Source: an uncultured bacterium
Lineage (GTDB): Bacteria > Oederibacteriota > JAAXVQ01 > JAUVAV01
Direction: 5' to 3'
Assembly: GCA_963710755.1 (NCBI GenBank)
Contig: CAVQBK010000013.1
Location: 192,001 to 256,000, forward strand
Length of the DNA: 64,000 nt
The position numbers were made by a program, and so were the translations under genes. Position 1 is the first letter of the stretch. Each line of letters opens with the position of its first letter. The notes under the pieces were generated by a model. It saw nothing but the letters and a program-made list of their open reading frames with translations, searched no databases and had not been told where the DNA came from. Of the stretch, positions 1-64,000 are shown piece after piece.

Positions 1-1
1 C

Positions 2-400
2 CAACTTGAATTGAGGATGGTCGAGCAGCCCCACGCTCAATACTTCAGTGCTTTTTTGTCTGAGCGGTTTTTGCCAACCTTTAAGATAGATGCTTTCACC
101 GTCATAATAGAAAGCTCGCAGGATATCCTCACGCGCCTCTTCCAGGACACTTAAATTCTTGGAATTTTCATGGGCTTGCCCGGGCGTAAATTTGACTCTA
201 TAACTGAGGATGTCCTGAAGATAATGTTCCCAAGCTTCCATTAGTTTAAGTTTGTTTTTTTCCAAATAAAGATGATGGGCTTGGGCCAGATCAAATTCAA
301 TTTTCTCCCGGTTGTGGTTAAAGTCCGTTCTGAATAAATGGACCAAAAGCCCCAATACTAAAAATAGTATCATCCAACTTATAACCCTGGTTCTACTCAT
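2..400 (-). CDS. Hypothetical membrane-anchored protein, N-terminal part (runs off the left edge)
   Basis: Hand translation from ATG at 400 gives MSRTRVISWMILFLVLGLLVHLFRTDFNHNREKIEFDL... with no stop to the window edge; N-terminal hydrophobic helix. Absent from the ORF track. Confidence 0.7.
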   Translation of the reverse strand, partial: MSRTRVISWMILFLVLGLLVHLFRTDFNHNREKIEFDLAQAHHLYLEKNKLKLMEAWEHYLQDILSYRVKFTPGQAHENSKNLSVLEEAREDILRAFYYDGESIYLKGWQKPLRQKSTEVLSVGLLDHPQFKL

Positions 401-546
401 AGGCCTGCCTGCTCATGATTTCACCTAATGACAGTTTAGCTTGCTTTTACCCAAAAATTACCATCATTTGGTCATTAAATTGTCAAAATTTTGTCAACCC
501 CTGGTAGTATCGGCTTTTTAGCTTCGGTCCTTATTTTTTCCCATCA

Positions 547-575
547 TTGACAGGATTTGGAATGTTGCTTAAAAT
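547..575 (+). promoter_or_regulatory. Sigma70-type promoter for the TPR gene
   Basis: TTGACA-N17-TAAAAT ending 36 bp before the TTG start at 612. Confidence 0.65.
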
Positions 576-611
576 TATAATCATTTCCAGGCTTGACGAC
601 CGGAGTCATTT

Positions 612-2315
612 TTGAAAATCACTTTTCCTCCTGTTTTAAACAACCAGACGATCGCAGCCTTTGTGGTAAAAAACAGCGCCTACTACACGGCGGCCTGGAC
701 AAACCGCCCTTGGTATAAGCAATGGAATTGGTCCGCCGCCCTTTTCGGGCCATTCTGGCTGGCTTATCGCCGTCTTTATGGCTGGGCGTTGCTTTGTGCG
801 GGGCTGCTGGTTTGGGCCGATTTTTTGGTGACCAGCAGTCCATTTTATTTCACGGTGGCCATGGAGCCTTTTTTACTTACCGGTTGGCTGGGCAACAACC
901 TCTATGGCCATTCTTTTCGCCGATCCATGGTTTTGGACCACACCTCTAATATCCATTCTCCAGGCCCCCATTGGGCCATGCCTCTGGTACTGGCCGGGGT
1001 GATGATCGTGACCAGCGTGGGCCTGCCTTTTTTGTTCCGGCTGCCCCTTTACGCAAGCACCCACAGGGGTATTTTTATCCAGTCCCTGCTCTGGACCTGG
1101 TCCCACCCGTCTTCAGCGCTTGCTGAAATCACAGGATTACAAAATGAAGTTCAGCAGACTTATTGGAAGGGCGACTTCAAGAATAGTATTGCGCTCAGCC
1201 AGGGTGCTTTAGGTCTGGTCAACTTAAAATTCGGCCGCGACAACCCTTTGCGGTCCACATGGGAAACCATCCTGATTCAATTAAACCGGGAAGCCGGTCA
1301 TTATCAAGCTGCCCGCGCCTTGGCCGATGATATACTGCAACGCTATGAGACAGCTTGGGGTCCGGACAATATCTTCACAGCGCTGTTCACAGTTAACTTG
1401 GTGGATTTGGATATAGATCAAGGGCTTATGGACCAGGCCAAATCCAGGGCTTATAACAGCCTGATGCTTTGGGACCGCGTGCCTGACAACATTACCCAAC
1501 CAGTAATGGTGGCACAAAAAGCATCTTTATACAGTGACATGGGCGTCATCATGCAGAACTATGGTCGCATGGATGAGGCGCGCCGGTACCATCAGCAGGC
1601 CCTGCATCTCTATCAACAAGCTTATGGGGATCATACTCCGGGGGCTTGGCGTTATCTGATGCGCTTGGGAGATTATTATAAGGAAACTTTGCAATGGGAT
1701 AAGGCCGGGGACTTTTATCATCAAGCCTGGCGGCTGGTCAACCGCGGCCTGCCTGCCTCCAACCCTCTCACCCCGGTCCTATTGATTGCACTTGGTGATC
1801 TTGATTATCTTGAGCGCGATTACGATCAGGCGGCCCGCCGGCTGGAACAAGCGTTAGAGATAACCTATACCCTTTTTGGCAGGAATAATCTCCTTGCTGC
1901 CGCCGCCCTGCACAACTTGGGCAAGGTCATCTTTGCCAAAGGCAATCTCAAGGCCGCCGAGGCCAACCTCAAGCAGGCTTTGATGATGGTGGAAAAATCG
2001 ATTGGCCGTCACAACACCATCTATGCTGATTATAATCAGACCCTGGCTGATTTCTATTATTTTCGTAATCAAAGGGAGCAGGCCCGGAAACTGTTCCAGG
2101 AAAGTGTGACCCAATATACAGGCATTTACGGCTCTGATCATCCTCGCTTGATTTTCAGTTTGGAGAGACTGGCTGATCTGGCGGAAGAAGATGATGACTT
2201 GGGCCGGGCGGTGAGCTATTTAAAACAGGTTCACCTCATCCGGGATCATCATGGCCTTAAGGCCATCCCCAGCCGCCGACTGGTTGAATTGGATCGCGAA
2301 GGCATCAAACTTTAA
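612..2315 (+). CDS. DUF2628-like membrane domain fused to tetratricopeptide repeats
   Basis: N-terminal WNWSAALFGPFWLAYRRLY motif with TM helices; ~42-aa TPR-type repeats (e.g. ALHNLGKVIFAKGNLKAAEANLKQAL). Confidence 0.8.
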   Translation: MKITFPPVLNNQTIAAFVVKNSAYYTAAWTNRPWYKQWNWSAALFGPFWLAYRRLYGWALLCAGLLVWADFLVTSSPFYFTVAMEPFLLTGWLGNNLYGHSFRRSMVLDHTSNIHSPGPHWAMPLVLAGVMIVTSVGLPFLFRLPLYASTHRGIFIQSLLWTWSHPSSALAEITGLQNEVQQTYWKGDFKNSIALSQGALGLVNLKFGRDNPLRSTWETILIQLNREAGHYQAARALADDILQRYETAWGPDNIFTALFTVNLVDLDIDQGLMDQAKSRAYNSLMLWDRVPDNITQPVMVAQKASLYSDMGVIMQNYGRMDEARRYHQQALHLYQQAYGDHTPGAWRYLMRLGDYYKETLQWDKAGDFYHQAWRLVNRGLPASNPLTPVLLIALGDLDYLERDYDQAARRLEQALEITYTLFGRNNLLAAAALHNLGKVIFAKGNLKAAEANLKQALMMVEKSIGRHNTIYADYNQTLADFYYFRNQREQARKLFQESVTQYTGIYGSDHPRLIFSLERLADLAEEDDDLGRAVSYLKQVHLIRDHHGLKAIPSRRLVELDREGIKL

Positions 2316-2437
2316 AGGTTGATAAAAGAAGGCGCTGTGACAACTAATGCGTTGCTGTTGCGGAATAAATTATTTTTCATCGGCGGAGTCTATGGTTTGC
2401 GTTATCTGAACCAAGCGGCCCAAAATAAAAGGTTTCT

Positions 2438-2465
2438 TTAGGAGCGCGGCACGCCGTGCCCCCAC
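2438..2465. repeat. Degenerate REP-like palindrome
   Basis: ttaggagcgcggcacgccgtgcccccac resembles GTAG-family REPs (GTAGGGGCACGGC..GCCGTGCCCCTAC); lies between convergent genes. Confidence 0.45.
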
Positions 2466-2510
2466 ACCCACAGTCCAGTATAAAAATGGCCTTTCTCCTG
2501 CAAAAACAAC

Positions 2511-3923
2511 TTACCGGTTTGTTGTAGCCGGTAAGTCAGTGAGTTTGTTTTTGGTGACCAGTTGATCGGTCAGACGCAACCATTCAATCATCTGACGGTT
2601 GATGTTCATGGCCAAATCAATTTTGGCATACCGGTTGTCTGCCAGCTCCCGGGAAGCACCAATTACATCGTTTAATTCAGCCCGGCCTTGCAAATAATAG
2701 CGTTCTTCCTGAGCCAGGACGGTTTCATTTAATTGAATTTGCTGGTCCAGCACCGCCAGACGCATTTGACCATAACGCATCACCGTAAAGAGGCTTTGCA
2801 GCTGGTCCTGGAGGTGCTGTCCTAAGGCTTCTTTTTTCATGACATTTTGTTTGGCCTGAGCCTGCGCCAAGGCGTGTTTAAGGGACGGTTGTTGATCCAA
2901 AAAATCATAATGCATTTCCACGCCGGCCAGCCATTCCCGGCTGCGGTCCGTAATATCCTTTTCACCTTCGGTACGAAAACTCAGTACCAATTGCGCAGAA
3001 GGCATGAGGTCCTGCGCCCAGACTTGGGCTTCCACCCCGCTTTTTTCAATCAATCGGTCCAAAAGGGTAAAGGAACGGCTGTGAACCTTGACTTGAGCGA
3101 AAGTCTTTTCAAAAGAGTCCGGCAGAGGCCGGTAGGGCGGGATGGTGGCAGGAATTTCGTTTAGCGGCCCGGTCCATCCTGTATAATGCTGAATGGTTTT
3201 AAGCAAAGCCTGCAATTCCTGTTCCCGGGCCAATAGGGTTTCCTGACTTTCCAGAACCTGCAATTTAATTTTATTCACATCCAGCTGATCGGCAATCTTT
3301 TGGCGAAACCGTTCCTGAATGTTGTTTAATAATCTTTCCTGCTGGTTTAATATTTTCTTTGCAGCTTCCACTTGAGCCCAGCGCGCCACCCAGGTGTAAT
3401 AGAGATCCATCAATTCCGCCAGGTAGTCTTCATAGGCCTCTAAAATCTGGTAAGTAGCGACCTCCACTTCCAAACCCTTCAGCTTGGTCAACAAGCGATG
3501 GGTGTGACCAAAAGCGTTGTTCAGGAATGGTTGGGCAAGGCTAAAAGACGCTGTGCTCACTGCTCGGTCCAGAATATTACTGCTGCCGTAGGTCACCGCA
3601 GCCTGAACCTGGGTGCCCAGGGCGGCCAGCAGTCCCTGCACCTGCAGGCCCGCCTCCGGTCCAACGTCATCATCAGGCTGCAGGCGCAGATGATAATTGG
3701 CGCTGGCGCTTAAAAGCAATTGATCGGAAGGCACACCCAGAGCAGCTTGATATTCCTGCACCAGGGCCTCACTTAAGATAACCTGAAATTGCCGGTCCTG
3801 TTGACAGACGGCCTGGATAAACGCGTCAATAGCCATAGGTTGAGCCTGGACCAAATTCGGACTGAAGAACAAAAAGCCAAGTGTCACGACAACAGCTAAA
3901 CAGCCCGGCACTCTGTGCATCAT
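2511..3923 (-). CDS. TolC-family outer membrane efflux protein
   Basis: Signal peptide, two-fold helical repeat pattern, 470 aa; overlaps the RND stop codon (ATGA). Confidence 0.8.
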   Translation of the reverse strand: MMHRVPGCLAVVVTLGFLFFSPNLVQAQPMAIDAFIQAVCQQDRQFQVILSEALVQEYQAALGVPSDQLLLSASANYHLRLQPDDDVGPEAGLQVQGLLAALGTQVQAAVTYGSSNILDRAVSTASFSLAQPFLNNAFGHTHRLLTKLKGLEVEVATYQILEAYEDYLAELMDLYYTWVARWAQVEAAKKILNQQERLLNNIQERFRQKIADQLDVNKIKLQVLESQETLLAREQELQALLKTIQHYTGWTGPLNEIPATIPPYRPLPDSFEKTFAQVKVHSRSFTLLDRLIEKSGVEAQVWAQDLMPSAQLVLSFRTEGEKDITDRSREWLAGVEMHYDFLDQQPSLKHALAQAQAKQNVMKKEALGQHLQDQLQSLFTVMRYGQMRLAVLDQQIQLNETVLAQEERYYLQGRAELNDVIGASRELADNRYAKIDLAMNINRQMIEWLRLTDQLVTKNKLTDLPATTNR

Positions 3924-6900
3924 GAGGACGCTCCTTTACTGGTCCATTTATGCCGCATAGTACTGAGCAGGCTGTAAAGGGCCGGCACCAACAACAAGGT
4001 AATCATGGTTGAAAATAAAAGTCCCCAGGCCAGGGCCAGCATCATCTCGGCCAGCATGGCATCATAACCGGCCCAGCCGTAGGCGGTGGGCAAAATGGCC
4101 ACCACGGTGGTCAAGGTGGTTAACATCACGGCCCGTAGACGGGTTTGTGCTATTTCTGCAATTTGCTGATTGGACATTTCCTGATGACGGCCGCGGTCAT
4201 ATTCACGATCTAATTTGGAAAGCATCACAATGGAATCATTGACCACTACGCCGGTGAGGCCGAGCAAGCCCACAGCAGCCATAAACCCGAACTCCGTCAT
4301 GCCGTGGGCCCAAAAGGCGAAGACCACGCCGATCACGCCAAATGGAATGGAGAGCATGATCAACAGAGGTTTGACCAGTGAATTAAAGAGCAAGGCCAGC
4401 ACCAGGTATATCAGACCCACCACCAAGGCAATGGCTAAAATGAACGCTCCGCCCGATTCCCTGGTATCTTTGATTTCCCCGCCAAAACTGAGTCGCGTGG
4501 AAGGTGAGTCGGCAATAAGATCTGGAAATAATGTCGTTTCCGCCTGTTCGGCGATTTCCAAAGGCGTCAGGCGATGGCCGTCCTTTAAATCGGCAAATAC
4601 CGAGGTGGTACGTTTCAATTCTTCCCGGTAAATGGAACTGGGTGTTTTCACTTTCCTTACGGTAACCAGATCCTTAAGCGGCACCAGGTAATGGCCATTG
4701 TTTTCGATGGGGATGTCAAGCAGGGTGCGCAGATCCTGTTTATTTTTGGTCATAGCCGTTAGCCGCACGTCAATAGTTTCATCATCTCCTGACAATTCAT
4801 AAAGCACCTTACCGTCCACCATGGCCCGCAGGGAGCTGCCGATAACACTGGGATTAATACCCAGGCGTTTTATTTTTTCCCGGTCCAGCTTCAACTTGAA
4901 TTCTTGATTAGGTTTAGGCTCATCGATTTCCACATGGGTCAGGTCGGGCAGCTTTTTGAAAGCAGCGACTAATTCCCGGGCAATGGTTTCCCGTTTTTGA
5001 TCATTGTTTTCCTGCACCAGCACCTCAATCGGGCTGCCACTGGCCTGCCCAAAGTGGCTCTTGGCCACCATTAATTTGTTGATCCCGGGCACGGCCTTCA
5101 TCTTTTCTTCCCAGCGTTTGGCCAGGGCGGCACTGGCGATGGTGCGCTTTTCCTTGGGCACCAGCTCGATAAGCAGCCGGAATTGGTTTTCCTTGACCGC
5201 GCTTCCCCGCCGGCTCATGGCAATGGCTGTTCGGTAGCCCACCACTTCTTTGCCTACATACGGATCGAGCTTGGCTTCCAGTGTACGTACCAGTTGCTCG
5301 GTTTGAAAACGATTGGCATCATCGGGTGCAAAGCCGGTAATGAAAACTTCGGTTGTTTCTTCATTAGGAAACATAACGAAACGCATCTGGCTTTTAACCA
5401 GCCAAATCGCGCTGGTGAACATCAGGAGAAAAACCAGAAAAACAATCCCTTTGTGGACCAGCACCTTGTTCAGAAGGCGGCCATAAGCAGCTTCCACTGC
5501 CAGGAACCAATGACGGTCATTGGTCACGTCCGATTGGACAACGCCCTTGGGGCGATGGTTGCGTAGAAAGTAACGTTCGATCAAAGGCAGCGTGCCCAGC
5601 GAGAAGGCCACCCGCAGCCAGCGCGGCACATCAATTTTCATATGCGCCGGCAAAATAAACACCGATTCAAAAAGGCTGGCGCCGAGCATCATGGTGACGA
5701 TGGCAGGAATATAGGCCACCATCCGGCCCATATGGCCGGGAAAATCAAGTAAGGGAATAAACGCCACGCAGGTGGTGACAATGCTGGCGAGAATAGGTAA
5801 AAAAACATAGCTGGTACCTTTAACCACGGCCTCGTCCATGGTCATGCCCTGTGATCGAAAGCGGGAAATGTTTTCAGCCACTACAATGGCGTCGTCCACG
5901 ATCATGCCCATCACAATAATAACCGCGGCCAAGGTAATGTTGTTGATGGTATAGCCGATAAAGTGGACAAAAATCATGGTCAAGCAAAAAGTAAAAGGAA
6001 TGCCCATGGCCACCCATAAGCTGGATTTGAGATCAAGAAAAATAAGGAGCATGACCAGTACCAGCACAAATCCGATCAGCCCATTCCATCCGATCAGACT
6101 GAGACGATTGCGTACATCCCGCGATTCGTCATCCAGCAGCAGTACGGCCATTTTCTGTTCTCCCAGATGGCCGCTCTGAAAGCCGGCCACTTCCTCGTGC
6201 ACCGCAGCCATGGCATCGAGAATTCCGGTACTGCTGCTTTTAACCACGCGCAAGAACAATCCTTCATGTCCGTTGATCTTGCGGATGGCGGTGGTTTCCT
6301 GATACCCCTCTTTAATAGTGGCCAGTTCCCGCAGGCGCACCGGTTGGCCTTCAAAGCTGCCTTGAACAATGACCTGATTCAATTTCTGAACCGTGTCCAG
6401 CTCCGCATCAATGGTCACCTTGGATTCATTACGGTCTTTAAGGCTGCCGGCCGGGATGCGCAGATGATTGTTTTGAATCTCCTGAATGACTTGGTTGAAA
6501 GAAAGGTTGTAAGCCCGCAGCTTGTTCGGGTTGAGTTCGATCTGGATTTCCGGCTGTAAATAGCCGGAATACTCCACCCGGCTGATCTCCGGCCGCGAAA
6601 GCAAGCGGTTTTCCAGAGCCAGGGCTACCTGCTGCAAGGCTTGACGCCGGGCAGTGTTCAACAGATGGACATCGGTGGGATAAACAGCGATATCCACAAT
6701 GGCTTTTTGGGAGGTTTTAAACACACGAAATTGCGGATCATCGAGGATGTCTTCTGGCAAGTTGACATCCATCACCGTGTTTTTTATATCCGTAATAACT
6801 TCGCTTTTATTGTCCAGGTTGGGCTCTAGCTCGACATTAATGCTGGCCACACCGGAACTGCTGTTGCTGGTCACCCGGTAGATGCCGTCTACACCTCGCA

Positions 6901-7135
6901 ACTCCTCTTCGATGGGACGGGTAACAAAATGTTCCACGTCATCCGCTGTGGCGCCGGAATAATGGACGGTGATACGCATGGTATCAAAGGTAATATCCGG
7001 CAGTTCTTCCTTCATGGTATGAAACCAAAAGTAAGCACCAAAAACGAAAACCGTGATAAAAATAAGGTTGGTCAGAAGATGGCGCTTGGCGAAATAACTA
7101 ATGAGTGTTTCCCACATACTTGCTTGCTCTTTCAT
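3920..7135 (-). CDS. RND efflux permease (AcrB/AcrD/AcrF family)
   Basis: 1071 aa; GMIVDDAIVVAENI, GVVVNDSIV and RLRAVMLTTLTT motifs; 12-TM layout. Confidence 0.95.
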   Translation of the reverse strand: MKEQASMWETLISYFAKRHLLTNLIFITVFVFGAYFWFHTMKEELPDITFDTMRITVHYSGATADDVEHFVTRPIEEELRGVDGIYRVTSNSSSGVASINVELEPNLDNKSEVITDIKNTVMDVNLPEDILDDPQFRVFKTSQKAIVDIAVYPTDVHLLNTARRQALQQVALALENRLLSRPEISRVEYSGYLQPEIQIELNPNKLRAYNLSFNQVIQEIQNNHLRIPAGSLKDRNESKVTIDAELDTVQKLNQVIVQGSFEGQPVRLRELATIKEGYQETTAIRKINGHEGLFLRVVKSSSTGILDAMAAVHEEVAGFQSGHLGEQKMAVLLLDDESRDVRNRLSLIGWNGLIGFVLVLVMLLIFLDLKSSLWVAMGIPFTFCLTMIFVHFIGYTINNITLAAVIIVMGMIVDDAIVVAENISRFRSQGMTMDEAVVKGTSYVFLPILASIVTTCVAFIPLLDFPGHMGRMVAYIPAIVTMMLGASLFESVFILPAHMKIDVPRWLRVAFSLGTLPLIERYFLRNHRPKGVVQSDVTNDRHWFLAVEAAYGRLLNKVLVHKGIVFLVFLLMFTSAIWLVKSQMRFVMFPNEETTEVFITGFAPDDANRFQTEQLVRTLEAKLDPYVGKEVVGYRTAIAMSRRGSAVKENQFRLLIELVPKEKRTIASAALAKRWEEKMKAVPGINKLMVAKSHFGQASGSPIEVLVQENNDQKRETIARELVAAFKKLPDLTHVEIDEPKPNQEFKLKLDREKIKRLGINPSVIGSSLRAMVDGKVLYELSGDDETIDVRLTAMTKNKQDLRTLLDIPIENNGHYLVPLKDLVTVRKVKTPSSIYREELKRTTSVFADLKDGHRLTPLEIAEQAETTLFPDLIADSPSTRLSFGGEIKDTRESGGAFILAIALVVGLIYLVLALLFNSLVKPLLIMLSIPFGVIGVVFAFWAHGMTEFGFMAAVGLLGLTGVVVNDSIVMLSKLDREYDRGRHQEMSNQQIAEIAQTRLRAVMLTTLTTVVAILPTAYGWAGYDAMLAEMMLALAWGLLFSTMITLLLVPALYSLLSTMRHKWTSKGASS

Positions 7136-7260
7136 GGTGCTTTTGATGGTGCGGCCCGGATGCCGACCCCGGGCCGGCCGCGCAATGGTGGTTTGCTGAT
7201 TTCAACACTTAGCCATTATAGCCCAAGGCGGTTAAAGATAAAGTTTTTTTCATTTAAAGC

Positions 7261-7289
7261 TTGCCATTTTAGCGGTTGTATCCCATAAT
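7261..7289 (+). promoter_or_regulatory. Sigma70-type promoter
   Basis: TTGCCA-N17-CATAAT upstream of ORF 7379 (RBS AAGGAGG). Confidence 0.5.
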
Positions 7290-7378
7290 TTCTTCGTTGT
7301 TTCATTTGGGGGGTAAACCATTACCGCCATCTTTCGCCGCCACGCTTTAGGTTTTAAGACAACTTAAAGGAGGCTGTC

Positions 7379-7825
7379 ATGTTCAAACTTTTCAAACAAC
7401 CCTTATTTTATTTGTTCCTCGCTTTTTCCTTCATTTTTACGGTGGCCATTCATCCGGTTCCCTATTTAACCATGCCGGACTACGTGTATTTTTTTGGAAT
7501 CTTCATTTTAGCCATAGGCATCATCATCCTTATCGACTGCCTGACCCTGTTCATTAAAAAACAAATCCAGTGCGGGTTTGACAATACCATTGATTTTGTG
7601 GCTGAAGGCATCTATTTGTATAGCCGCAATCCTGATTATATCAGTCTGCTGTTTATTCTCACGGGCACGGCCCTGATGAGCCTTAATGGCCTGGCATTAT
7701 TAGCCCCGCTCACCTTTTACTACCTCTGCAATCACTGGTTTATTCCCCAGGAAGAATATGAAATGATCCGTGACTATGGTGCTGAATACGCCAATTTTCA
7801 GAACAAAGTGAAACGTTGGATTTAA
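7379..7825 (+). CDS. Isoprenylcysteine carboxylmethyltransferase / PEMT family membrane protein
   Basis: GIYLYSRNPDY and EE..M...YG.EY..F...V.RWI motifs. Confidence 0.85.
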   Translation: MFKLFKQPLFYLFLAFSFIFTVAIHPVPYLTMPDYVYFFGIFILAIGIIILIDCLTLFIKKQIQCGFDNTIDFVAEGIYLYSRNPDYISLLFILTGTALMSLNGLALLAPLTFYYLCNHWFIPQEEYEMIRDYGAEYANFQNKVKRWI

Positions 7826-7990
7826 CTTCCAACTTTTCCAACCACTATAGATTGTTCTTGTTTAAAATCAAATAAATCAAGGCCGGTGAATGCCGCATCA
7901 AAATGCATAAACAAACCCTCATCCGTCCCAAAGGGGAGAGGGGTTGGCTGGTCTTTCATTTAAAACAAATTCTAATGTCGCTGGCCTCTG

Positions 7991-10900
7991 TCAGGCGGAT
8001 GACCCTAGGGTTCTGCGGATGCGATAACGTTGTCTTGGTTGGTTCCGTTCTTGTCTCTGCCATGGTTTAAGCAGCCCGCTTTCCCATAAGGTTCGCACTG
8101 CCATCACCCCCAAACCCAAGCCTGCAATCACATGAGGCCATAGCCCCATGTCCAGGATATGCAGGCCCGCCACCAAGGCCGCCATGGTAACCGCGTAATG
8201 GCTCAAGGGCTGATTCCCGTTTAATTTATTATGTTTCTGTGCTTGATTAGAGTTGCCTTGGATGTCAAGCAAGCGACTCACGTGCAGGGTTAGGGTTTTA
8301 CCATCATCGCTGACTGAAAACGGAATACCGTAAACTTCCCCTGCTTTGGCCAACCCAACTTGTTTAAATGCCATTAGGGGTTGTTGGGCAGGTATGGCTT
8401 TCAGGATATTGCTTAACACATTGGCCGTTTTCTCCACAGCTTCGGTAAGCGATAAGCCAGACGCTTCCAGATTACGGATATCCGTTCGGATCACCATATT
8501 CTTTCTACTTTGACTGGCCGCCAATTGGGCAAGAAGCCGCATCCATTTGACATAGTGGTCAAAGCTTGGGTCTCTTTGTACCAAGGCATGGGAGAGGTGG
8601 ACAATATTATCTAATAAATCCACGTTGACTTTTAGTATTTTACGATAGCGTCCCTCTTCTTTGCCGAACAATTGGCTAATTTTCTCTTTTAACGTCTCTT
8701 TAGCAATTTGATTAAGGGGATGGGCGGCAATGGTGCTTCTGGCCATAGTTTCCAAGCGATATTGATCATAATGCTGAGCCATCATTTCCGCACTTCTGGG
8801 ATAAGCCATAATCTCGCCCAACTGTTCCACTTGGTGAGAAAGCTTGATATTATCTTTTTGGGCTATGACATCAAGAGCATTAAGGGCTTGCACCATCCAG
8901 AAAGGCAATCGTGATTTAAAAATCACCTTGGATAAAAGCAGTGATTCCCGCCGTTCCCCCAACCGGACCTGACCCAGGTAGGAATGGTAACGAATCAAAT
9001 TAACCGCCATTTTACGCACCCGGGTGGAGACTTTTTGTTTTTTCAAATACGTATCCGCCCATTGAGCACTTGCATCCTCATGGCCGTCCTGGCCCGGTGC
9101 AAAGGACAAGGCTACATCATGCAGGGCCACGGCCCAGAGAAAGGCCATTTGTTCTTCCAGAAAAGCGGACGTGAACCATGGCCGGAACAATCGCTGAACC
9201 GGTTTTTGCAATGCCGGGGGAAAGGCATTCCATTGTCGATCCTGAACGTTTTTGAAAAACTGCCAAGCCAGATGCATGCGTTTACCCCGGGATGGACTCA
9301 TTTGGCTAGCTATTTTTGTTACCTCACCATCGGCCAGGAGACGCTGTTGTGCCAATTGTTTAATTTCCAGCTCATCCAATTTACCCAGACGTAGCCAAAT
9401 CTGCCGCCCTTCAATGTATACCGGCAATCCAAATACACCACGAAAATTATTTTTTTTCAGTTCGCCAGCCACTTGCTCTGCCGTTGTGTTGGGATGCTTT
9501 TCTAAAATTTGAATAAAATATTTTAAAATGCTTTCGTCCGAGCGTAGGTGGCCGTAGTCTGAGTGAATAATAAGATCCTTTCGAACTTTACCCGTGGTGA
9601 CGGCCAGGCTTAACTGAGTAAGCAATTTCATCAGACGCAGATAGAGGTCCGGCCTGCTTTTGTGTATATCCAAAGCAAGGTGGCGCACGTGGTCGACCAT
9701 ATCCACTTGTCCGCCCAATTGGTGCAGTAACAGGTTGGCTTCCGGGCCAAATTCTGCTTGGATCTTCGGATCGTCTTTCGGATCAAAAGATCGGCTAGGA
9801 TCGAAATCCCTCCAATTTTGTGATCGAAAACTATCGAGACGATAACCTGCCAGGCCTTCGCCGGCAGCAGGAGCTTGATTGTTAAAGTGGATAATATTGT
9901 CCAGTTCCGCTTGGGACAATGCATTTAAATGCCCCAGGCGGGCAACAGCTTCCATGGTATGCATAATTTGCACCAGACTGAATTTCAAACGGCTGGTCAC
10001 CAAGGCGCGATGAAGGGAGGCATAGCGGATTTCCCCCAACCGGGCTTGGCCCATAAGAGACTGGATTTTTATGAGGCGCAGGGTAAGGTCGCGAATTTCG
10101 GGCAGCACCCGCAGGCGGTCGAGGATATCCTTGGCCACAGCACCACCGCGCTCTTCATGACCATAAGCTTCAGGATCAAGATAAAAACCCAAATCCTTAA
10201 GTCGCATAGCCCATCCCAGTGCCTGCTTTTCCACATATGTCGCATTTTGCCATGCTTGGTGCAATACCTGCAACTGAGTTTGATAGTCTTGGTCTCTGGA
10301 AAAATCCTGCCACTGGCTATCTACAAAACTGAAAAACGCACTTAACCCATGACGAATAAGACTGGCCCTTTGGGGAAGCCTTTGCCTCAGGGCTTTGAAT
10401 TCGGGCAGGCTATCCATATTAAGGTGACGATCCAGGGCATTGATTGGGGTTATCCGGAGATGTTCGTAACGTTTTTTCCAAACAGAAGGGCGAAAATAGA
10501 CAAAGGTATTCTTCTCCCACGCTTTCACATATCCTTGGTAAAAACTGTTCAACTCCTCCAGTCCGTGGCTACCATAGTTTTGGCTGATTAAAGCCTTCAA
10601 GGACTCACCCTTTAATAAAGCTTTATAAAAGGTTACCGCCTTTTGCCGCGCTTCCACTTCTCCAAAAGCAAGATATTTTTCATAATAGAGGTTGGCCAAG
10701 TCAGGGAGGAAATGAATATTACTCATTCCTCTTTGGGCACGAAACGCCACTTCAATACCGTTTTCCATAGTTTCTTGCCAACGGTCAAAATAAATTTTGG
10801 CTGGTCCCATTAACCCCAACCCAAGAAGGATCCGAGCCTGGGCCCCGATAATGTCCCAGGCTTGACTGAAATAGCCTTGGTTAATAAGGCCGGCCGTAAG

Positions 10901-13900
10901 TGGCTCATTGCCTTCCATAGCCTGATCACTTACTGCCCGGCGCAACCCATTGGGCGGCATGTAGCTATAGTTCTCTTTTTGATCCTCTTCCATACCGGCG
11001 GCTTGCATGATTCGTTGCCGCCGTTTTCGGCTGCGTTCGATCAATTCCGAAGTCCACTGCATATAATTTTCAGGATCTTTGAAGATTTCATCGCGCCATT
11101 GATCCATGATCATGGCTTGTTGATTGAGCGTAAAATCATCAAACACGGTGGCATAGAGTAAAAATTGCCATGCCGAAAGAGGACTGCCATCACCCAGTTT
11201 TTCCTGAAAAAGCACTTCTTGAATCTCTTTAAGATATTTGTGGAAAAGTTGATCTAAAAATTTCAATTTGTCCTTTTCCGTGATAGGCTGGGTTTGTTGG
11301 CCTAGATAATTGTCATAGATCTTTAACCAAGGATCCAACAACAGACGAATATGATCACTCCAGATATCAAAGCTGCCATTGTTGGCGGACGCAGCAATAG
11401 CTTTTTTGGAATAGATCAATGCCGTTTTAATAATATTTTGCGCCGAAAAATGTTGTTTTAACCAAAGCGCCAATTCCCGTATCTCTCTTTCAAAATAGGT
11501 TTCCATATTGATCAAATCGGCGGACAATTTGTTTTTGCTTTGACTTCTAAGCCGTTCCAGTTCCTGCAGACCTTTTTCAAAGGACCTTAAGGCATGGATG
11601 GCCACTTCGGTTTCATCAGCTTGATCTTGTTTTTGGCCAAGCTTTTGACGGCCTTGGAGATAATATTCAAAAACCGGCGTTTTCCAGGGCGCTATAAAAT
11701 TTGTAATAAGCGTCCTTGCCCATTTCCATTTTTTTAAATTAATGGAGGTCATTAACTGGGCAACTACATTTTGATCAAGATTTAACTTCTTAAACTGATG
11801 TGGGGCTTCATAATACAGTTTGATCGGTTTGACACCTTGCGATGTTATTAAAGCCTGGGAGATCGCGGTACGGCCATCACGTAAAACAGTCGGTCCCTGC
11901 AAATGTTGACCTCCTAAAAAGCAATCCTGATAAACGCCCAATACGCAAAGACTTTTTTGTGCCTCCTCCTTTTCCACCAAATCCTCTAGCCCGAAAATCT
12001 GTCCCGGTTGGATTTGGTATTGCCTCATCAACTTAATTTCCTGGTCCGTGTATTGGATATGATTACTTGGTGCCACCATGGCAGCCATGGTATAAGCCGG
12101 CTCTCCCTCGCCTAATTTTTGGGCAATCAGGGCGCTCAGTAAGGCTTGCGGCATACCGCCTTCACCTATGATCATATGAGGGGCCTCTTCACTCTTGCTA
12201 TTAAAATCAAGGGCCGGGGACCAGTCATCATTGAGCTTCAGTAACAGCTTACCCTTGGGCCCCGGTAAAAGCACTTCCCCCCGTCTATCGATTTCCTTCG
12301 AAATATCCCTTTCGTTTAGTACGATATCCATCTTGGAGGCAAAGGCCTTGATAAGCTCTTGATGATGCTCACGATAAAGCATGACTATTTTCGGGCGAAG
12401 GATCCCCTGCTTTTCAAAACCAGTCCAGATCTGATTAACCAAGCCGTTGACATCAACATGGCCATGGTCTTGATTTCCAGCCAATATCGCCTTCCAATCA
12501 ATAGTTCGAAATTTTGAAGAGGCAATGATTTTAAACATCCGTTTATCAGGGAGCGCCTTAAAAACCCTTTCCCGCGAGGATGGCGTAATTGCCAGGGCCA
12601 GCAACTGCCCCAAAGGGTTGCGGGCATGGGCCCCTTCCCCATAAAAAAACAGAACTTCGCGGGATGCTCTTCCGGTCAGTCCTTTGAAGAAAGTCCCGGG
12701 CACAAGACTGCCCGTGGGATTTTTCCGGGCATCAGAGCCAATGATTAAATAAGAAAAACGACGCATATTCATAAAAAACAAGCGCGCCCATCTTCTCGCC
12801 TTGGTTTCGAAACGAAAACGGTTGATATGCACCGGCCCGGGACCGGCATAACCCATCGAACGCTGGACTAACGTGCCTAAAAAGGACAGCTCCTCAGCGT
12901 AGTCCAAAAGCGACTCTCGTTCCGGCACACGGGGGAGAGAGACATCGTCCACGGAGCATTCTATAGGCCCATCAAGTAAATAGGTCTTCTGGGAAAGGTT
13001 GACCGCAATGGAATTTTTTACCTGTTTCAAAAATTCCTGTTTCACTTCATCCGGCTCTTTGCTTCCCCCGCCTGCAGGCGGTTGGTTTGCCTGATTGAGA
13101 TAAACATTTTCCTTCTTTATTTCCAGCTGCACCGCTGCTGGATTGTCCATGGCTCCGTAACCGGCAGAAATGCCGGCCAGAGCCATTTGGGGAGCTTCAA
13201 TGAGATGTCTGAGCCAGTGCCCGACAACGCGAGAAGCTTGTAGGGGCAGTTGATACAGTTGTTGGGCCAGGGCAAGACCTTGGCGCAGGACTTTTCGAAT
13301 AGTCCAATCCAAATCGCGGTGTTTGCTTACCCACTCAGCCATCTGCTCATAAGCATTGGTGTCACCAATGGCAACTGTCCACTTACCCAATTTCAGGGGA
13401 ACCGCTGTGGTAAAAGGGGCAGTTGGGGCCGAAGAATTGGTCAGAATGGCGGCTAAGCTTTCTGTTTTAATGGCCACCGACCGATGGTCAGGACTCCACT
13501 TAACATCAGGCTCATCTTCCCCGGGTCGAAGAGCATCGACTTTTGAACAGAAAACTTTGAGGGCAGCGATTTCCTTTTGTGTGGTGGCAACACCCGGTAG
13601 TTGATCTTGAAGAAATCCAGTGGCATTCCGTATGTCAACTTGGGGAGATTGAATGGGCAGGGCGAAACTGCTGCGATTGGGAGGCATTAATATTTTTTCC
13701 AAAGTGTTTTTTTCGCCCATCATATTTCTGAAATAGGGGTTGATCCGGTTACTCGCCCGATGGCAAGGCCGAATGCTTATAAAATTAATATTTTTTTCTT
13801 TTAAGGCTTGGGCAATGGCCCTTTCATGATAGCCGCCACAGACCAGGACAGCCAGGTCCTGGTTTGCTTCATCCATGCGCTTAAGCAGGTTGCGGACAAA

Positions 13901-15004
13901 AAACGCGCTACGCTGATCCACGGCTTGATAAAAACGCAGCGCATCCCGCACATAAGCGTCCAGGGTAATAATGGCCGGATCAAGCAGGGGTTTTTCATTA
14001 CCAGACCACTGGGTAATAAAATCAAGAAAGGTTTGAACTCGAAAAAATTGAGACTGTCGTTGTATTTGCGCCACCTCACTGGGTGTGGCCGAAATGTTCA
14101 TTATTTTTTCCAATATGTCCAGATGGTTAAGCAATTCATCCAACCGTCTTTGGTTGGGCTCGGTATACAACTTGGCCCGTAAAGCCTGTTCCAAGACCTG
14201 GAGAGCGGCATCCATTTCTTCCCGCTTTCCGGTCAAATCCGTAGAACGATAATTTTGATTTAGAAAACGCCGGAAGCGTTCTTGTATCTTGCCTGCCACC
14301 TGCGAAGCTTCGGCTTTTTCCAAGAGCATTCGTCCATAGTCCCGGGCGGGCAGGGTGCCTTGTCGATAGGCTTTGGCAACCTTATCCAGTTTGATTAAGT
14401 CCTGATTATTGAGTTTTGGTTTGATATCCTCCAGGCACTGTTTCAAATCCAAGAGATAACCTTGAGGCTCGCTGCTTAAAAGCCGCTTGATCTGATCAAG
14501 ACTGCTCAAGTAAACATCACGATTCTCTATCCCCACCAGCTTTAAGCCCTGGTTACCGGTAACAGCGGCATATTCGGCGCCTGTATAGCGTCCACGCTGG
14601 ACCAGATAATCGGCAATAGACAATCGCGCCCAGGGTAATTTAAAATTGGCCAAATTGGTGACTTCCAGGGGCAACCAGGCACCTTCCAGGCCCACCAAAG
14701 ATAAGTGATGCCTAAGCCCGAGAATTTTGAGAATCTTGGCAATGTTCCTTTGAACATCATAGTCGCAATGCATATCCTGCAGGTAAACAACTGTTTTTTT
14801 GGCTGTTGGCGATTGGAAATAAGTCTGGATTTCCCCTAAGTCACTGGGTATATGTACAACCTTATGGCGATAAACAATTTGGCTTTCATGAGGATTATAA
14901 GGCGTGGTAGTCCAACTGAAAGAAAGCAAAGGCGTGAGGTATATCATTATCGTGGCATACACCACGGTATGCATAATTCTCATTACAGTCATCCTTGAAA
15001 ACAA
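7991..15004 (-). CDS. Giant modular protein A: signal peptide, conserved N-terminal domain, GlpX-like domain, helical region, two HD-like modules, C-terminal TM
   Basis: 2337-aa ORF; hydrophobic N-terminus (true start may be ATG 14992 or 14983); N-domain paralogous to 57404-64000; domain evidence given in findings. Confidence 0.85.
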   Translation of the reverse strand: MFSRMTVMRIMHTVVYATIMIYLTPLLSFSWTTTPYNPHESQIVYRHKVVHIPSDLGEIQTYFQSPTAKKTVVYLQDMHCDYDVQRNIAKILKILGLRHHLSLVGLEGAWLPLEVTNLANFKLPWARLSIADYLVQRGRYTGAEYAAVTGNQGLKLVGIENRDVYLSSLDQIKRLLSSEPQGYLLDLKQCLEDIKPKLNNQDLIKLDKVAKAYRQGTLPARDYGRMLLEKAEASQVAGKIQERFRRFLNQNYRSTDLTGKREEMDAALQVLEQALRAKLYTEPNQRRLDELLNHLDILEKIMNISATPSEVAQIQRQSQFFRVQTFLDFITQWSGNEKPLLDPAIITLDAYVRDALRFYQAVDQRSAFFVRNLLKRMDEANQDLAVLVCGGYHERAIAQALKEKNINFISIRPCHRASNRINPYFRNMMGEKNTLEKILMPPNRSSFALPIQSPQVDIRNATGFLQDQLPGVATTQKEIAALKVFCSKVDALRPGEDEPDVKWSPDHRSVAIKTESLAAILTNSSAPTAPFTTAVPLKLGKWTVAIGDTNAYEQMAEWVSKHRDLDWTIRKVLRQGLALAQQLYQLPLQASRVVGHWLRHLIEAPQMALAGISAGYGAMDNPAAVQLEIKKENVYLNQANQPPAGGGSKEPDEVKQEFLKQVKNSIAVNLSQKTYLLDGPIECSVDDVSLPRVPERESLLDYAEELSFLGTLVQRSMGYAGPGPVHINRFRFETKARRWARLFFMNMRRFSYLIIGSDARKNPTGSLVPGTFFKGLTGRASREVLFFYGEGAHARNPLGQLLALAITPSSRERVFKALPDKRMFKIIASSKFRTIDWKAILAGNQDHGHVDVNGLVNQIWTGFEKQGILRPKIVMLYREHHQELIKAFASKMDIVLNERDISKEIDRRGEVLLPGPKGKLLLKLNDDWSPALDFNSKSEEAPHMIIGEGGMPQALLSALIAQKLGEGEPAYTMAAMVAPSNHIQYTDQEIKLMRQYQIQPGQIFGLEDLVEKEEAQKSLCVLGVYQDCFLGGQHLQGPTVLRDGRTAISQALITSQGVKPIKLYYEAPHQFKKLNLDQNVVAQLMTSINLKKWKWARTLITNFIAPWKTPVFEYYLQGRQKLGQKQDQADETEVAIHALRSFEKGLQELERLRSQSKNKLSADLINMETYFEREIRELALWLKQHFSAQNIIKTALIYSKKAIAASANNGSFDIWSDHIRLLLDPWLKIYDNYLGQQTQPITEKDKLKFLDQLFHKYLKEIQEVLFQEKLGDGSPLSAWQFLLYATVFDDFTLNQQAMIMDQWRDEIFKDPENYMQWTSELIERSRKRRQRIMQAAGMEEDQKENYSYMPPNGLRRAVSDQAMEGNEPLTAGLINQGYFSQAWDIIGAQARILLGLGLMGPAKIYFDRWQETMENGIEVAFRAQRGMSNIHFLPDLANLYYEKYLAFGEVEARQKAVTFYKALLKGESLKALISQNYGSHGLEELNSFYQGYVKAWEKNTFVYFRPSVWKKRYEHLRITPINALDRHLNMDSLPEFKALRQRLPQRASLIRHGLSAFFSFVDSQWQDFSRDQDYQTQLQVLHQAWQNATYVEKQALGWAMRLKDLGFYLDPEAYGHEERGGAVAKDILDRLRVLPEIRDLTLRLIKIQSLMGQARLGEIRYASLHRALVTSRLKFSLVQIMHTMEAVARLGHLNALSQAELDNIIHFNNQAPAAGEGLAGYRLDSFRSQNWRDFDPSRSFDPKDDPKIQAEFGPEANLLLHQLGGQVDMVDHVRHLALDIHKSRPDLYLRLMKLLTQLSLAVTTGKVRKDLIIHSDYGHLRSDESILKYFIQILEKHPNTTAEQVAGELKKNNFRGVFGLPVYIEGRQIWLRLGKLDELEIKQLAQQRLLADGEVTKIASQMSPSRGKRMHLAWQFFKNVQDRQWNAFPPALQKPVQRLFRPWFTSAFLEEQMAFLWAVALHDVALSFAPGQDGHEDASAQWADTYLKKQKVSTRVRKMAVNLIRYHSYLGQVRLGERRESLLLSKVIFKSRLPFWMVQALNALDVIAQKDNIKLSHQVEQLGEIMAYPRSAEMMAQHYDQYRLETMARSTIAAHPLNQIAKETLKEKISQLFGKEEGRYRKILKVNVDLLDNIVHLSHALVQRDPSFDHYVKWMRLLAQLAASQSRKNMVIRTDIRNLEASGLSLTEAVEKTANVLSNILKAIPAQQPLMAFKQVGLAKAGEVYGIPFSVSDDGKTLTLHVSRLLDIQGNSNQAQKHNKLNGNQPLSHYAVTMAALVAGLHILDMGLWPHVIAGLGLGVMAVRTLWESGLLKPWQRQERNQPRQRYRIRRTLGSSA

Positions 15005-15212
15005 ATAGGCATCATGCGGTTATAATATTAATAAGCATATCATTCAATTATAAAAAATCAAGTCTACCGCTCAATATTGGTCAATTTTGAAACAATTTAA
15101 ATTTATGACTTTATTTTAAATGCATTTTTTAACGTCATCCTTTGATAATATCACGATTTTTCAGATCATCAGGCTAAAGAGTGTGTCCAAACGAGACTTT
15201 TTGGCAATTTAA

Positions 15213-15242
15213 TTGACAAGTTTTTAGTTAATCTGTTATGAT
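15213..15242 (+). promoter_or_regulatory. Sigma70-type promoter for the plsC-like gene
   Basis: TTGACA-N18-TATGAT in an AT-rich divergent intergenic region. Confidence 0.55.
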
Positions 15243-15372
15243 AATTAGCAACTTTTTCATCATAAATATTTACACAAAAAATTTAACAATACTATTTATC
15301 ACACCTCAATTTTAATTGCATTTCTCTACTAATTCGCATCCCTTTTTAGGGTAATAATGACAAGGATCCTCC

Positions 15373-16167
15373 ATGAGCAACCAAGTCAATGACTATCACA
15401 CCCCGGCTGATTACAAACAATTTCTGCTGAAACGGTTACATTTCCCTTTACGCTTCACTTTTTACCTTAAGATTTTTTGGATTATTTTTAGCGGTTGGCT
15501 GACCGCCAAGCGCAAGGCTTATGACAATCAATTCTGGATAAAACAAAGTCTTTCGGTAAAAGAAGCCATTGAATCCAATGGGGGGCGACTCCACATCACA
15601 GGATTAAATCATCTTCACCAAATCAAAGGACCGGTGGTGTTTATCGGTAATCATATGAGCACCTTGGAAACCTTTCTCTTACCCCATTTAATCGAACCTA
15701 TTGTCCCGCATACTTTTGTGGTTAAGCGCAAGTTGCTCACCACGCCTCTCTTTGGCGCCATCATGGCCAGTCGCCAGCCCATTGCCGTTGACCGCCAAAA
15801 TCCTAAAGAAGATTTAAAAACCGTCCTTGAAGAAGGCACCGCCAAATTGCAGCAAGGAATGTCCCTGGTTATTTTTCCCCAGAGTACCCGTTCGGAACGG
15901 TTTAGGCCCGAACATTTTAATTCCCTGGGCGTAAAACTGGCCAAGAAAGCCGGCGTGCCCGTTATTCCCGTTGCTTTAAAAACCGATTTTTGGGGCAATG
16001 GCAAATGGCTGCGCGATTTCGGACCGGTAGGTAAAAGCCTCGATATTTATATTCATTTCGGAGCGCCATTGCAAATCACTAAAACCGGGAAGGAAGAGCA
16101 CCAGCAGATTGTCACGTTTATCAGCCGCCATCTGCACCAATGGTCCGCCGATAATATACAGGCCTAA
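15373..16167 (+). CDS. plsC: 1-acyl-sn-glycerol-3-phosphate acyltransferase family protein
   Basis: NHMSTLE (motif I variant), IFPQSTR, LAKKAGVPVIPV. Confidence 0.85.
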   Translation: MSNQVNDYHTPADYKQFLLKRLHFPLRFTFYLKIFWIIFSGWLTAKRKAYDNQFWIKQSLSVKEAIESNGGRLHITGLNHLHQIKGPVVFIGNHMSTLETFLLPHLIEPIVPHTFVVKRKLLTTPLFGAIMASRQPIAVDRQNPKEDLKTVLEEGTAKLQQGMSLVIFPQSTRSERFRPEHFNSLGVKLAKKAGVPVIPVALKTDFWGNGKWLRDFGPVGKSLDIYIHFGAPLQITKTGKEEHQQIVTFISRHLHQWSADNIQA

Positions 16168-16559
16168 TCAATCAATTTAAGTTTTCTTATTTCCTCGATC
16201 AACTCACTATCTTCAAAGGGTTTGACCAAGTAGGCGTCACAGCGATGGCGGAAAGATGCAATAACATTGGGGGTATCATCGGTGGCGGTCAACATGATGA
16301 CTTTCACGCCGTCAACTTCTTTTATGTTCATTTCCTGCTCCATGACCCGGATCTTCTCCAAAGCCTGCAAGCCGTTCATAACGGGCATCATGATGTCCAA
16401 AATGATCAAATCAAAAGGCTGTTGCTGGTTCAAAGCCGTCTGAAATTTGGCTACAGCCTCGGCCCCGTTTTTGGCCGTCACACTACGGCCGTAAGGTTTC
16501 AGAAATATTTTGATCATTGTTTGAATGTTCGGCTCATCTTCCACGACCAAGGTTCGCAT
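16164..16559 (-). CDS. Single-domain response regulator (CheY-like)
   Basis: VVEDE, LDIMMPVMNG, MLTA, YLVKPF; start overlaps the HDOD stop. Confidence 0.92.
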   Translation of the reverse strand: MRTLVVEDEPNIQTMIKIFLKPYGRSVTAKNGAEAVAKFQTALNQQQPFDLIILDIMMPVMNGLQALEKIRVMEQEMNIKEVDGVKVIMLTATDDTPNVIASFRHRCDAYLVKPFEDSELIEEIRKLKLID

Positions 16560-17398
16560 TACAGTTCAAATTCCTCCAGGGCTTGAGTGAGTCTTGACTT
16601 AACATCCTGTTCTATCCGAAGCTGCTGGTCCGCACTTATGCCCAGACGCTGGATCACGTTTTCATCCAAATGATTGGCCTGGACAGGGGCGCCCAGACCT
16701 TCACCGATGTGTTTGGCCATATGATTGGCAAACATGACCAAGTCGAGCAAGCGGTTGGAAGCCGTGGGTTGACGGTGATGCTGTTCTATCACCACAATGA
16801 TTTCCTCTGGAAATTTCCAATAACCGGCCAGGGCAGCACCCACTTCTGCATGATCAATATTTAACAACTGTTGCTCCGCTTCCGCGTAAGAACACTTTTT
16901 TTCCAAAATTTCATCCCTGATTTTCTTAACCATCTGAGGCTCAAGATGACGGCTTAGAATGAGTTTACCGATGTCATGAAGCATGGCGGAGGTAAAGGCC
17001 ATGGACGGAATCTCCATCCTTATTTGGCGCTGGAAGCTCTCGATAGTCAGTCCTGCGGCTACATTGTGGCGCCAAAGTTCGTTCTCCATCAGATTGTAGC
17101 CGGGTACTTTGCGTTTCATGGTTTTACCCAGGCTGTTGCCGATGGCCAGTTTTATAATGTTGTTAAGCCCAAGCCGCATGACTGCTGATTTAACCGTATT
17201 GATTTCAAACTGGCTGCGATAAAAGGCGGAATTGGCCCAGCGCAGCACATTGGCCGTCAAGGCACCGTCCAATTCGATAAGGCGTGATATTTCATTCACC
17301 CCATAATGGGCGTCATTCATCAATCCGGTCAGTTGACTGACCGTGGTTGACATGGGGGCTAAGTTGCGGATTTCTGCCGGATTAATCTTAATGCGCAT
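16559..17398 (-). CDS. HDOD domain protein
   Basis: LTANVLRWANSAFY, AMLHDIGKLIL, DHAEVGAALAGYWKFP, QHH. Confidence 0.92.
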   Translation of the reverse strand: MRIKINPAEIRNLAPMSTTVSQLTGLMNDAHYGVNEISRLIELDGALTANVLRWANSAFYRSQFEINTVKSAVMRLGLNNIIKLAIGNSLGKTMKRKVPGYNLMENELWRHNVAAGLTIESFQRQIRMEIPSMAFTSAMLHDIGKLILSRHLEPQMVKKIRDEILEKKCSYAEAEQQLLNIDHAEVGAALAGYWKFPEEIIVVIEQHHRQPTASNRLLDLVMFANHMAKHIGEGLGAPVQANHLDENVIQRLGISADQQLRIEQDVKSRLTQALEEFEL

Positions 17399-17463
17399 GG
17401 TCTCACCGAATCATCAGCATCGTGGCCTCCCGGGTTGGCCCGGGCGGCATAACGTCTTTACTA

Positions 17464-17706
17464 TTATCGGTTTACCAGGGCAATTTTTTCAGGTTTTTTC
17501 ATTTTCTTGATCATGATTTCCCTGCGCATGGCCTCGCCCTGCGTAGCATACAGCTCCATCCTGACCAGACGAAATGGCAATCGGGTTTTAACGAATTTAG
17601 ACCCTTTCCCCTGGCGATGAAGCCGAAGGCGTTTAATGATGTGCTTGGTATAGCCGGTGTAGTAACTGTTGTCAGCACAGCGCAACATATAAACAATGTA
17701 TCCCAT
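17464..17706 (-). CDS. Stand-alone GIY-YIG nuclease family protein (YhbQ/YazA-like)
   Basis: YIVYMLRCADNSYYTGYT...RLRLHRQGKGSKFVK...AMRREIMIKK. Confidence 0.9.
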   Translation of the reverse strand: MGYIVYMLRCADNSYYTGYTKHIIKRLRLHRQGKGSKFVKTRLPFRLVRMELYATQGEAMRREIMIKKMKKPEKIALVNR

Positions 17707-17944
17707 GGGGACCTTCCAATTTTTCATTTGGCGGGAATGGCGTAATGAGAATTCTCTCCCAGAGGCTGTGTCTCAACCTCATGATCCCCCTCCCCGCTTT
17801 TACAGGGAAAGAGGTGGGGGGTGATTCTAAGACTTTAAAACAAAAATTATGGTAACCCCGCATCAGAGAGGAGAAGGTATCAGCAAGCATTACCACACGA
17901 TCTCTCAGCGCGGAAAACTTAAATTCATGGTCGAAATTGGAATT

Positions 17945-18187
17945 TCAAGCGAAAATATGTTCCAGGCGGGCTAAATGACGTTCAAATTTTTCAAATTCAC
18001 AATGCATATGTCTGCTGGCCATCCCACGCTCAACAAGATCAAAGGAGTTATGCCAGTAACTCACGACTTTTTCCATGAAAAACATGTCCCGCTCCAAATC
18101 AAGAACGCGTTCTTCCATGACCGCCACTTTTTCTTCCAGACTAAGCAATCGTTTGATCATTTGCCGAAAGTTGCCTTTTTGCTCCAT
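17945..18187 (-). CDS. Small coiled-coil hypothetical protein
   Basis: 80-aa ORF with AAGGTGG RBS and heptad pattern. Confidence 0.55.
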   Translation of the reverse strand: MEQKGNFRQMIKRLLSLEEKVAVMEERVLDLERDMFFMEKVVSYWHNSFDLVERGMASRHMHCEFEKFERHLARLEHIFA

Positions 18188-18386
18188 GTTTATCCACCTT
18201 TATTGATCTTGGTTGGGGCTGTACCCGATTTCTGAATTCGCTTTAAAATATTTCCATTTACATGACTTAATCAAAGTGTACTAAGACCTCGGGAAAATGC
18301 AACCCTTCAACGGGGATAATTTTATATCTTTTATTTTTTTACAATCCCGTTGGTTCACGGTGAAGCGATGGGGTGTCGCTCCTATA

Positions 18387-20111
18387 TTATTCATTCAGAG
18401 AACGAAACAATGACAGCACTGTATTTTGATTAAGAATACCAATTAATTTCTGGGGATTTTCTTTTTCCACCACAGGTAGATAAGTAATGTTGGGATGTTT
18501 TTTGAAAATCTTCAGGATATCTTTAATGCTTTGATCAGCATTAATAACCAGGGGATTTTTTTTAATCAAATCCCCCACGATGATTAGATCTCCCAGGGTG
18601 GGATCGAAAATCATATCCCGGATATCGGAATAATCCACCACTCCGATAAAATGTTCGTTTTGGTCCACCACGGGAAACCGGTCATAACGGCTGAATGCCA
18701 CCATTTTTAAAAAATCATTAAAATGCATGGTCGCCTTCACGGTTTCCACATTGCTGCGCATGATATGCTTGACCAGGATATCCGTGGCGTTTTTTAATTT
18801 CTTTTGCAGGGACAGACCCAAAGAAAGCCGAAAATGATTGATCACCTGATAGAATTCTTCAAAAGTACTGGACGAGGCTTTTTTCACCAACAAAGAAAGC
18901 AGGGAAACCTCACCGGCGCGTACCAGACCATAACGTACCGCTAATGGGCCCACCAATTCAAATATTACCAAAGAACCCAGAATAATCGTCTCCACCAAAT
19001 GACCGCCAACCGCCCATTGGCCGGCCAGTTGTTGGCAAAGACCTATGGCAATGCCAGCCTGGGCAATGAGCGTGAAGCCCAGGTTGACCTTATCCCTTTG
19101 GGGATAGCCTGCAGCCTTGGCCCCAAAAAAACTGCCACCAAGCTTCCCCGCTGTCCGGGCTAAAATGTACCCTACGCCCAACAAACCCACCTGGGTAAAA
19201 GATTGCAAATGCATGCCCGCACCGGACATGACAAAGAACAAAACATAAAAGGGGTAATCGATTTTTTGAATGGCATTCATCATGGCATCGATTTTGGGAG
19301 AGGCATTGGCCAAGGTCAGGCCGGTTAAAAAAACGGCCAGCATCATATTGATGCTGGCTAGGGATGATATGGCCATGACCAGAATGACCCCGCCAATGGC
19401 TAACAATTGATAGTCCCGTTCCTTGTCAAGATGCTGTGCCCAAAGACTCATGGCGAAACCAATCGCTGTCCCCATCAGCGCCGGTGCCCCTAAGGCCAGG
19501 AGTAGATCAAGGGGGTGGGTCATTTCAAAGTAAATATGGGCAATCACCAGGTAAGCCACAATGGAGACCAAGTTGTTAAACCCAATAAGGATCATTATTT
19601 TTTCGGTCAATGGTCCTTCTGCGTCATATTCCCGAATCACAAAGAGGGTCGCTGCTGGAGCTGTGGCTATGGCAATGACTGCAAAAAACAGGGCCATCTG
19701 AACCATCTTGCCATAATCCAGATGCCCGTGAACCACAAAGGACTTTATAAACAGCCAATCAAGAACAAAAATCGTTACCCAGACCGCCAAAAAAGTGAAA
19801 AGGATTTCATAGACGGAAAGCTTGAACAAACGCGTTCCCCAGCGCTGAATATTTTCAAAGCGGGCCTTAATGCCTATGGTTAATACAATAAACGCCAGCG
19901 CAATTTTAGTGACTGGCCGGATTTGCTCCAAGGCATCCCAGCTGATTAGGGACGGCCATCCCGCCAGTGCAGCCAAAGAGGGCCCAGCCACGATACCGGC
20001 CAGAAGATAGCCCGTCACCCGGGGAGCGTGTACATGAGCAGCCGTCCTTCCAAAAAACAGGGCAATTAAAAAAGCAGCGGCCAGCGGCAAATAGGGTTGG
20101 ATCAGTGTCAT
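18387..20111 (-). CDS. Cation:proton antiporter (CPA2-like) with C-terminal CBS pair
   Basis: PRVTGYLLAGIVAGPS, ATAPAATL, AQAGIAIGL; CBS motifs (RFPVVD, LPVVE). Start moved to ATG 20111. Confidence 0.9.
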   Translation of the reverse strand: MTLIQPYLPLAAAFLIALFFGRTAAHVHAPRVTGYLLAGIVAGPSLAALAGWPSLISWDALEQIRPVTKIALAFIVLTIGIKARFENIQRWGTRLFKLSVYEILFTFLAVWVTIFVLDWLFIKSFVVHGHLDYGKMVQMALFFAVIAIATAPAATLFVIREYDAEGPLTEKIMILIGFNNLVSIVAYLVIAHIYFEMTHPLDLLLALGAPALMGTAIGFAMSLWAQHLDKERDYQLLAIGGVILVMAISSLASINMMLAVFLTGLTLANASPKIDAMMNAIQKIDYPFYVLFFVMSGAGMHLQSFTQVGLLGVGYILARTAGKLGGSFFGAKAAGYPQRDKVNLGFTLIAQAGIAIGLCQQLAGQWAVGGHLVETIILGSLVIFELVGPLAVRYGLVRAGEVSLLSLLVKKASSSTFEEFYQVINHFRLSLGLSLQKKLKNATDILVKHIMRSNVETVKATMHFNDFLKMVAFSRYDRFPVVDQNEHFIGVVDYSDIRDMIFDPTLGDLIIVGDLIKKNPLVINADQSIKDILKIFKKHPNITYLPVVEKENPQKLIGILNQNTVLSLFRSLNE

Positions 20112-20325
20112 AAGCCCTTCCTGCGGAATTGGTATTCCAAGCCAGTACCTCGGCTTAATTAGAAAAAGTGCCAAACTTGCATGTAAAAGGTCAACTATTT
20201 TCTCTTATTGGCAGGTTCAGGTCAAGCAAGCATTCTCCCCATAGTTTTGGTTGCAGAAAAAACCTTTTTGTTGAAAGACCTCCATGGTCTTATACGCAGC
20301 CCTAATACGGCCTTGATTAAAAGCC

Positions 20326-20390
20326 CTCTAGGGTACAGACCCTAATCCTCCGAAATTTTATCAGCGAAGGAGGATGGCAGTACCCTAGAG
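20326..20390 (-). terminator. Compound hairpin downstream of ahpC (possible terminator)
   Basis: ctctagggtac/gtaccctagag outer stem with inner atcctcc/ggaggat stem; short T run on the minus strand. Confidence 0.45.
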
Positions 20391-20434
20391 TCAACACCCA
20401 TGCTGTCCAAATGCATCAGAACCCCAGGATCGGT

Positions 20435-21028
20435 TTAATGCGCGTGTTTGGACAGGTAAGCGGCCACACCTTCCGAAGTAGCGTTTAGGCCCTCTTCGCC
20501 CTCTTTCCAATTGGCAGGACAGACCTCGCCGTATTTTTCATTGAAACGCAGCGCATCTAGTATACGGATCGCTTCGTCTACATTGCGGCCCAAGGGTAGA
20601 TCATTGATCAGTTCATGGCGGACTATGCCGGTTTTATCAATTAAGAACAATCCTCTCAAGGCCACCCCGTCCTCTTCCAAAAGTACCCCATAATCTCTGG
20701 AAATTTTCTTGTTCAGATCAGCCACCAGAGGGTACTTGATAGGCCCGATCCCCCCTTTGTCCACCGCCGTATTTTTCCAGGCAAAATGAGTATACTTGGA
20801 ATCAACGGAAACGCCAATTACCTCAGTTTCCCGTTTCTTGAACTCCTCCAGTTTTTTGTCAAAAGCGATAATCTCTGTTGGGCACACAAAGGTGAAATCC
20901 ATGGGATAAAAGAACAAAATCACATATTTGCCCTTATAGTCCGATAAATTCAACTCCACGAATTGATTATCCGCGGCAATTGCTTCTGCCTTGATTTCCG
21001 GTGCTGGTTTGGTTACTAAAGAAGCCAT
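20435..21028 (-). CDS. ahpC: 2-Cys peroxiredoxin
   Basis: [27 protein letters not shown]; RBS AGGAGG. Confidence 0.95.
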
Positions 21029-21090
21029 GATAACTCCTCCTTTGGTATTATTTATGTTGACCCCGTAGACCTGGGTAATGACAACCTTTA

Positions 21091-21475
21091 TTAAGTACTT
21101 TTTGTATTCCTGCGGCAGCGTTGACAGATACCCTCCATCTCAAGGGCATCGGAACTGAGTTCCTAACTCATGGCCCCGTGCTGCTGCATGGTCAAGGGAG
21201 CAGGTAAAATGAACATCATCCACTCTGCCACGTCGAGAACTTTTAATGTGGTTATGGAAAATGGGACTGCCTTCGCACCTAACCCGATTCCCTTATATTT
21301 TTCCAATCAATACCAACTCACCCTATTTTGCGAGATTTCTTTAACCCACACTGATACGCCTGCTTGGAAATTTAGCTTTTATATGGAAATTAAACTCCGC
21401 AGCTCCGGGATGCTGTTTAAAAGCCCGCATTTCTGCCACTATCAGCTGTCTTTGTTTGGTTAACCGTACCACCAC
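21091..21475 (-). pseudogene. Decayed Fur/PerR-family transcriptional regulator
   Basis: Hand translation: VVVRLTKQRQLIVAEMRAFKQHPGAAEF...ISVG*RNLAK*GELVLIGKI*...EGSPIFHNHIKSSRRGRVDDV..., then after a frameshift [17 protein letters not shown]. Confidence 0.85.
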
Positions 21476-21489
21476 GAGCCCTTTTTTAT

Positions 21490-21508
21490 TATATTGATTA
21501 TCATTTAT
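21490..21508. promoter_or_regulatory. Fur-box-like operator
   Basis: tatattgattatcatttat matches 14/19 positions of GATAATGATTATCATTATC, just upstream of the fur-like pseudogene. Confidence 0.5.
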
Positions 21509-21694
21509 TAATTAGACACAAAATCATCAAAAGTTTTATAGGCATACTAAAATTACGGAGCAGATATTTTGGGCAGGCTTCTTAAACTATTCCCTAATTC
21601 ATTGCGAGACTATGTTGATATGCAAGGAAGAAGATCCTAAATTTTGTTGTCGCATTATACGCACCTTAAACTGCTGGGAAAATGAGAAGATTTA

Positions 21695-22081
21695 TTAAAG
21701 CAGTGGCAGAAGTTCGGATTTTTCCTGGTTAAGATATTTGTAAATGATCTGATACACCTTCTTACTATCTTCAATGTATTGTGCGGGCTCAGATTCTATA
21801 GCTTCAGGCTGGACCCACTTTTGTTTATAATCCTCAAAGTCTTTTTCCATCTCATCAAAAGCCTTGATCAATGGCAATCCTACCTTTGATAGTATTGGAT
21901 CACTGCCCCGGTCCACCACGCCTTTTTGATATTGTTTTAATGCCCCAGCCAGACCGAGCAACAAATAACGTACTTCATTGGCCATCACCATAAGGGCATT
22001 GGGTTTCAACTGATGTTCCATAGTTTCCAACATATTGTTGATGATTTCCTGGGCATTGGTCAGCTCTGCTTTGGTTAACAT
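21695..22081 (-). CDS. Hemerythrin-like four-helix protein lacking iron ligands
   Basis: LAGALK..., FEDYKQKW...I...P..YI, E..ELLPL pattern of short HHE/hemerythrin proteins; AGGAG RBS before ATG 22081. Confidence 0.55.
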   Translation of the reverse strand: MLTKAELTNAQEIINNMLETMEHQLKPNALMVMANEVRYLLLGLAGALKQYQKGVVDRGSDPILSKVGLPLIKAFDEMEKDFEDYKQKWVQPEAIESEPAQYIEDSKKVYQIIYKYLNQEKSELLPLL

Positions 22082-22398
22082 GGCCTGCTCCTGTGCTGTG
22101 GTGAAAGTCATTCCCTGCCATGAACCTGACCATAGGGATTTTTAGGCGGGCTCAGAACCGGGAAATAAATGCCCTAAAAACCTGTTTAGGCATCTGCCTG
22201 AGTATCGGTCATGTTTAGTTCTTTTCTGATTTTTTTAGATATTTTTTTGCAGATAGGACTATAGAAAGTGGGACAGACCGTAAAGCAGGATTTGATAAAA
22301 ATCCACTTCTTCGTGACAGCCAGCTCATGATTATATCAAGGCAACCCTAGCCGTCCTGGTCACCACCGGGGATGGCCAGGACGGGTTTACGGGAAAGA

Positions 22399-23667
22399 TC
22401 AATCGTTTTCATCCTCCGGGCCATAGCGTTTCACCATGGTCAATTCATTGTAATTGTGTAAAGTACTGTATTTGACCTGATCCATAATCTGGTTCACCAT
22501 AAAGGCCCCAACCCCGCGCTTTTTACCTTTTAAAACATTGGACTTGATAGTGGACGTATCCTGCTTGGTAATGTCAAAAGGATCACCATAATCACGAATT
22601 TGGATTTTGACCTGTTTTTTTTGAAAGTGAACGCGCAGCACCAAAATCTGCCAGGGATCAAAATCATTACCGTGTTCCATCAAATTGAGAAGAATCTCTT
22701 CCACGGCCAGCACCACTTCATTGGTTGTTTCCGGACTCATGCCTTCTTTTTCACATAAGCCTGTTAAAGATACTCTGATCACACCCATATAATTAACATC
22801 AGCGTTGATCTTTAACTCCATGCCTTTATATTTAGATTTGCGGCGTTTGGCTGTGGACCCGCTTTTAATAGTGAGTTGATTGCCCCACTCATCAATCTGA
22901 AAGGTCTCGTCACAATGTTCACATCGGTAAAGATCCGGGCCGGTGACCACCATCTCGTGGCCGCAAGTTTTACATTGCACCGTAAGGGGAAAAACTGCTT
23001 TTTCAGTTTTTTCCTTCACCTCCACTTGCAACTGCCCGCTTTTACCCCGGTCTTCCACGCGCAGGCTGACAGAGCCTGAAGCGCTGAGCGTGACCTCACC
23101 CTCCCATACCCCTTGCTTAAAGCCCTGCAATTGCTGAGGCAAAACCATACCTTCCTGGCAGCGTAAATCAGGTTGGTCATGGTAATCTCCAAGCAGGCCT
23201 GATTCTTTTGTTTGCGCTTCCACTCTAAGCATCACCGGCGTGCCACGGTAGACTTCACTTGCCGGGAGGGATAACACAAAATGATCCAATTCGTCCACCA
23301 GGGCTTCCCCGGCGGACCATTGGGTAAGCTGAGCAGGGGTGTCAATCAATTCGATCATGTCATCAAGCCCGATGGAGGCAAATACTTTTCTGATTTTTGG
23401 AGAGACATGACAAACCTTGATGTCGCCTTCCGGGCGGTCTCTGAATTCCCCTACCATGCCCACGAAAATACCCACGCCGGCGGAACTGATGTAATCAACA
23501 GCTTGTAAATCAATCAAAATTTTGGCCTGATCCCGGTTAAGCTGCTGCTGCAATTGGGCTTCAAAATCATGTGCAGTATCGGAATCAATGGAGCCCTGAA
23601 TTTTTAATAATTGCACGCCCGGCAAATGATCTATCGTTTCATAGACAAATGTCAATTCTTGTCCCAT
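22399..23667 (-). CDS. STAS (anti-anti-sigma) + Ig-like + Zn ribbon + RsbW-like HATPase fusion
   Basis: DLQAVDYISSAGVG; CKTC..CEHC; AVEEILLNLMEHG, IRDYGDPFD, RGVGAFMVNQIMD; GGAGG RBS before ATG 23667. Confidence 0.88.
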   Translation of the reverse strand: MGQELTFVYETIDHLPGVQLLKIQGSIDSDTAHDFEAQLQQQLNRDQAKILIDLQAVDYISSAGVGIFVGMVGEFRDRPEGDIKVCHVSPKIRKVFASIGLDDMIELIDTPAQLTQWSAGEALVDELDHFVLSLPASEVYRGTPVMLRVEAQTKESGLLGDYHDQPDLRCQEGMVLPQQLQGFKQGVWEGEVTLSASGSVSLRVEDRGKSGQLQVEVKEKTEKAVFPLTVQCKTCGHEMVVTGPDLYRCEHCDETFQIDEWGNQLTIKSGSTAKRRKSKYKGMELKINADVNYMGVIRVSLTGLCEKEGMSPETTNEVVLAVEEILLNLMEHGNDFDPWQILVLRVHFQKKQVKIQIRDYGDPFDITKQDTSTIKSNVLKGKKRGVGAFMVNQIMDQVKYSTLHNYNELTMVKRYGPEDEND

Positions 23668-23690
23668 AAGTCCTCCGTTCTTTCCAACCA

Positions 23691-25334
23691 TTATTTTTTC
23701 TTTTTTGACTTGGCTGTTTCAATTTTATTGTTGAGTTTGGTTATGCTGCGCTTATCGCCCAAGGCTTTGGCAATAATCAGCAAATGCCGGTCTTCATAGG
23801 TCTTGAGGGTTCCGGTCACAATAGTTTCGATGCGTCCGGCTTGGTCATCACTGGTTAAGAACGTCGCGATGACCCGGCCAAAATAATCCCACTGCTGTCC
23901 CTGACCATCGCTGGAAGATGGGGATTTGGTCTGTTGGTATTGTGCGTAAAACTGATTGGCCAGCTTCTGTTCTTCTTTATCTAAAACCGCATCTTTAATT
24001 TTACGGTCCAATCCCAACCCCGCATAGGCCACTTTATTTTTATCGTGATTTAAATACTGGTCTATCAAAAGCAATTGGAACGTCTTAAAGGCTACTGCAC
24101 CATCTTCTTCCAAATGGGTGTGGCTAAAAGATACATTTCGGGCATCGTCCGATTGGGCTTGATTGTACTGATCAATGGCATGCAAACAATCATGGAACCA
24201 ATCGATTCTCAGCTGATCCAGTCCGTGGGCAACGTCTATGTGAATAGGGTTGGTGCCTGAAGATTTGGCCGCCTCTGCAGGAGGAGCTTCTGCTTCTTCT
24301 TTGGCCTTGGCTTCTGCTTCTTCTTTGGCCTTGGCTTCTGCTTCTTCTTTGGCCTTGGCTTCTGCTTCTTCTTTGGCCTTGGCTTCTGCTTCTTCTTTGG
24401 CCTTGGCTTCTGCTTCTTCTTTGGCCTTGGCTTCTGCTTCTTCTTTGGCCTTGGCTTCTGCTTCTTCTTTGGCCTTGGCTTCTGCTTCTTCTTTGGCCTT
24501 GGCTTCTGCTTCTTCTTTGGCCTTGGCTTCTGCTTCTTCTTTGGCCTTGGCTTCTGCTTCTTCTTTGGCCTTGGCTTCTGCTTCTTCTTTGGCCTTGGCT
24601 TCTGCTTCTTCTTTGGCCTTGGCTTCTGCTTCTTCTTTGGCCTTGGCTTCTGCTTCTTCTTTGGCCTTGGCTTCTGCTTCTTCTTTGGCCTTGGCTTCTG
24701 CTTCTTCTTTGGCCTTGGCTTCTGCTTCTTCTTTGGCCTTGGCTTCTGCTTCTTCTTTGGCCTTGGCTTCTGCTTCTTCTTTGGCCTTGGCTTCTGCTTC
24801 TTCTTTCGCCTTGGCTTCTGCTTCTTCTTTGGCCTTGGCTTCTGCTTCTTCTTTCGCCTTGGCTTCTGCTTCTTCTTTGGCCTTGGCTTCTGCTTCTTCT
24901 TTGGCCTTGGCTTCTGCTTCTTCTTTCGCCTTGGCTTCTGCTTCTTCTTTGGCTTTGGCTTCTGCTTCTTCTTTCGCCTTGGCTTCTGCTTCTTCTTTGG
25001 CCTTGGCTTCTGCTTCTTCAGTAGGAGCTTCTGATCTTTTTAAATTTCGAGAGATTTGTTGATCCACATGGTTTTCTTTGGCAATTTCAGCAACAGCTGC
25101 CGCTCCGGCTGCGGAGGCAAGGCTACCCTTTTCTTTTTTTTCTGCTTTCGGTTCCTGGACTTTATTCTTTTTGGCCAATAATGAAAAGAGTATCCAGTAG
25201 ACCGTGGTCAGAACGAGCGCTACCACAAAAAAAGTACCAAAAGGCATGATACCTTGGGCTACCATGGCCAACATGCTCGGCCCAATAATAAATAATGAAA
25301 TCACCAATAATTCTTTCATTTCCATTTCTCCCAT
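23691..25334 (-). CDS. Membrane protein with long EEAEAKAK helical stalk and C-terminal globular domain (TolA-like architecture)
   Basis: Two N-terminal TM helices, 30 octapeptide repeats, ~195-aa unique C-terminus. Confidence 0.8.
   Translation of the reverse strand: MGEMEMKELLVISLFIIGPSMLAMVAQGIMPFGTFFVVALVLTTVYWILFSLLAKKNKVQEPKAEKKEKGSLASAAGAAAVAEIAKENHVDQQISRNLKRSEAPTEEAEAKAKEEAEAKAKEEAEAKAKEEAEAKAKEEAEAKAKEEAEAKAKEEAEAKAKEEAEAKAKEEAEAKAKEEAEAKAKEEAEAKAKEEAEAKAKEEAEAKAKEEAEAKAKEEAEAKAKEEAEAKAKEEAEAKAKEEAEAKAKEEAEAKAKEEAEAKAKEEAEAKAKEEAEAKAKEEAEAKAKEEAEAKAKEEAEAKAKEEAEAKAKEEAEAKAKEEAEAKAKEEAEAKAKEEAEAKAKEEAEAPPAEAAKSSGTNPIHIDVAHGLDQLRIDWFHDCLHAIDQYNQAQSDDARNVSFSHTHLEEDGAVAFKTFQLLLIDQYLNHDKNKVAYAGLGLDRKIKDAVLDKEEQKLANQFYAQYQQTKSPSSSDGQGQQWDYFGRVIATFLTSDDQAGRIETIVTGTLKTYEDRHLLIIAKALGDKRSITKLNNKIETAKSKKKK
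24286..25019. repeat. Coding tandem repeat, 24-bp unit x 30.6
   Basis: Unit gcttctgcttcttctttggccttg; 30 full copies plus 14 bp; synonymous variants only at 24807, 24855, 24927, 24954 and 24975. Confidence 0.97.
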
Positions 25335-25469
25335 TTAAATGATTAGCCCAAAGGCATTTATAGGGGTTAACCGGAATAGTGGCTTGTCTATCACCACAAA
25401 AGCCTCGCGGTTCCTGGTTGACTGTCACAAGCTTGAATTCAAAATCTCCATAATCTATGAACCATTAAT

Positions 25470-25498
25470 ACTATATCGGCAGTAAGCTACATATTCAA
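25470..25498 (-). promoter_or_regulatory. Sigma70-type promoter for the repeat-protein/STAS operon
   Basis: TTGAAT-N17-TATAGT on the minus strand. Confidence 0.5.
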
Positions 25499-25529
25499 GT
25501 CAGATGGAAAAATAATTATAAGCAGCTCT

Positions 25530-26348
25530 CTAGTCAGTGCGTAATATTTTTCTGATGATGGTCATGAGCAGGAAAAACATAAAATTGATCATGACAATCG
25601 TTGCCCCGGCCGGAAAATTAAGCAAGAAAGCCAATAGGATACCAAAAAGCACGGATCCGACCGCAATCATAACAGCAATGAGGATAGCCTGCCGGAACCC
25701 TTTGGCAATCTGTAGGGCGGAAATGGGAGGGAAAATGATCAAACTGGCCACCAACATGGTGCCTACCACTTTGATGCCCAAAATCACGGTCAAAGCGGTA
25801 AGAAGTACCAGCAGTCGATCCATACGCCTGGTCTTGATGCCCTGTACCCTGGCATGATCTTCGTCAAAGGTAATGGCAAACAGTTCATTAAAGAAAACGA
25901 TGATGGTGATAAGGACCAGAAGCGATAAGACAATAGCAAAAATGGTCTCCACCTTGCTTACTGCCAGAATATCGCCAAATAAATAACTGAACAGGTCTAC
26001 ATTGAATCCGCCCGCCTTGCTGGCCAGGATAATGCCCAGGGCAATACCAATGGCCGAGATGAGGCCAATGGCCGCATCACTATAAACATTGGCGCGCTCA
26101 GCCAGGTGCAAAATCCAAAAGGATGCCAGCACAGCCAGGGGAGCGGCCACATAAAAGGGGTAGACATTGATCAGCAGGCCCAGGCCGATGGTGCCAAAGG
26201 AAAAATGGGACAGGCCTTCGCCAATCAGAGATAAGCGTTTTAAAACCAAAAACACGCCCAGGCAGGCGCAGGAAACTGCAATAAATGTGCCGCTAAGCAA
26301 GGCCCTTTGAATAAAGCCCAATTTCAACCCTTCAAGAATGGTGTCCAT
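25530..26348 (-). CDS. znuB: Zn/Mn ABC transporter permease
   Basis: LGVFLVLKRLSLIGEGLSH, SYLFGDIL, FDEDHARVQG. Confidence 0.9.
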   Translation of the reverse strand: MDTILEGLKLGFIQRALLSGTFIAVSCACLGVFLVLKRLSLIGEGLSHFSFGTIGLGLLINVYPFYVAAPLAVLASFWILHLAERANVYSDAAIGLISAIGIALGIILASKAGGFNVDLFSYLFGDILAVSKVETIFAIVLSLLVLITIIVFFNELFAITFDEDHARVQGIKTRRMDRLLVLLTALTVILGIKVVGTMLVASLIIFPPISALQIAKGFRQAILIAVMIAVGSVLFGILLAFLLNFPAGATIVMINFMFFLLMTIIRKILRTD

Positions 26349-27117
26349 GGCCCGGCTCACTTTCGTGTTGATGACAAATCACATGCTGCGCAAAGTCTCC
26401 AAACAGTCCGGTCATTTCTTCGGATATGCAAAAATCTTTGAATGATCCGAAAAAAATCAACCGGCGATCCAAATAAATCATCTTGGTGGCGTAGTGCCCA
26501 ATGGTACCGCTGTCATGGGTAACGAGCAGCACGGTTACTTTTTTTTCTTGGTTCAGGCTAAGAAGGGTTTGGTAGAAATTTTCCCTGGCTTCCGGATCCA
26601 AGGCCACTGTAGGTTCATCCAGAATAAGCAGGCTCGGTTCATTCACCAAAGCCCGGGCTAAATACACCCGCTGGCGCTGGCCGCCGGATAAATTGCCGAT
26701 TTGCCGGCGTTCAAGTTCCTTGATCTTCAACAGGTTCATCACAGCTTCCAGTTTGTCTTTATCCTTGTCCGTCTGGTGTCTGGGAAAACGTTTTTGGCTG
26801 AGCAGGCCGGTCGCCACAATCTCCCGGACCGTGGCTGGAAACCCTTGTTTGGGCAGAACCGTAAATTGCGGCAGGTAACCGATCCGATGCCAATCCTTAA
26901 ACTGAGCCAGCGGCGTACCGAAGAGACGGATCTGCCCGCCCGACATAGGCACCAGATTGAGCAGTGCCTTGATGAACGTGGTTTTGCCGGAACCATTGGG
27001 GCCAACGACGCCGAAATATTCCCCTGGAGGTAATTGCAAACTCACCTGGTCCAAAACTACACTGTCCTGATATTTAATGGTTAAATGGGAACAGTCGATA
27101 ATGCTCGGTTCAGTCAC
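26332..27117 (-). CDS. znuC: Zn/Mn ABC transporter ATP-binding protein
   Basis: GPNGSGKTT, LSGGQRQR, LILDEPT, VTHD; His-rich C-terminus. Confidence 0.92.
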   Translation of the reverse strand: MTEPSIIDCSHLTIKYQDSVVLDQVSLQLPPGEYFGVVGPNGSGKTTFIKALLNLVPMSGGQIRLFGTPLAQFKDWHRIGYLPQFTVLPKQGFPATVREIVATGLLSQKRFPRHQTDKDKDKLEAVMNLLKIKELERRQIGNLSGGQRQRVYLARALVNEPSLLILDEPTVALDPEARENFYQTLLSLNQEKKVTVLLVTHDSGTIGHYATKMIYLDRRLIFFGSFKDFCISEEMTGLFGDFAQHVICHQHESEPGHGHHS

Positions 27118-28033
27118 ACAGCGCCTCTTTTAAATAGGTTAGGTTCTTTTTCATGATGGAGAGGTAATCTTGATGGGTTTGGGTTTCTTCTTTTGACAAA
27201 TTGGCCAGGGTGTGTAAAGGCCTGAGACGGGCACCTGTTTCCTCGGCCATAACCTGCGCCATTTTAGGTTTGGTCATAGCTTCATAAAAAATAATTTTAA
27301 TATTATCCTTTTTCAGCTTTTCCACCACCTTGACCAGGCGGTCCGGGCTGGGACGGGCATTGGGAGAATAACCTTCATAAGCGGTGATGGTCTTTAAATT
27401 ATAACGGCGCGCAAAATAATTAAAAAATTGGTGGCCTGAAATGGCGATAGTGCGGTGCGGGCATGAGGCCAGGCTTTTGGTGATGGTGGTGTTTAATTGT
27501 TCCAGTCGACCGATATAAGCTTGTGCATTTTTTTCAAACTCAGCTTTATGAGATGGTTGCTGTTCAATTAATAATTTTGCAATGGCTCTGACCATTGCCT
27601 GCGCAATAACAGGATCGAGCCAGTAATGAGGATCTTCGAGATGGTGATGATCCTCCGTCGAGGTGGCGGTGCCGGTCTCGGCCATCAACGCCTTGGGATT
27701 GATCATCTTGCTGAGATCGACAATCTTCAAGGTCGGCGTTTGCAGACTTTCCATCATGTCCGTTACCCATGGTTCCATGGAAGCACTGGTATAAATAAAT
27801 AAATTAGCCTTCATGATCTCCACAATATTCCTGGGGGTGGGACTGAAACTGTGGGCTTCCACCCCGGGCGGCAAAAGCAACTTGACCTCCACCAGACTCC
27901 CCCCCACTTGCCGGACAAATTCATAAGTGGGATAAATGGTGGTTATCACCCTAATGGGTGACGCAGCCGCCCAAGATGGCAAGGTCGCACACAACAAGCT
28001 TATCCAGATAAAGAGTTTGGCGCCACTTTTCAT
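27110..28033 (-). CDS. znuA: Zn/Mn ABC transporter substrate-binding protein
   Basis: Signal peptide, PPGVEAHSFSP, DHHHLEDPHYWLDP, GHQFFNYF. Confidence 0.92.
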   Translation of the reverse strand: MKSGAKLFIWISLLCATLPSWAAASPIRVITTIYPTYEFVRQVGGSLVEVKLLLPPGVEAHSFSPTPRNIVEIMKANLFIYTSASMEPWVTDMMESLQTPTLKIVDLSKMINPKALMAETGTATSTEDHHHLEDPHYWLDPVIAQAMVRAIAKLLIEQQPSHKAEFEKNAQAYIGRLEQLNTTITKSLASCPHRTIAISGHQFFNYFARRYNLKTITAYEGYSPNARPSPDRLVKVVEKLKKDNIKIIFYEAMTKPKMAQVMAEETGARLRPLHTLANLSKEETQTHQDYLSIMKKNLTYLKEALCD

Positions 28034-28067
28034 AAATCCTCCGCCGATGATGGATGGTTAGCGCGCT

Positions 28068-28097
28068 ATTATAGCTTGAGTGAGAAAGATTTGGCAA
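28068..28097 (-). promoter_or_regulatory. Sigma70-type promoter for the znu operon
   Basis: TTGCCA-N18-TATAAT on the minus strand. Confidence 0.5.
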
Positions 28098-28135
28098 GAT
28101 TAAGCGAGTACTCAGGGAGGGACTGGCAGGAGCGT

Positions 28136-28615
28136 TTAGCCGTGGGTGAGTACAATCACGTAACAATAAATTTCATCGATCTTGACTAATTCGGCCAGGA
28201 GTTCCTGTCCTTGCCTGAGTTTGACAACACCGTCAATCACGACCGGCAACCCCATATGTTTAACCGTGACCCGTCCGCCCAGCACACCTTTGGTCATGCC
28301 GGCCAGCATATTCACAATTTCCCGCATGGCGTCCAACATATCCAGCTCATCCACGGGTGCCCCGCCCAGGGCCAGGAGCCGTTGCGTTAATTGGCGGCAA
28401 CCCTCATGCGAGGAGATCAGACCTAAATGCACACTGCAGTGATCATAGGTCCAGGGCACATAGGCGCCGACGATTTTTTCCCAGGGCAGATCCACGTCGG
28501 CGGAAACCACGTTGCATTCCTGCATGCACAGCGTGGTCTGTGCAAAATGACGTATGGATTTTACCAAAGCGGCAAGCCACTCCGGTGATGTGGGAACCAA
28601 GGCATGATCATTCAT
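28136..28615 (-). CDS. CheX-like chemotaxis phosphatase family protein
   Basis: DAMREIVNMLAG (ExxN motif) and GLPVVIDG. Confidence 0.8.
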   Translation of the reverse strand: MNDHALVPTSPEWLAALVKSIRHFAQTTLCMQECNVVSADVDLPWEKIVGAYVPWTYDHCSVHLGLISSHEGCRQLTQRLLALGGAPVDELDMLDAMREIVNMLAGMTKGVLGGRVTVKHMGLPVVIDGVVKLRQGQELLAELVKIDEIYCYVIVLTHG

Positions 28616-28967
28616 AGCTATTCCTGATGCTGTTCCTTTTTTGGACACCAAATTGCTGCTTTGTTATTTTCGGCGTTTCCAGGGAAGAATTTAATTTTTC
28701 TCTTTCACTATCGTATCCATGATGCGTTTTATACGATCAGTCGCCAATGGCAATCTGGTAAAACTGGGCGCATGACGCATTAAGGGCAGGAAGCTTTACC
28801 GTGGTCCGTCCACTGCATAATCACTTGGCCCGGTAATTTGCCCATCGTCCATTGCTGGCACGTAACGGCCTGGAAAAACGACCAAACTCTCCCTTTTAGT
28901 GAAAAATCAGACCACCCGCTTTGCATGAGGAATTGATAAAAATCCCAACAGCTAGGACTGCCTGCTC

Positions 28968-30047
28968 TTATTTCTCCACATGCTTCAAATATTGTCCATA
29001 GCCGTGTTTTTCCATCTGCGCTGCCGGAATAAAGCGCAAAGCCGCAGAATTGATGCAATAACGCAGGCCCGTAGGCTCTGGGCCGTCGTTGAAGACATGA
29101 CCCAGATGAGAATTGGCTTGCGTGCTTCTGACTTCGGTCCTGGTTGTAAACAAAGACCGGTCTTGCTTTTCTACTACATGGCCTTTTTCCAGGGGCGCAT
29201 AAAAACTAGGCCATCCGGTCCCGGAATTATATTTTTCCTTGGAGGAAAACAAAGGCTCTCCGGAAACCACATCCACGTAAATACCTTCTTCTTTATTATC
29301 CCAATAGGCATTTTGAAAAGCCGGTTCCGTGCCGTTTTGTTGGGTAACTTTGAATTGCATGGGTGTCAATTTGTTTTTAAGCGTGGTTTTATCCAGTTTG
29401 GTCCCCGGGGACGTTGGATCGTGGGCCCAAGTTTTTTCCAGAAAAGGAACCCGGCCCGAAAGCACACTATAATTCTTGTAATGGGTACTGTTGGTTTGAT
29501 AGTAGTGCTGATGATAATCTTCAGCCTTGTAAAACGTGGTCGCTTTCTTTATAGCTGTGACAATGGGTTTGTCGAAGCGCCCCGACTCGGACAGCGCGGC
29601 TTTGGATCGCTCCGCCTCTTGACGCTGCTGTTCGTCCACATAAAAGATAACGCTCTCATATTGGCGTCCTCTGTCGGCGAATTGTCCACCGGCATCGGTG
29701 GGATCAATACTTCTCCAAAACACATCCAGTAAAGCCGAATAGGACACCACCTTTGGGTCATAGGTGACTTCCACTGCTTCCAAATGACCCGTGGTGCCTG
29801 AAGAAACTTCTTCATAAGTAGGATTAACTTTCTTCCCTCCCGTATAGCCTACCTCCACCTCTTTGACGCCCTTGAGACGTTCATAGGGGGGCTCCATACA
29901 CCAAAAGCATCCTCCTGCGAATATGGCTTTTTTCATGACTTTTTCCTCAGCTATAGCCATCATGGCACCTCCCACGCTCAATATCATGATCAAAATCGCC
30001 GGCATTGAGACTCGCCAAACCATTGGTCTGTTGCTGCTGATTTTCAT
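28968..30047 (-). CDS. msrAB: Bifunctional peptide methionine sulfoxide reductase MsrA/MsrB, probably exported
   Basis: [39 protein letters not shown]; N-terminal signal-like segment; exact start uncertain. Confidence 0.95.
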
Positions 30048-30230
30048 GTTCCTCGCCACCCTCTGTGGGATCATTCATCATTAAGATATGATATTGGACC
30101 AGCTGATTGGTGAAAAAGTTTGAGCTCCAATTCCTATGGAGTCATAAAAGGAAGGTAACGGAGGGCACAAATCTATATCAATGACAAAAATCAACGATGG
30201 CCAATTTTTTCTTAATAAGACAAGGCCGGT

Positions 30231-30593
30231 TCAGCCAATCAATTCCTTGACCATGCTGACAAGTTCCTGACGGATAAAGGGTTTGGATAATACCCGGTCT
30301 GCACCCAGGCACTGACTGACACTCAGGTAATTTGGATCGCCCCCGGACATCACAATGCTCTTGATTTGAGGATGGGATTTTCTCAAGTAATTGATCAACT
30401 CCAGGCCGTCGCCGTCGGGCATGAGAATATCGGTGATGACCAAATCTACTTGCTTGCCTTTTAATAGTTTAATGGCTTCCTGACCGGTACCGGCTGTAGT
30501 CACCTGGAATCCGCAATCTGAGAACACCATATTTAATGCGCTTCTTATGCCTTCTTCATCTTCCACAATAAGCAGATGTTTGCTGAATTCCAT
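30231..30593 (-). CDS. Single-domain response regulator
   Basis: IVEDE, TDILMPDGDG, MSG, KPF. Confidence 0.92.
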   Translation of the reverse strand: MEFSKHLLIVEDEEGIRSALNMVFSDCGFQVTTAGTGQEAIKLLKGKQVDLVITDILMPDGDGLELINYLRKSHPQIKSIVMSGGDPNYLSVSQCLGADRVLSKPFIRQELVSMVKELIG

Positions 30594-30752
30594 CTATACA
30601 CCTTTCACCATATGCTGGGTTCAGTAACGGCAGAAAGGCCAAAAAACTTAACGCACAGTATGTCCTCCCTATACTTTTTATTTTATCCTAGAGGGTGTGC
30701 TTTACCTTGTGATAGACTTGAACCAGGCCGGTTGGCGGAAAGGCGATTGGAG

Positions 30753-31703
30753 ATGGCCCCTTCCTTTAAAAAGGTTCAAATTATTTACAATCCCAATTCC
30801 GGTCAGGGCTTTAAATGGCCTTGGTTTCGCCGTTTAGTGCTGGGCCTGCCCGGCCGAAGCGGCCCTGCCCCTATTCATCCCGACGCCTATTTGGATAATT
30901 TGCACGCGGAATTAATGGCCCTGGGCATTGAGGCCGAGGGTAGCAAAACCAGCTCCGCCGAGGAAGCCACGGCGCTGGCCGCGGCCTGCAGCCAAGCTGA
31001 TTATGATCTGGTGATTGCCGCCGGCGGGGACGGCACCATAAACGCTGTCATCAACGGCCTGGCTCAGCGCCGCACCGCCCTGGCCATTGTGCCTTCCGGC
31101 ACCATCAATTTGCTCAGTCTGCAATTAAATCTACCTGCCACCATCCGCGAAGCCTGCGAACGCATTCGGCACGGCCAATTACAAAAAATCGATCTCGGTT
31201 TGCTCAACCAACGGTATTTTGCCTCCCTGGCCGGGATTGGCTTTGACGCCTTCGTGGTGAAGAACACCGACACCCGCCTGAAACGGCGGCTGGGCATGAT
31301 GGCCTACGCCCTTTCGTTTATCGGCAGTTCTTTGGTTTATCCGTTTCGTTCCATTGATATAAAAATGGACGACGATCCCAATGTCCATTCCGGATATATG
31401 TTCATTGTGGGGAACGTAAAATATTACGGCGGACGCATGATCTTACAGCCTACGGCTGCAGTCACGGACGGTATGTTGGATTTGTGTATTATCAAAAAGC
31501 GGGATTTTTTATCCTTTATCAATTACATGTGGCGGTTACGCCACGGTGACATTGCCCGTTATATGGACGTGGATTATTTTAAATGCCGTCAAATTCACGT
31601 GTTGAATAAAAAAGAGTATATCCAAGTGGATGGTGACTATGTGGGCCGCCTGGCCTCGATCCATATCCAGGTGGTGCCTCAAGCCCTGAATATTGTGGTA
31701 TGA
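30753..31703 (+). CDS. Diacylglycerol kinase family lipid kinase (YegS/DgkB-like)
   Basis: IIYNPNSG, AAGGDGT, PSGTINL, GIGFDA, QVDGD; start moved to ATG 30753. Confidence 0.92.
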   Translation: MAPSFKKVQIIYNPNSGQGFKWPWFRRLVLGLPGRSGPAPIHPDAYLDNLHAELMALGIEAEGSKTSSAEEATALAAACSQADYDLVIAAGGDGTINAVINGLAQRRTALAIVPSGTINLLSLQLNLPATIREACERIRHGQLQKIDLGLLNQRYFASLAGIGFDAFVVKNTDTRLKRRLGMMAYALSFIGSSLVYPFRSIDIKMDDDPNVHSGYMFIVGNVKYYGGRMILQPTAAVTDGMLDLCIIKKRDFLSFINYMWRLRHGDIARYMDVDYFKCRQIHVLNKKEYIQVDGDYVGRLASIHIQVVPQALNIVV

Positions 31704-31710
31704 TGGGCGC

Positions 31711-34152
31711 TCAGGAAGCGTGGGTCAAAGGCCGTTCGTGGAACGGGACAACCCTAGGGCCGGCGGTAAAGGTCGGCTGGTCCTGCGGAAAAGTAAACAA
31801 GTCGCGGATAACTTTTTCCCAGTCATAAAAATCAACCGCGTTTTGCCTGGCCCGCTGCCGATAACTGCGAAAAACTTCCGGATTCTTCTCCTTAAGACCC
31901 AGTAACAGCTTGATGCCCTCCACCCAGTTGGTCAGATGATTGGCCGGACAGATCAATCCGCTTTGCTGATGCAGCACAATTTCCTTGGGCCCGCCTGTAT
32001 TGGAAACCACGGCCGGCACCCCGCAGGCCTGGGCCTCCAGGACCGCCATGCCAAAGGTATCGGTTAAGCTGGGGAATACAAATACATCCGCCTGGGTGTA
32101 AATTGTTGGCAAGCTGGTATGGGGTTGACGCCCAATCAAAATCACCCCCGCCAGTCCTTCGGCCTTTTTCCGGAAATAATCCATTTGCGGCCCGTCGCCA
32201 ACCAACACCAAATTAAGCGTTCTGCCTTCGGCCCGCAACGCCTGAAAAACGTCCAGTAAAAAATCCAGGTTTTTATCCTTGGAAATGCGGCCTACGTACA
32301 TGAGTACCGGCTGGTCGGGAAAAGCCAGCATGCTATCCAATGTTTTTCCGAAGCTCACCTCGGGCGTAAAGATGGACGTATCAATGCCTTTGCGATAATA
32401 GGCAAGTTTTCTGGGATCGAGGCCGCGTTCTTCCAGAATATCCATATAGGCCACCGCCGGCACCTTAACGTAGTCCATGGAGGCGTAAAACCACTTCATG
32501 TAACTTTCCACCAGTTTACCCAAATCTTCCTCTCCCGTCAGGGCTAGGGTCTGGGCCGTAAAATCAGTGTGATAAATACCCATACAACGCAGGTTTAACA
32601 GTTTAGCGGCCAAAAGTCCCAACAGGCCGACCGGGCCGGGCGTAGAGATGATGATGGCTTCCGGATCGGCCTGGTAAATCATCTCCATGGCTTTGAGTAC
32701 CGATGGCAGACGCAGGCCCAGATGCTCGTAATAAGGCATCTGGCGCGAAAGGCTGTAAGGCAGGGGCATCAGGTTGGGCGGCAAGTCGGACGTCAGCTCA
32801 TCCTGATTAAGCGCAGCTGCAATGGTCACCTCCATCTTATGATGGTGGGTAATCCACCCGGCTTTTTTGATGGTCTCGGCTACGCCATTCATGTCGGAGA
32901 TGGTATCTGTGAACCAAAGAATCCGTTTTGGAATTTTGTCCGTGGGGATCCCTACTTCCGCACGCAGGCGGTTGATCATGGTGCGGCTCTTGAACATATG
33001 CTTCAGGCTGGTAAAAAAAGGCAGCGAAAAAAAGATGCCCGGCAGCAAGGAGGAAACATCGCGCACCAGTTTAAGGACATCACCCTGGCGCAGGTCTTTT
33101 TCCAGCGATTCAAAGAGCACTTTTATATAAGTGTCCGAAATCCGGCTCAGCTTTTCATAAACCAATCTGACTTTTTCTTCAAAATCCTTCTCGGGGCCTG
33201 ATTTCATCTGATTAAAAATGTCCATGAGGGCTCTCTTGATGGACTCATCCTGTTCGTTCGATGTTTTCCATGCCTTGAATTTCAAATGATCGGCAAGTCC
33301 TGTTTTTTTATTATTGAACAGCACCTCGTTTAATTGGGTGAATAAGGAATTGGAAAGACCGGCATTCTTGGTTTTGGAGAAGTCATAGGCAATTTTGTAA
33401 ATGGTGAAGGCAAAGGTTTGGTAATTGTTATGCCGGCCGCCGGCCATCATCACCTTGTTTTTAAGGCACTGAATAAATTCCTCGGGCGTGGCGGCCCCGG
33501 CGGTGGTATAAGTTTTACCGATGAAAAGCGCCGCATGATCATCACTGCCCGCGGTCAATCCCTTGATCCAGGGATCATCACTGATCGGCTCAAGCCCGTG
33601 TTTTTGCCGGAGTCGGTCCAGATAGGAGGGCGTTAAATGACGCAGGATGTCCATCCAGCCGCGATTGCCCAATTTATCACGGCTGCCGTTAATGCCTTCA
33701 AACACGTCGAATAAAAGAATCAACTTTTCCAAATGGGCCGGGGTAAGGCGGTCGTTGACCGAGTAAGTGGCATGAGCCACGGAATAAGCCAGGTCTTGGT
33801 CGCGCAAATAATCGCGCAATTCATAAATGTTATGACGTATTTGTTCGATGGCCTCAAAATTCGCCTGATCCAAGCCATAGATTAGGATATGCACCTTGCA
33901 GCCGTCTTCCGGGAAATAAGCCGTGGCTTCCATGCCGGTGATCACGTCGTCAGGATACTTCTGTTTTAACCATAAAGCCCCCGCGATTTTATTGTGGTCG
34001 GTCAGGGTGACAAAACGCATGCCATTGTCCTTGGCGCGGCGGTAAACCTCTTCGGGTTCGGTATACGATTCATGGGCACCCAGTCTTTTTAAAAACCATT
34101 CCGAAGCGTGACTGGAGTACTTGGAATGAACGTGCAGGTCCACTTTAGCCAT
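31711..34152 (-). CDS. PHP-domain + GT4 glycosyltransferase fusion
   Basis: DLHVHS, TLTDHN, AGSDDH (PHP); YVGRISKDKN, DTFGMAVLEAQACG (GT4). Confidence 0.92.
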   Translation of the reverse strand: MAKVDLHVHSKYSSHASEWFLKRLGAHESYTEPEEVYRRAKDNGMRFVTLTDHNKIAGALWLKQKYPDDVITGMEATAYFPEDGCKVHILIYGLDQANFEAIEQIRHNIYELRDYLRDQDLAYSVAHATYSVNDRLTPAHLEKLILLFDVFEGINGSRDKLGNRGWMDILRHLTPSYLDRLRQKHGLEPISDDPWIKGLTAGSDDHAALFIGKTYTTAGAATPEEFIQCLKNKVMMAGGRHNNYQTFAFTIYKIAYDFSKTKNAGLSNSLFTQLNEVLFNNKKTGLADHLKFKAWKTSNEQDESIKRALMDIFNQMKSGPEKDFEEKVRLVYEKLSRISDTYIKVLFESLEKDLRQGDVLKLVRDVSSLLPGIFFSLPFFTSLKHMFKSRTMINRLRAEVGIPTDKIPKRILWFTDTISDMNGVAETIKKAGWITHHHKMEVTIAAALNQDELTSDLPPNLMPLPYSLSRQMPYYEHLGLRLPSVLKAMEMIYQADPEAIIISTPGPVGLLGLLAAKLLNLRCMGIYHTDFTAQTLALTGEEDLGKLVESYMKWFYASMDYVKVPAVAYMDILEERGLDPRKLAYYRKGIDTSIFTPEVSFGKTLDSMLAFPDQPVLMYVGRISKDKNLDFLLDVFQALRAEGRTLNLVLVGDGPQMDYFRKKAEGLAGVILIGRQPHTSLPTIYTQADVFVFPSLTDTFGMAVLEAQACGVPAVVSNTGGPKEIVLHQQSGLICPANHLTNWVEGIKLLLGLKEKNPEVFRSYRQRARQNAVDFYDWEKVIRDLFTFPQDQPTFTAGPRVVPFHERPLTHAS

Positions 34153-34291
34153 GGATAACATCCTTTTATTATTATTGATATGGGTCAGCCGGAGCAAGGA
34201 CGCCTGACTTTCAGACAAAAAATTCCCCGTCTTGTGCAAGACCATACCATCAATAAGACATGGGAAACGTTAATCTTTGAAGAATAGCTGG

Positions 34292-35605
34292 TTAGTTTTT
34301 AATGAGGTCCAAAGCAGGCCATTGTTGGCGCAGGCTGACGAGCAAGGAGGTTTCATCCGATGCGGACATGGTGAAAAGCGGGGAGTTATGATGCTGCAGC
34401 AGTTCAGGCCAAGCCGCCAGAATATCGGTCCTGGTTTGGTTGCCAAAACGGTTAAGGAACCTGACTATTTTCAAGCCATCAAACCATTGATGACAGGCTG
34501 CCTCAAAGCGTTCCGGCGAATGGTAATTTTTTTGCAATTTTGCCAATACGGGCCAACCGCGGTTTTCCTCCATAAACGCCATTAACCGGGCCGAAGAGGC
34601 CTGACGCAGATGCCGCAGGTTCTGATAACCTGGAGCCAGTTCCCGGAAAAACCGCCTCAGTTCCAGGAATAAAACCGGGGCCGGGACTTGGCGGTAAAGC
34701 TGGCTTCCCTGCTCAGCCGCGGCCAGCATGGCCCGGCCGGTCCCGAAGAGCACCCGCCGGGAAAATCGGGCCATGGGATACACGGTGGCTGAGCTGATGC
34801 GCAGCAGCGGCCTTGGCAGACTGAGTTTGGCCACTTTTTGCAGGAAGTGAAAGTCCTCCGCAGCCTGACGCGGTGCCAGCCCCTCCACCATGGCATAAGC
34901 CTGGGCTGAGACCACCATGGCGCTGCCCATGCTTTGATAGGCAAAAGGCGATCCCGCCACTGCCATACCGGCTTCCAGATAGCGTAGCCACAACTCATAG
35001 TAAACAATCGCTTCTTTCATAACCTGGTCCTGCGGCCATGGGTGTTCAAAGTGGCAAAGCCCGCCCAAAGGCTGGGGCCGGCGCTCAAAGGCTTCCAGCA
35101 GGCGGTCAATATAACCGGCGCTTACCACGGTATCCGCATCCAGGCAAGCAATGATGCCCTGCGCCTGGGTGCCGGCCTGCACCAACCGCCGCAGAGCCTG
35201 ATCCATGCCAATCCGTCTGGCCAGCCCCACGCCGGCCAAGCGAGGAGCGAGTTCCAGTCCGGCTGTGGCCCGGTCCACCACAACCATGGGCAATACCTGA
35301 GCTGCGCTCAACCGGTCGTCCTGCAAGGTCTTGAGATTATCAGCACGAACAACTGCGGATGCATGGCGGCTGTGGTTGACCACCAGAATCACTTCTGCTT
35401 CCGCCAGGCGTTGACTGCCGTACGTCAGAGAGTCGAGGGTTTTAAAAACATGGTCATACTCTGCCAAACACGGAATAACGATGGTCAGTTTAAGCATGGG
35501 ATTGGGTGCAGACCATCTGTCCTGAGGCAAAACGGGAAGGGCCCGGCGGGTCAAATAACGGCTAAAATGGTCTTTTTCGATGGGCATAAAGTTTAATCCT
35601 GACAA
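34292..35605 (-). CDS. GT-A fold (family 2-like) glycosyltransferase
   Basis: IVIPCLAE, GVGLARRIGMD, CLDADT, AEDFHFLQK. Confidence 0.85.
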   Translation of the reverse strand: MSGLNFMPIEKDHFSRYLTRRALPVLPQDRWSAPNPMLKLTIVIPCLAEYDHVFKTLDSLTYGSQRLAEAEVILVVNHSRHASAVVRADNLKTLQDDRLSAAQVLPMVVVDRATAGLELAPRLAGVGLARRIGMDQALRRLVQAGTQAQGIIACLDADTVVSAGYIDRLLEAFERRPQPLGGLCHFEHPWPQDQVMKEAIVYYELWLRYLEAGMAVAGSPFAYQSMGSAMVVSAQAYAMVEGLAPRQAAEDFHFLQKVAKLSLPRPLLRISSATVYPMARFSRRVLFGTGRAMLAAAEQGSQLYRQVPAPVLFLELRRFFRELAPGYQNLRHLRQASSARLMAFMEENRGWPVLAKLQKNYHSPERFEAACHQWFDGLKIVRFLNRFGNQTRTDILAAWPELLQHHNSPLFTMSASDETSLLVSLRQQWPALDLIKN

Positions 35606-35715
35606 TTAGTCAATTATTTCTGAGCAACTTGAGCCTTTGAATTTCTCAATTTCTCTGCTTTTAGGGGGACTGATACTGGAAAGGCCGGATATTCCGGGAC
35701 TTGGCGGAATGCTGG

Positions 35716-36138
35716 TTAGTCTTCCTGCACCATAACCACAAAGGGTGAATTGACATGCCGACGTATGACTTCAATAGCTTTATGATCGCACCACCCCCAG
35801 GAAACATCATCGGAAGGGTCTATCGCATGGAGGGAAGGCACTATTAGGTTGAGAATCAGAAGTTGCTCAAAATAATGACCCAAAAAACAACCTTCACCGG
35901 CAACCATTTTTTCTGTCTTCGGTAATTTTTTACGAAACATCTCAAGCCACAGCGCCCGGGGAGGCTGGCCATTACCGGCCAGCGTCGGTTTTGCTGCCAT
36001 GAGCTTTTTTATTACCGCTGACTGCACATTCAAAAGGGTGAACATGGTTAATACGTCCTCGCGCATTTCCTGTATTTCAGTGCGGTAATGAAGCACTAAT
36101 AAAATGATACTCTCTTTCGTATCAAAATACCCCACCAT
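35716..36138 (-). CDS. Hypothetical protein
   Basis: 140-aa ORF with no recognised motif; sigma54-like promoter upstream. Confidence 0.55.
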   Translation of the reverse strand: MVGYFDTKESIILLVLHYRTEIQEMREDVLTMFTLLNVQSAVIKKLMAAKPTLAGNGQPPRALWLEMFRKKLPKTEKMVAGEGCFLGHYFEQLLILNLIVPSLHAIDPSDDVSWGWCDHKAIEVIRRHVNSPFVVMVQED

Positions 36139-36233
36139 TCGTTGTAGGGTATATTATTTCCGTTTCGTAAAGAAAAAGGTTTTAAATTCCCTTTTTAAGG
36201 CCTTAGTGCCCAGCTCACCAATAGATGTTATTA

Positions 36234-36250
36234 AGCAAAAAACGCACCAG
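36234..36250 (-). promoter_or_regulatory. Putative sigma54 (-24/-12) promoter
   Basis: CTGGTGCGTTTTTTGCT, GG-N10-GC spacing. Confidence 0.4.
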
Positions 36251-36396
36251 TGATTATTATAAAAAATCAAGCCGCTGATAACCAATCTTTTTTTAAAGTT
36301 GTGTCACTTTTGTAAGCCCGAGACATTTATGCCACATCCAGGACCATCTGCTGAATAGCTAAGTTTTATCATTTCAATTTTTTTATCATCAACAAA

Positions 36397-36413
36397 TTGG
36401 CATGACATCTGCT
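36397..36413 (+). promoter_or_regulatory. Sigma54 (-24/-12) promoter
   Basis: TTGGCATGACATCTGCT, GG-N10-GC spacing, about 40 bp before ATG 36456. Confidence 0.65.
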
Positions 36414-36455
36414 TTACCTAGACATGTTGGATCTCAATTATTTAGGAGGATGAGC

Positions 36456-36740
36456 ATGAAAAAATTTATTTCCTTGAGCTTGTTTTTAGTTTTTCTGGGC
36501 AGCCTGGTAATGATCAGCAGTTTATCTGCCAATGCCGCCAGTAAGACCAGTAAAAAAGAGGTTAAGGTGTCGGATAGCGAAGCACTCGATCCTGCTTCGG
36601 AAGAGTTGACCAGCGAAGAACCTACACCCGATCCTGCCATGGAGGATGAAGACCAAAACACGTATTCCGAAGACAGTGATGATCAAGGATCCATGGACGA
36701 CACGGAAGGGTCGGACAATTCCATGGAAGAACAGCAATAG
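36456..36740 (+). CDS. Small secreted acidic low-complexity protein
   Basis: AGGAGG RBS; MKKFISLSLFLVFLG...ANA signal peptide; D/E/S-rich mature part. Confidence 0.8.
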   Translation: MKKFISLSLFLVFLGSLVMISSLSANAASKTSKKEVKVSDSEALDPASEELTSEEPTPDPAMEDEDQNTYSEDSDDQGSMDDTEGSDNSMEEQQ

Positions 36741-36772
36741 ATCACCATTGACCATGCTGATTACAAAACACC

Positions 36773-36931
36773 ATGGAAAAGCCAGATAAACTCAAACCGG
36801 TCAATAAGAAAAGAAGTACCAAATGGTTGGGTAACTTCGATGAACGGGATCAGGAAAACAAAGACCAAGAATTCAAAATGGATGATTGGTATTTTGACAA
36901 ACCTGATAAAAAAGATAGTACCGTGCAATAG
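36773..36931 (+). CDS. Possible 52-aa hydrophilic small protein
   Basis: MEKPDKLKPVNKKRSTKWLGNFDERDQENKDQEFKMDDWYFDKPDKKDSTVQ; below the ORF-track cutoff; no clear RBS. Confidence 0.35.
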   Translation: MEKPDKLKPVNKKRSTKWLGNFDERDQENKDQEFKMDDWYFDKPDKKDSTVQ

Positions 36932-37073
36932 GGACGAAGAACATCCTGACGGCAGACATCAAAATCCCCAGCATTTCAAGGTGGCCATAAAGAGATGACA
37001 TATTAAGGATCATCCGCCTCTGACCACCGACATCACCGTTCGTGCCTTAAGCAGCCCTGAAGCCTTTTCGGTT

Positions 37074-38468
37074 TCAGGGCTTTATTTTTTTAGATTGGTC
37101 CCGTTCCAGGATGCGATATAGGGTTCTGCGATCGATTCCCAGAAGTTCGGACACCCGGGATTTGTTGGGCTCCACCTTTTCCATCAGCCATTGAATGTAA
37201 GCCAATTCCAACTGTTCCAAAGGCAGAAGGTGATGAGCCGGGATGCGAAAATCCAGTTCCTCTTTTTGCTCTTCCCGGTACAAGGAAGGCGCTCCGACCG
37301 TCTCTTGAAAATCCTGAATACTGAGCATACCGCTGGTATTCAATGCCACGGCCCGTTCCACCGCATGAGCCAATTCCCGCACATTCCCCGGCCAATGATA
37401 ATGCTTTAAATGATGTTCCACACTTTCATGCACCGCAATGCGTTTGCCTTGGTGGTTGGCGGCTTTTTCAATAAAATAATCAAGCAAAATGGGAATGTCC
37501 GATTTTCTCTGCCGCAGTGGTGGCAAAGTGATGGCAATCACATTAAGCCGGAAATAAAGGTCATGGCGGAATTTTTTTTCTTTCACAAGAGCATCGAGGG
37601 GTTGATTGGAAGCCGCGATAATGCGGCAATTAATGTTGATGGGTTTGGACGAGCCCACGGGCATTAATTCCCCTTCTTCAATCACCCGTAATAGTTTGCT
37701 CTGTAAAGTAAGCGACGTATTGGAGAGTTCATCTAAAAAACAGGTGCCCTGAGCTGCAGCTTCAAAAATACCGGTTTTATGATATTGAGCGCCGGTAAAA
37801 GCCCCCTTGACATGACCGAACAGCTCGCTTTCCAGCACCCCTTCGGCCAACGCTCCGCAATTGACCGCTAAAAATGGACCGGTCCGGCCACTGGTTTGAT
37901 GGAGCATCTTGGCCACTACTTCCTTGCCGGTCCCGCTTTCCCCTTGAATCAGCACTGTAGTGTTCAGGGGAGCTACCTTGGCCACCAGTTTGTAGACCTC
38001 CACCATTTCCGGACTGCGTCCTACAACGGTAGGGTGCTGCTTTTGTTGAGAACGGACCATGCCCTTTAGGCGGCGATTTTCTTTCAGCAGGATGGCCTGC
38101 TCCAAGGCACGGTTGATGACCAGACGTAGCTGGTCCAGCTTGAAGGGCTTGCTGATATAATCATAGGCGCCTTTTTGGATGGCATCAATGGCGGTCTCCA
38201 TGCTGGTAAAGGCTGTCATCACTATCACCGGCACTTCGCGGCCCGACTTTTTCAGGCTTTGCAATACTTCCAAACCATCCATACCCCGCATGCGCAGGTC
38301 GGTAATGACCAAGTCAGGGCTGGCCTCCTGAATCATCTGCCAGCCTTTTTGGCCGTTTTCAGCCGCCAAAATTTGGAAGCCGGCAGAGCCCAGCGCATCG
38401 ACCATGGACTCCAGATGAGAACGGTCATCATCAATCACCAATATTTTCTTGTCCGCGACTTTATTCAT
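37074..38468 (-). CDS. Sigma54-dependent response regulator (NtrC/AtoC family)
   Basis: REC domain, GESGTGKE, ELFGHVKGAFTGA, WPGNVREL, C-terminal HTH. Confidence 0.96.
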   Translation of the reverse strand: MNKVADKKILVIDDDRSHLESMVDALGSAGFQILAAENGQKGWQMIQEASPDLVITDLRMRGMDGLEVLQSLKKSGREVPVIVMTAFTSMETAIDAIQKGAYDYISKPFKLDQLRLVINRALEQAILLKENRRLKGMVRSQQKQHPTVVGRSPEMVEVYKLVAKVAPLNTTVLIQGESGTGKEVVAKMLHQTSGRTGPFLAVNCGALAEGVLESELFGHVKGAFTGAQYHKTGIFEAAAQGTCFLDELSNTSLTLQSKLLRVIEEGELMPVGSSKPININCRIIAASNQPLDALVKEKKFRHDLYFRLNVIAITLPPLRQRKSDIPILLDYFIEKAANHQGKRIAVHESVEHHLKHYHWPGNVRELAHAVERAVALNTSGMLSIQDFQETVGAPSLYREEQKEELDFRIPAHHLLPLEQLELAYIQWLMEKVEPNKSRVSELLGIDRRTLYRILERDQSKKIKP

Positions 38469-39991
38469 AGGTCATCCTTCTTTAAAGGCAGGCTAATGGT
38501 CACGGTGGTGCCTTGCTGCACTTGACTGGTCACTTCGATAGTACCCTGGTGGGCAGCGACAATGTCTTTGCCCACCGCCAGCCCCAGACCATTGCCTTTT
38601 TTAAATTCCTTAGTGGTAAAAAATGGTTCAAAAATACGATTCAGTTTATCCGGTTCAATGCCGCTGCCGTTGTCAGTAACAGCGAAAACCAGTTGGTGAT
38701 TATGGTTGGTCAGTAGAAGGTGAATACGGCCCTCAGTCGGCAGAGCGTCCATGGCATTGTTGAGCACGTTCAGGAATAATTGCTGCAGTTGATCCTGGTC
38801 GCCCTGGATCCAGGCCTGCTGGGTCCGGTCCTCAATGCTCAGGACAATGCGCCTGGCATCTAAGACAGGGCCCAGGAGGGTCCGCAATTCCTCTATCAGC
38901 CTGACCCCGTGAATGGGCTGGAAAAGCGCCGGGCGACGGGTACGGCTCAACAATTGTTCCACAATGGTGCACACCCGCTCGATCTGCTGGTAAGCCGTTT
39001 TTATTCTTTTGGCCACATGGCCGGGCAGACCTTCTTGTTCCTGCACCAGCTGCAAATTGGTGGAGACCGCACCCAGAGGTGATCCGATTTCATGGGCAAA
39101 GGTGGCGGTCAATTGACCAATCAGCGCCAGCCGTTCCGACTGCACCAATTTTTTCTGGGTGGTGACCACCTGTAGATTCAAAGCCTTTAATTCTTCATTT
39201 TGGCTGGCCAAAAAGGCCGTGGCCTCGGCTACCTGATGGGTGAGATTCTGCTGTAGTTTGGTGATTTGATCGAGCATGATATTCATTTGTTCGCCCAGCT
39301 CCCCAAACTCCCCGGGCAGACGCTCGTTGACGCGCGCCTCCTGGTCGCCATGACGGTAACGCGCCATGACCTGCAACAGGTGCTGCATGCTGTGATAAAT
39401 GTTGGTCTGAAATAGGAGCATGACCGCGCCCACCAGGAGGACAATGGTAACCATCATGGCTATTTTGCGAATACGGCTCTGCACATCGATGAGTTGCTTG
39501 AAAGACTTTAAAGAGCTGGCCACCGAAAGTACGGCAGGCGTATGGTCTTCCAGGTGGATCAGACGGGCCGTGATCATGTGGCGCTTGCCGTCCTCCTGTT
39601 CAATCATAAAAGTGATGGGCGTATGCCTGCGAAAAACGGCCTCCTCCAGATCCTCGGGCGCCCTGGGGTCATTGCTATTGCTCATGACCTGAACCACTTT
39701 GTTTTTACGTTTAACAAAGACATCTACCCGCAGGATGCCGGGATAAACTTTACGGGCCTTTTGAAAGGCTCCTTTCAACTCCTGTACAGCCCCCAGCGCC
39801 AAGCTGCTCTCCAGGTTACGGGCAATCATGCGGGCCACTTGGCTGGTCTCGCCCCCGATTTCATTTTCCAGGGCTTGAACAGTACGCAGGCTGGTAATAA
39901 ATTCACTGGCCCCCAAAATTCCAATGGCCGTCAGGATCATGAGCAATAAGATACGCAGTTGCAAGGACATGCGAAAGGTGCGAAAAAACAT
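38465..39991 (-). CDS. HAMP-domain sensor histidine kinase
   Basis: Two TM helices, HAMP, FAHEIGSPL, NAMDA, DNGSGI, FFTTK, GNGLGL; start trimmed from 40198. Confidence 0.93.
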   Translation of the reverse strand: MFFRTFRMSLQLRILLLMILTAIGILGASEFITSLRTVQALENEIGGETSQVARMIARNLESSLALGAVQELKGAFQKARKVYPGILRVDVFVKRKNKVVQVMSNSNDPRAPEDLEEAVFRRHTPITFMIEQEDGKRHMITARLIHLEDHTPAVLSVASSLKSFKQLIDVQSRIRKIAMMVTIVLLVGAVMLLFQTNIYHSMQHLLQVMARYRHGDQEARVNERLPGEFGELGEQMNIMLDQITKLQQNLTHQVAEATAFLASQNEELKALNLQVVTTQKKLVQSERLALIGQLTATFAHEIGSPLGAVSTNLQLVQEQEGLPGHVAKRIKTAYQQIERVCTIVEQLLSRTRRPALFQPIHGVRLIEELRTLLGPVLDARRIVLSIEDRTQQAWIQGDQDQLQQLFLNVLNNAMDALPTEGRIHLLLTNHNHQLVFAVTDNGSGIEPDKLNRIFEPFFTTKEFKKGNGLGLAVGKDIVAAHQGTIEVTSQVQQGTTVTISLPLKKDDL

Positions 39992-40330
39992 GGATGTGGT
40001 CTCACTTGGGTAATGGTCGTAGGCGCTATTATCCTGCCCCGAGCATGGCTTAGCAATAAAAATCATATCAAGGGATATAAGTTGCTTATCCGGACCCTGC
40101 GGAGGCCTAGACCTAATACCGCTGCCCGCCAGCCCTTCCTGATGGGGTCTTCCCCTACTTTTATCGCCGGCGGACGATAAACCGCCGCGTTTTCCCATGA
40201 GAACACCTTCGGGATACCTTAATCAGCCCTTAACCCCAACCTTGGCAATGACGATCTTATGGTTGCGACAATTAAAGTTAAAAGCTATCATGGACTCAAA
40301 CCAAAACCTTTCAAGAGACGGTACTAAGAC

Positions 40331-40924
40331 ATGGATCAACTATTGGCCTCTTCCAGTTTCAAATTGGTTATTTTGCCGCTGCTGATCGTGCTGGCCCGCA
40401 TGGCTGATGTGTCGCTGGGCACATTGCGTATCATTTTCATTTCCCGGGGATTTAAACTGTGGGCTACCTTGGTAGGATTCTTCGAGATCACCATCTGGCT
40501 GATGGCCATTACCCAAATTATGAACAATCTTAATAATGTTTATTACTATCTGGCCTATGCCTTCGGCTTTGCCCTGGGCACCTTCATGGGCTTGACCATC
40601 GAAAGCCACTTGGCCATGGGCATGTCTCTAATAAGAATTATTATTCCCTGCGATCAGGCGGGCATCATCGAGGAGATGAAACAATCGGGGTGGGGATTCA
40701 CCTATTTTCCGGCCCATGGGGCCTTCCATCCGGTCAACGTTATCTTTGCCCTGGTCAAGCGCAAACAGATCCCTCATTTTCTGAATCTGCTAAAATCGCA
40801 CTGTCCGGACGCGGTTTATACTATCGAAGACATCCGCACGATCAGCAAGCAGCCCACCCGCTTTCTCCATGAGCGTTTGCCAGCCACTGCCGAGCTGTTT
40901 AAGCGTTCCAGAAAAGGAAAATAA
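40331..40924 (+). CDS. DUF2179/UPF0316 membrane protein
   Basis: ARMADVSLGTLRII, GFFEITIW, AYAFGFALGTFMG. Confidence 0.88.
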   Translation: MDQLLASSSFKLVILPLLIVLARMADVSLGTLRIIFISRGFKLWATLVGFFEITIWLMAITQIMNNLNNVYYYLAYAFGFALGTFMGLTIESHLAMGMSLIRIIIPCDQAGIIEEMKQSGWGFTYFPAHGAFHPVNVIFALVKRKQIPHFLNLLKSHCPDAVYTIEDIRTISKQPTRFLHERLPATAELFKRSRKGK

Positions 40925-40938
40925 GACGCGCCTCCGGG

Positions 40939-42054
40939 TTATAACTTTAGCGGAATCTCCCTGTCCAGCCAGCCCGGATTATCGGCTGTGGGAACGGCGA
41001 ATAATTTTCCGGTGGCCCGCATGTCCTTAGCCTGATGATATTTGAAGAGCAGTTGTTCATTTAATTCGCCTAAAATTTCGATTTTACCGGTCACATGAGA
41101 CATGACATATTTAAAACGTTTGGCATGACCGTCAAGCTGCTGTTTGGCCTTTTCCACGATGTGCAGGCCTTGCCGCAGTGGCAGCTGAAAGTTTTTTTTA
41201 ACCCGACTGACCGGACGGCATTGGAAAAGGTAATAGGGGTTGATCCCGTGCCTGACCAGCGATTTCATCAATGCCGCCAGAATAGAAGGCCGGTCATTGA
41301 CGCCTTTCATCAGCACGGATTGATTGTTGACGATGATGCCGGCCTGCCGCAGACGGCTCACCGCCGCCATGGAAGCAGCGGTAATTTCCCGGGGATGATT
41401 GAAGTGGGTAATAACGTAAAGTTGTTTGCCCTGCTGACTATAGTTGCTCAATAATTTTATCAATCCCCGATCACTGGTAATGCGCTGGGGAAACACCACG
41501 GGGATTTTGCTGCCAAAACGTATATAATCCAAATGAGCGATGGGCAGGAGGTAATCCAGAATAGTCTGGATGTCATGGTTGGGCAGGGTCAAGGGATCGC
41601 CGCCGCTGACCAGCACATTATTGACTTGGCGGTGCTGCTGGATATAGGTCCTGGCCTGGTGCAGGACTTTCTCCAATTGATCATCAGGATAACCAACCCT
41701 GCGTTTGCGAAAGCAGTAGCGACAATAGGCAGCACATTGATTGGTGGTATGCACCAAAACGGTATTATCGTATTTGTGCTGTACATTGGGAGACACGGTA
41801 TTGCTTATTTCTCCGCTGGTGTCATAGGAGCCATCCTGGTCCAGTTCATTAATGGAGGGCATGATCATTTTTTTTATGGGATCCCGTGGATTTTCAGGAT
41901 TAACCAGAGACAGATAATACCTGGTAATACTCATGGGGTGGAGCGCAATGATTTTTTCCAAAGCCATTTTATGATGTCCGGTTGGCCAGCCCGTATTTTT
42001 CAAATCCTCCAGTGAAACCACATTGGCCTTTAATTCGTCTTTCCATAGCGGCAT
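40939..42054 (-). CDS. KamA-family radical SAM protein (lysine 2,3-aminomutase-like)
   Basis: QHKY, CAAYCRYCFRKR, SGGDPL, THFNHPRE, NQSVLMKGVND, PYYLFQ. Confidence 0.92.
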   Translation of the reverse strand: MPLWKDELKANVVSLEDLKNTGWPTGHHKMALEKIIALHPMSITRYYLSLVNPENPRDPIKKMIMPSINELDQDGSYDTSGEISNTVSPNVQHKYDNTVLVHTTNQCAAYCRYCFRKRRVGYPDDQLEKVLHQARTYIQQHRQVNNVLVSGGDPLTLPNHDIQTILDYLLPIAHLDYIRFGSKIPVVFPQRITSDRGLIKLLSNYSQQGKQLYVITHFNHPREITAASMAAVSRLRQAGIIVNNQSVLMKGVNDRPSILAALMKSLVRHGINPYYLFQCRPVSRVKKNFQLPLRQGLHIVEKAKQQLDGHAKRFKYVMSHVTGKIEILGELNEQLLFKYHQAKDMRATGKLFAVPTADNPGWLDREIPLKL

Positions 42055-42126
42055 AGCACCCTTCCTCACCTGTGCTGTTCCTTAAGTACACGAAACAAAC
42101 CACAATTTCATTTCTATGGGAAATTA

Positions 42127-42154
42127 AGTATAGTATTTATGCCTGTTTTGTCAA
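42127..42154 (-). promoter_or_regulatory. Sigma70-type promoter for the kamA-like gene
   Basis: TTGACA-N16-TATACT. Confidence 0.5.
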
Positions 42155-42237
42155 TGCCTGCCGGCCAATAAGCTCCTCCCTGTTTTTTCTTCTTTTTCGC
42201 AGTTCGGCAGTGTAAAATAGCCCATCTTATCTAAAGG

Positions 42238-43095
42238 ATGGCGGCGTCTATGTCTCTGGTGTCATTGATGCTTAAAAAGAAACGTAAGCCTGTCCATATC
42301 GGCCTGGCCCTGGGTGGAGGCGGCGCCCGGGGATTTGCCCACATCGCTTTCTTAAAAGTTCTTGATGATTTGGGACTGCGTCCCACCTTAATCAGCGGCG
42401 CCAGCATGGGTGCCCTGATGGGGGCCCTTTATGCCTCGGGATTGAGTGGCCGGGAAATCGAACGGACCGTCAAGGAACTAAATCTGGTGGATATGATCAC
42501 CTTGGTGGACGTGTCCTGGCATACCCCCCGGGGTCTGATCAAGGGCGAAAAAATCACCAAAACCATCAGCACCCTGATCCGCAATAAAAATTTCGAAGAT
42601 CTGGACATTCCGCTCAAGGTGGTCGCCACCGACTTTTGGGATCGCAAAGAAGTGGTATATGACAAGGGTAATGTAGCCCAAGCCATCCGGGCCAGTATTT
42701 CCATACCCGCGGTGTTTGAGCCGGTGGTGATCAACAACACCTTAATGATGGACGGCGGCCTGGTCAATTCCCTACCCTACGAAATGCTGCGCGAGACTTG
42801 CGATCTTACCATTGCTATCAATGTGGTCGGCGACAAGCTCCCCAAAGCGGACAAACGGGAAAAACCAAAATTTTTCGAGGCCTTGCTCAGTGCTTTTGAA
42901 ATCTACGAAGCCGCGGCCATTGAAAACAAGCTTCATCATGCTCAACCGGACATCTATATCAAACCTGAAATTAAAAACATCGATTTATTGGATTTTCATC
43001 TCATTGATGAAATCATTGACGGCGTCAAGAAGGACGCCCAGGCCTTCAAGCAACAGTTGACCGCCTATCTGCAACTCGAGGCCAGTGAAGGCTAA
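42238..43095 (+). CDS. Patatin-like phospholipase (RssA family)
   Basis: LGGGGARG, GASMG, DGG. Confidence 0.93.
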   Translation: MAASMSLVSLMLKKKRKPVHIGLALGGGGARGFAHIAFLKVLDDLGLRPTLISGASMGALMGALYASGLSGREIERTVKELNLVDMITLVDVSWHTPRGLIKGEKITKTISTLIRNKNFEDLDIPLKVVATDFWDRKEVVYDKGNVAQAIRASISIPAVFEPVVINNTLMMDGGLVNSLPYEMLRETCDLTIAINVVGDKLPKADKREKPKFFEALLSAFEIYEAAAIENKLHHAQPDIYIKPEIKNIDLLDFHLIDEIIDGVKKDAQAFKQQLTAYLQLEASEG

Positions 43096-43102
43096 CCAAA
43101 AT

Positions 43103-44560
43103 TTACAGCAAGGGCGTCAGAAGACGAGCCAGGGAATGACCCAGCCGCTTGATCGTGCTTATTTTCTTGTAGGCTGAGGGGGTCAGGATGCAAGCCTGCT
43201 TTGCGTCAATTAAAAACTGATGTTCCAACGTCCGGCTCAGCGTCTTGTCATAAATCAGAATATTTAATTCATAATTCAAACTGAAACTGCGCATGTCCAC
43301 ATTGGCGGTACCCACTGAGCACAGCTCGCCGTCAATGCTGATGGTCTTGGCATGAAGAAATCCGGCCTGATAATGATAAACACGCACTCCCGCCCGCAGT
43401 AAATCTTCAAAATAGGTAAATGCCGACCAATAGGGCAGCAGTTTATCCGGTTGTCCGGTGACCATCAGGCGTACATCCAGGCCTCGCAAAGCAGCCGTTT
43501 TTAGGGCCATGAAGATACTGGGATCAGGAATAAAATAAGGTGTCTGGATAAAAACCCTTTTTTGGGCCGCATTGATCAGGGAAAAAAACATCTGGGTGAT
43601 GGAGGGCCAGCGCGCATCAGGTCCGGAGGTAATAATCTGCAGTATTTTTTCTTTTTTAGTTTTTTCAATGATGGCCGGTTGCTTGGGCGTTAGGATTAGT
43701 TCATGGGTGGTGTTGTACCAATCAATGGCAAAAATGATTTCTAAAAGCCGCACGGCCTGACCTTGAAGGCGCAGATGGGTGTCGCGCCAAAGATCGAATT
43801 TCTTGCCGCCATTAATATATTCCATGCCCATATTCATTCCGCCCGTAAACCCGACTCGGCCGTCGATGACCACGATTTTACGGTGGTTACGATAATTGAT
43901 GGTGTGGAACGTCACCAGAGACATAAAATTGTAGAATTTATAGATTTCAATGCCAGCTTGCCGCAACGCTCTGATGTATTTTCTTTTAAGCAGGAAACTA
44001 CCGAAAGAATCGGTAAGGATTTTGATTTTAACCCCTTCCCCGGCCTTTTTAATCAATGCGTCCTTGATGAGTTCGGTCAGGGAATCGTTGCGCCAAATAA
44101 AATACTCAATAAATATGTACTGCTTGGCGGCTTTAATATCTTTGATCAATTGGGAAAATTTATAGTGGCCGGAAAAATAAAAAACAACATCCTCCGCGCT
44201 GGTCAACAAGGCATCGGAATTCTGATAAAAGAGCTCCACCAGTTCATTTTTATATTTAGGCAGGCGCCAGCGTTGCTTGAGCGATTTGGCCAGGCGCTCA
44301 TGACGTTGGACCAAAGGTGCCATAATATCCTTAAGTATGCCCTCACCCAAATGATAGTCGATCTGATGATTTCTTTTCTTTTTGCGCCAATTGCGCCCGG
44401 CGAAAATATAAACCACAAATCCAACCAGAGGCAGGAAAACAAAAACTAAAATCCAGGCCAGTGTGGAGGAGACCTCCCGATTGTCCAACAACAGGTAAAT
44501 GGTGGTGATCATGAGGTAAATGTATAGAACGATAAGGATCACCACCATCACGTCGTACAT
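43103..44560 (-). CDS. cls: Cardiolipin synthase
   Basis: Two N-terminal TM helices; two HKD motifs (NHRKIVVID, LHAKTISID). Confidence 0.95.
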   Translation of the reverse strand: MYDVMVVILIVLYIYLMITTIYLLLDNREVSSTLAWILVFVFLPLVGFVVYIFAGRNWRKKKRNHQIDYHLGEGILKDIMAPLVQRHERLAKSLKQRWRLPKYKNELVELFYQNSDALLTSAEDVVFYFSGHYKFSQLIKDIKAAKQYIFIEYFIWRNDSLTELIKDALIKKAGEGVKIKILTDSFGSFLLKRKYIRALRQAGIEIYKFYNFMSLVTFHTINYRNHRKIVVIDGRVGFTGGMNMGMEYINGGKKFDLWRDTHLRLQGQAVRLLEIIFAIDWYNTTHELILTPKQPAIIEKTKKEKILQIITSGPDARWPSITQMFFSLINAAQKRVFIQTPYFIPDPSIFMALKTAALRGLDVRLMVTGQPDKLLPYWSAFTYFEDLLRAGVRVYHYQAGFLHAKTISIDGELCSVGTANVDMRSFSLNYELNILIYDKTLSRTLEHQFLIDAKQACILTPSAYKKISTIKRLGHSLARLLTPLL

Positions 44561-44729
44561 AAGCAGGCTCCTCGCTGTTTTTTAGACTAAGGCGCCTCTT
44601 ATTGTACATGAGCTGCCTATGGTTGGGTAATAATTTTCCCCTCCCCGCCCTCTTGTCTAACACGCCAAATCGCCTTTGGCTTGCCGCTATATGACCGGGC
44701 TGGCAGGTTGGACGGTGGCCCATGACGTC

Positions 44730-45161
44730 TTACACGCAGTAAATTCTGACCTTGTCATTCTCATCGTTGACTTCCACGGTCATTTCCCCCAAAGCGTTAA
44801 TAAGCTCTTCCAAATTCTCCGGTTTGAGATTGTCAAAATCATATCCCAGCCCCTGTTCGGACAAAGCTTGGTTGACTTTTCCCTTTACATGGGCGGGCAA
44901 CAGGGATGCCAATTTAACCCCTGCGCGCAGGACCTGAAAAGGCACCCGTATATTGACTTTCTCAACTTCCTTCCCTTGCGGGTCCACCTCATGCACATTG
45001 ACCATTAAATAATGAAATTTTGCTTTAGTCCCCGGCGTAGCGACCGGTGAAGAGGTGGGGATGGGTTCCTCTTTTAGTGCCTTCAACAACTTTTCCGCGT
45101 CGTCGACAGCAATTTTACCTTGTTGCAGCATTTCTAAAATCTTGTGCGTTTCCTGTGACAT
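44730..45161 (-). CDS. SHOCT-like domain protein (DUF2089-associated)
   Basis: KILEMLQQGKIAVDDAEKLL, KVNIRVP; AGGAGG RBS. Confidence 0.85.
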   Translation of the reverse strand: MSQETHKILEMLQQGKIAVDDAEKLLKALKEEPIPTSSPVATPGTKAKFHYLMVNVHEVDPQGKEVEKVNIRVPFQVLRAGVKLASLLPAHVKGKVNQALSEQGLGYDFDNLKPENLEELINALGEMTVEVNDENDKVRIYCV

Positions 45162-45172
45162 GATACACCTCC

Positions 45173-45454
45173 TTATGCAATAACCAGCTGAACTTGATCT
45201 TTGCCATTCACATTGATGGATAATCCTTTTAAGGAACACAACAACAAGTACAAGGCCATGGGCCAACTCAACTGCTTTCTGCCTTTGGATGTCCAAACCG
45301 CCCAGGGCAGAAACAGGAGCCAGAAGACCAGCATCACCGCTGCCACTAACAAGAGCAACGGCCACAGCACCACAAATAAGGGAAGCCACAAGGCAAACCC
45401 TCTTTGATTACGTCTCTTGATTTTTAACCAAAAGACCGCCGGCGGAATCATCAT
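45173..45454 (-). CDS. Small membrane protein
   Basis: LWLPLFVVLWPLLLL TM segment; ATGA overlap with the DUF2089 gene. Confidence 0.75.
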   Translation of the reverse strand: MMIPPAVFWLKIKRRNQRGFALWLPLFVVLWPLLLLVAAVMLVFWLLFLPWAVWTSKGRKQLSWPMALYLLLCSLKGLSINVNGKDQVQLVIA

Positions 45455-45813
45455 GAGCTCATCCTCTCCAAGGCTTCCTCAACCGTTAACTCCCCGCGCT
45501 CCAATTGTTCCAGAATACTGAGCTGCCCTTCTTCCTTGTCCACTTTCACAAAGTCGAAGGCTTTGCCCAGCCGGTTAAGCCTGTTTTTAATGGTGGGATA
45601 GCTTACCCCAAAAAGCTGCTCCATCTGTTTGATGGACCCATGGGTTTTAATAAATGCGGCCACAAATATTTGATCATCAAGCGCCAGCTTCGCCAGTGCC
45701 GGCAATTCAAACCGGCCTTCCACATGAATATCCCGAGCCGGCAAATGGACCCGCTCAATAATAATCTCGCCCTGCTCACTTAATTGAACCAAGGTCTGCC
45801 ATCCTTTAGCCAT
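45451..45813 (-). CDS. DUF2089 family HTH protein
   Basis: FIKTHGSIKQMEQLFGVSYPTIKNRL; C-terminal ILEQLERGELTVEEAL. Confidence 0.9.
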   Translation of the reverse strand: MAKGWQTLVQLSEQGEIIIERVHLPARDIHVEGRFELPALAKLALDDQIFVAAFIKTHGSIKQMEQLFGVSYPTIKNRLNRLGKAFDFVKVDKEEGQLSILEQLERGELTVEEALERMSS

Positions 45814-46266
45814 AACGACCACCGCCTTTAACTTTGTACCTCTATAATACAAATTATATTAATTATATTCAATATTTAAATTAATATAATTAATATTTAT
45901 TTGATTTATTATTAATTAAATTGATTTTATTCCTAAAAGTTCCCAACACCCTCCGGAGATGGTAGCCCAAGATTTTTCTTGGCTTGGCCTGCGAACCCCA
46001 GCCTCACCATTTCAGCGCAAGCATATAAAAACCATCAAATCCTTTTTCCGGTCCTCTGCCTTTTAGACCTTCTCCAAATAAAAAGTGCCATACTTTTCCA
46101 TTAAAAAAACATCAACTGCAAAAAATATTTACAGAAGAAACGACCTAAACTGGCGACGCTAAACAGGTGTGGGAATATCGGATAACAGCAGGAATTAAAT
46201 TTCAGGAAAAGCGAGGATCGTTAATAAGGTTATTCAGACAGGTCAGCCAAACCGTGCAACCTTTGC

Positions 46267-47382
46267 TTACTCAGCCTCCCTCGTATGTTTTTTATCGCGA
46301 ATGAGTTTGGCGCTGCGCTTGTACCCTTTTTCCAAGCGCTTTTTGCGTTGCTTTTCAGCCAACACCGCATGGTCATTTAAGCGCGATTCAAGATAGTGCT
46401 GTTCTTTTAGCATTTTAAGATAATTTTCATAACGTTTGGCAGACAAGGCACCCGCTTCCACTGCCGCCTTGACGGCACATTTGGTTTCGCTGATGTGACG
46501 ACAATCGGAAAAATAACATTCGGAGGCTAAAGCCTCGATGTCTCCAAAAGTTTCTTTAATCCCTTCATCAACATCCCAGATTTGCAGTTCCCGCATACCC
46601 GGCGTGTCAATAAGAATTCCACCGCCGGGCAGGGCTATCATTTCCCTTCTGGTGGTGGCATGGCGTCCTTTGGAATCCGCAGCCCGCACTTCCAGGGTGG
46701 TTTGTAAGTCACGGCCGCAAAGGCCATTGATCAACGAGGACTTGCCCACGCCCGACGACCCTACCAAGGCATAGGATGAGCCGGGCTGTATGAATGCCTT
46801 CAACTCATCCAACCCCTGCTCTGTCAAACAGCTGGTTAAAAAAACCGGCACCCGGCCGGCAATAGTTTCAACCTCCTTCTGATGGAAATTCGCCTCGCCA
46901 TCCAAATCGCATTTGTTTAAGATAATCGCAGCCGTCATACCACCTTCGTAAATCATGGGCAGGTATCGTTCCATGCGGCGCAAATTATAATTGTCATCCA
47001 GGCCCTGCACGATAAAGACCGTATCCAGGTTGGCGGCTATAATCTGTTCTTCCACCCGTTGGCCCGCAATTTTTCGGGAAAGGGTTGTTCGTCTGGGCAA
47101 CAAGGCATGAATAATGCACTTTTGTTCGCCCGGCACCATGGTGATCACCACCCAATCGCCCACTTTGGGTAGTGCGCTTTGATCTTTGGCGTGAAAGAGC
47201 AATTTGCCGCTGGCTTCAGCCAACATTTCGCCCTGGACCGTATGCACAAGGTAGAAGTTATTGAATTCGATGCCGATACGGCCGACGCTCCTATTCAGAG
47301 CAACAGGCCTATCCGCCAGGGCGGTTTGAAAAAAATCAGACCACCCCAGCGCCTGCAAGGTTGTACTCGGCGCTTTATTCAT
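46267..47382 (-). CDS. rsgA: Ribosome small subunit-dependent GTPase A
   Basis: VGDWV, LNKCD, GSSGVGKS, GRHATT, DTPGMR, CYFSDCRH..E..C. Confidence 0.95.
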   Translation of the reverse strand: MNKAPSTTLQALGWSDFFQTALADRPVALNRSVGRIGIEFNNFYLVHTVQGEMLAEASGKLLFHAKDQSALPKVGDWVVITMVPGEQKCIIHALLPRRTTLSRKIAGQRVEEQIIAANLDTVFIVQGLDDNYNLRRMERYLPMIYEGGMTAAIILNKCDLDGEANFHQKEVETIAGRVPVFLTSCLTEQGLDELKAFIQPGSSYALVGSSGVGKSSLINGLCGRDLQTTLEVRAADSKGRHATTRREMIALPGGGILIDTPGMRELQIWDVDEGIKETFGDIEALASECYFSDCRHISETKCAVKAAVEAGALSAKRYENYLKMLKEQHYLESRLNDHAVLAEKQRKKRLEKGYKRSAKLIRDKKHTREAE

Positions 47383-47481
47383 CTTCTCCTCGTTGGCATG
47401 CCATGCCCTTCCCTCTTCCATTAAACCAGCGTCCTTTTGTTATTGGCCTTTTAAAATCAAAAGTGTTTCTTTAAACGCCTC

Positions 47482-47510
47482 AGCATAGCGGCTCGCCCTG
47501 CTTTCGTCAA
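47482..47510 (-). promoter_or_regulatory. Sigma70-type promoter for rsgA
   Basis: TTGACG-N17-TATGCT. Confidence 0.55.
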
Positions 47511-47558
47511 GAACGGTATTTTATTCCGCACCCTCTCGGATCAAGCACTCTTTTAAAT

Positions 47559-47590
47559 AAAAAAAGCCTGCCAGGCTACCCTGGCAGGCT
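47559..47590 (-). terminator. Rho-independent terminator of hsp20
   Basis: 11-bp stem agcctgccagg/cctggcaggct followed by T7 on the minus strand. Confidence 0.88.
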
Positions 47591-47601
47591 GCACACTTGG
47601 G

Positions 47602-48048
47602 TTAATGAACCTGAATTTGTTTGGTTTTGGCCTCTTCGGCTTTGGGCACCAACAGCTTCAGAATACCGTCTTTGTATTCCGCCTTGATGTCTTCAGCTTT
47701 GATCTGACCAGGAAGCCGGAAACTGCGGCTAAAGCTGCCGTATACCCGTTCCGAGCAATAGCTGTTCTCCTCTTTGCTTTCTTTTTCTTCCTTTTTCTCA
47801 CCATGAATGGTCAAGACATCGTTGTGCAATTCCACTTTAAAATCATCTTTACCGATGCCGGGCATTTCCATTTCAATGTGATAACCATCTTTGGTTTCAT
47901 TGATATCCGTTACCGGCATCAATGCCATCCGCTCTTCTCTCTCACGCTCCCTGTTGAGAAAAGGCCATCCAAATGCATTGAATAAATCGTCAAAATCTCT
48001 TTCTACCCTGCCAAGTCCTCTGTTCGGTTGCCATCTTGAGATTGCCAT
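47602..48048 (-). CDS. Hsp20/alpha-crystallin small heat shock protein
   Basis: EMPGI, ERVYGSFSRSFRLP, AEYKDGILKL; AAGGAGG RBS. Confidence 0.95.
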   Translation of the reverse strand: MAISRWQPNRGLGRVERDFDDLFNAFGWPFLNREREREERMALMPVTDINETKDGYHIEMEMPGIGKDDFKVELHNDVLTIHGEKKEEKESKEENSYCSERVYGSFSRSFRLPGQIKAEDIKAEYKDGILKLLVPKAEEAKTKQIQVH

Positions 48049-48097
48049 TTTAATTGCCTCCTTGTGAATGCTTCCCATCAATCCCGCTAAATATCAA

Positions 48098-48114
48098 AGC
48101 ATAAGGCGTGCCAA
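48098..48114 (-). promoter_or_regulatory. Sigma54 promoter of hsp20
   Basis: TTGGCACGCCTTATGCT, near-consensus -24/-12. Confidence 0.75.
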
Positions 48115-48340
48115 AAATGGGGTTAACCTGTCACGAGAAGTTTATAAAAAACGTTTATTTTCAAATAGTTTCAGTGCGGTACAAACACGGAAAGGAGGCA
48201 AAGTAGGAGCTTTGATTTATTTTTTTCAAATTGAAACAGAACCATTAAACGATTAAACAGTTGAACCCTTACCGCGGTTATTTCCTTTTACTTCCAGGTC
48301 AGTTACAACTACCTCGGATCAACTTCGAAGCCTGAGCTGT

Positions 48341-51300
48341 TTATTTGATGATGGCCACTTTTCCTATTTTTTGTGGATAGCCTTTATTTTGTTTATATAA
48401 AATGAGTTGATAGAGATAAATCCCAGGCGCTACTCGAGATGAAGACCAGGTAAGGGCTTGGGCTGGATGGTTTTCTTCGATCGTTGCGATTAAGTCGCCA
48501 TGCATATTATAAAAACGAACCATGGCCTTATCACAGCCGGGTTCATCCCAGGCAATGGTGACTTGGTCTTTGGCCGGATTAGGAAAAGCGATGATGTGCT
48601 TACCCTTCAAATGGGTGAAATAACTATAGGTTGGTGTGTATGTTAGCGTCGTACTGGGTACTTGGGTAGGCGTGGTGGTGATGGTTGGGGTAATGGTAGC
48701 CGTAGGAGTGCTGGGAGAAATTTGATCCAAGTCATAGGCATAGGCACTGCCACCGGCAAAGGCAATATCACTATCATAATCAGCGCCGATAACCAAATCA
48801 TTGCCAACTAAATCAACAGCACTACCGAAACTATCCCCAAAAGCACCCATGGGAACACCGGCATCACCATCGCTAGCCTCCAAGTCAGCATAATGCAACC
48901 ATTGCCCGTTAGAGTATTGATAAAGGTAGGCAATGCCTTTGGAGTAATGATGGGAGGGGTTGCCCAAGAGAACATGGTCGCCGTCAATAGCGATGCTCTC
49001 GATGTCCTTGGCAACAATGGTTTTTATTAATACCCAATGGCTATTCTGATACTCATAGATATAGACCTTTTGATTCGATTTTACCACCATACGATCTTGA
49101 TCACAGTCCACCAAACTGCCAAAATGATAACTGTCATCATTGGCATTAAGTTTTGCCGTTTCGGACCATTGATCAGCATTCAATTCGAATACGTAAAGAC
49201 GCCCTTTCATATAATCATCATGGCCGGGGGCGCCGACGATCAGGCGATTTCCGGACAAGACCATGCTCGTGCCAAAGGCATCCCCGAATTGACCATCCGA
49301 TGAACCCAGTTTGGAGTGAAACAGCCATTGACTGCCTGATTTTTTATAAACATAAACCGCGCCCGGTTTCGGATTGTCTTGAAAAGAGTGTTCCGGTGCG
49401 CCAACAAAGGCATAGGTATCATTGAGCGCAACCGCAGCACCGAATGCTCCCGGTCCTCCGGGATCATCCTGGGTTAACCGAGCTTCTTCAATCCAACTGG
49501 TGTCATTTTTAGCATAAATGAACTCAGCCAGCATGATGTGATCCTCATGAATGGTAACACTTGCATAATTATAACCATTAGCACCGTCAAATACATGTTG
49601 CTGTCTCCAGCGGTTGCCGTCGTTTATAAATAAATGTTGTCTAAATCCCTCGTGTTCAGAAACCACCAGGTATTGATTTGAGAGGGTCACCACACTGCCA
49701 AACATGCTGGTATGACCATTTTTTCCGTATAATTTGTTGGACACTATTGGTTCGGTGGACATTTCCAGGTTATAATTCAACACTGCGGAGCTGTCAGGGG
49801 TGTAAATTTTTAAATAATAGTCCCCCCCCTGGTCAAAGGTTGCGACCAGATTTACATTTTTGTAATCCGTGTATTGCCCGGTCTCAATCAAGGCATCATT
49901 AAGTTCAGCGTCGTAGAGTTGCGCCATGATTTTCCCGCCCATTTGTAGTGTGCTGATCTTGGCAGTAATTTTTATGGGAAGTTGATCGACGGTGAATTTG
50001 ATCCAATCAACATCACCGGCAGGCACCAGGTTATGGTTGGACTGAGACCCGTTAAGGCTGATCACGCTGGCTTGGCCGGCATCATTGTCGGATTCATAAG
50101 CATCAGCGGATACCACCGTAACCGGTCCGGTACTGTAGCTGACCCGGGGGGCGTCAATTTGATTGTCCATCACGACATAAATATAATACTGTCCCGGCGG
50201 CACTGTCGAAACATCCCATAAATAATGATCGTTTTCGTCATTTTCCGACAGCCCGCTTACTATTAAGGTGCCGTCCTGTCCTTGGTTATCATTGTCATAG
50301 TAAAGTGAGATAGCGGCATCAGCCTTGGGATCTTCATCGGCCCATTTAATATCATATGATCCATAGGCATAGTCCTGCCTGCCATTGGGTTGCAACAAGC
50401 CCAGGTAGCTGTCCGCCAAATAAATACCGGCCTGCGAAAAGGCTTGGACTACGGCGGGCGTGGAATAACCCAGATCAGCAGTGGCCTCCAATACGCCCAG
50501 CGCGCCTTCCCGGAAATCCGTGTATTCCGTCCAGTAATATTGATTAGCCCGCAAAAAGATATCAAAGGCTTTTTTTACATCCCAGCCCGGCGAAGTTGAG
50601 ATGAGGTAAAAAACCTTGTTGTAGATGCCGCTGCTGTAATGAACATTCATGGCATCATGGTATTCGGCAACGTGATCAATAGATTGGCCGTCTCGAGGCG
50701 GATCCGCCATATAACGTAATGCTTGGCCGCTTTTGACAATGTCGGCGCCAACGAGAAAATCCGTTTGGCCAAAAACATAATATTTAGCCGCTTCACCTGC
50801 CATATCGGAGAAGGATTCATTAATCCCGCCCGATTGGCCGGAATACCATAAATCCGAATAACGCTGGGTAAAGCCATGGCTGGCTTCATGAGCCACGACA
50901 TCCAAGCTGATTAAGGGATAAAATTGTTTGTGGCCATCACCAAAATTGAGCTTTTTGCCATCCCAATAAGCATTTTCATAATCGATCAATAAATGAACGC
51001 CCAAATATAATTTACCTTCTACCGGGGTGGTATTAAACCAAGTCTGATACATCTCATAAATCTTGGTCCCAAAGTAATGGGCATCATTGAGAGGGGCGTA
51101 AGCGCCATTGATAAATTGGAAGGTGTTTCTGGTCCCCAAGAAACTATAACCCGGCTTGCTTGTATCAAACGAATAGTCATGATCAACATTAAAGGTTTTT
51201 ACCTGATCAGTGGCTAAGGTGGAGGTAACATCGATAATTTTTATATCCAGATGATCACGATCGTTCCCGTACTCGTATTGACCGGTCTTCTCATTCCCGC

Positions 51301-52045
51301 CTGGGCCGGTGCCGATTTTTTCGGTCATCAGATTTTCCCATTGGGACAAGATGGCGCCGGTTTTAGCATTAATAATGGTAAAGGGACGTGTAGGTGAGGG
51401 GTGACTCTTGGTCACAGCGAAAAAGGAGACCACATAGGCCAGGTGCGGGTAATCCGCTTCATCACAGTAAATGACCAGTTTCGCTTTTTCATTGTGATAG
51501 CTTAAGGCATCCGTGGTGCCAAGCTTTTTATTGATCAATCCTTGAACCTGGGCTTTGACCAGGGTTAAGGCTTGGGTTGAACTAATGGCCGGCGTCACAT
51601 CCGGCAAGGCTTGGGTTAAGCCCTCTATCATTGTCCCCCGCGCTTTGAATCGACCGCCTCCTTGCACCATAATCACTTGTTCACCCCAAATGGGGATGCC
51701 TTTATAGGTTTGGCGGTAGCGGCTGTAACTTTTATGCTGCCATTGCTCGTCAGGGCGGAGACGGGTTAATTCATTGTTCGCATCAAGCGTGACCGCAGCA
51801 GCCGAAATGACGCCTGCGGCTTTAACTTGCGGATTGGTTTGTAATTGTTTGCTTTTATTTAAATGTTGCCGTAAATTGATGCGCTTAATGGTTTTGCCCG
51901 CCGTTCGGGCGGCAGCGCGAACGGGCTTGAGTTGTTCAATATAGTTCAGATCATTTTTTCGTAAGGCAAAGCTGTTGGATGCAATTAATATAATGGACAT
52001 GCCCAAAAAAACCAGACACATCAACCCCGCAAAGTAACGATTCAT
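48341..52045 (-). CDS. Secreted M4 (thermolysin/elastase-like) metalloprotease with PPC-like and FG-GAP domains, Thr/Pro linker and T9SS-type-A-like C-terminal domain
   Basis: FTP/PepSY propeptide, ENAYWDG, HEASH, NESFSD, VHYSSG; FG...VGAP repeats; AFPNPA...PGIYLY...KVAIIK. Confidence 0.92.
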   Translation of the reverse strand: MNRYFAGLMCLVFLGMSIILIASNSFALRKNDLNYIEQLKPVRAAARTAGKTIKRINLRQHLNKSKQLQTNPQVKAAGVISAAAVTLDANNELTRLRPDEQWQHKSYSRYRQTYKGIPIWGEQVIMVQGGGRFKARGTMIEGLTQALPDVTPAISSTQALTLVKAQVQGLINKKLGTTDALSYHNEKAKLVIYCDEADYPHLAYVVSFFAVTKSHPSPTRPFTIINAKTGAILSQWENLMTEKIGTGPGGNEKTGQYEYGNDRDHLDIKIIDVTSTLATDQVKTFNVDHDYSFDTSKPGYSFLGTRNTFQFINGAYAPLNDAHYFGTKIYEMYQTWFNTTPVEGKLYLGVHLLIDYENAYWDGKKLNFGDGHKQFYPLISLDVVAHEASHGFTQRYSDLWYSGQSGGINESFSDMAGEAAKYYVFGQTDFLVGADIVKSGQALRYMADPPRDGQSIDHVAEYHDAMNVHYSSGIYNKVFYLISTSPGWDVKKAFDIFLRANQYYWTEYTDFREGALGVLEATADLGYSTPAVVQAFSQAGIYLADSYLGLLQPNGRQDYAYGSYDIKWADEDPKADAAISLYYDNDNQGQDGTLIVSGLSENDENDHYLWDVSTVPPGQYYIYVVMDNQIDAPRVSYSTGPVTVVSADAYESDNDAGQASVISLNGSQSNHNLVPAGDVDWIKFTVDQLPIKITAKISTLQMGGKIMAQLYDAELNDALIETGQYTDYKNVNLVATFDQGGDYYLKIYTPDSSAVLNYNLEMSTEPIVSNKLYGKNGHTSMFGSVVTLSNQYLVVSEHEGFRQHLFINDGNRWRQQHVFDGANGYNYASVTIHEDHIMLAEFIYAKNDTSWIEEARLTQDDPGGPGAFGAAVALNDTYAFVGAPEHSFQDNPKPGAVYVYKKSGSQWLFHSKLGSSDGQFGDAFGTSMVLSGNRLIVGAPGHDDYMKGRLYVFELNADQWSETAKLNANDDSYHFGSLVDCDQDRMVVKSNQKVYIYEYQNSHWVLIKTIVAKDIESIAIDGDHVLLGNPSHHYSKGIAYLYQYSNGQWLHYADLEASDGDAGVPMGAFGDSFGSAVDLVGNDLVIGADYDSDIAFAGGSAYAYDLDQISPSTPTATITPTITTTPTQVPSTTLTYTPTYSYFTHLKGKHIIAFPNPAKDQVTIAWDEPGCDKAMVRFYNMHGDLIATIEENHPAQALTWSSSRVAPGIYLYQLILYKQNKGYPQKIGKVAIIK

Positions 52046-52174
52046 CGACAAGCCCCCTATTCTTTTTAATCCCTCCTCAATCAAAATCAAATTTTACCAT
52101 AGATAATGATTAAAAATCCCAAGAATAGAGGTCATGTCTCAGCAAATGATAAAATGCCGGGTTGGGGAAAAAAC

Positions 52175-53377
52175 CTATTTTCTCAGCGCTTCCGCCGGCG
52201 CCAGTTTGCGTGCATACCGGGCCGGGATCATGGCCGCCAAGGCCGGCACCACGATGGAAAGCAGAATGGCCAAAAGCATGGCTACCCAGGATAAGCTGGG
52301 ATGAAGCACATATTCCACGGGCATCTCGACCCCTGACAGAAAAGCCTCCAAGTTGACGCCGGTAAGCGTAAAGATGCCTACAATGCCATAGCCAAGTAGT
52401 GCGCCCGGAATACCGCCGGCCGCGCCAATAAAGGCACCTTCCAGGGTGAAGTTAAGGAAAAGCTGGCGATCAGTAAACCCAAGGGCTTTGAGGGTACCGA
52501 TTTCATGGAGCCGTTCGAAAATAGCCATCATCATGGTATTGATCACAATAAAGGAAGCTAAAAAGAGGATCAGGGCTTCGATGAAAAGATAAATAATTTT
52601 CATGCTGGCCATGGTGGAATAAAAGCTGCCCAATTGCTGGCGATAAGTCAGCGCCACTGTCCCCGGCGGCAGCAAGGACCTGACACGGGCGGCCACGGGC
52701 TCGGTGAGCGCTTCCTTGTCCGTGAAAACGTAGAGTTCGGTCGTCCCTTGATGAATTTTAAGCAGTCGTTTGGCCTCGGTCAGGGGTATGAAAAACACTT
52801 TCTTGTTATAAAGACTTACACCAAAATTAAAAATGCCCTTGATGGGTAATTTAATGCCATTGAGCCCGCCTTCCGAGGTTTTGGTGGCCAGCAGCAGCTC
52901 CTGGCCCAGATCGACGTTCAACTGTTTGGCCAGGTCTTTGCCAATGTAAATGCCGTCACCGGCCAGGCTGCCTTTAATGATTTTATCTTTAAGATCCAAC
53001 TGCGAACGCTGTAAATCCAGACCCATGCCCAAAGCATTAACCGTGGATTCCTTATGCCCCAAGAGTATTCCAAAGCGAATCCTTTCTTCCACCGCCTTAA
53101 CCCCCGGCAGGACTTGCACCTTGGCTTTGAGGGCCTCGGCCTGGGGGATCAAAGTATCCACCGGCATAAACCGTTCCCGGTCATGGAAATCCCCGGTCGT
53201 AATACGAATATTTCCGGTTTGATACACAATATAATTTTGCATATACATATCCACCAAGCCGTTGATCCAACCTTGGGCCAGTCCCACAATCAGCGCGGCC
53301 ACCAAAACCCCCAGAGCGGTTAAAAAACTCCTGCGCCGGTTACGCAATACATTTCTCAAAGCGAATTTGATAAGCAT
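52175..53377 (-). CDS. FtsX/LolE-like ABC transporter permease
   Basis: RNVLRNRRRS, INTMMMAIFERLHEIGTLKALG. Confidence 0.92.
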   Translation of the reverse strand: MLIKFALRNVLRNRRRSFLTALGVLVAALIVGLAQGWINGLVDMYMQNYIVYQTGNIRITTGDFHDRERFMPVDTLIPQAEALKAKVQVLPGVKAVEERIRFGILLGHKESTVNALGMGLDLQRSQLDLKDKIIKGSLAGDGIYIGKDLAKQLNVDLGQELLLATKTSEGGLNGIKLPIKGIFNFGVSLYNKKVFFIPLTEAKRLLKIHQGTTELYVFTDKEALTEPVAARVRSLLPPGTVALTYRQQLGSFYSTMASMKIIYLFIEALILFLASFIVINTMMMAIFERLHEIGTLKALGFTDRQLFLNFTLEGAFIGAAGGIPGALLGYGIVGIFTLTGVNLEAFLSGVEMPVEYVLHPSLSWVAMLLAILLSIVVPALAAMIPARYARKLAPAEALRK

Positions 53378-53389
53378 CGGTTCACTCCT

Positions 53390-54610
53390 TTATTGAACAG
53401 TACGTAAACACTCCATGGCTTCCATCTTGGTCACTTTTTTTGCAGGATAGTAACTGGCGGCCAAACTGGCGACCAACGTAAACACCATAGCATTGATATA
53501 GGCCCCTGCCACCCAGGTGGACTTCATCACCCCCATGATAGGCACGCCGAAATCCTGATCCCCCAGCATGGCCGTGAGGTCAATGCCCACAAAAGCAAAG
53601 TACGCATTGAACAGGGTTCCCAGCACCAGACCGGCGATACCACCGGCAATGCCGATGAAAGCGCCTTCCATTAGAAATAAGTTTTGGACCTGACGGTTGG
53701 TAAACCCCAGGGCTTTCATGGTACCGATCTCCCGCTTTTTCTCATACACCGACATGAGCATGGTGTTTACAATGCCCACCACGGCAATCACCATAATCAT
53801 GAGCACCAGAATATTTTGGAATTTCCGTTTCATAGCCATCATGGACCGGAAATCTTCCGACAAGGTCTGCCAGCTGTAGACTTTGGTTCCAAGACCTGCA
53901 AGCGCCTGCTTGATCTGCGGCTCATAAGCGGCCACCTTGAAAAAATCATCGGTTTTGATTGATATCTCGGTAACATCGGTGGTGTTCATCAATTGCCGGG
54001 CCTGGTCCAGATTCAAATAGACCGTGGAAGAATTGACCTGGGGATTGGCCGATAAAATGATGCCGGTCACCGGGAAATCCTGAGAGGTCAACATGCCCTG
54101 TTGAGTGCGAAACGTCAGGTACACCCAGTCGCCCACGTCTACTCCCAAGTCCTTGGCCAAGGATTTTCCGAGCACCACGCCGTCTGTTTCCAGCTGACCT
54201 TGAACAATATAACGTTTCAGGTCAAAGACTTGCTCATCCTGTGGCCCAATGCCCACGGCCACCACAGGCAGGGTGTCCCGGCTATTGTCCAATTCGCCTA
54301 AAAAAGCCAGACGTTCGGTCATGCCCGTCACAAAAGGCAGGGTTTTCAGTTTGTCCATAATGGCTTGGGGATTAGTGATGTAATGGTTCGGTTCATAGGG
54401 GGCGTCTTCGTCAAAGGTCGCGCTGCGAATCTTGTAGTGCCCGGTCTCAAAATCAATGATGTTTTTGATGGAATCCTGGTCCAACCCGACCATGAGGCAG
54501 GCAAAGAGAATGTAAATACCTACCCCAAAAGAAAGGATAAGGAACGTGAGAATGGTCCTGCGCTTGGCGCGCAGGATATTTTTCACGGCCAGTTTGAAGA
54601 GGTAACTCAT
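53390..54610 (-). CDS. FtsX/LolC-like ABC transporter permease
   Basis: KNILRAKRRT, VNTMLMSVYEKKREIGTMKALG. Confidence 0.92.
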   Translation of the reverse strand: MSYLFKLAVKNILRAKRRTILTFLILSFGVGIYILFACLMVGLDQDSIKNIIDFETGHYKIRSATFDEDAPYEPNHYITNPQAIMDKLKTLPFVTGMTERLAFLGELDNSRDTLPVVAVGIGPQDEQVFDLKRYIVQGQLETDGVVLGKSLAKDLGVDVGDWVYLTFRTQQGMLTSQDFPVTGIILSANPQVNSSTVYLNLDQARQLMNTTDVTEISIKTDDFFKVAAYEPQIKQALAGLGTKVYSWQTLSEDFRSMMAMKRKFQNILVLMIMVIAVVGIVNTMLMSVYEKKREIGTMKALGFTNRQVQNLFLMEGAFIGIAGGIAGLVLGTLFNAYFAFVGIDLTAMLGDQDFGVPIMGVMKSTWVAGAYINAMVFTLVASLAASYYPAKKVTKMEAMECLRTVQ

Positions 54611-55278
54611 GCCTCGATCCTCCCATCCCGGATTTTGACCAGCCGCCGGGCATGCTTCATGATCAATTGATCGTGGGTGGAAAAAACAAAGGTCACCTGG
54701 TCCTTGGTATTGAGTTCCTTCATCAGGTCTACAATACCCTCTCCGGTTTTGGAATCGAGGTTGGCGGTCGGTTCATCGGCCAGTACCATCTTGGGATTTT
54801 TCACCAGCGCCCTGGCAATGGACACACGTTGCTGCTGCCCTCCTGAGAGTTCCAAAGGAAGCCGGTTGCCCAGGCCCTTTAACCCCACTCGCTGGAGCAT
54901 GGTCATGACCTGCTGTTTAATTTCTTCTTGGTTATGTTTTTTCAGGAGCTTAAGGGGCATCTCCACATTTTCATACACGGTCAGTACGGGAATCAAATTG
55001 TAGGTCTGAAAAATAAACCCAAAATAGTCCTTTCGGAGCCGGGCCAATTCATCAGGATCCTTGCCCATCAATTCCGTGCCGTCTAGGGTGATTTGCCCGT
55101 TATCCGCTTTGTCAATGGTCCCAATGCAATTGAGCAGCGTGGTTTTACCCGACCCCGAAGGTCCGGCAATGGCGGTAAATTCTCCGGCCGCGATGGAAAC
55201 CGAAATGTCGGTGAGCGCCTGAAAAGGCACTTTCCCCGAATAGTAGGTTTTATTGAGATTTTTGACATCCAAAAGCAT
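54607..55278 (-). CDS. LolD/MacB-like ABC ATP-binding protein
   Basis: GPSGSGKTT, LSGGQQQRV, LADEPTANLD, STHD; AGGAGG RBS. Confidence 0.95.
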   Translation of the reverse strand: MLLDVKNLNKTYYSGKVPFQALTDISVSIAAGEFTAIAGPSGSGKTTLLNCIGTIDKADNGQITLDGTELMGKDPDELARLRKDYFGFIFQTYNLIPVLTVYENVEMPLKLLKKHNQEEIKQQVMTMLQRVGLKGLGNRLPLELSGGQQQRVSIARALVKNPKMVLADEPTANLDSKTGEGIVDLMKELNTKDQVTFVFSTHDQLIMKHARRLVKIRDGRIEA

Positions 55279-55336
55279 GTTCGCGTCCTCCTGTGTCAAG
55301 GTCACCGCCAGGCCTGCAAGCAAGGCAGCATAGGAA

Positions 55337-56419
55337 TTACAATTTGGCCTCCACTTTGACCAGCCCTACGGCGTGGCCGTAAAGGTCTCTGCTGTACTGG
55401 CTGTGGCCCACGCCGGTGGGCAAAATTAATTGAGCGCTCAGGTTCAGACCATTGGCCAGAATCACCGTTCCCATGGGCATAAGCAAGCTGCTGTGGTCTT
55501 GCAGATTGATAAAGGCATCCACCTGCCAGGTGGAAAATTCATCGGGCTGGTAAGTAACATTGGCGTACATATAAAACTTGTTGGGAAAAGCCTCAGTCTG
55601 CAAACTTGACTCCAGGGAGAAAAACGAAGTTGTGGTCCGGCTCAACCCCAGCCCCTGCCCATTGTAATAACCCTGTACCGTGGTCAAAAGCCGTCCCTCA
55701 AAAAAACTGTAATCCGCGCCCAACACCACCTCGGAATAAGCCCAGGTCCCGCTGTCATTGACATGCCAGGCCCAACTGCCCTGAAGGCCAACTTCGGCAT
55801 CGCCCTTGAAATAAAGGCCGGCGCAATTGTCATTCTGATTGAGCCGGTCGGCCACAATGCCCACGTCAAAGGTTTGCACATGGGTATACAGGCTGCCCCC
55901 AAAAGCTGCCGAGGTCCCCCGGGCTTCAGGACTGACAAAGATCTTCCCCCCTGAAAGGTCGCCCCAGGCAAAGTCATAAGCCACAGCGATCAGACCGGCC
56001 TTGGTGTAACTCAGATCAGTGACCGTCAGGCTCCGGTCCAGTTCAAAAGGATTGAACACGCCTATATTGCCGAAGTTGATATAAGTTTTACCGACCGTCA
56101 GATCGCCCACGCCGGTGTAATATTTAATGAAAGCCCTGAGCAGGTTGACACTGAGTAAACTGTTGCCGTCCAAGGGACCGGTGGTTTCTTGAAAATAAGT
56201 GCTGGTATACAGATTGGCCCGCAAGTCACTGTAAAACTTCCAGTTTTCGGCTTTTCGTTGCAGCACCAATTGGTTTTCCAGAATATTGATATAGGTGATA
56301 TTTTGCTCATGACTCCAAAACAAACTGTCATTGCGTACGGTGCCGCTCAATTCCAGATCGGCCGCCACCAGTCCGGGCCACAAAAGCAATACTGTGAGTA
56401 TGTAGTTGAACTTGGCCAT
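55337..56419 (-). CDS. Putative outer membrane beta-barrel protein
   Basis: Signal peptide, alternating aromatic beta-strand pattern, GKTYINFG..FNP; position within a Lol-like cassette. Confidence 0.65.
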   Translation of the reverse strand: MAKFNYILTVLLLWPGLVAADLELSGTVRNDSLFWSHEQNITYINILENQLVLQRKAENWKFYSDLRANLYTSTYFQETTGPLDGNSLLSVNLLRAFIKYYTGVGDLTVGKTYINFGNIGVFNPFELDRSLTVTDLSYTKAGLIAVAYDFAWGDLSGGKIFVSPEARGTSAAFGGSLYTHVQTFDVGIVADRLNQNDNCAGLYFKGDAEVGLQGSWAWHVNDSGTWAYSEVVLGADYSFFEGRLLTTVQGYYNGQGLGLSRTTTSFFSLESSLQTEAFPNKFYMYANVTYQPDEFSTWQVDAFINLQDHSSLLMPMGTVILANGLNLSAQLILPTGVGHSQYSRDLYGHAVGLVKVEAKL

Positions 56420-56500
56420 AAGCCATCCATCCTTGATTATCCTTAGCTTAGTCTTTATTTGCGTCTTGCCGTGAAGTAGCTTTTTTCCAGCGCTGCCAGT

Positions 56501-57242
56501 TTAGCGTTTTAAATATCCCCTGGTAAACACCTTGTCCGGTACGGGCTGATCGAACACCAACTCTTCAAAAGCAAAACTGGTCTTGGAATCTCTTTTACGT
56601 TTGTCCTGAATGGTGCCTTCCGTGGCCACCCAACGGCTGCCTATCTTCTTGACAGCGCGTTGCGTCATAACCTTAATCAACCGGCCGCCCCGGGCAAACA
56701 TCTCCACCTTAAGCGGCACAAACCGTTCCTGGTCCACATATAAAATCTGGCCGCGCATAAGTGACATCAGGAACCTTGGCATCCAGTTGCAGCACATAAC
56801 AGGCGCGCCCGTCAATCTCCTGATCCGGTTGCAGCGTACTCTTGTATTTTTCCTCAAGTTTATCATTCTCCAGCATGTCTTCGTAGGACAGGTCACTGCC
56901 CATCATGCCCTGGCGCAGCATGTGGCCTGAAATTTTCATCACATCATCAGCATCAGGAAAATAGATCCACAGTTCGTCCTTGATTTTCAAGTATTTCACG
57001 CCCTTATCCTCGGGGTTGGTAAATTCCATGAAGGACCGGTCGCCTTCTTTTTTTCCATAGCCAAAAAAAGTTTTGACCAACGTAATCCGGCCTTTGGCAA
57101 TGGTCATGGTAGCTTTAAAAGACTCGGTGGTATACACCTGGTTCTGGTCCACTTTTTCAATAATAGCTTTTGCCGTGGGCGCAGCCCAGGTAAACGCCGG
57201 CAGTCCCACCAGGGCCAGTGCCAATAGTTTCCAAACACGCAT
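56501..57242 (-). pseudogene. LolA-like outer membrane lipoprotein-sorting protein, single-base frameshift (real or sequencing error)
   Basis: ELWIYFP, MMGSDLSYEDM; total length 742 = 3n+1; removing one base near 56748-56752 joins ..VTYAR to QILYVDQERF.. Confidence 0.85.
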
Positions 57243-57280
57243 AAGGATGTCCTCCTCCTTGGAGTTGCAAACAAAGGTTT

Positions 57281-57309
57281 ATTATGTTTTTTTTACTTAT
57301 ATAAGTCAA
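57281..57309 (-). promoter_or_regulatory. Sigma70-type promoter with overlapping palindrome
   Basis: TTGACT-N17-CATAAT; perfect 12-bp palindrome acttatataagt at 57295-57306. Confidence 0.55.
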
Positions 57310-57403
57310 AACTATTTTAGGTTAACGGCCAGAGCTGGCAAGACCGCAGGATAGGCCACCTGAAGTCATCCGGTGACACACCCCGGGAATAAATGAAAAG
57401 GCC

Positions 57404-60400
57404 TTAAGCCGCCTGTCCCAGGCCACGAATAAAAACAGGACGCCTAGGCCATTGACGATGTTCTTTTCCGGCAGGAAACCTTATGAGGAAGTAACGGTAG
57501 GCGGCATAAGCAGTTAAGCGTTCAAGCCATGTCAAGACAGACCGGTCTGGACGTTGTTCCTGGTATGCGTTCAATTGCCGAGCCAAATGATAAGGTAAAT
57601 AAAGTGTGACTATTTGTCCCTGCCTTACCAGCCATTGCCCCTGGCGCAGACCCAACCCATAGGTCCAGGGCCCGACCGAGGCGGGTAAGGCCATGAGGCG
57701 CACCTGCTTAACTTTCAACAGGTTGCGCCACAACAACTCATCCTGATTAGCTAAAGCGGCAAGCAAGGTCAGTTGATCGCCGTCCGATAAATGGACGGTT
57801 GCTTTTAACGGTGGCGTTGTGACAGAAAGACGGCGCCTGGCAAGGATAGCCTTGATCAGCAGCCCAGCCAGGGACCAAGCTGAAGCCTGCTTTTGGGGTT
57901 TCACCAAAGAGGCTGGCATGTCCATGTTGGGTCCAAAGCGCAATGCCCAAGGTGAGAAAGAGGTTAGCTGTTCAGCTTTAGCTCTGGCCTGGTTTAGGCG
58001 GCGTGATTCCCCTTGGTAATTGACCAGCCCATGAATGATATAAGCTAATGGTATCACCATCAGCAAAGGCAATAGATGCGCCACGGTGACCATCGCCGTA
58101 ATCCGGGCTGCGACCTTGAGGTTGGCCTGGGGAGTGTGGCGGTCCAGATGGGCGCTGGCATACAATCCCAGCCAACCGGTTGCACTAAGCGCCTTGGCCC
58201 AGGAACCGCCGATGGTGGTCAGACTGTCCCACAGCAGCATAAGATCGCCGGAGCTTATCCATGTGGTCAACGCCAAACCAGCCAGAATGGCCAGCCACAC
58301 ATAGGTGGTCTCAATCCAGTGAGCACGTTGTTCAAAATCAGTCCAATGGTAATGGTCATTGGACAAACGAAGCAGATGAGCTCTGACCCAATGATGAACC
58401 TTAAACCACAGATAAGAAGCTCCCCGGGGCCGCGTCGGCGCCAGACTGGTTTGCCTAATGGCTTGACTGTAAGGATTGTCCTGGGCTTCAGGCTGGTCCG
58501 GATCCATGAGCAGGGCTTCCGCCAAACGTTGTAAATCCCATCCAAGGATCGCCTTATATTTTTGAAACAGCGGTTCCAGTATTTCGGTCTGTACTTCCCT
58601 GATAACAGCTTTATCTGCATCTCCATTAGTCAGGGCTTGAGCATAAGCCTTGCGATAGGATTCCAGCGTCCCGCTGTTCCTGGACCAGGTCAGCAGCACC
58701 CCTGCGGCGTAGGCCACAGCCGCTTGGCGCAGGTCGTGATTTTTCTGCCACAAAAGCCAGGCCAGCTTGACTCCTGTTCGCCGGGCTTTGGCCTGGGAAG
58801 CAAATCGCGGTTGTTGAACCCTGAGCTTATCCCAAGCCTGACTGAGTATATTTTCGAAAACCGTTAGTTCATGCTTCACCAATGCCTCATCGGAGAAAGA
58901 TTGGCCTGTAGGCAACCCATGGGGCGGAATGGTTTCTTCCAGCAGATCAATGATCCGATTTTGATCACCTCGCAGCCTGGTGGCCGAAGCGTAAGTAAAA
59001 AACAACCCTGCCAGGCTTTGAGGAAAAAGCACGTGAGGAATGTTTATGTGTGGGGCCGTTTGCCTGGAAAAATCAAACAGCACTTCCGGCACACGAAGAC
59101 GGCTATACAAGTCCGCATCCATTTTGCCGATATTACTGAGGATTAAGGTCCGGTTGTCCTCAGCATAAAAAGCGGAGAAGCGGGCAACCGATCGGCCATC
59201 TTCTGTACGCACGTCATACCAAACATCAGCGTCTTGAATTGGTCTTCGTTCCAGCACCAGTTTAACCGATTGGTCAAAGCGGCTCTTAATCTCAATATGC
59301 TGATCCCCGAAACGACCTGACACCCAGGAAGCGTCTTCATAAAATTGGGTAAGATAGGCTTTCATCGCACGACGCAGCCCATTTAAGCCCGATAGGTCCA
59401 AGGACGATCGGGCAGCATCTGATCGACGACCTTGTTTCCAATTCAGCCAGGGCCCAATAGCCAACAACCCGGCCCACAAAGTCAACGTTAGAGAACTTGT
59501 GCCCGCCAAACTGAAAATCATGCCTGCCATTCCAATATTTACCAAAGCCAACCTGGTGGCCCTTTTGGCATTGGCATAGGCCTGAGCTTTTTGTTCCGGG
59601 GTTAGGGATGATGGCATCACCCAATGGAAAAAAGCAAAGGCTGTCCAATAAAGCAGCACGCCCAGGCTCATGGGCAACAAACTGCCGTTCGTGAGATACT
59701 GAGCCGCGCCAAAAAGACCGATGCCCCATAGGGGCCAGCTTTCCACCCTCCAGGCGGTGGGAAAATAATCCGCGCCCTGGCGGCCTTGCCACCATTGACC
59801 GAACCTGGTCTGCATCAGCCTCTGGTTCCAAAGAATTAACATGGGAATAGCACCGGCTTCCTGCCACACCAAATCAGGCAGGCCCACCACGCCTGGCCCT
59901 TCTTTGTCTCCGGCAGGGGGCTGATAGACAAAAGCTTTTCTTTTATAGGCTTGACTATACTGATACAGCCTTGCCTGATGGGCTTCATCAGGTAAGGCTG
60001 TAGCCGTGGTCTTAAGCCACATCACTTGGTATGGCTTAAGCGTGATAATCAGTTGGTTGTTTTTAAGATCGATTCTTTTTCTACTTAAGAGGTCGTGAAA
60101 TGTCTGGCCCATGCGGGACACTTGATTCAAAGGCACCCTGACCTGCTGAGGCTGGTCGCTGACATTGAGCAAGTCTACAATAAAATCCATGCCATCCGGT
60201 GATTCGTAAAACCTGCACAGCACGGCATCATTATGGGCATCGAGCACCACTACCGGCGGGCCATTGGGATCAAAGGCATTTTCCCGGGCACGCACCGCAA
60301 AAAGCTTCTCCTTGGCCTGGTTGATCAACCCCATTCTGTCACGCCTTTTATCCAACTGACGGTGAAACGACCTCAGCTGCGCGGTGAGCCCAGGACTGAT

Positions 60401-63400
60401 AGGGGCTGCCAGATGTTCCAGTATAGGTAATAGCTTAACCAGCATCTCAATGACCCGTCCTCGCAAGGTGCGGGGATAAGCAATGGATTTCAATACCTCT
60501 AAATAATTAAACCGTTCCCGGTTGATGTCCCTTTCTTCCCCTGCCTCGAGCTGACCCAGGTAATTGGCCCCGCCTAAACGGCTCACATAGTAATCCGCCG
60601 GCAAGCCGCGAAAGCCCATATTCATTGCATAGAGCACCAACTGGCGGGCAATCTGCATAGTCAAGCCATCCTGGTATTGCCCAGGATGGTTTGGTTCTTT
60701 GGGATTAAGCGCATCTTGGGTGGTGGAACAAACTTCATAAGTATAAGTTCCGCCGCCCGGTGCCTGTGCGGCTTTGGGTTTGGCACCATAGCGCCCTGCC
60801 AGGGCTTGACTGAACTGTTCTCTAACCTTCTGTGCCAGAAGGCCGTAAGTGGCTTTAAAAGGAATGCCGTCATGACAGCCCGCCAGATTGACGATCTGGC
60901 GGTTGACAAAGCCTTTGGCCTGCTTTTGGAACTCGGTATAGACCTTGACTGATTTAGCCCAGATGGCCTCCAACCCCAAAGTATAAGCGGCAAAATTATA
61001 AACTTTACTGACCTCCGGCCGTTGCTCTCTTTCCAGATAGGTCTCTATGGCTTCCATTTTTTCATTGACTTCACCCACGGTTTCCACATAGGGTGCCGCA
61101 TAATTGAGTACCATCTCCAGCGCTTGTAGTAATTGATGGGTTTCAGGCAAATGCATGGCCTGCGTTTTCATACGCTTCACAATATAGCCTACAGCATCAA
61201 AACGTATCATGGTAGCGCCTTGGGTAATGTAAAACAACAGCACCTTGGACAGTTCCAGAAAGACTTGGGGATTGTCATAATTCCAATCAGTCTGACGTGT
61301 ATCAATGGTACCGTCGCTGCGGTCCGGCCGGGTAAAGGTGGTATACGCATAGGCTTGGCCCAGAATTCTCACCTGCTGGGCTGGCACTTTTATTTGCAAT
61401 CGTGCAGTTTGCAAGCGCTCTTGTTCAGAAGGTACATCAGGCACCAGCTGCCATTGACCGTCTTTAAGCTGAAGGGCTTGATAGGTAAGACCGTAGGGCT
61501 TACCATAGATGGCCTGTAAAATAATTTGGCTCGAACCATCAGGCAAAGGCACATGGGCTTCAGCCACGAAATAAGGCGTAAAAGGTCGACCAAGGCGGGG
61601 CCGGATGAAGGAATCCGTGTCTTCCACCGGTGGCAGGTCGTCATATATTTTGACGAAACTTTTATAAGGCGCATAGGTCTGATAACGCGGGTCGTCGTGA
61701 TTAAGAAAATGCTCAATCAAGGCTTTTTGCACCCAGGGACCGTCGCTGGAACCGTGCAATGCGGAAAAATCAAACATCAGATCAGCATAACGGCTGAGTT
61801 GTTTAATATCTTTCCATGTACCCAGATCAGGACTGACTTTTTTCAAATCAATGGGTGAATACCCATTATCCACATCGGACGGGTAAAAGGGCGCAAGGTG
61901 GATCATTTTAAGTTTAAGGCGTTTGGCCATTTTTAACAGTACTTGCAAAGGCAATAAATTGCCATGAGGGTCCACAAAAGAATTGCCGTAAACCATGGTC
62001 AAAAGATCAGCCTGGGAAAAGCGGCGCAGGTGCTGCAGTTTGGCCCATTGCGCCGGCGTCAATTGGCTGCGAAAGGTCTTGACCGCGGCGATCAGCTCAT
62101 CCACCAAGGTGCCGGTCTTATCCCCATAAAAGGAACTCAGTTGACTGATCATGGCTGATCGAAATTGATATTGCGCCTGTTCTGCCTGAAGCATAGCAGG
62201 AGAAGATTCCTTAACGGCTTGAGCCCCTGAAGTGTAGGCGTCCTGCTCTCTTAACATGGTTGTGGCAGCCTGGGTCCGCGTTGCACCCTTGGTGCTGGGT
62301 TGGCCCTCAGCCGTGACCGGGACCAAGGCGGCTTGGCTTCTCCAAGGCCGGGTTAAACTCAGGATCATCACCGCCATGGCCATGGCGAGCATGGCCTGTG
62401 GAGACGTCAGCGTCAACAACGAAGCCCAAGCCAAATGAGCACCGGCATAGGCTGCAACCAAGGTTGAGATCCAAAACCAGGGCCCGCGATGGCCAAAAAG
62501 ATGAACTGGTTGCAACGCAGGATTTAAGGCAGCGGCCAGGTTCTTTAAAAAATCACGGTCAAGCTTTTGGAAAGCCACCACATCTACAGTGGGCAGTCTG
62601 GAAAAAACGGCCTTACCATGGGTCATGACCAAGGCCTTGGCTTTTTGGGAAAAGGTGCCGCCCACAGCCGTGAGCAGCAATAAAGGCTGTTTACGATTTT
62701 TTAAGGCCACACGATGCAGGCGGACACCCGGGGGCAAAGGCACGGGTGAAAACTCTTCTGTCCAGGTTTCTCCTTCCTGCTGCAGCCAGGTTTGCAGTAC
62801 TTGCTTTTGACTGTTATTCAACCGCTCTCCCTGGTGACGGGCCAGGGCGCCCAAAAGCAAGGCCATGACACGGTTACTCCATGGCGACTGCAACCATGAG
62901 GGCAGCGCAAAAAAGCGTTCATCCTTTTTTAATAACCTTTCCAGGGGTAAGGCTTTGCCCTGAAGCAAACTGAAATAAGGATTAAGACGGCCATGATTTT
63001 CCACCCGGGGTTTAACCGCCAAATAGCCGATATGTTGGGCTTTGAGGTACGCAAGAATCTTCGGTGTATGAAAACCGCCGGTGATCATTACTGCCAGTGA
63101 TTGGTCTTGCCGGTCCATGGCCTGCACCATGTTTCGGGCCAGGGCCAGGCTGCGCGCTTCTGCCAATTGATAAAACAGCTGAGCCTGGTCGAGATCCTGG
63201 TCCAGCTGATACAGGTCAGGCAGCATATACTCCACGGAGGCCAGCTGGTTTACAGGGCTCAACTTGGGATGTTTCTGGCGCAGATAGCGAATGAAACGCT
63301 CCATCCTGAACTCATTGCGATGCTTCAGAAAAAGAGCAAGTTCTTCAGGGGTGGCGGAAATGTTGAGCAGCTTTTCCATAAGATCAACCCTGGCCAGATA

Positions 63401-64000
63401 GTGTTGCAATTCCCTGGCCTGCGCGCTGGAATCAAGCCGCTTCTCAATGAGAGCGATCAGGCGGTCCATGGCCTGGATCAGAACATCAGGATCGGCGCTT
63501 CTTCTCTTCTCGACAATGGCCAGATCCAATGTATGTAACCCCAACCGTTTGGCCCAATGGCGCACCTTTTCAGCAAAAGACAGCCACTCCAGATCGCCCT
63601 TATGAAATGATTGGCATAGGTTGTCAAAAGCCATTAACCGCTGGTTATAAACTGAAGGTTTAAAATCACTCAACGCCTGACGCAAATCCATCAGTGTGCC
63701 CTGAGTCCCGGCATTAAGAAAGGCATGAATCTTTTTCAAACTCGCTGCATAAAGAAACTGGTTTTCAAGGCCAACGATTGACAAGGCCTGATGGTTATTA
63801 AGGGCCGCGTATTCAGCCCCCGTTAATTTGCCTTGGTCTAAAAAATAAGAAGTTACGTGGTCAAGATATACTTTAAAAGGAAAGCGCCGGAGATGGTCAA
63901 CCTTGATTGGTCCGGCAGCGCCTTCCTGACCGATAAGGGTCAGATGATGTTTTTGATTAAGCTCTTTAATAATGGCGGCAATATGGCGCTGCACGGCTTG
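57404..64000 (-). CDS. Giant modular protein B (5' end beyond the window): conserved N-domain, TM pair, GH13_18 sugar phosphorylase, membrane bundles
   Basis: Frame open to the window edge (QAVQRHIAAII aligns with YDVQRNIAKIL of protein A); RFDAVGY, GEVNE and CHDG catalytic motifs. Confidence 0.9.
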   Translation of the reverse strand, partial: QAVQRHIAAIIKELNQKHHLTLIGQEGAAGPIKVDHLRRFPFKVYLDHVTSYFLDQGKLTGAEYAALNNHQALSIVGLENQFLYAASLKKIHAFLNAGTQGTLMDLRQALSDFKPSVYNQRLMAFDNLCQSFHKGDLEWLSFAEKVRHWAKRLGLHTLDLAIVEKRRSADPDVLIQAMDRLIALIEKRLDSSAQARELQHYLARVDLMEKLLNISATPEELALFLKHRNEFRMERFIRYLRQKHPKLSPVNQLASVEYMLPDLYQLDQDLDQAQLFYQLAEARSLALARNMVQAMDRQDQSLAVMITGGFHTPKILAYLKAQHIGYLAVKPRVENHGRLNPYFSLLQGKALPLERLLKKDERFFALPSWLQSPWSNRVMALLLGALARHQGERLNNSQKQVLQTWLQQEGETWTEEFSPVPLPPGVRLHRVALKNRKQPLLLLTAVGGTFSQKAKALVMTHGKAVFSRLPTVDVVAFQKLDRDFLKNLAAALNPALQPVHLFGHRGPWFWISTLVAAYAGAHLAWASLLTLTSPQAMLAMAMAVMILSLTRPWRSQAALVPVTAEGQPSTKGATRTQAATTMLREQDAYTSGAQAVKESSPAMLQAEQAQYQFRSAMISQLSSFYGDKTGTLVDELIAAVKTFRSQLTPAQWAKLQHLRRFSQADLLTMVYGNSFVDPHGNLLPLQVLLKMAKRLKLKMIHLAPFYPSDVDNGYSPIDLKKVSPDLGTWKDIKQLSRYADLMFDFSALHGSSDGPWVQKALIEHFLNHDDPRYQTYAPYKSFVKIYDDLPPVEDTDSFIRPRLGRPFTPYFVAEAHVPLPDGSSQIILQAIYGKPYGLTYQALQLKDGQWQLVPDVPSEQERLQTARLQIKVPAQQVRILGQAYAYTTFTRPDRSDGTIDTRQTDWNYDNPQVFLELSKVLLFYITQGATMIRFDAVGYIVKRMKTQAMHLPETHQLLQALEMVLNYAAPYVETVGEVNEKMEAIETYLEREQRPEVSKVYNFAAYTLGLEAIWAKSVKVYTEFQKQAKGFVNRQIVNLAGCHDGIPFKATYGLLAQKVREQFSQALAGRYGAKPKAAQAPGGGTYTYEVCSTTQDALNPKEPNHPGQYQDGLTMQIARQLVLYAMNMGFRGLPADYYVSRLGGANYLGQLEAGEERDINRERFNYLEVLKSIAYPRTLRGRVIEMLVKLLPILEHLAAPISPGLTAQLRSFHRQLDKRRDRMGLINQAKEKLFAVRARENAFDPNGPPVVVLDAHNDAVLCRFYESPDGMDFIVDLLNVSDQPQQVRVPLNQVSRMGQTFHDLLSRKRIDLKNNQLIITLKPYQVMWLKTTATALPDEAHQARLYQYSQAYKRKAFVYQPPAGDKEGPGVVGLPDLVWQEAGAIPMLILWNQRLMQTRFGQWWQGRQGADYFPTAWRVESWPLWGIGLFGAAQYLTNGSLLPMSLGVLLYWTAFAFFHWVMPSSLTPEQKAQAYANAKRATRLALVNIGMAGMIFSLAGTSSLTLTLWAGLLAIGPWLNWKQGRRSDAARSSLDLSGLNGLRRAMKAYLTQFYEDASWVSGRFGDQHIEIKSRFDQSVKLVLERRPIQDADVWYDVRTEDGRSVARFSAFYAEDNRTLILSNIGKMDADLYSRLRVPEVLFDFSRQTAPHINIPHVLFPQSLAGLFFTYASATRLRGDQNRIIDLLEETIPPHGLPTGQSFSDEALVKHELTVFENILSQAWDKLRVQQPRFASQAKARRTGVKLAWLLWQKNHDLRQAAVAYAAGVLLTWSRNSGTLESYRKAYAQALTNGDADKAVIREVQTEILEPLFQKYKAILGWDLQRLAEALLMDPDQPEAQDNPYSQAIRQTSLAPTRPRGASYLWFKVHHWVRAHLLRLSNDHYHWTDFEQRAHWIETTYVWLAILAGLALTTWISSGDLMLLWDSLTTIGGSWAKALSATGWLGLYASAHLDRHTPQANLKVAARITAMVTVAHLLPLLMVIPLAYIIHGLVNYQGESRRLNQARAKAEQLTSFSPWALRFGPNMDMPASLVKPQKQASAWSLAGLLIKAILARRRLSVTTPPLKATVHLSDGDQLTLLAALANQDELLWRNLLKVKQVRLMALPASVGPWTYGLGLRQGQWLVRQGQIVTLYLPYHLARQLNAYQEQRPDRSVLTWLERLTAYAAYRYFLIRFPAGKEHRQWPRRPVFIRGLGQAA

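Follow-up and report, generated by a model that had tools for sequence, protein, structure and literature searches.

A family of giant bacterial proteins with a conserved leader, head and tail and differing bodies

The window examined here, a 64,000-nucleotide stretch of DNA, contains the genes of two giant proteins, A and B, of a family in which a conserved leader, head and tail enclose bodies that differ from one member to the next. Some 31 paralogous open reading frames (ORFs), A and B among them, share an N-terminal head of ~430 aa; together these giant ORFs total 80,562 aa and take up 7.0% of the DNA of the 3.44-Mb genome. The sequence comparisons strongly support the modular picture drawn in a first-pass annotation of the window, in which a constant N-terminal domain and a shared tail flank variable enzyme cargo. 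The same annotation compared the family with polymorphic effector systems that could act on a host or prey cell, a reading that finds no support here; its alternative suggestion, tethering to the membrane, agrees better with the data.

The two genes in the window

Both genes, and all features located below, lie on the minus strand. The ORF list, translations and family search place protein A (2337 aa plus stop) at 7991..15004, in the order leader, head, unannotated body, C-terminal helix pair and tail, and the part of protein B within the window (2198 of 2281 aa) at 57404..64000. The ORF of B runs off the edge of the window, with its start 249 bases outside; the leader and the first catalytic-type histidine likewise lie just past the end. 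The ORFs are those of the first-pass annotation, and the 42.4 kb between them agrees with its ~42 kb. When A is compared with B by BLASTP, a single match is significant (33% identity, 389 columns, E 5e-56), the runner-up reaching only E 0.099. The match joins A 84-454 to B 3-373 (window numbering), contains all ten of the motif pairs reported earlier and stops directly past FALP, as first described.

The head domain

The head occupies residues 32-470 of A (13595..14911), as defined by BLASTP against B, an alignment of the 31 paralogues (A1) and 9,725 relatives; the part of the B head in the window is 62882..64000 (BLASTP against A and alignment A1). It is always N-terminal in the 31 ORFs (E 1e-41 to 1e-84), and with the HMMER filters off no other ORF scores between 1e-20 and 0.2. 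The search adds 29 paralogues to A and B, and paralogous heads within the genome are 28-39% identical. All 15 genomes of the order have the head, there in ORFs of up to 13,678 aa, and none of 84 other genomes of the phylum does. Relatives worldwide form 9,725 protein clusters, and copies per genome range from 6 to more than 30. Those relatives that have a name are assigned to candidate division FCPU426, Candidatus Firestonebacteria and Candidatus Goldiibacteriota and not to Omnitrophota; in the ESM Atlas, most of the nearest clusters do bear an Omnitrophota label. The head has no match among the Pfam and NCBIfam models, and no characterised family of fixed architecture was found to include it.

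Four residues, H48, E76, R334 and H362, are the same in every one of the 31 heads of alignment A1, and D46 is conserved in at least 90%. In A the invariant residues are H79 (14768-14770), E107 (14684-14686), R365 (13910-13912) and H393 (13826-13828). The first His and the Glu are 28 residues apart, as are the Arg and the second His; in TraB proteins aligned for comparison both distances are 26 (H19-E45 and R220-H246). The available text of PMC6254334 names His-85/Glu-113 in Bcr135 and Glu-3900, His-3902, Glu-3930, Arg-4001 and His-4030 in RRSP. The order (D/E)-x-H, a Glu 28 residues later, and an Arg and second His 28 apart in a beta-strand-GxxH setting is common to the head and the TIKI, TraB-PrgY-GumN, ChaN, Ere, Bcr135 and RRSP proteins. 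Among the Atlas neighbours of the model of one homologue (P0084), six of the seven rows with family names are DUF5694/TraB, ChaN, TraB_PrgY_gumN or erythromycin esterase, all rows being under the bar with query-normalised TM-scores of 0.29-0.38. The residue pattern, with its spacing, and these structural neighbours suggest membership of the TIKI/TraB/ChaN/erythromycin-esterase hydrolase superfamily.

Profile tests with Pfam and hhalign did not confirm this membership. Among the Pfam models of the clan only one is touched, by one of the 31 heads (PF04187, E 0.067), and the hhalign probabilities for the head profile are 0.25% and 1.4%, neither score being significant; the best local pairing sets the R...GGFH stretch of the head against the R...GxxH stretch of TraB (E 0.037, as against 0.3 for the reversed control). 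The head also differs from the superfamily in its first motif, Q-D-L-H(-C) rather than G-x-x-H, in a ~150-residue helical insert between its halves (alignment columns ~190-340), and in being fused to bodies of 600 to more than 13,000 aa. TIKI1/2 consist of a signal peptide, the domain and a single helix, and PrgY of an extracellular domain followed by membrane helices; the arrangement of leader, head and helix matches these layouts.

Bodies and their exchange

Pfam domains were found in 15 of the 31 members, with content that differs among them: GH13, GH77, glucoamylase-like, PPDK-like, HD, NUDIX, GGDEF, kinase and glycosyltransferase domains. Domains needing ATP, GTP, NTPs, NDP-sugars or acetyl-CoA occur in 14 of the 15 annotated members. 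These domains are PPDK_N (four members), cytidylate kinase, GGDEF, NTP_transferase, GT1, GNAT, AAA, NUDIX and HD. No toxin family was among the Pfam hits of the 15, and neither SecA_DEAD nor C39 matched any of the 31 proteins.

The GlpX-like and HD modules first assigned to A are seen as weak matches only. The GlpX-like stretch (residues 939-1015, 11960..12190) matches PF03320 at 12.7 bits in the whole protein and at 17.7 bits (E 0.0017) in a 400-aa piece, under the Pfam cut-off of 27. BLASTP of the post-head regions shows that residues 1598-1892 (9329..10213) resemble part of the paralogue G000:C2:20340-32552 (25% identity, E 1.4e-16), and that a second copy of this module, residues 1955-2231 (8312..9142), matches the same region (28% identity, E 2.9e-21); the repeat went undetected when A was compared with itself by BLAST. 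A weak match to a CCA-enzyme HD region (NF008137, residues 1576-1653, E 3.2e-4) overlaps the first copy, and the second has a weak HD match (PF01966, 14.2 bits, E 0.056). No PDB relatives of the A cargo were found by sequence.

The 'GH13 phosphorylase' reported in B stands as a GH13 enzyme of the alpha-amylase family. The stretch with its catalytic region and C-terminal beta-domain (60017..62020) matches PF00128 (E 5e-15, 56 bits, the cut-off being 22) and PF16657 (E 1.5e-4). NCBIfam models TIGR03852 (1.7e-23) and TIGR02456 (3.3e-23) both score well under their cut-offs, and as the best of them, sucrose phosphorylase, reaches 82.9 bits against 334, the phosphorylase label is unsupported. Further on, a module common to two paralogues (57866..58513; BLASTP and hydropathy) matches G000:C2:20340 with 33% identity (E 4.8e-22) and G000:C5:106017 with 28% (E 1.3e-18), and contains further hydrophobic helices.

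The sequences show that heads and bodies have been recombined. Among representatives there are 21 pairs of heads at least 70% identical, of which 16 have at least 800 aa past the head match. In seven of the 16, similarity covers less than 25% of the remainder, and five of these seven have none; heads 70-89% identical can thus carry unrelated bodies. The cargoes of A and B can be recognised only within the same genus, at 60% and 78% identity in G023 and, for B, also as a 31% match to its GH13 inside a 9859-aa ORF of G032; in the other genomes of the order they were not found at E 1e-10.

Leader, membrane segments and tail

The leader motif, P-x(1-3)-small-W/F-A/S/T-hydrophobic, is present in 29 of the 31 members, 25 of which also pass a hydrophobicity test; motif and hydrophobicity together are found in 124 of 150 foreign representatives. 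A is one of the two members without the motif. Its signal-like segment (residues 1-31, 14912..15004; hydropathy peak 1.42 at residue 5) does exist, as first noted, but no other member has a weaker one, and it lacks ...TWAF(E/D) by regular-expression search.

Topology was assessed by a crude Kyte-Doolittle hydropathy scan. A strong hydrophobic segment lies within 320 aa past the head in 23 of 31 members, mostly 145-250 aa past it; the other eight, including A, have none in this range. In B the segment, one helix or a hairpin, lies 138-176 aa past the head (full-length residues ~594-632, 62354..62470). Bodies contain many hydrophobic bundles, with up to ~40 segments in one protein; the transmembrane-type bundles reported for B were recovered, one of them at full-length residues ~1523-1586 (59492..59683). 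With a threshold of 1.6, 13 of 17 nucleotide-dependent domains are separated from the head by an odd number of segments, but with 1.4 only 10 of 17 lie opposite it. Lysines and arginines around the first post-head helix (32 before, 38 after) favour neither orientation, and in paralogue C13:520358 no helix is predicted between the head and an AAA ATPase region. A has two adjoining hydrophobic helices (residues ~2266-2303, 8096..8209; peaks at 2266 and 2285) followed by a strongly basic tail, which suggests, by the positive-inside rule, a cytoplasmic C-terminus.

The similar Arg-rich tails seen earlier in A and B are borne out by the translated C-termini. That of A (7994..8035) ends ...RRTLGSSA, in full ...RQRYRIRRTLGSSA, and that of B (57407..57448) ends ...FIRGLGQAA, in full ...RRPVFIRGLGQAA. 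Defined as at least three K/R within residues -20 to -4 and an end small-small-A/V, the tail occurs in 21 of the 31 members, whereas 33 of the remaining 7,063 ORFs of at least 100 aa have it. In three tail-less members an overlapping downstream ORF bears it, and one 8131-aa ORF has the tail with no head. Among distant relatives it is found in 70 of 110 foreign representatives of at least 1,500 aa, and 82 of the 110 end in AA or SA. The basic tail, ...R-R-R-phi-R-R-S-F/L-x-S/G-A-A-COOH, resembles the ssrA tag in its phi-small-x-A-A-COOH end, the organism's own tmRNA tag (GEQEFALAA) ending F-A-L-A-A and the family, by its position-by-position consensus, F/L-x-S/G/Q-A-A. The tail differs from the tag in being genome-encoded, in its preceding Arg-rich stretch and in having S, G or Q in place of Leu at -3. 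The genome has one ClpX gene, and it also encodes an S41 tail-specific protease, by which an -AA end in the periplasm could be recognised.

Relationship to known giant proteins

Among the closest described systems are the 'Archaeovorins' and the multi-enzyme metabolic class with signal peptide and transmembrane helices of Omnitrophota. In the available text on these they too are long ORFs, often with a signal peptide and many membrane helices, and share glycosyltransferases, glycoside hydrolases, NUDIX, PPDK_N, GGDEF and AAA_5 with the present family. Apart from C39 or S8 peptidases, no domains could be identified in their N-terminal regions according to that text, whereas the present family has neither SecA_DEAD nor C39, spans 1-9.5 kaa and has its named relatives in FCPU426, Firestonebacteria and Goldiibacteriota. 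The available portions of both texts do not contain the words TraB or Tiki, and FCPU426, Firestonebacteria and Goldbacteria are absent from those searched for them. With polymorphic toxins and MARTX the family shares constant trafficking-type ends, exchangeable internal or C-terminal modules and new combinations by recombination; it differs in having no toxin domains, immunity genes or nearby dedicated secretion genes, and in that the variable part is the middle, with both ends constant.

Possible modes of action

That the family could be an assembly artefact, made of misassembled chimaeras or decaying pseudogenes, is very improbable. Two members on 9-kb contigs (C11 and C12) are near-duplicates of C4:146561 and three look split into overlapping ORFs, but the ORFs run uninterrupted for 1,070-9,465 aa on contigs of up to 1.47 Mb, and the architecture recurs throughout the order and in the worldwide clusters. 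A short contig from the X1 run, which may share the sample, crosses the head/cargo junction of A (13306-13728, 423 bases) with no differences; at this junction there is no sign of the misassembly that the first-pass annotation had allowed for. Delivery into or onto another cell, host or prey, with leader and head exporting the protein and the tail serving as a translocon signal, as in polymorphic effectors and MARTX, is unlikely. Constant ends with swapped bodies follow the logic of conflict systems, the restriction of recognisable A and B cargo to one genus implies fast turnover, and the cytoplasm of another cell could provide what nucleotide-dependent enzymes need. Basic C-terminal tails are, moreover, known type IV secretion signals. 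TIKI-superfamily domains occur in the giant modular toxins RRSP and PMT (available text of PMC6254334), and Omnitrophota giants with similar domains have been interpreted as instruments of predation (available text of 10.1101/2023.11.21.568195). Against this, VirB4, VirD4 and TssC have no match in the genome, the lone FHIPEP gene is that expected for a flagellum, and the three secretin genes do not adjoin family genes. No recurrent neighbour gene was found across the 31 loci, and hence no immunity-like partner; toxin families are lacking among the Pfam hits, the many hydrophobic bundles argue against release, and the low identities among the heads of this genome point to an ancient split more than to cassettes exchanged recently.

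We consider it no likelier that the chains are threaded out as surface or periplasmic enzyme arrays, held by helix bundles and acting on alpha-glucan-type polymers. The widespread leader motif would suit such arrays, as would GH13, GH77 and glucoamylase-like modules acting on external glucans and the eight members, A among them, with no strong post-head helix; in the available text of a 2026 Omnitrophota preprint, DeepTMHMM put the metabolic content of the longest giant of the signal peptide and transmembrane class outside the cell. The cofactors needed by nearly all annotated members speak against it, since the periplasm is not known to supply ATP, GTP, NTPs, NDP-sugars or acetyl-CoA, and so does the probably cytoplasmic C-terminus of A. 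Slightly more doubtful is a self-processing polyprotein, in which a TIKI-like head would act in cis as a peptidase cutting or end-trimming the giant, the tail marking the last fragment. Catalytic-type residues intact in every copy are as expected for function in cis, the TIKI family includes endopeptidases (available text of PMC6254334), and C39/S8 peptidase domains near Omnitrophota signal peptides have been proposed as cleavers (available text of 10.1101/2023.11.21.568195). An exported head, however, could not reach cytoplasmic linkers, and it may just as well have an esterase or a binding role; ChaN, for example, binds haem.

The reading we favour, at a little under an even chance, is that these are not injected effectors but mosaic enzymes anchored in the membrane, with the head exported and the body cytoplasmic. 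Export of the head would depend on a Sec-type leader, made up of a basic n-region, a hydrophobic core and ...P-x-x-T/S-W-A|F-E/D. The head itself is putatively a highly divergent, catalytically intact TIKI/TraB/ChaN/erythromycin-esterase-like hydrolase; almost every copy retains D-x-H, E, R and H. Some 150-250 aa further on, a stop-transfer helix would leave the variable body in the cytoplasm of the producing cell, where its nucleotide- and NDP-sugar-dependent enzymes would work while additional helix bundles tie them to the membrane; candidate cytoplasmic cargo includes the alpha-glucan enzymes, PPDK-like dikinases, HD, NUDIX, GGDEF, kinase and glycosyltransferase domains. The tail may be read by a shared factor, most likely an AAA+ unfoldase or protease such as ClpX, for the turnover or handling of long chains. 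A constant head and tail with differing enzymes between them seems undescribed for this lineage, in which new members would arise as recombination just behind the head and anchor unit joins it to other bodies.

A family of giant proteins with a constant head

The two giant proteins of the window, A (positions 7991-15004, minus strand, 2337 aa in the ORF list) and B (57404-64000, minus strand, running off the window; 2281 aa as the complete ORF in the genome), share an N-terminal domain, as the first-pass annotation had proposed. BLASTP aligns residues 84-454 of A with residues 3-373 of B at 33% identity (E 5e-56), the single significant match between them, as the remaining ones all have E >0.09. 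Every motif pair listed in the first-pass annotation is recovered in this alignment, the similarity ends directly behind FALP, and the Arg-rich C-terminal tail is present in both proteins.

A and B belong to a much larger family. A phmmer search with the head of A (the head being the conserved ~430-aa N-terminal domain) of all ORFs of at least 100 aa in the source genome, G000 (3.44 Mb, 13 contigs C1-C13, 98% complete; the window is C13:192001-256000), finds 31 ORFs, all of them with the head at the N-terminus. A hidden Markov model built from the 31 heads returns, with filters off, the same 31 ORFs and nothing scoring between E 1e-20 and 0.2. Counted from the first start codon, the members are 619-9,465 aa long and total 80,562 aa, or 7.0% of the genome; all ORFs of at least 1,500 aa (n = 53) make up 12.7%. 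As two members on contigs of ~9 kb are near duplicates of a third, the number of distinct family genes is 29-31. These contigs, C11 (8.8 kb) and C12 (9.3 kb), carry near-copies of C4:146561-150529, to which they are 100% and 88% identical, respectively, just behind the head; the identity of C12 is 62% in the part that follows. Both contigs are probably an unresolved repeat or strain variants. Same-strand tandem pairs of members are frequent (C13:157634/167193, C13:510161/520358, C1:318112/321814 and C4:49359/56887).

Of the 99 species genomes of the phylum that were searched, 15 belong to the window's order (families f1 and f2); all of these contain the head and none of the other 84 does. The longest head-bearing ORF in the order has 13,678 aa. 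When run against 1.84 billion cluster representatives, the profile of the head matches 9,725 proteins at E <=1e-3 and 6,198 at E <=1e-30; in the best 150 of the 9,725 the match begins within residues 1-118, and the proteins are 388-7,768 aa long. A contig search with the head confirmed 276 of 304 candidate stretches; the 80 retained all come from metagenome-assembled genomes labelled candidate division FCPU426, Candidatus Firestonebacteria, Candidatus Goldiibacteriota or 'uncultured bacterium'. Two partial homologues carry the source names 'MFS transporter, partial' and 'hypothetical protein'.

Variable bodies and recombination

The bodies behind the head, or cargo, were annotated with Pfam at E 1e-3. 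Matches were obtained in 15 of the 31 members, each with a different content, and the other 16, including A, have none. PPDK_N occurs in four members and is accompanied by PEP-utilizers in three. Glycan-type bodies comprise GH13 (in B), GH77, a weak glucoamylase-like match, TreT_GT1 with GT1, and NTP_transferase; others contain HD (two members), NUDIX, GNAT, GGDEF, cytidylate kinase, LMW phosphatase, a transglutaminase core with an AAA-type P-loop, or a weak M50 match. The GH13 module ascribed to B is sound (PF00128, E 5e-15; 56.1 bits, cut-off 22), but its naming as a phosphorylase is not borne out: the sucrose phosphorylase equivalog scores 82.9 bits against a cut-off of 334.4. The GlpX-like and HD modules ascribed to A are sub-threshold hints; the GlpX match (PF03320) has 12.7 and 17.7 bits, under the cut-off of 27, and covers 67 of 307 model positions. 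Two pieces of A have no relatives by sequence in the PDB below E 0.19, and self-BLAST finds no repeat inside A at E 1e-3. Short contigs from one run cover parts of A at low depth.

Compared with one another by BLASTP, the post-head regions have only scattered modules in common. Two stretches of A recur in an HD and NUDIX paralogue on C2, and one module of B recurs in paralogues on C2 and C5. The cargo of both proteins is present in the same-genus genome G023 (60% identity for A, 78% for B), and a 9,859-aa ORF of G032, another genome of the order, contains a counterpart of the GH13 of B with 31% identity; apart from these two genomes, the cargo of neither protein was found elsewhere in the order at E 1e-10.

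Recombination can be followed among the foreign representatives, the homologues of the head in the protein-cluster library outside this genome. The best 150 contain 21 pairs with heads at least 70% identical, and 16 of these continue for at least 800 aa past the end of the collinear head match (residue 508-914). Less than 25% of the rest is similar in seven of the 16 pairs, and in five of the 16 none of it is. The representatives P0045 (3,029 aa) and P0055 (7,287 aa), for example, are 82% identical over residues 1-688 and have nothing in common beyond, and in other pairs, modules are rearranged or inserted. Judged from such alignments, head/body recombination does happen; the library merges proteins at least 50% alike, so these pair counts prove its occurrence and not its frequency. 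The earlier proposal of a modular family with constant ends and variable cargo is upheld by the 31 paralogues, their unlike Pfam content and the pairing of like heads with dissimilar bodies.

Leader and tail

A leader, or signal-like N-terminal segment, is nearly universal. The motif P-x(1-3)-small-W/F-A/S/T-hydrophobic, commonly ...PYVTWAF(E/D), occurs in 29 of the 31 members, preceded by one to six Lys/Arg and a hydrophobic stretch. The motif and a hydrophobicity test together are passed by 25 of the 31, and likewise by 124 of 150 foreign representatives. The small residues at -3/-1 would fit a signal peptidase I site. The signal-like segment noted in A survives as a weak leader, although A is one of the two members lacking the motif. 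In many of the foreign leaders in the series P0039-P0062, the hydrophobic core is preceded by ...W-H/Q-K-P-x-R-R-V-W-A-K..., which bears a loose likeness to the twin-arginine motif and is inconsistent among the 31 copies of G000. A strong hydrophobic segment follows the head at a distance of up to 320 aa in 23 of the 31 members, mostly at 145-250 aa. Iterated profiles define a post-head extension of ~100-145 aa in 16 of the 31, including B but not A, and, in the last 300 aa, C-terminal domains common only within small subgroups (4 members).

The tail, a basic C-terminal motif, is present in 21 of the 31 members as against 33 of 7,063 other ORFs. Among 110 foreign representatives of at least 1,500 aa, the motif occurs in 70, and the last two residues are AA or SA in 82. 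The consensus (n = 89) is K/R-rich from -12 to -10, hydrophobic at -9, R at -8/-7, S/T/R at -6, F/L at -5, small at -4, S/G/Q at -3 (S 29%, G 22%, Q 17%; Leu is not consensus), A at -2 (76%) and A at -1 (92%). Three tail-less members, at C3:409593-423663 (plus strand), C6:5580-16438 (minus) and C13:366379-383045 (minus), are each overlapped by a downstream ORF in another frame that carries the tail (overlaps of 92, 16 and 247 bases); a frameshift, a sequencing error or a true splitting of the gene could each account for this. One ORF outside the window, of 8131 aa (C4:21437-45829, plus strand), combines a family-like leader and the tail ...RLKGAGSAA with a long low-complexity region rich in Q/E/K/A/T in place of the head. 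The tail is therefore not strictly bound to the head.

The tail resembles a degradation tag. The tmRNA gene of the genome (C2:14814-15168, minus strand) encodes the tag peptide GEQEFALAA, which has in common with the tail consensus the F at -5, the small residue at -4 and the A-A end. In E. coli, C-terminal L-A-A-COOH is read by ClpX. The tail differs from this ssrA degron at -3, where it has S/G/Q instead of Leu. G000, like most bacteria, has one gene for ClpX and one for an S41 protease.

Nature of the head

Column identity in an alignment of the 31 heads averages 43%, and the paralogues are 28-36% identical to A. Its invariant positions include H48, Q54, E76, G77, R334, G359, G360, H362 and Y393 (alignment numbering). 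The four residues H48, E76, R334 and H362, which correspond to H79, E107, R365 and H393 of A, are present in 31 of 31 heads, and D46 and C49 are conserved in at least 90%. The head thus displays D-x-H with a Glu 28 residues on, and an Arg and a second His, within ...GGF/YH, likewise spaced by 28. The TIKI superfamily shows a His-Glu pair, His-85/Glu-113 in Bcr135 and His-3902/Glu-3930 in RRSP, for which the accessible text of the source also names Glu-3900, Arg-4001 and His-4030 (PMC6254334). The 2His/2Glu-type pattern of that superfamily (a His-Glu pair, an acidic residue two before the His, an Arg and a second His) is present in the head in full, an agreement of residue pattern that does not by itself prove homology. 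TraB/GumN proteins of the same phylum have G-x-x-H19...E45 and R220...G-x-x-H246, both with a spacing of 26.

Sequence comparison finds no family for the head. It has no match in Pfam or NCBIfam, nor in PDB sequences, where the best hit is not below E 0.19. None of the 31 heads significantly matches the clan models PF01963, PF04187, PF05139 and PF18950; PF04187 (ChaN) touches one of the 31 at E 0.067, and the other three give no match. Over the whole genome, PF01963 has no match, and the best match of PF04187 (E 0.122) falls within a member of the family. Seven near-length homologues of the head profile contain no clan Pfam domain. Profile comparison by hhalign gives a probability of 0.25% for the 31-head alignment against eight TraB proteins, and 1.4% (E 0.037; reversed control, E 0.3) for 179 heads against 128 TraB proteins. 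The best local alignment places the R...GGFH stretch of the head opposite R...GxxH of TraB. No ChaN or Ere protein was found in the 99 genomes of the phylum.

Structural neighbours give a further lead. The Atlas model of the foreign homologue P0084 (pTM 0.68) has unnamed clusters of the same family as its three nearest neighbours (rows 1-3), followed in rows 4-9 by DUF5694/TraB, ChaN, TraB_PrgY_gumN (three rows) and erythromycin esterase, so that clan families fill six of the seven rows carrying a family name. The TM-scores of rows 4-9 are 0.29-0.38 by query and 0.34-0.57 by row, all of them 'under the bar'. The residue pattern, these structural neighbours and the hhalign alignment are three agreeing leads to the TIKI superfamily; the low hhalign probabilities and the contact of PF04187 with only one of the 31 heads weigh against it. 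The head probably has a TIKI-like fold and is a candidate member.

Topology, neighbours and mode of action

The proposed topology, the least secure part of the picture, has the head outside and the body inside: the leader would export the head and the body would remain cytoplasmic. In its favour are the leader in nearly all members, the post-head helix in 23 of 31 and the cytoplasmic cofactors needed by most of the annotated modules. With the hydropathy threshold set to 1.6, the head is separated by an odd number of segments from 13 of 17 nucleotide-dependent domains; at 1.4, however, the count is 10 of 17. Also against it, the flanking Lys/Arg charges are uninformative (32 versus 38), the post-head helix is missing in eight members including A, one paralogue has an AAA region that no helix separates from the head, and the hydrophobic segment of B may be a hairpin. 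In A, strong helices are limited to a pair immediately ahead of the very basic tail, which suggests that its C-terminus and body are cytoplasmic and puts its weak leader in doubt.

The first-pass annotation had likened the two proteins to polymorphic effector systems, with cargo that could act on a host or prey cell or be tethered at the membrane. The window shows a diderm-type organism. Downstream of A (2511-7135) lie AcrB and an outer-membrane efflux protein, and directly downstream of B (52175-57242, minus strand) lie a LolA-like gene, an unannotated 360-aa ORF, an ABC ATPase and two MacB/FtsX-type permeases; neither set recurs at other family loci. A clustering of the ORFs that lie up to 6 kb from the 31 loci identified no shared partner or immunity gene; the largest cluster (20 ORFs, 16 loci) includes tandem family members, the only ones in it to be identified. 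No conserved DNA motif was seen over 250 bases ahead of the starts, where only AT-rich 8-mers recur. The 98%-complete genome has no match to VirB4, VirD4 or TssC (PF03135, PF02534, PF05943), the search for a delivery apparatus having covered these T4SS and T6SS components; three secretin genes and one FHIPEP gene are present. The Pfam matches, obtained in 15 of 31 members, are to metabolic or regulatory enzymes and include no toxin domain. With no toxin domain among these matches, no shared partner identified and no VirB4, VirD4 or TssC, the idea of effector delivery lacks support.

Two further proteins of the window deserve mention. A thermolysin-like M4 peptidase of 1249 aa (48341-52090, minus strand) contains FG-GAP repeats and, at its C-terminus, a sorting domain of the T9SS type (PF18962). 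In G000, several other ORFs of at least 1,500 aa end in a similar ...K-I/V-x-I/V-x-K and are a second class, of large exported proteins. A 547-aa low-complexity ORF (23691-25334, minus strand), whose sole match is a Cornifin/SPRR proline-rich repeat (E 1e-11, below the gathering score), adjoins a STAS/anti-sigma-type kinase gene.

In the model that best fits these features, the family extends through the whole lineage and its members would be mosaic enzymes anchored in the membrane, each with a putative TIKI-like head that is exported and a tail that resembles a degron. A more far-reaching reading, which we consider improbable, is that head and tail are address labels of an unknown export or hand-over route, and that recombination diversifies the cytoplasm-type enzymes (glucan enzymes, dikinases, nucleotide hydrolases and a cyclic-di-GMP synthase) presented or delivered to other cells. 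If true, this would be a polymorphic 'enzyme-cargo' system, unlike the toxin-based ones.

Relation to other giant proteins and significance

Giant proteins of Omnitrophota, as far as the accessible texts describe them, mix GT, GH, NUDIX, PPDK_N, GGDEF and AAA_5 domains with many membrane helices, as here. The 2023 preprint, in its accessible part, gives PPDK_N, NUDIX, GGDEF and AAA_5 as frequent domains of the giant genes, and N-terminal regions without identifiable domains except C39 or S8 peptidases (10.1101/2023.11.21.568195). A 2026 preprint, in the part accessible, describes 'multi-enzyme metabolic' giants as having signal peptide and membrane segments (SP+TM) by DeepTMHMM. SecA_DEAD and/or C39 peptidase domains and a length of at least 10 kaa serve as marks of the Omnitrophota class (Archaeovorins and multi-enzyme SP+TM proteins). 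The 31 proteins have no Pfam match to either domain; A and B are of 2.3 kaa, the longest member here has 9,465 aa and relatives reach 13,678 aa. TraB, Tiki, FCPU426 and Firestonebacteria are absent from the main texts of both preprints, and the main texts of the open literature yielded no description of the head or chassis. The family is set apart from the known giant mosaic proteins of Omnitrophota by its definable and testable head/tail chassis.

Giant mosaic proteins are conspicuous and unexplained in several uncultured lineages. The present family offers a testable handle on them, a delimited head of ~430 aa with four invariant catalytic-type residues and a short tail, the module boundary being marked by natural head/body swaps. 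The head defines 9,725 clusters (50% identity) that are unnamed in current domain libraries. The roles of head and tail would reveal how proteins thousands of residues long are made, placed and disposed of, and whether their 'housekeeping-type' modules act inside the producer or elsewhere.
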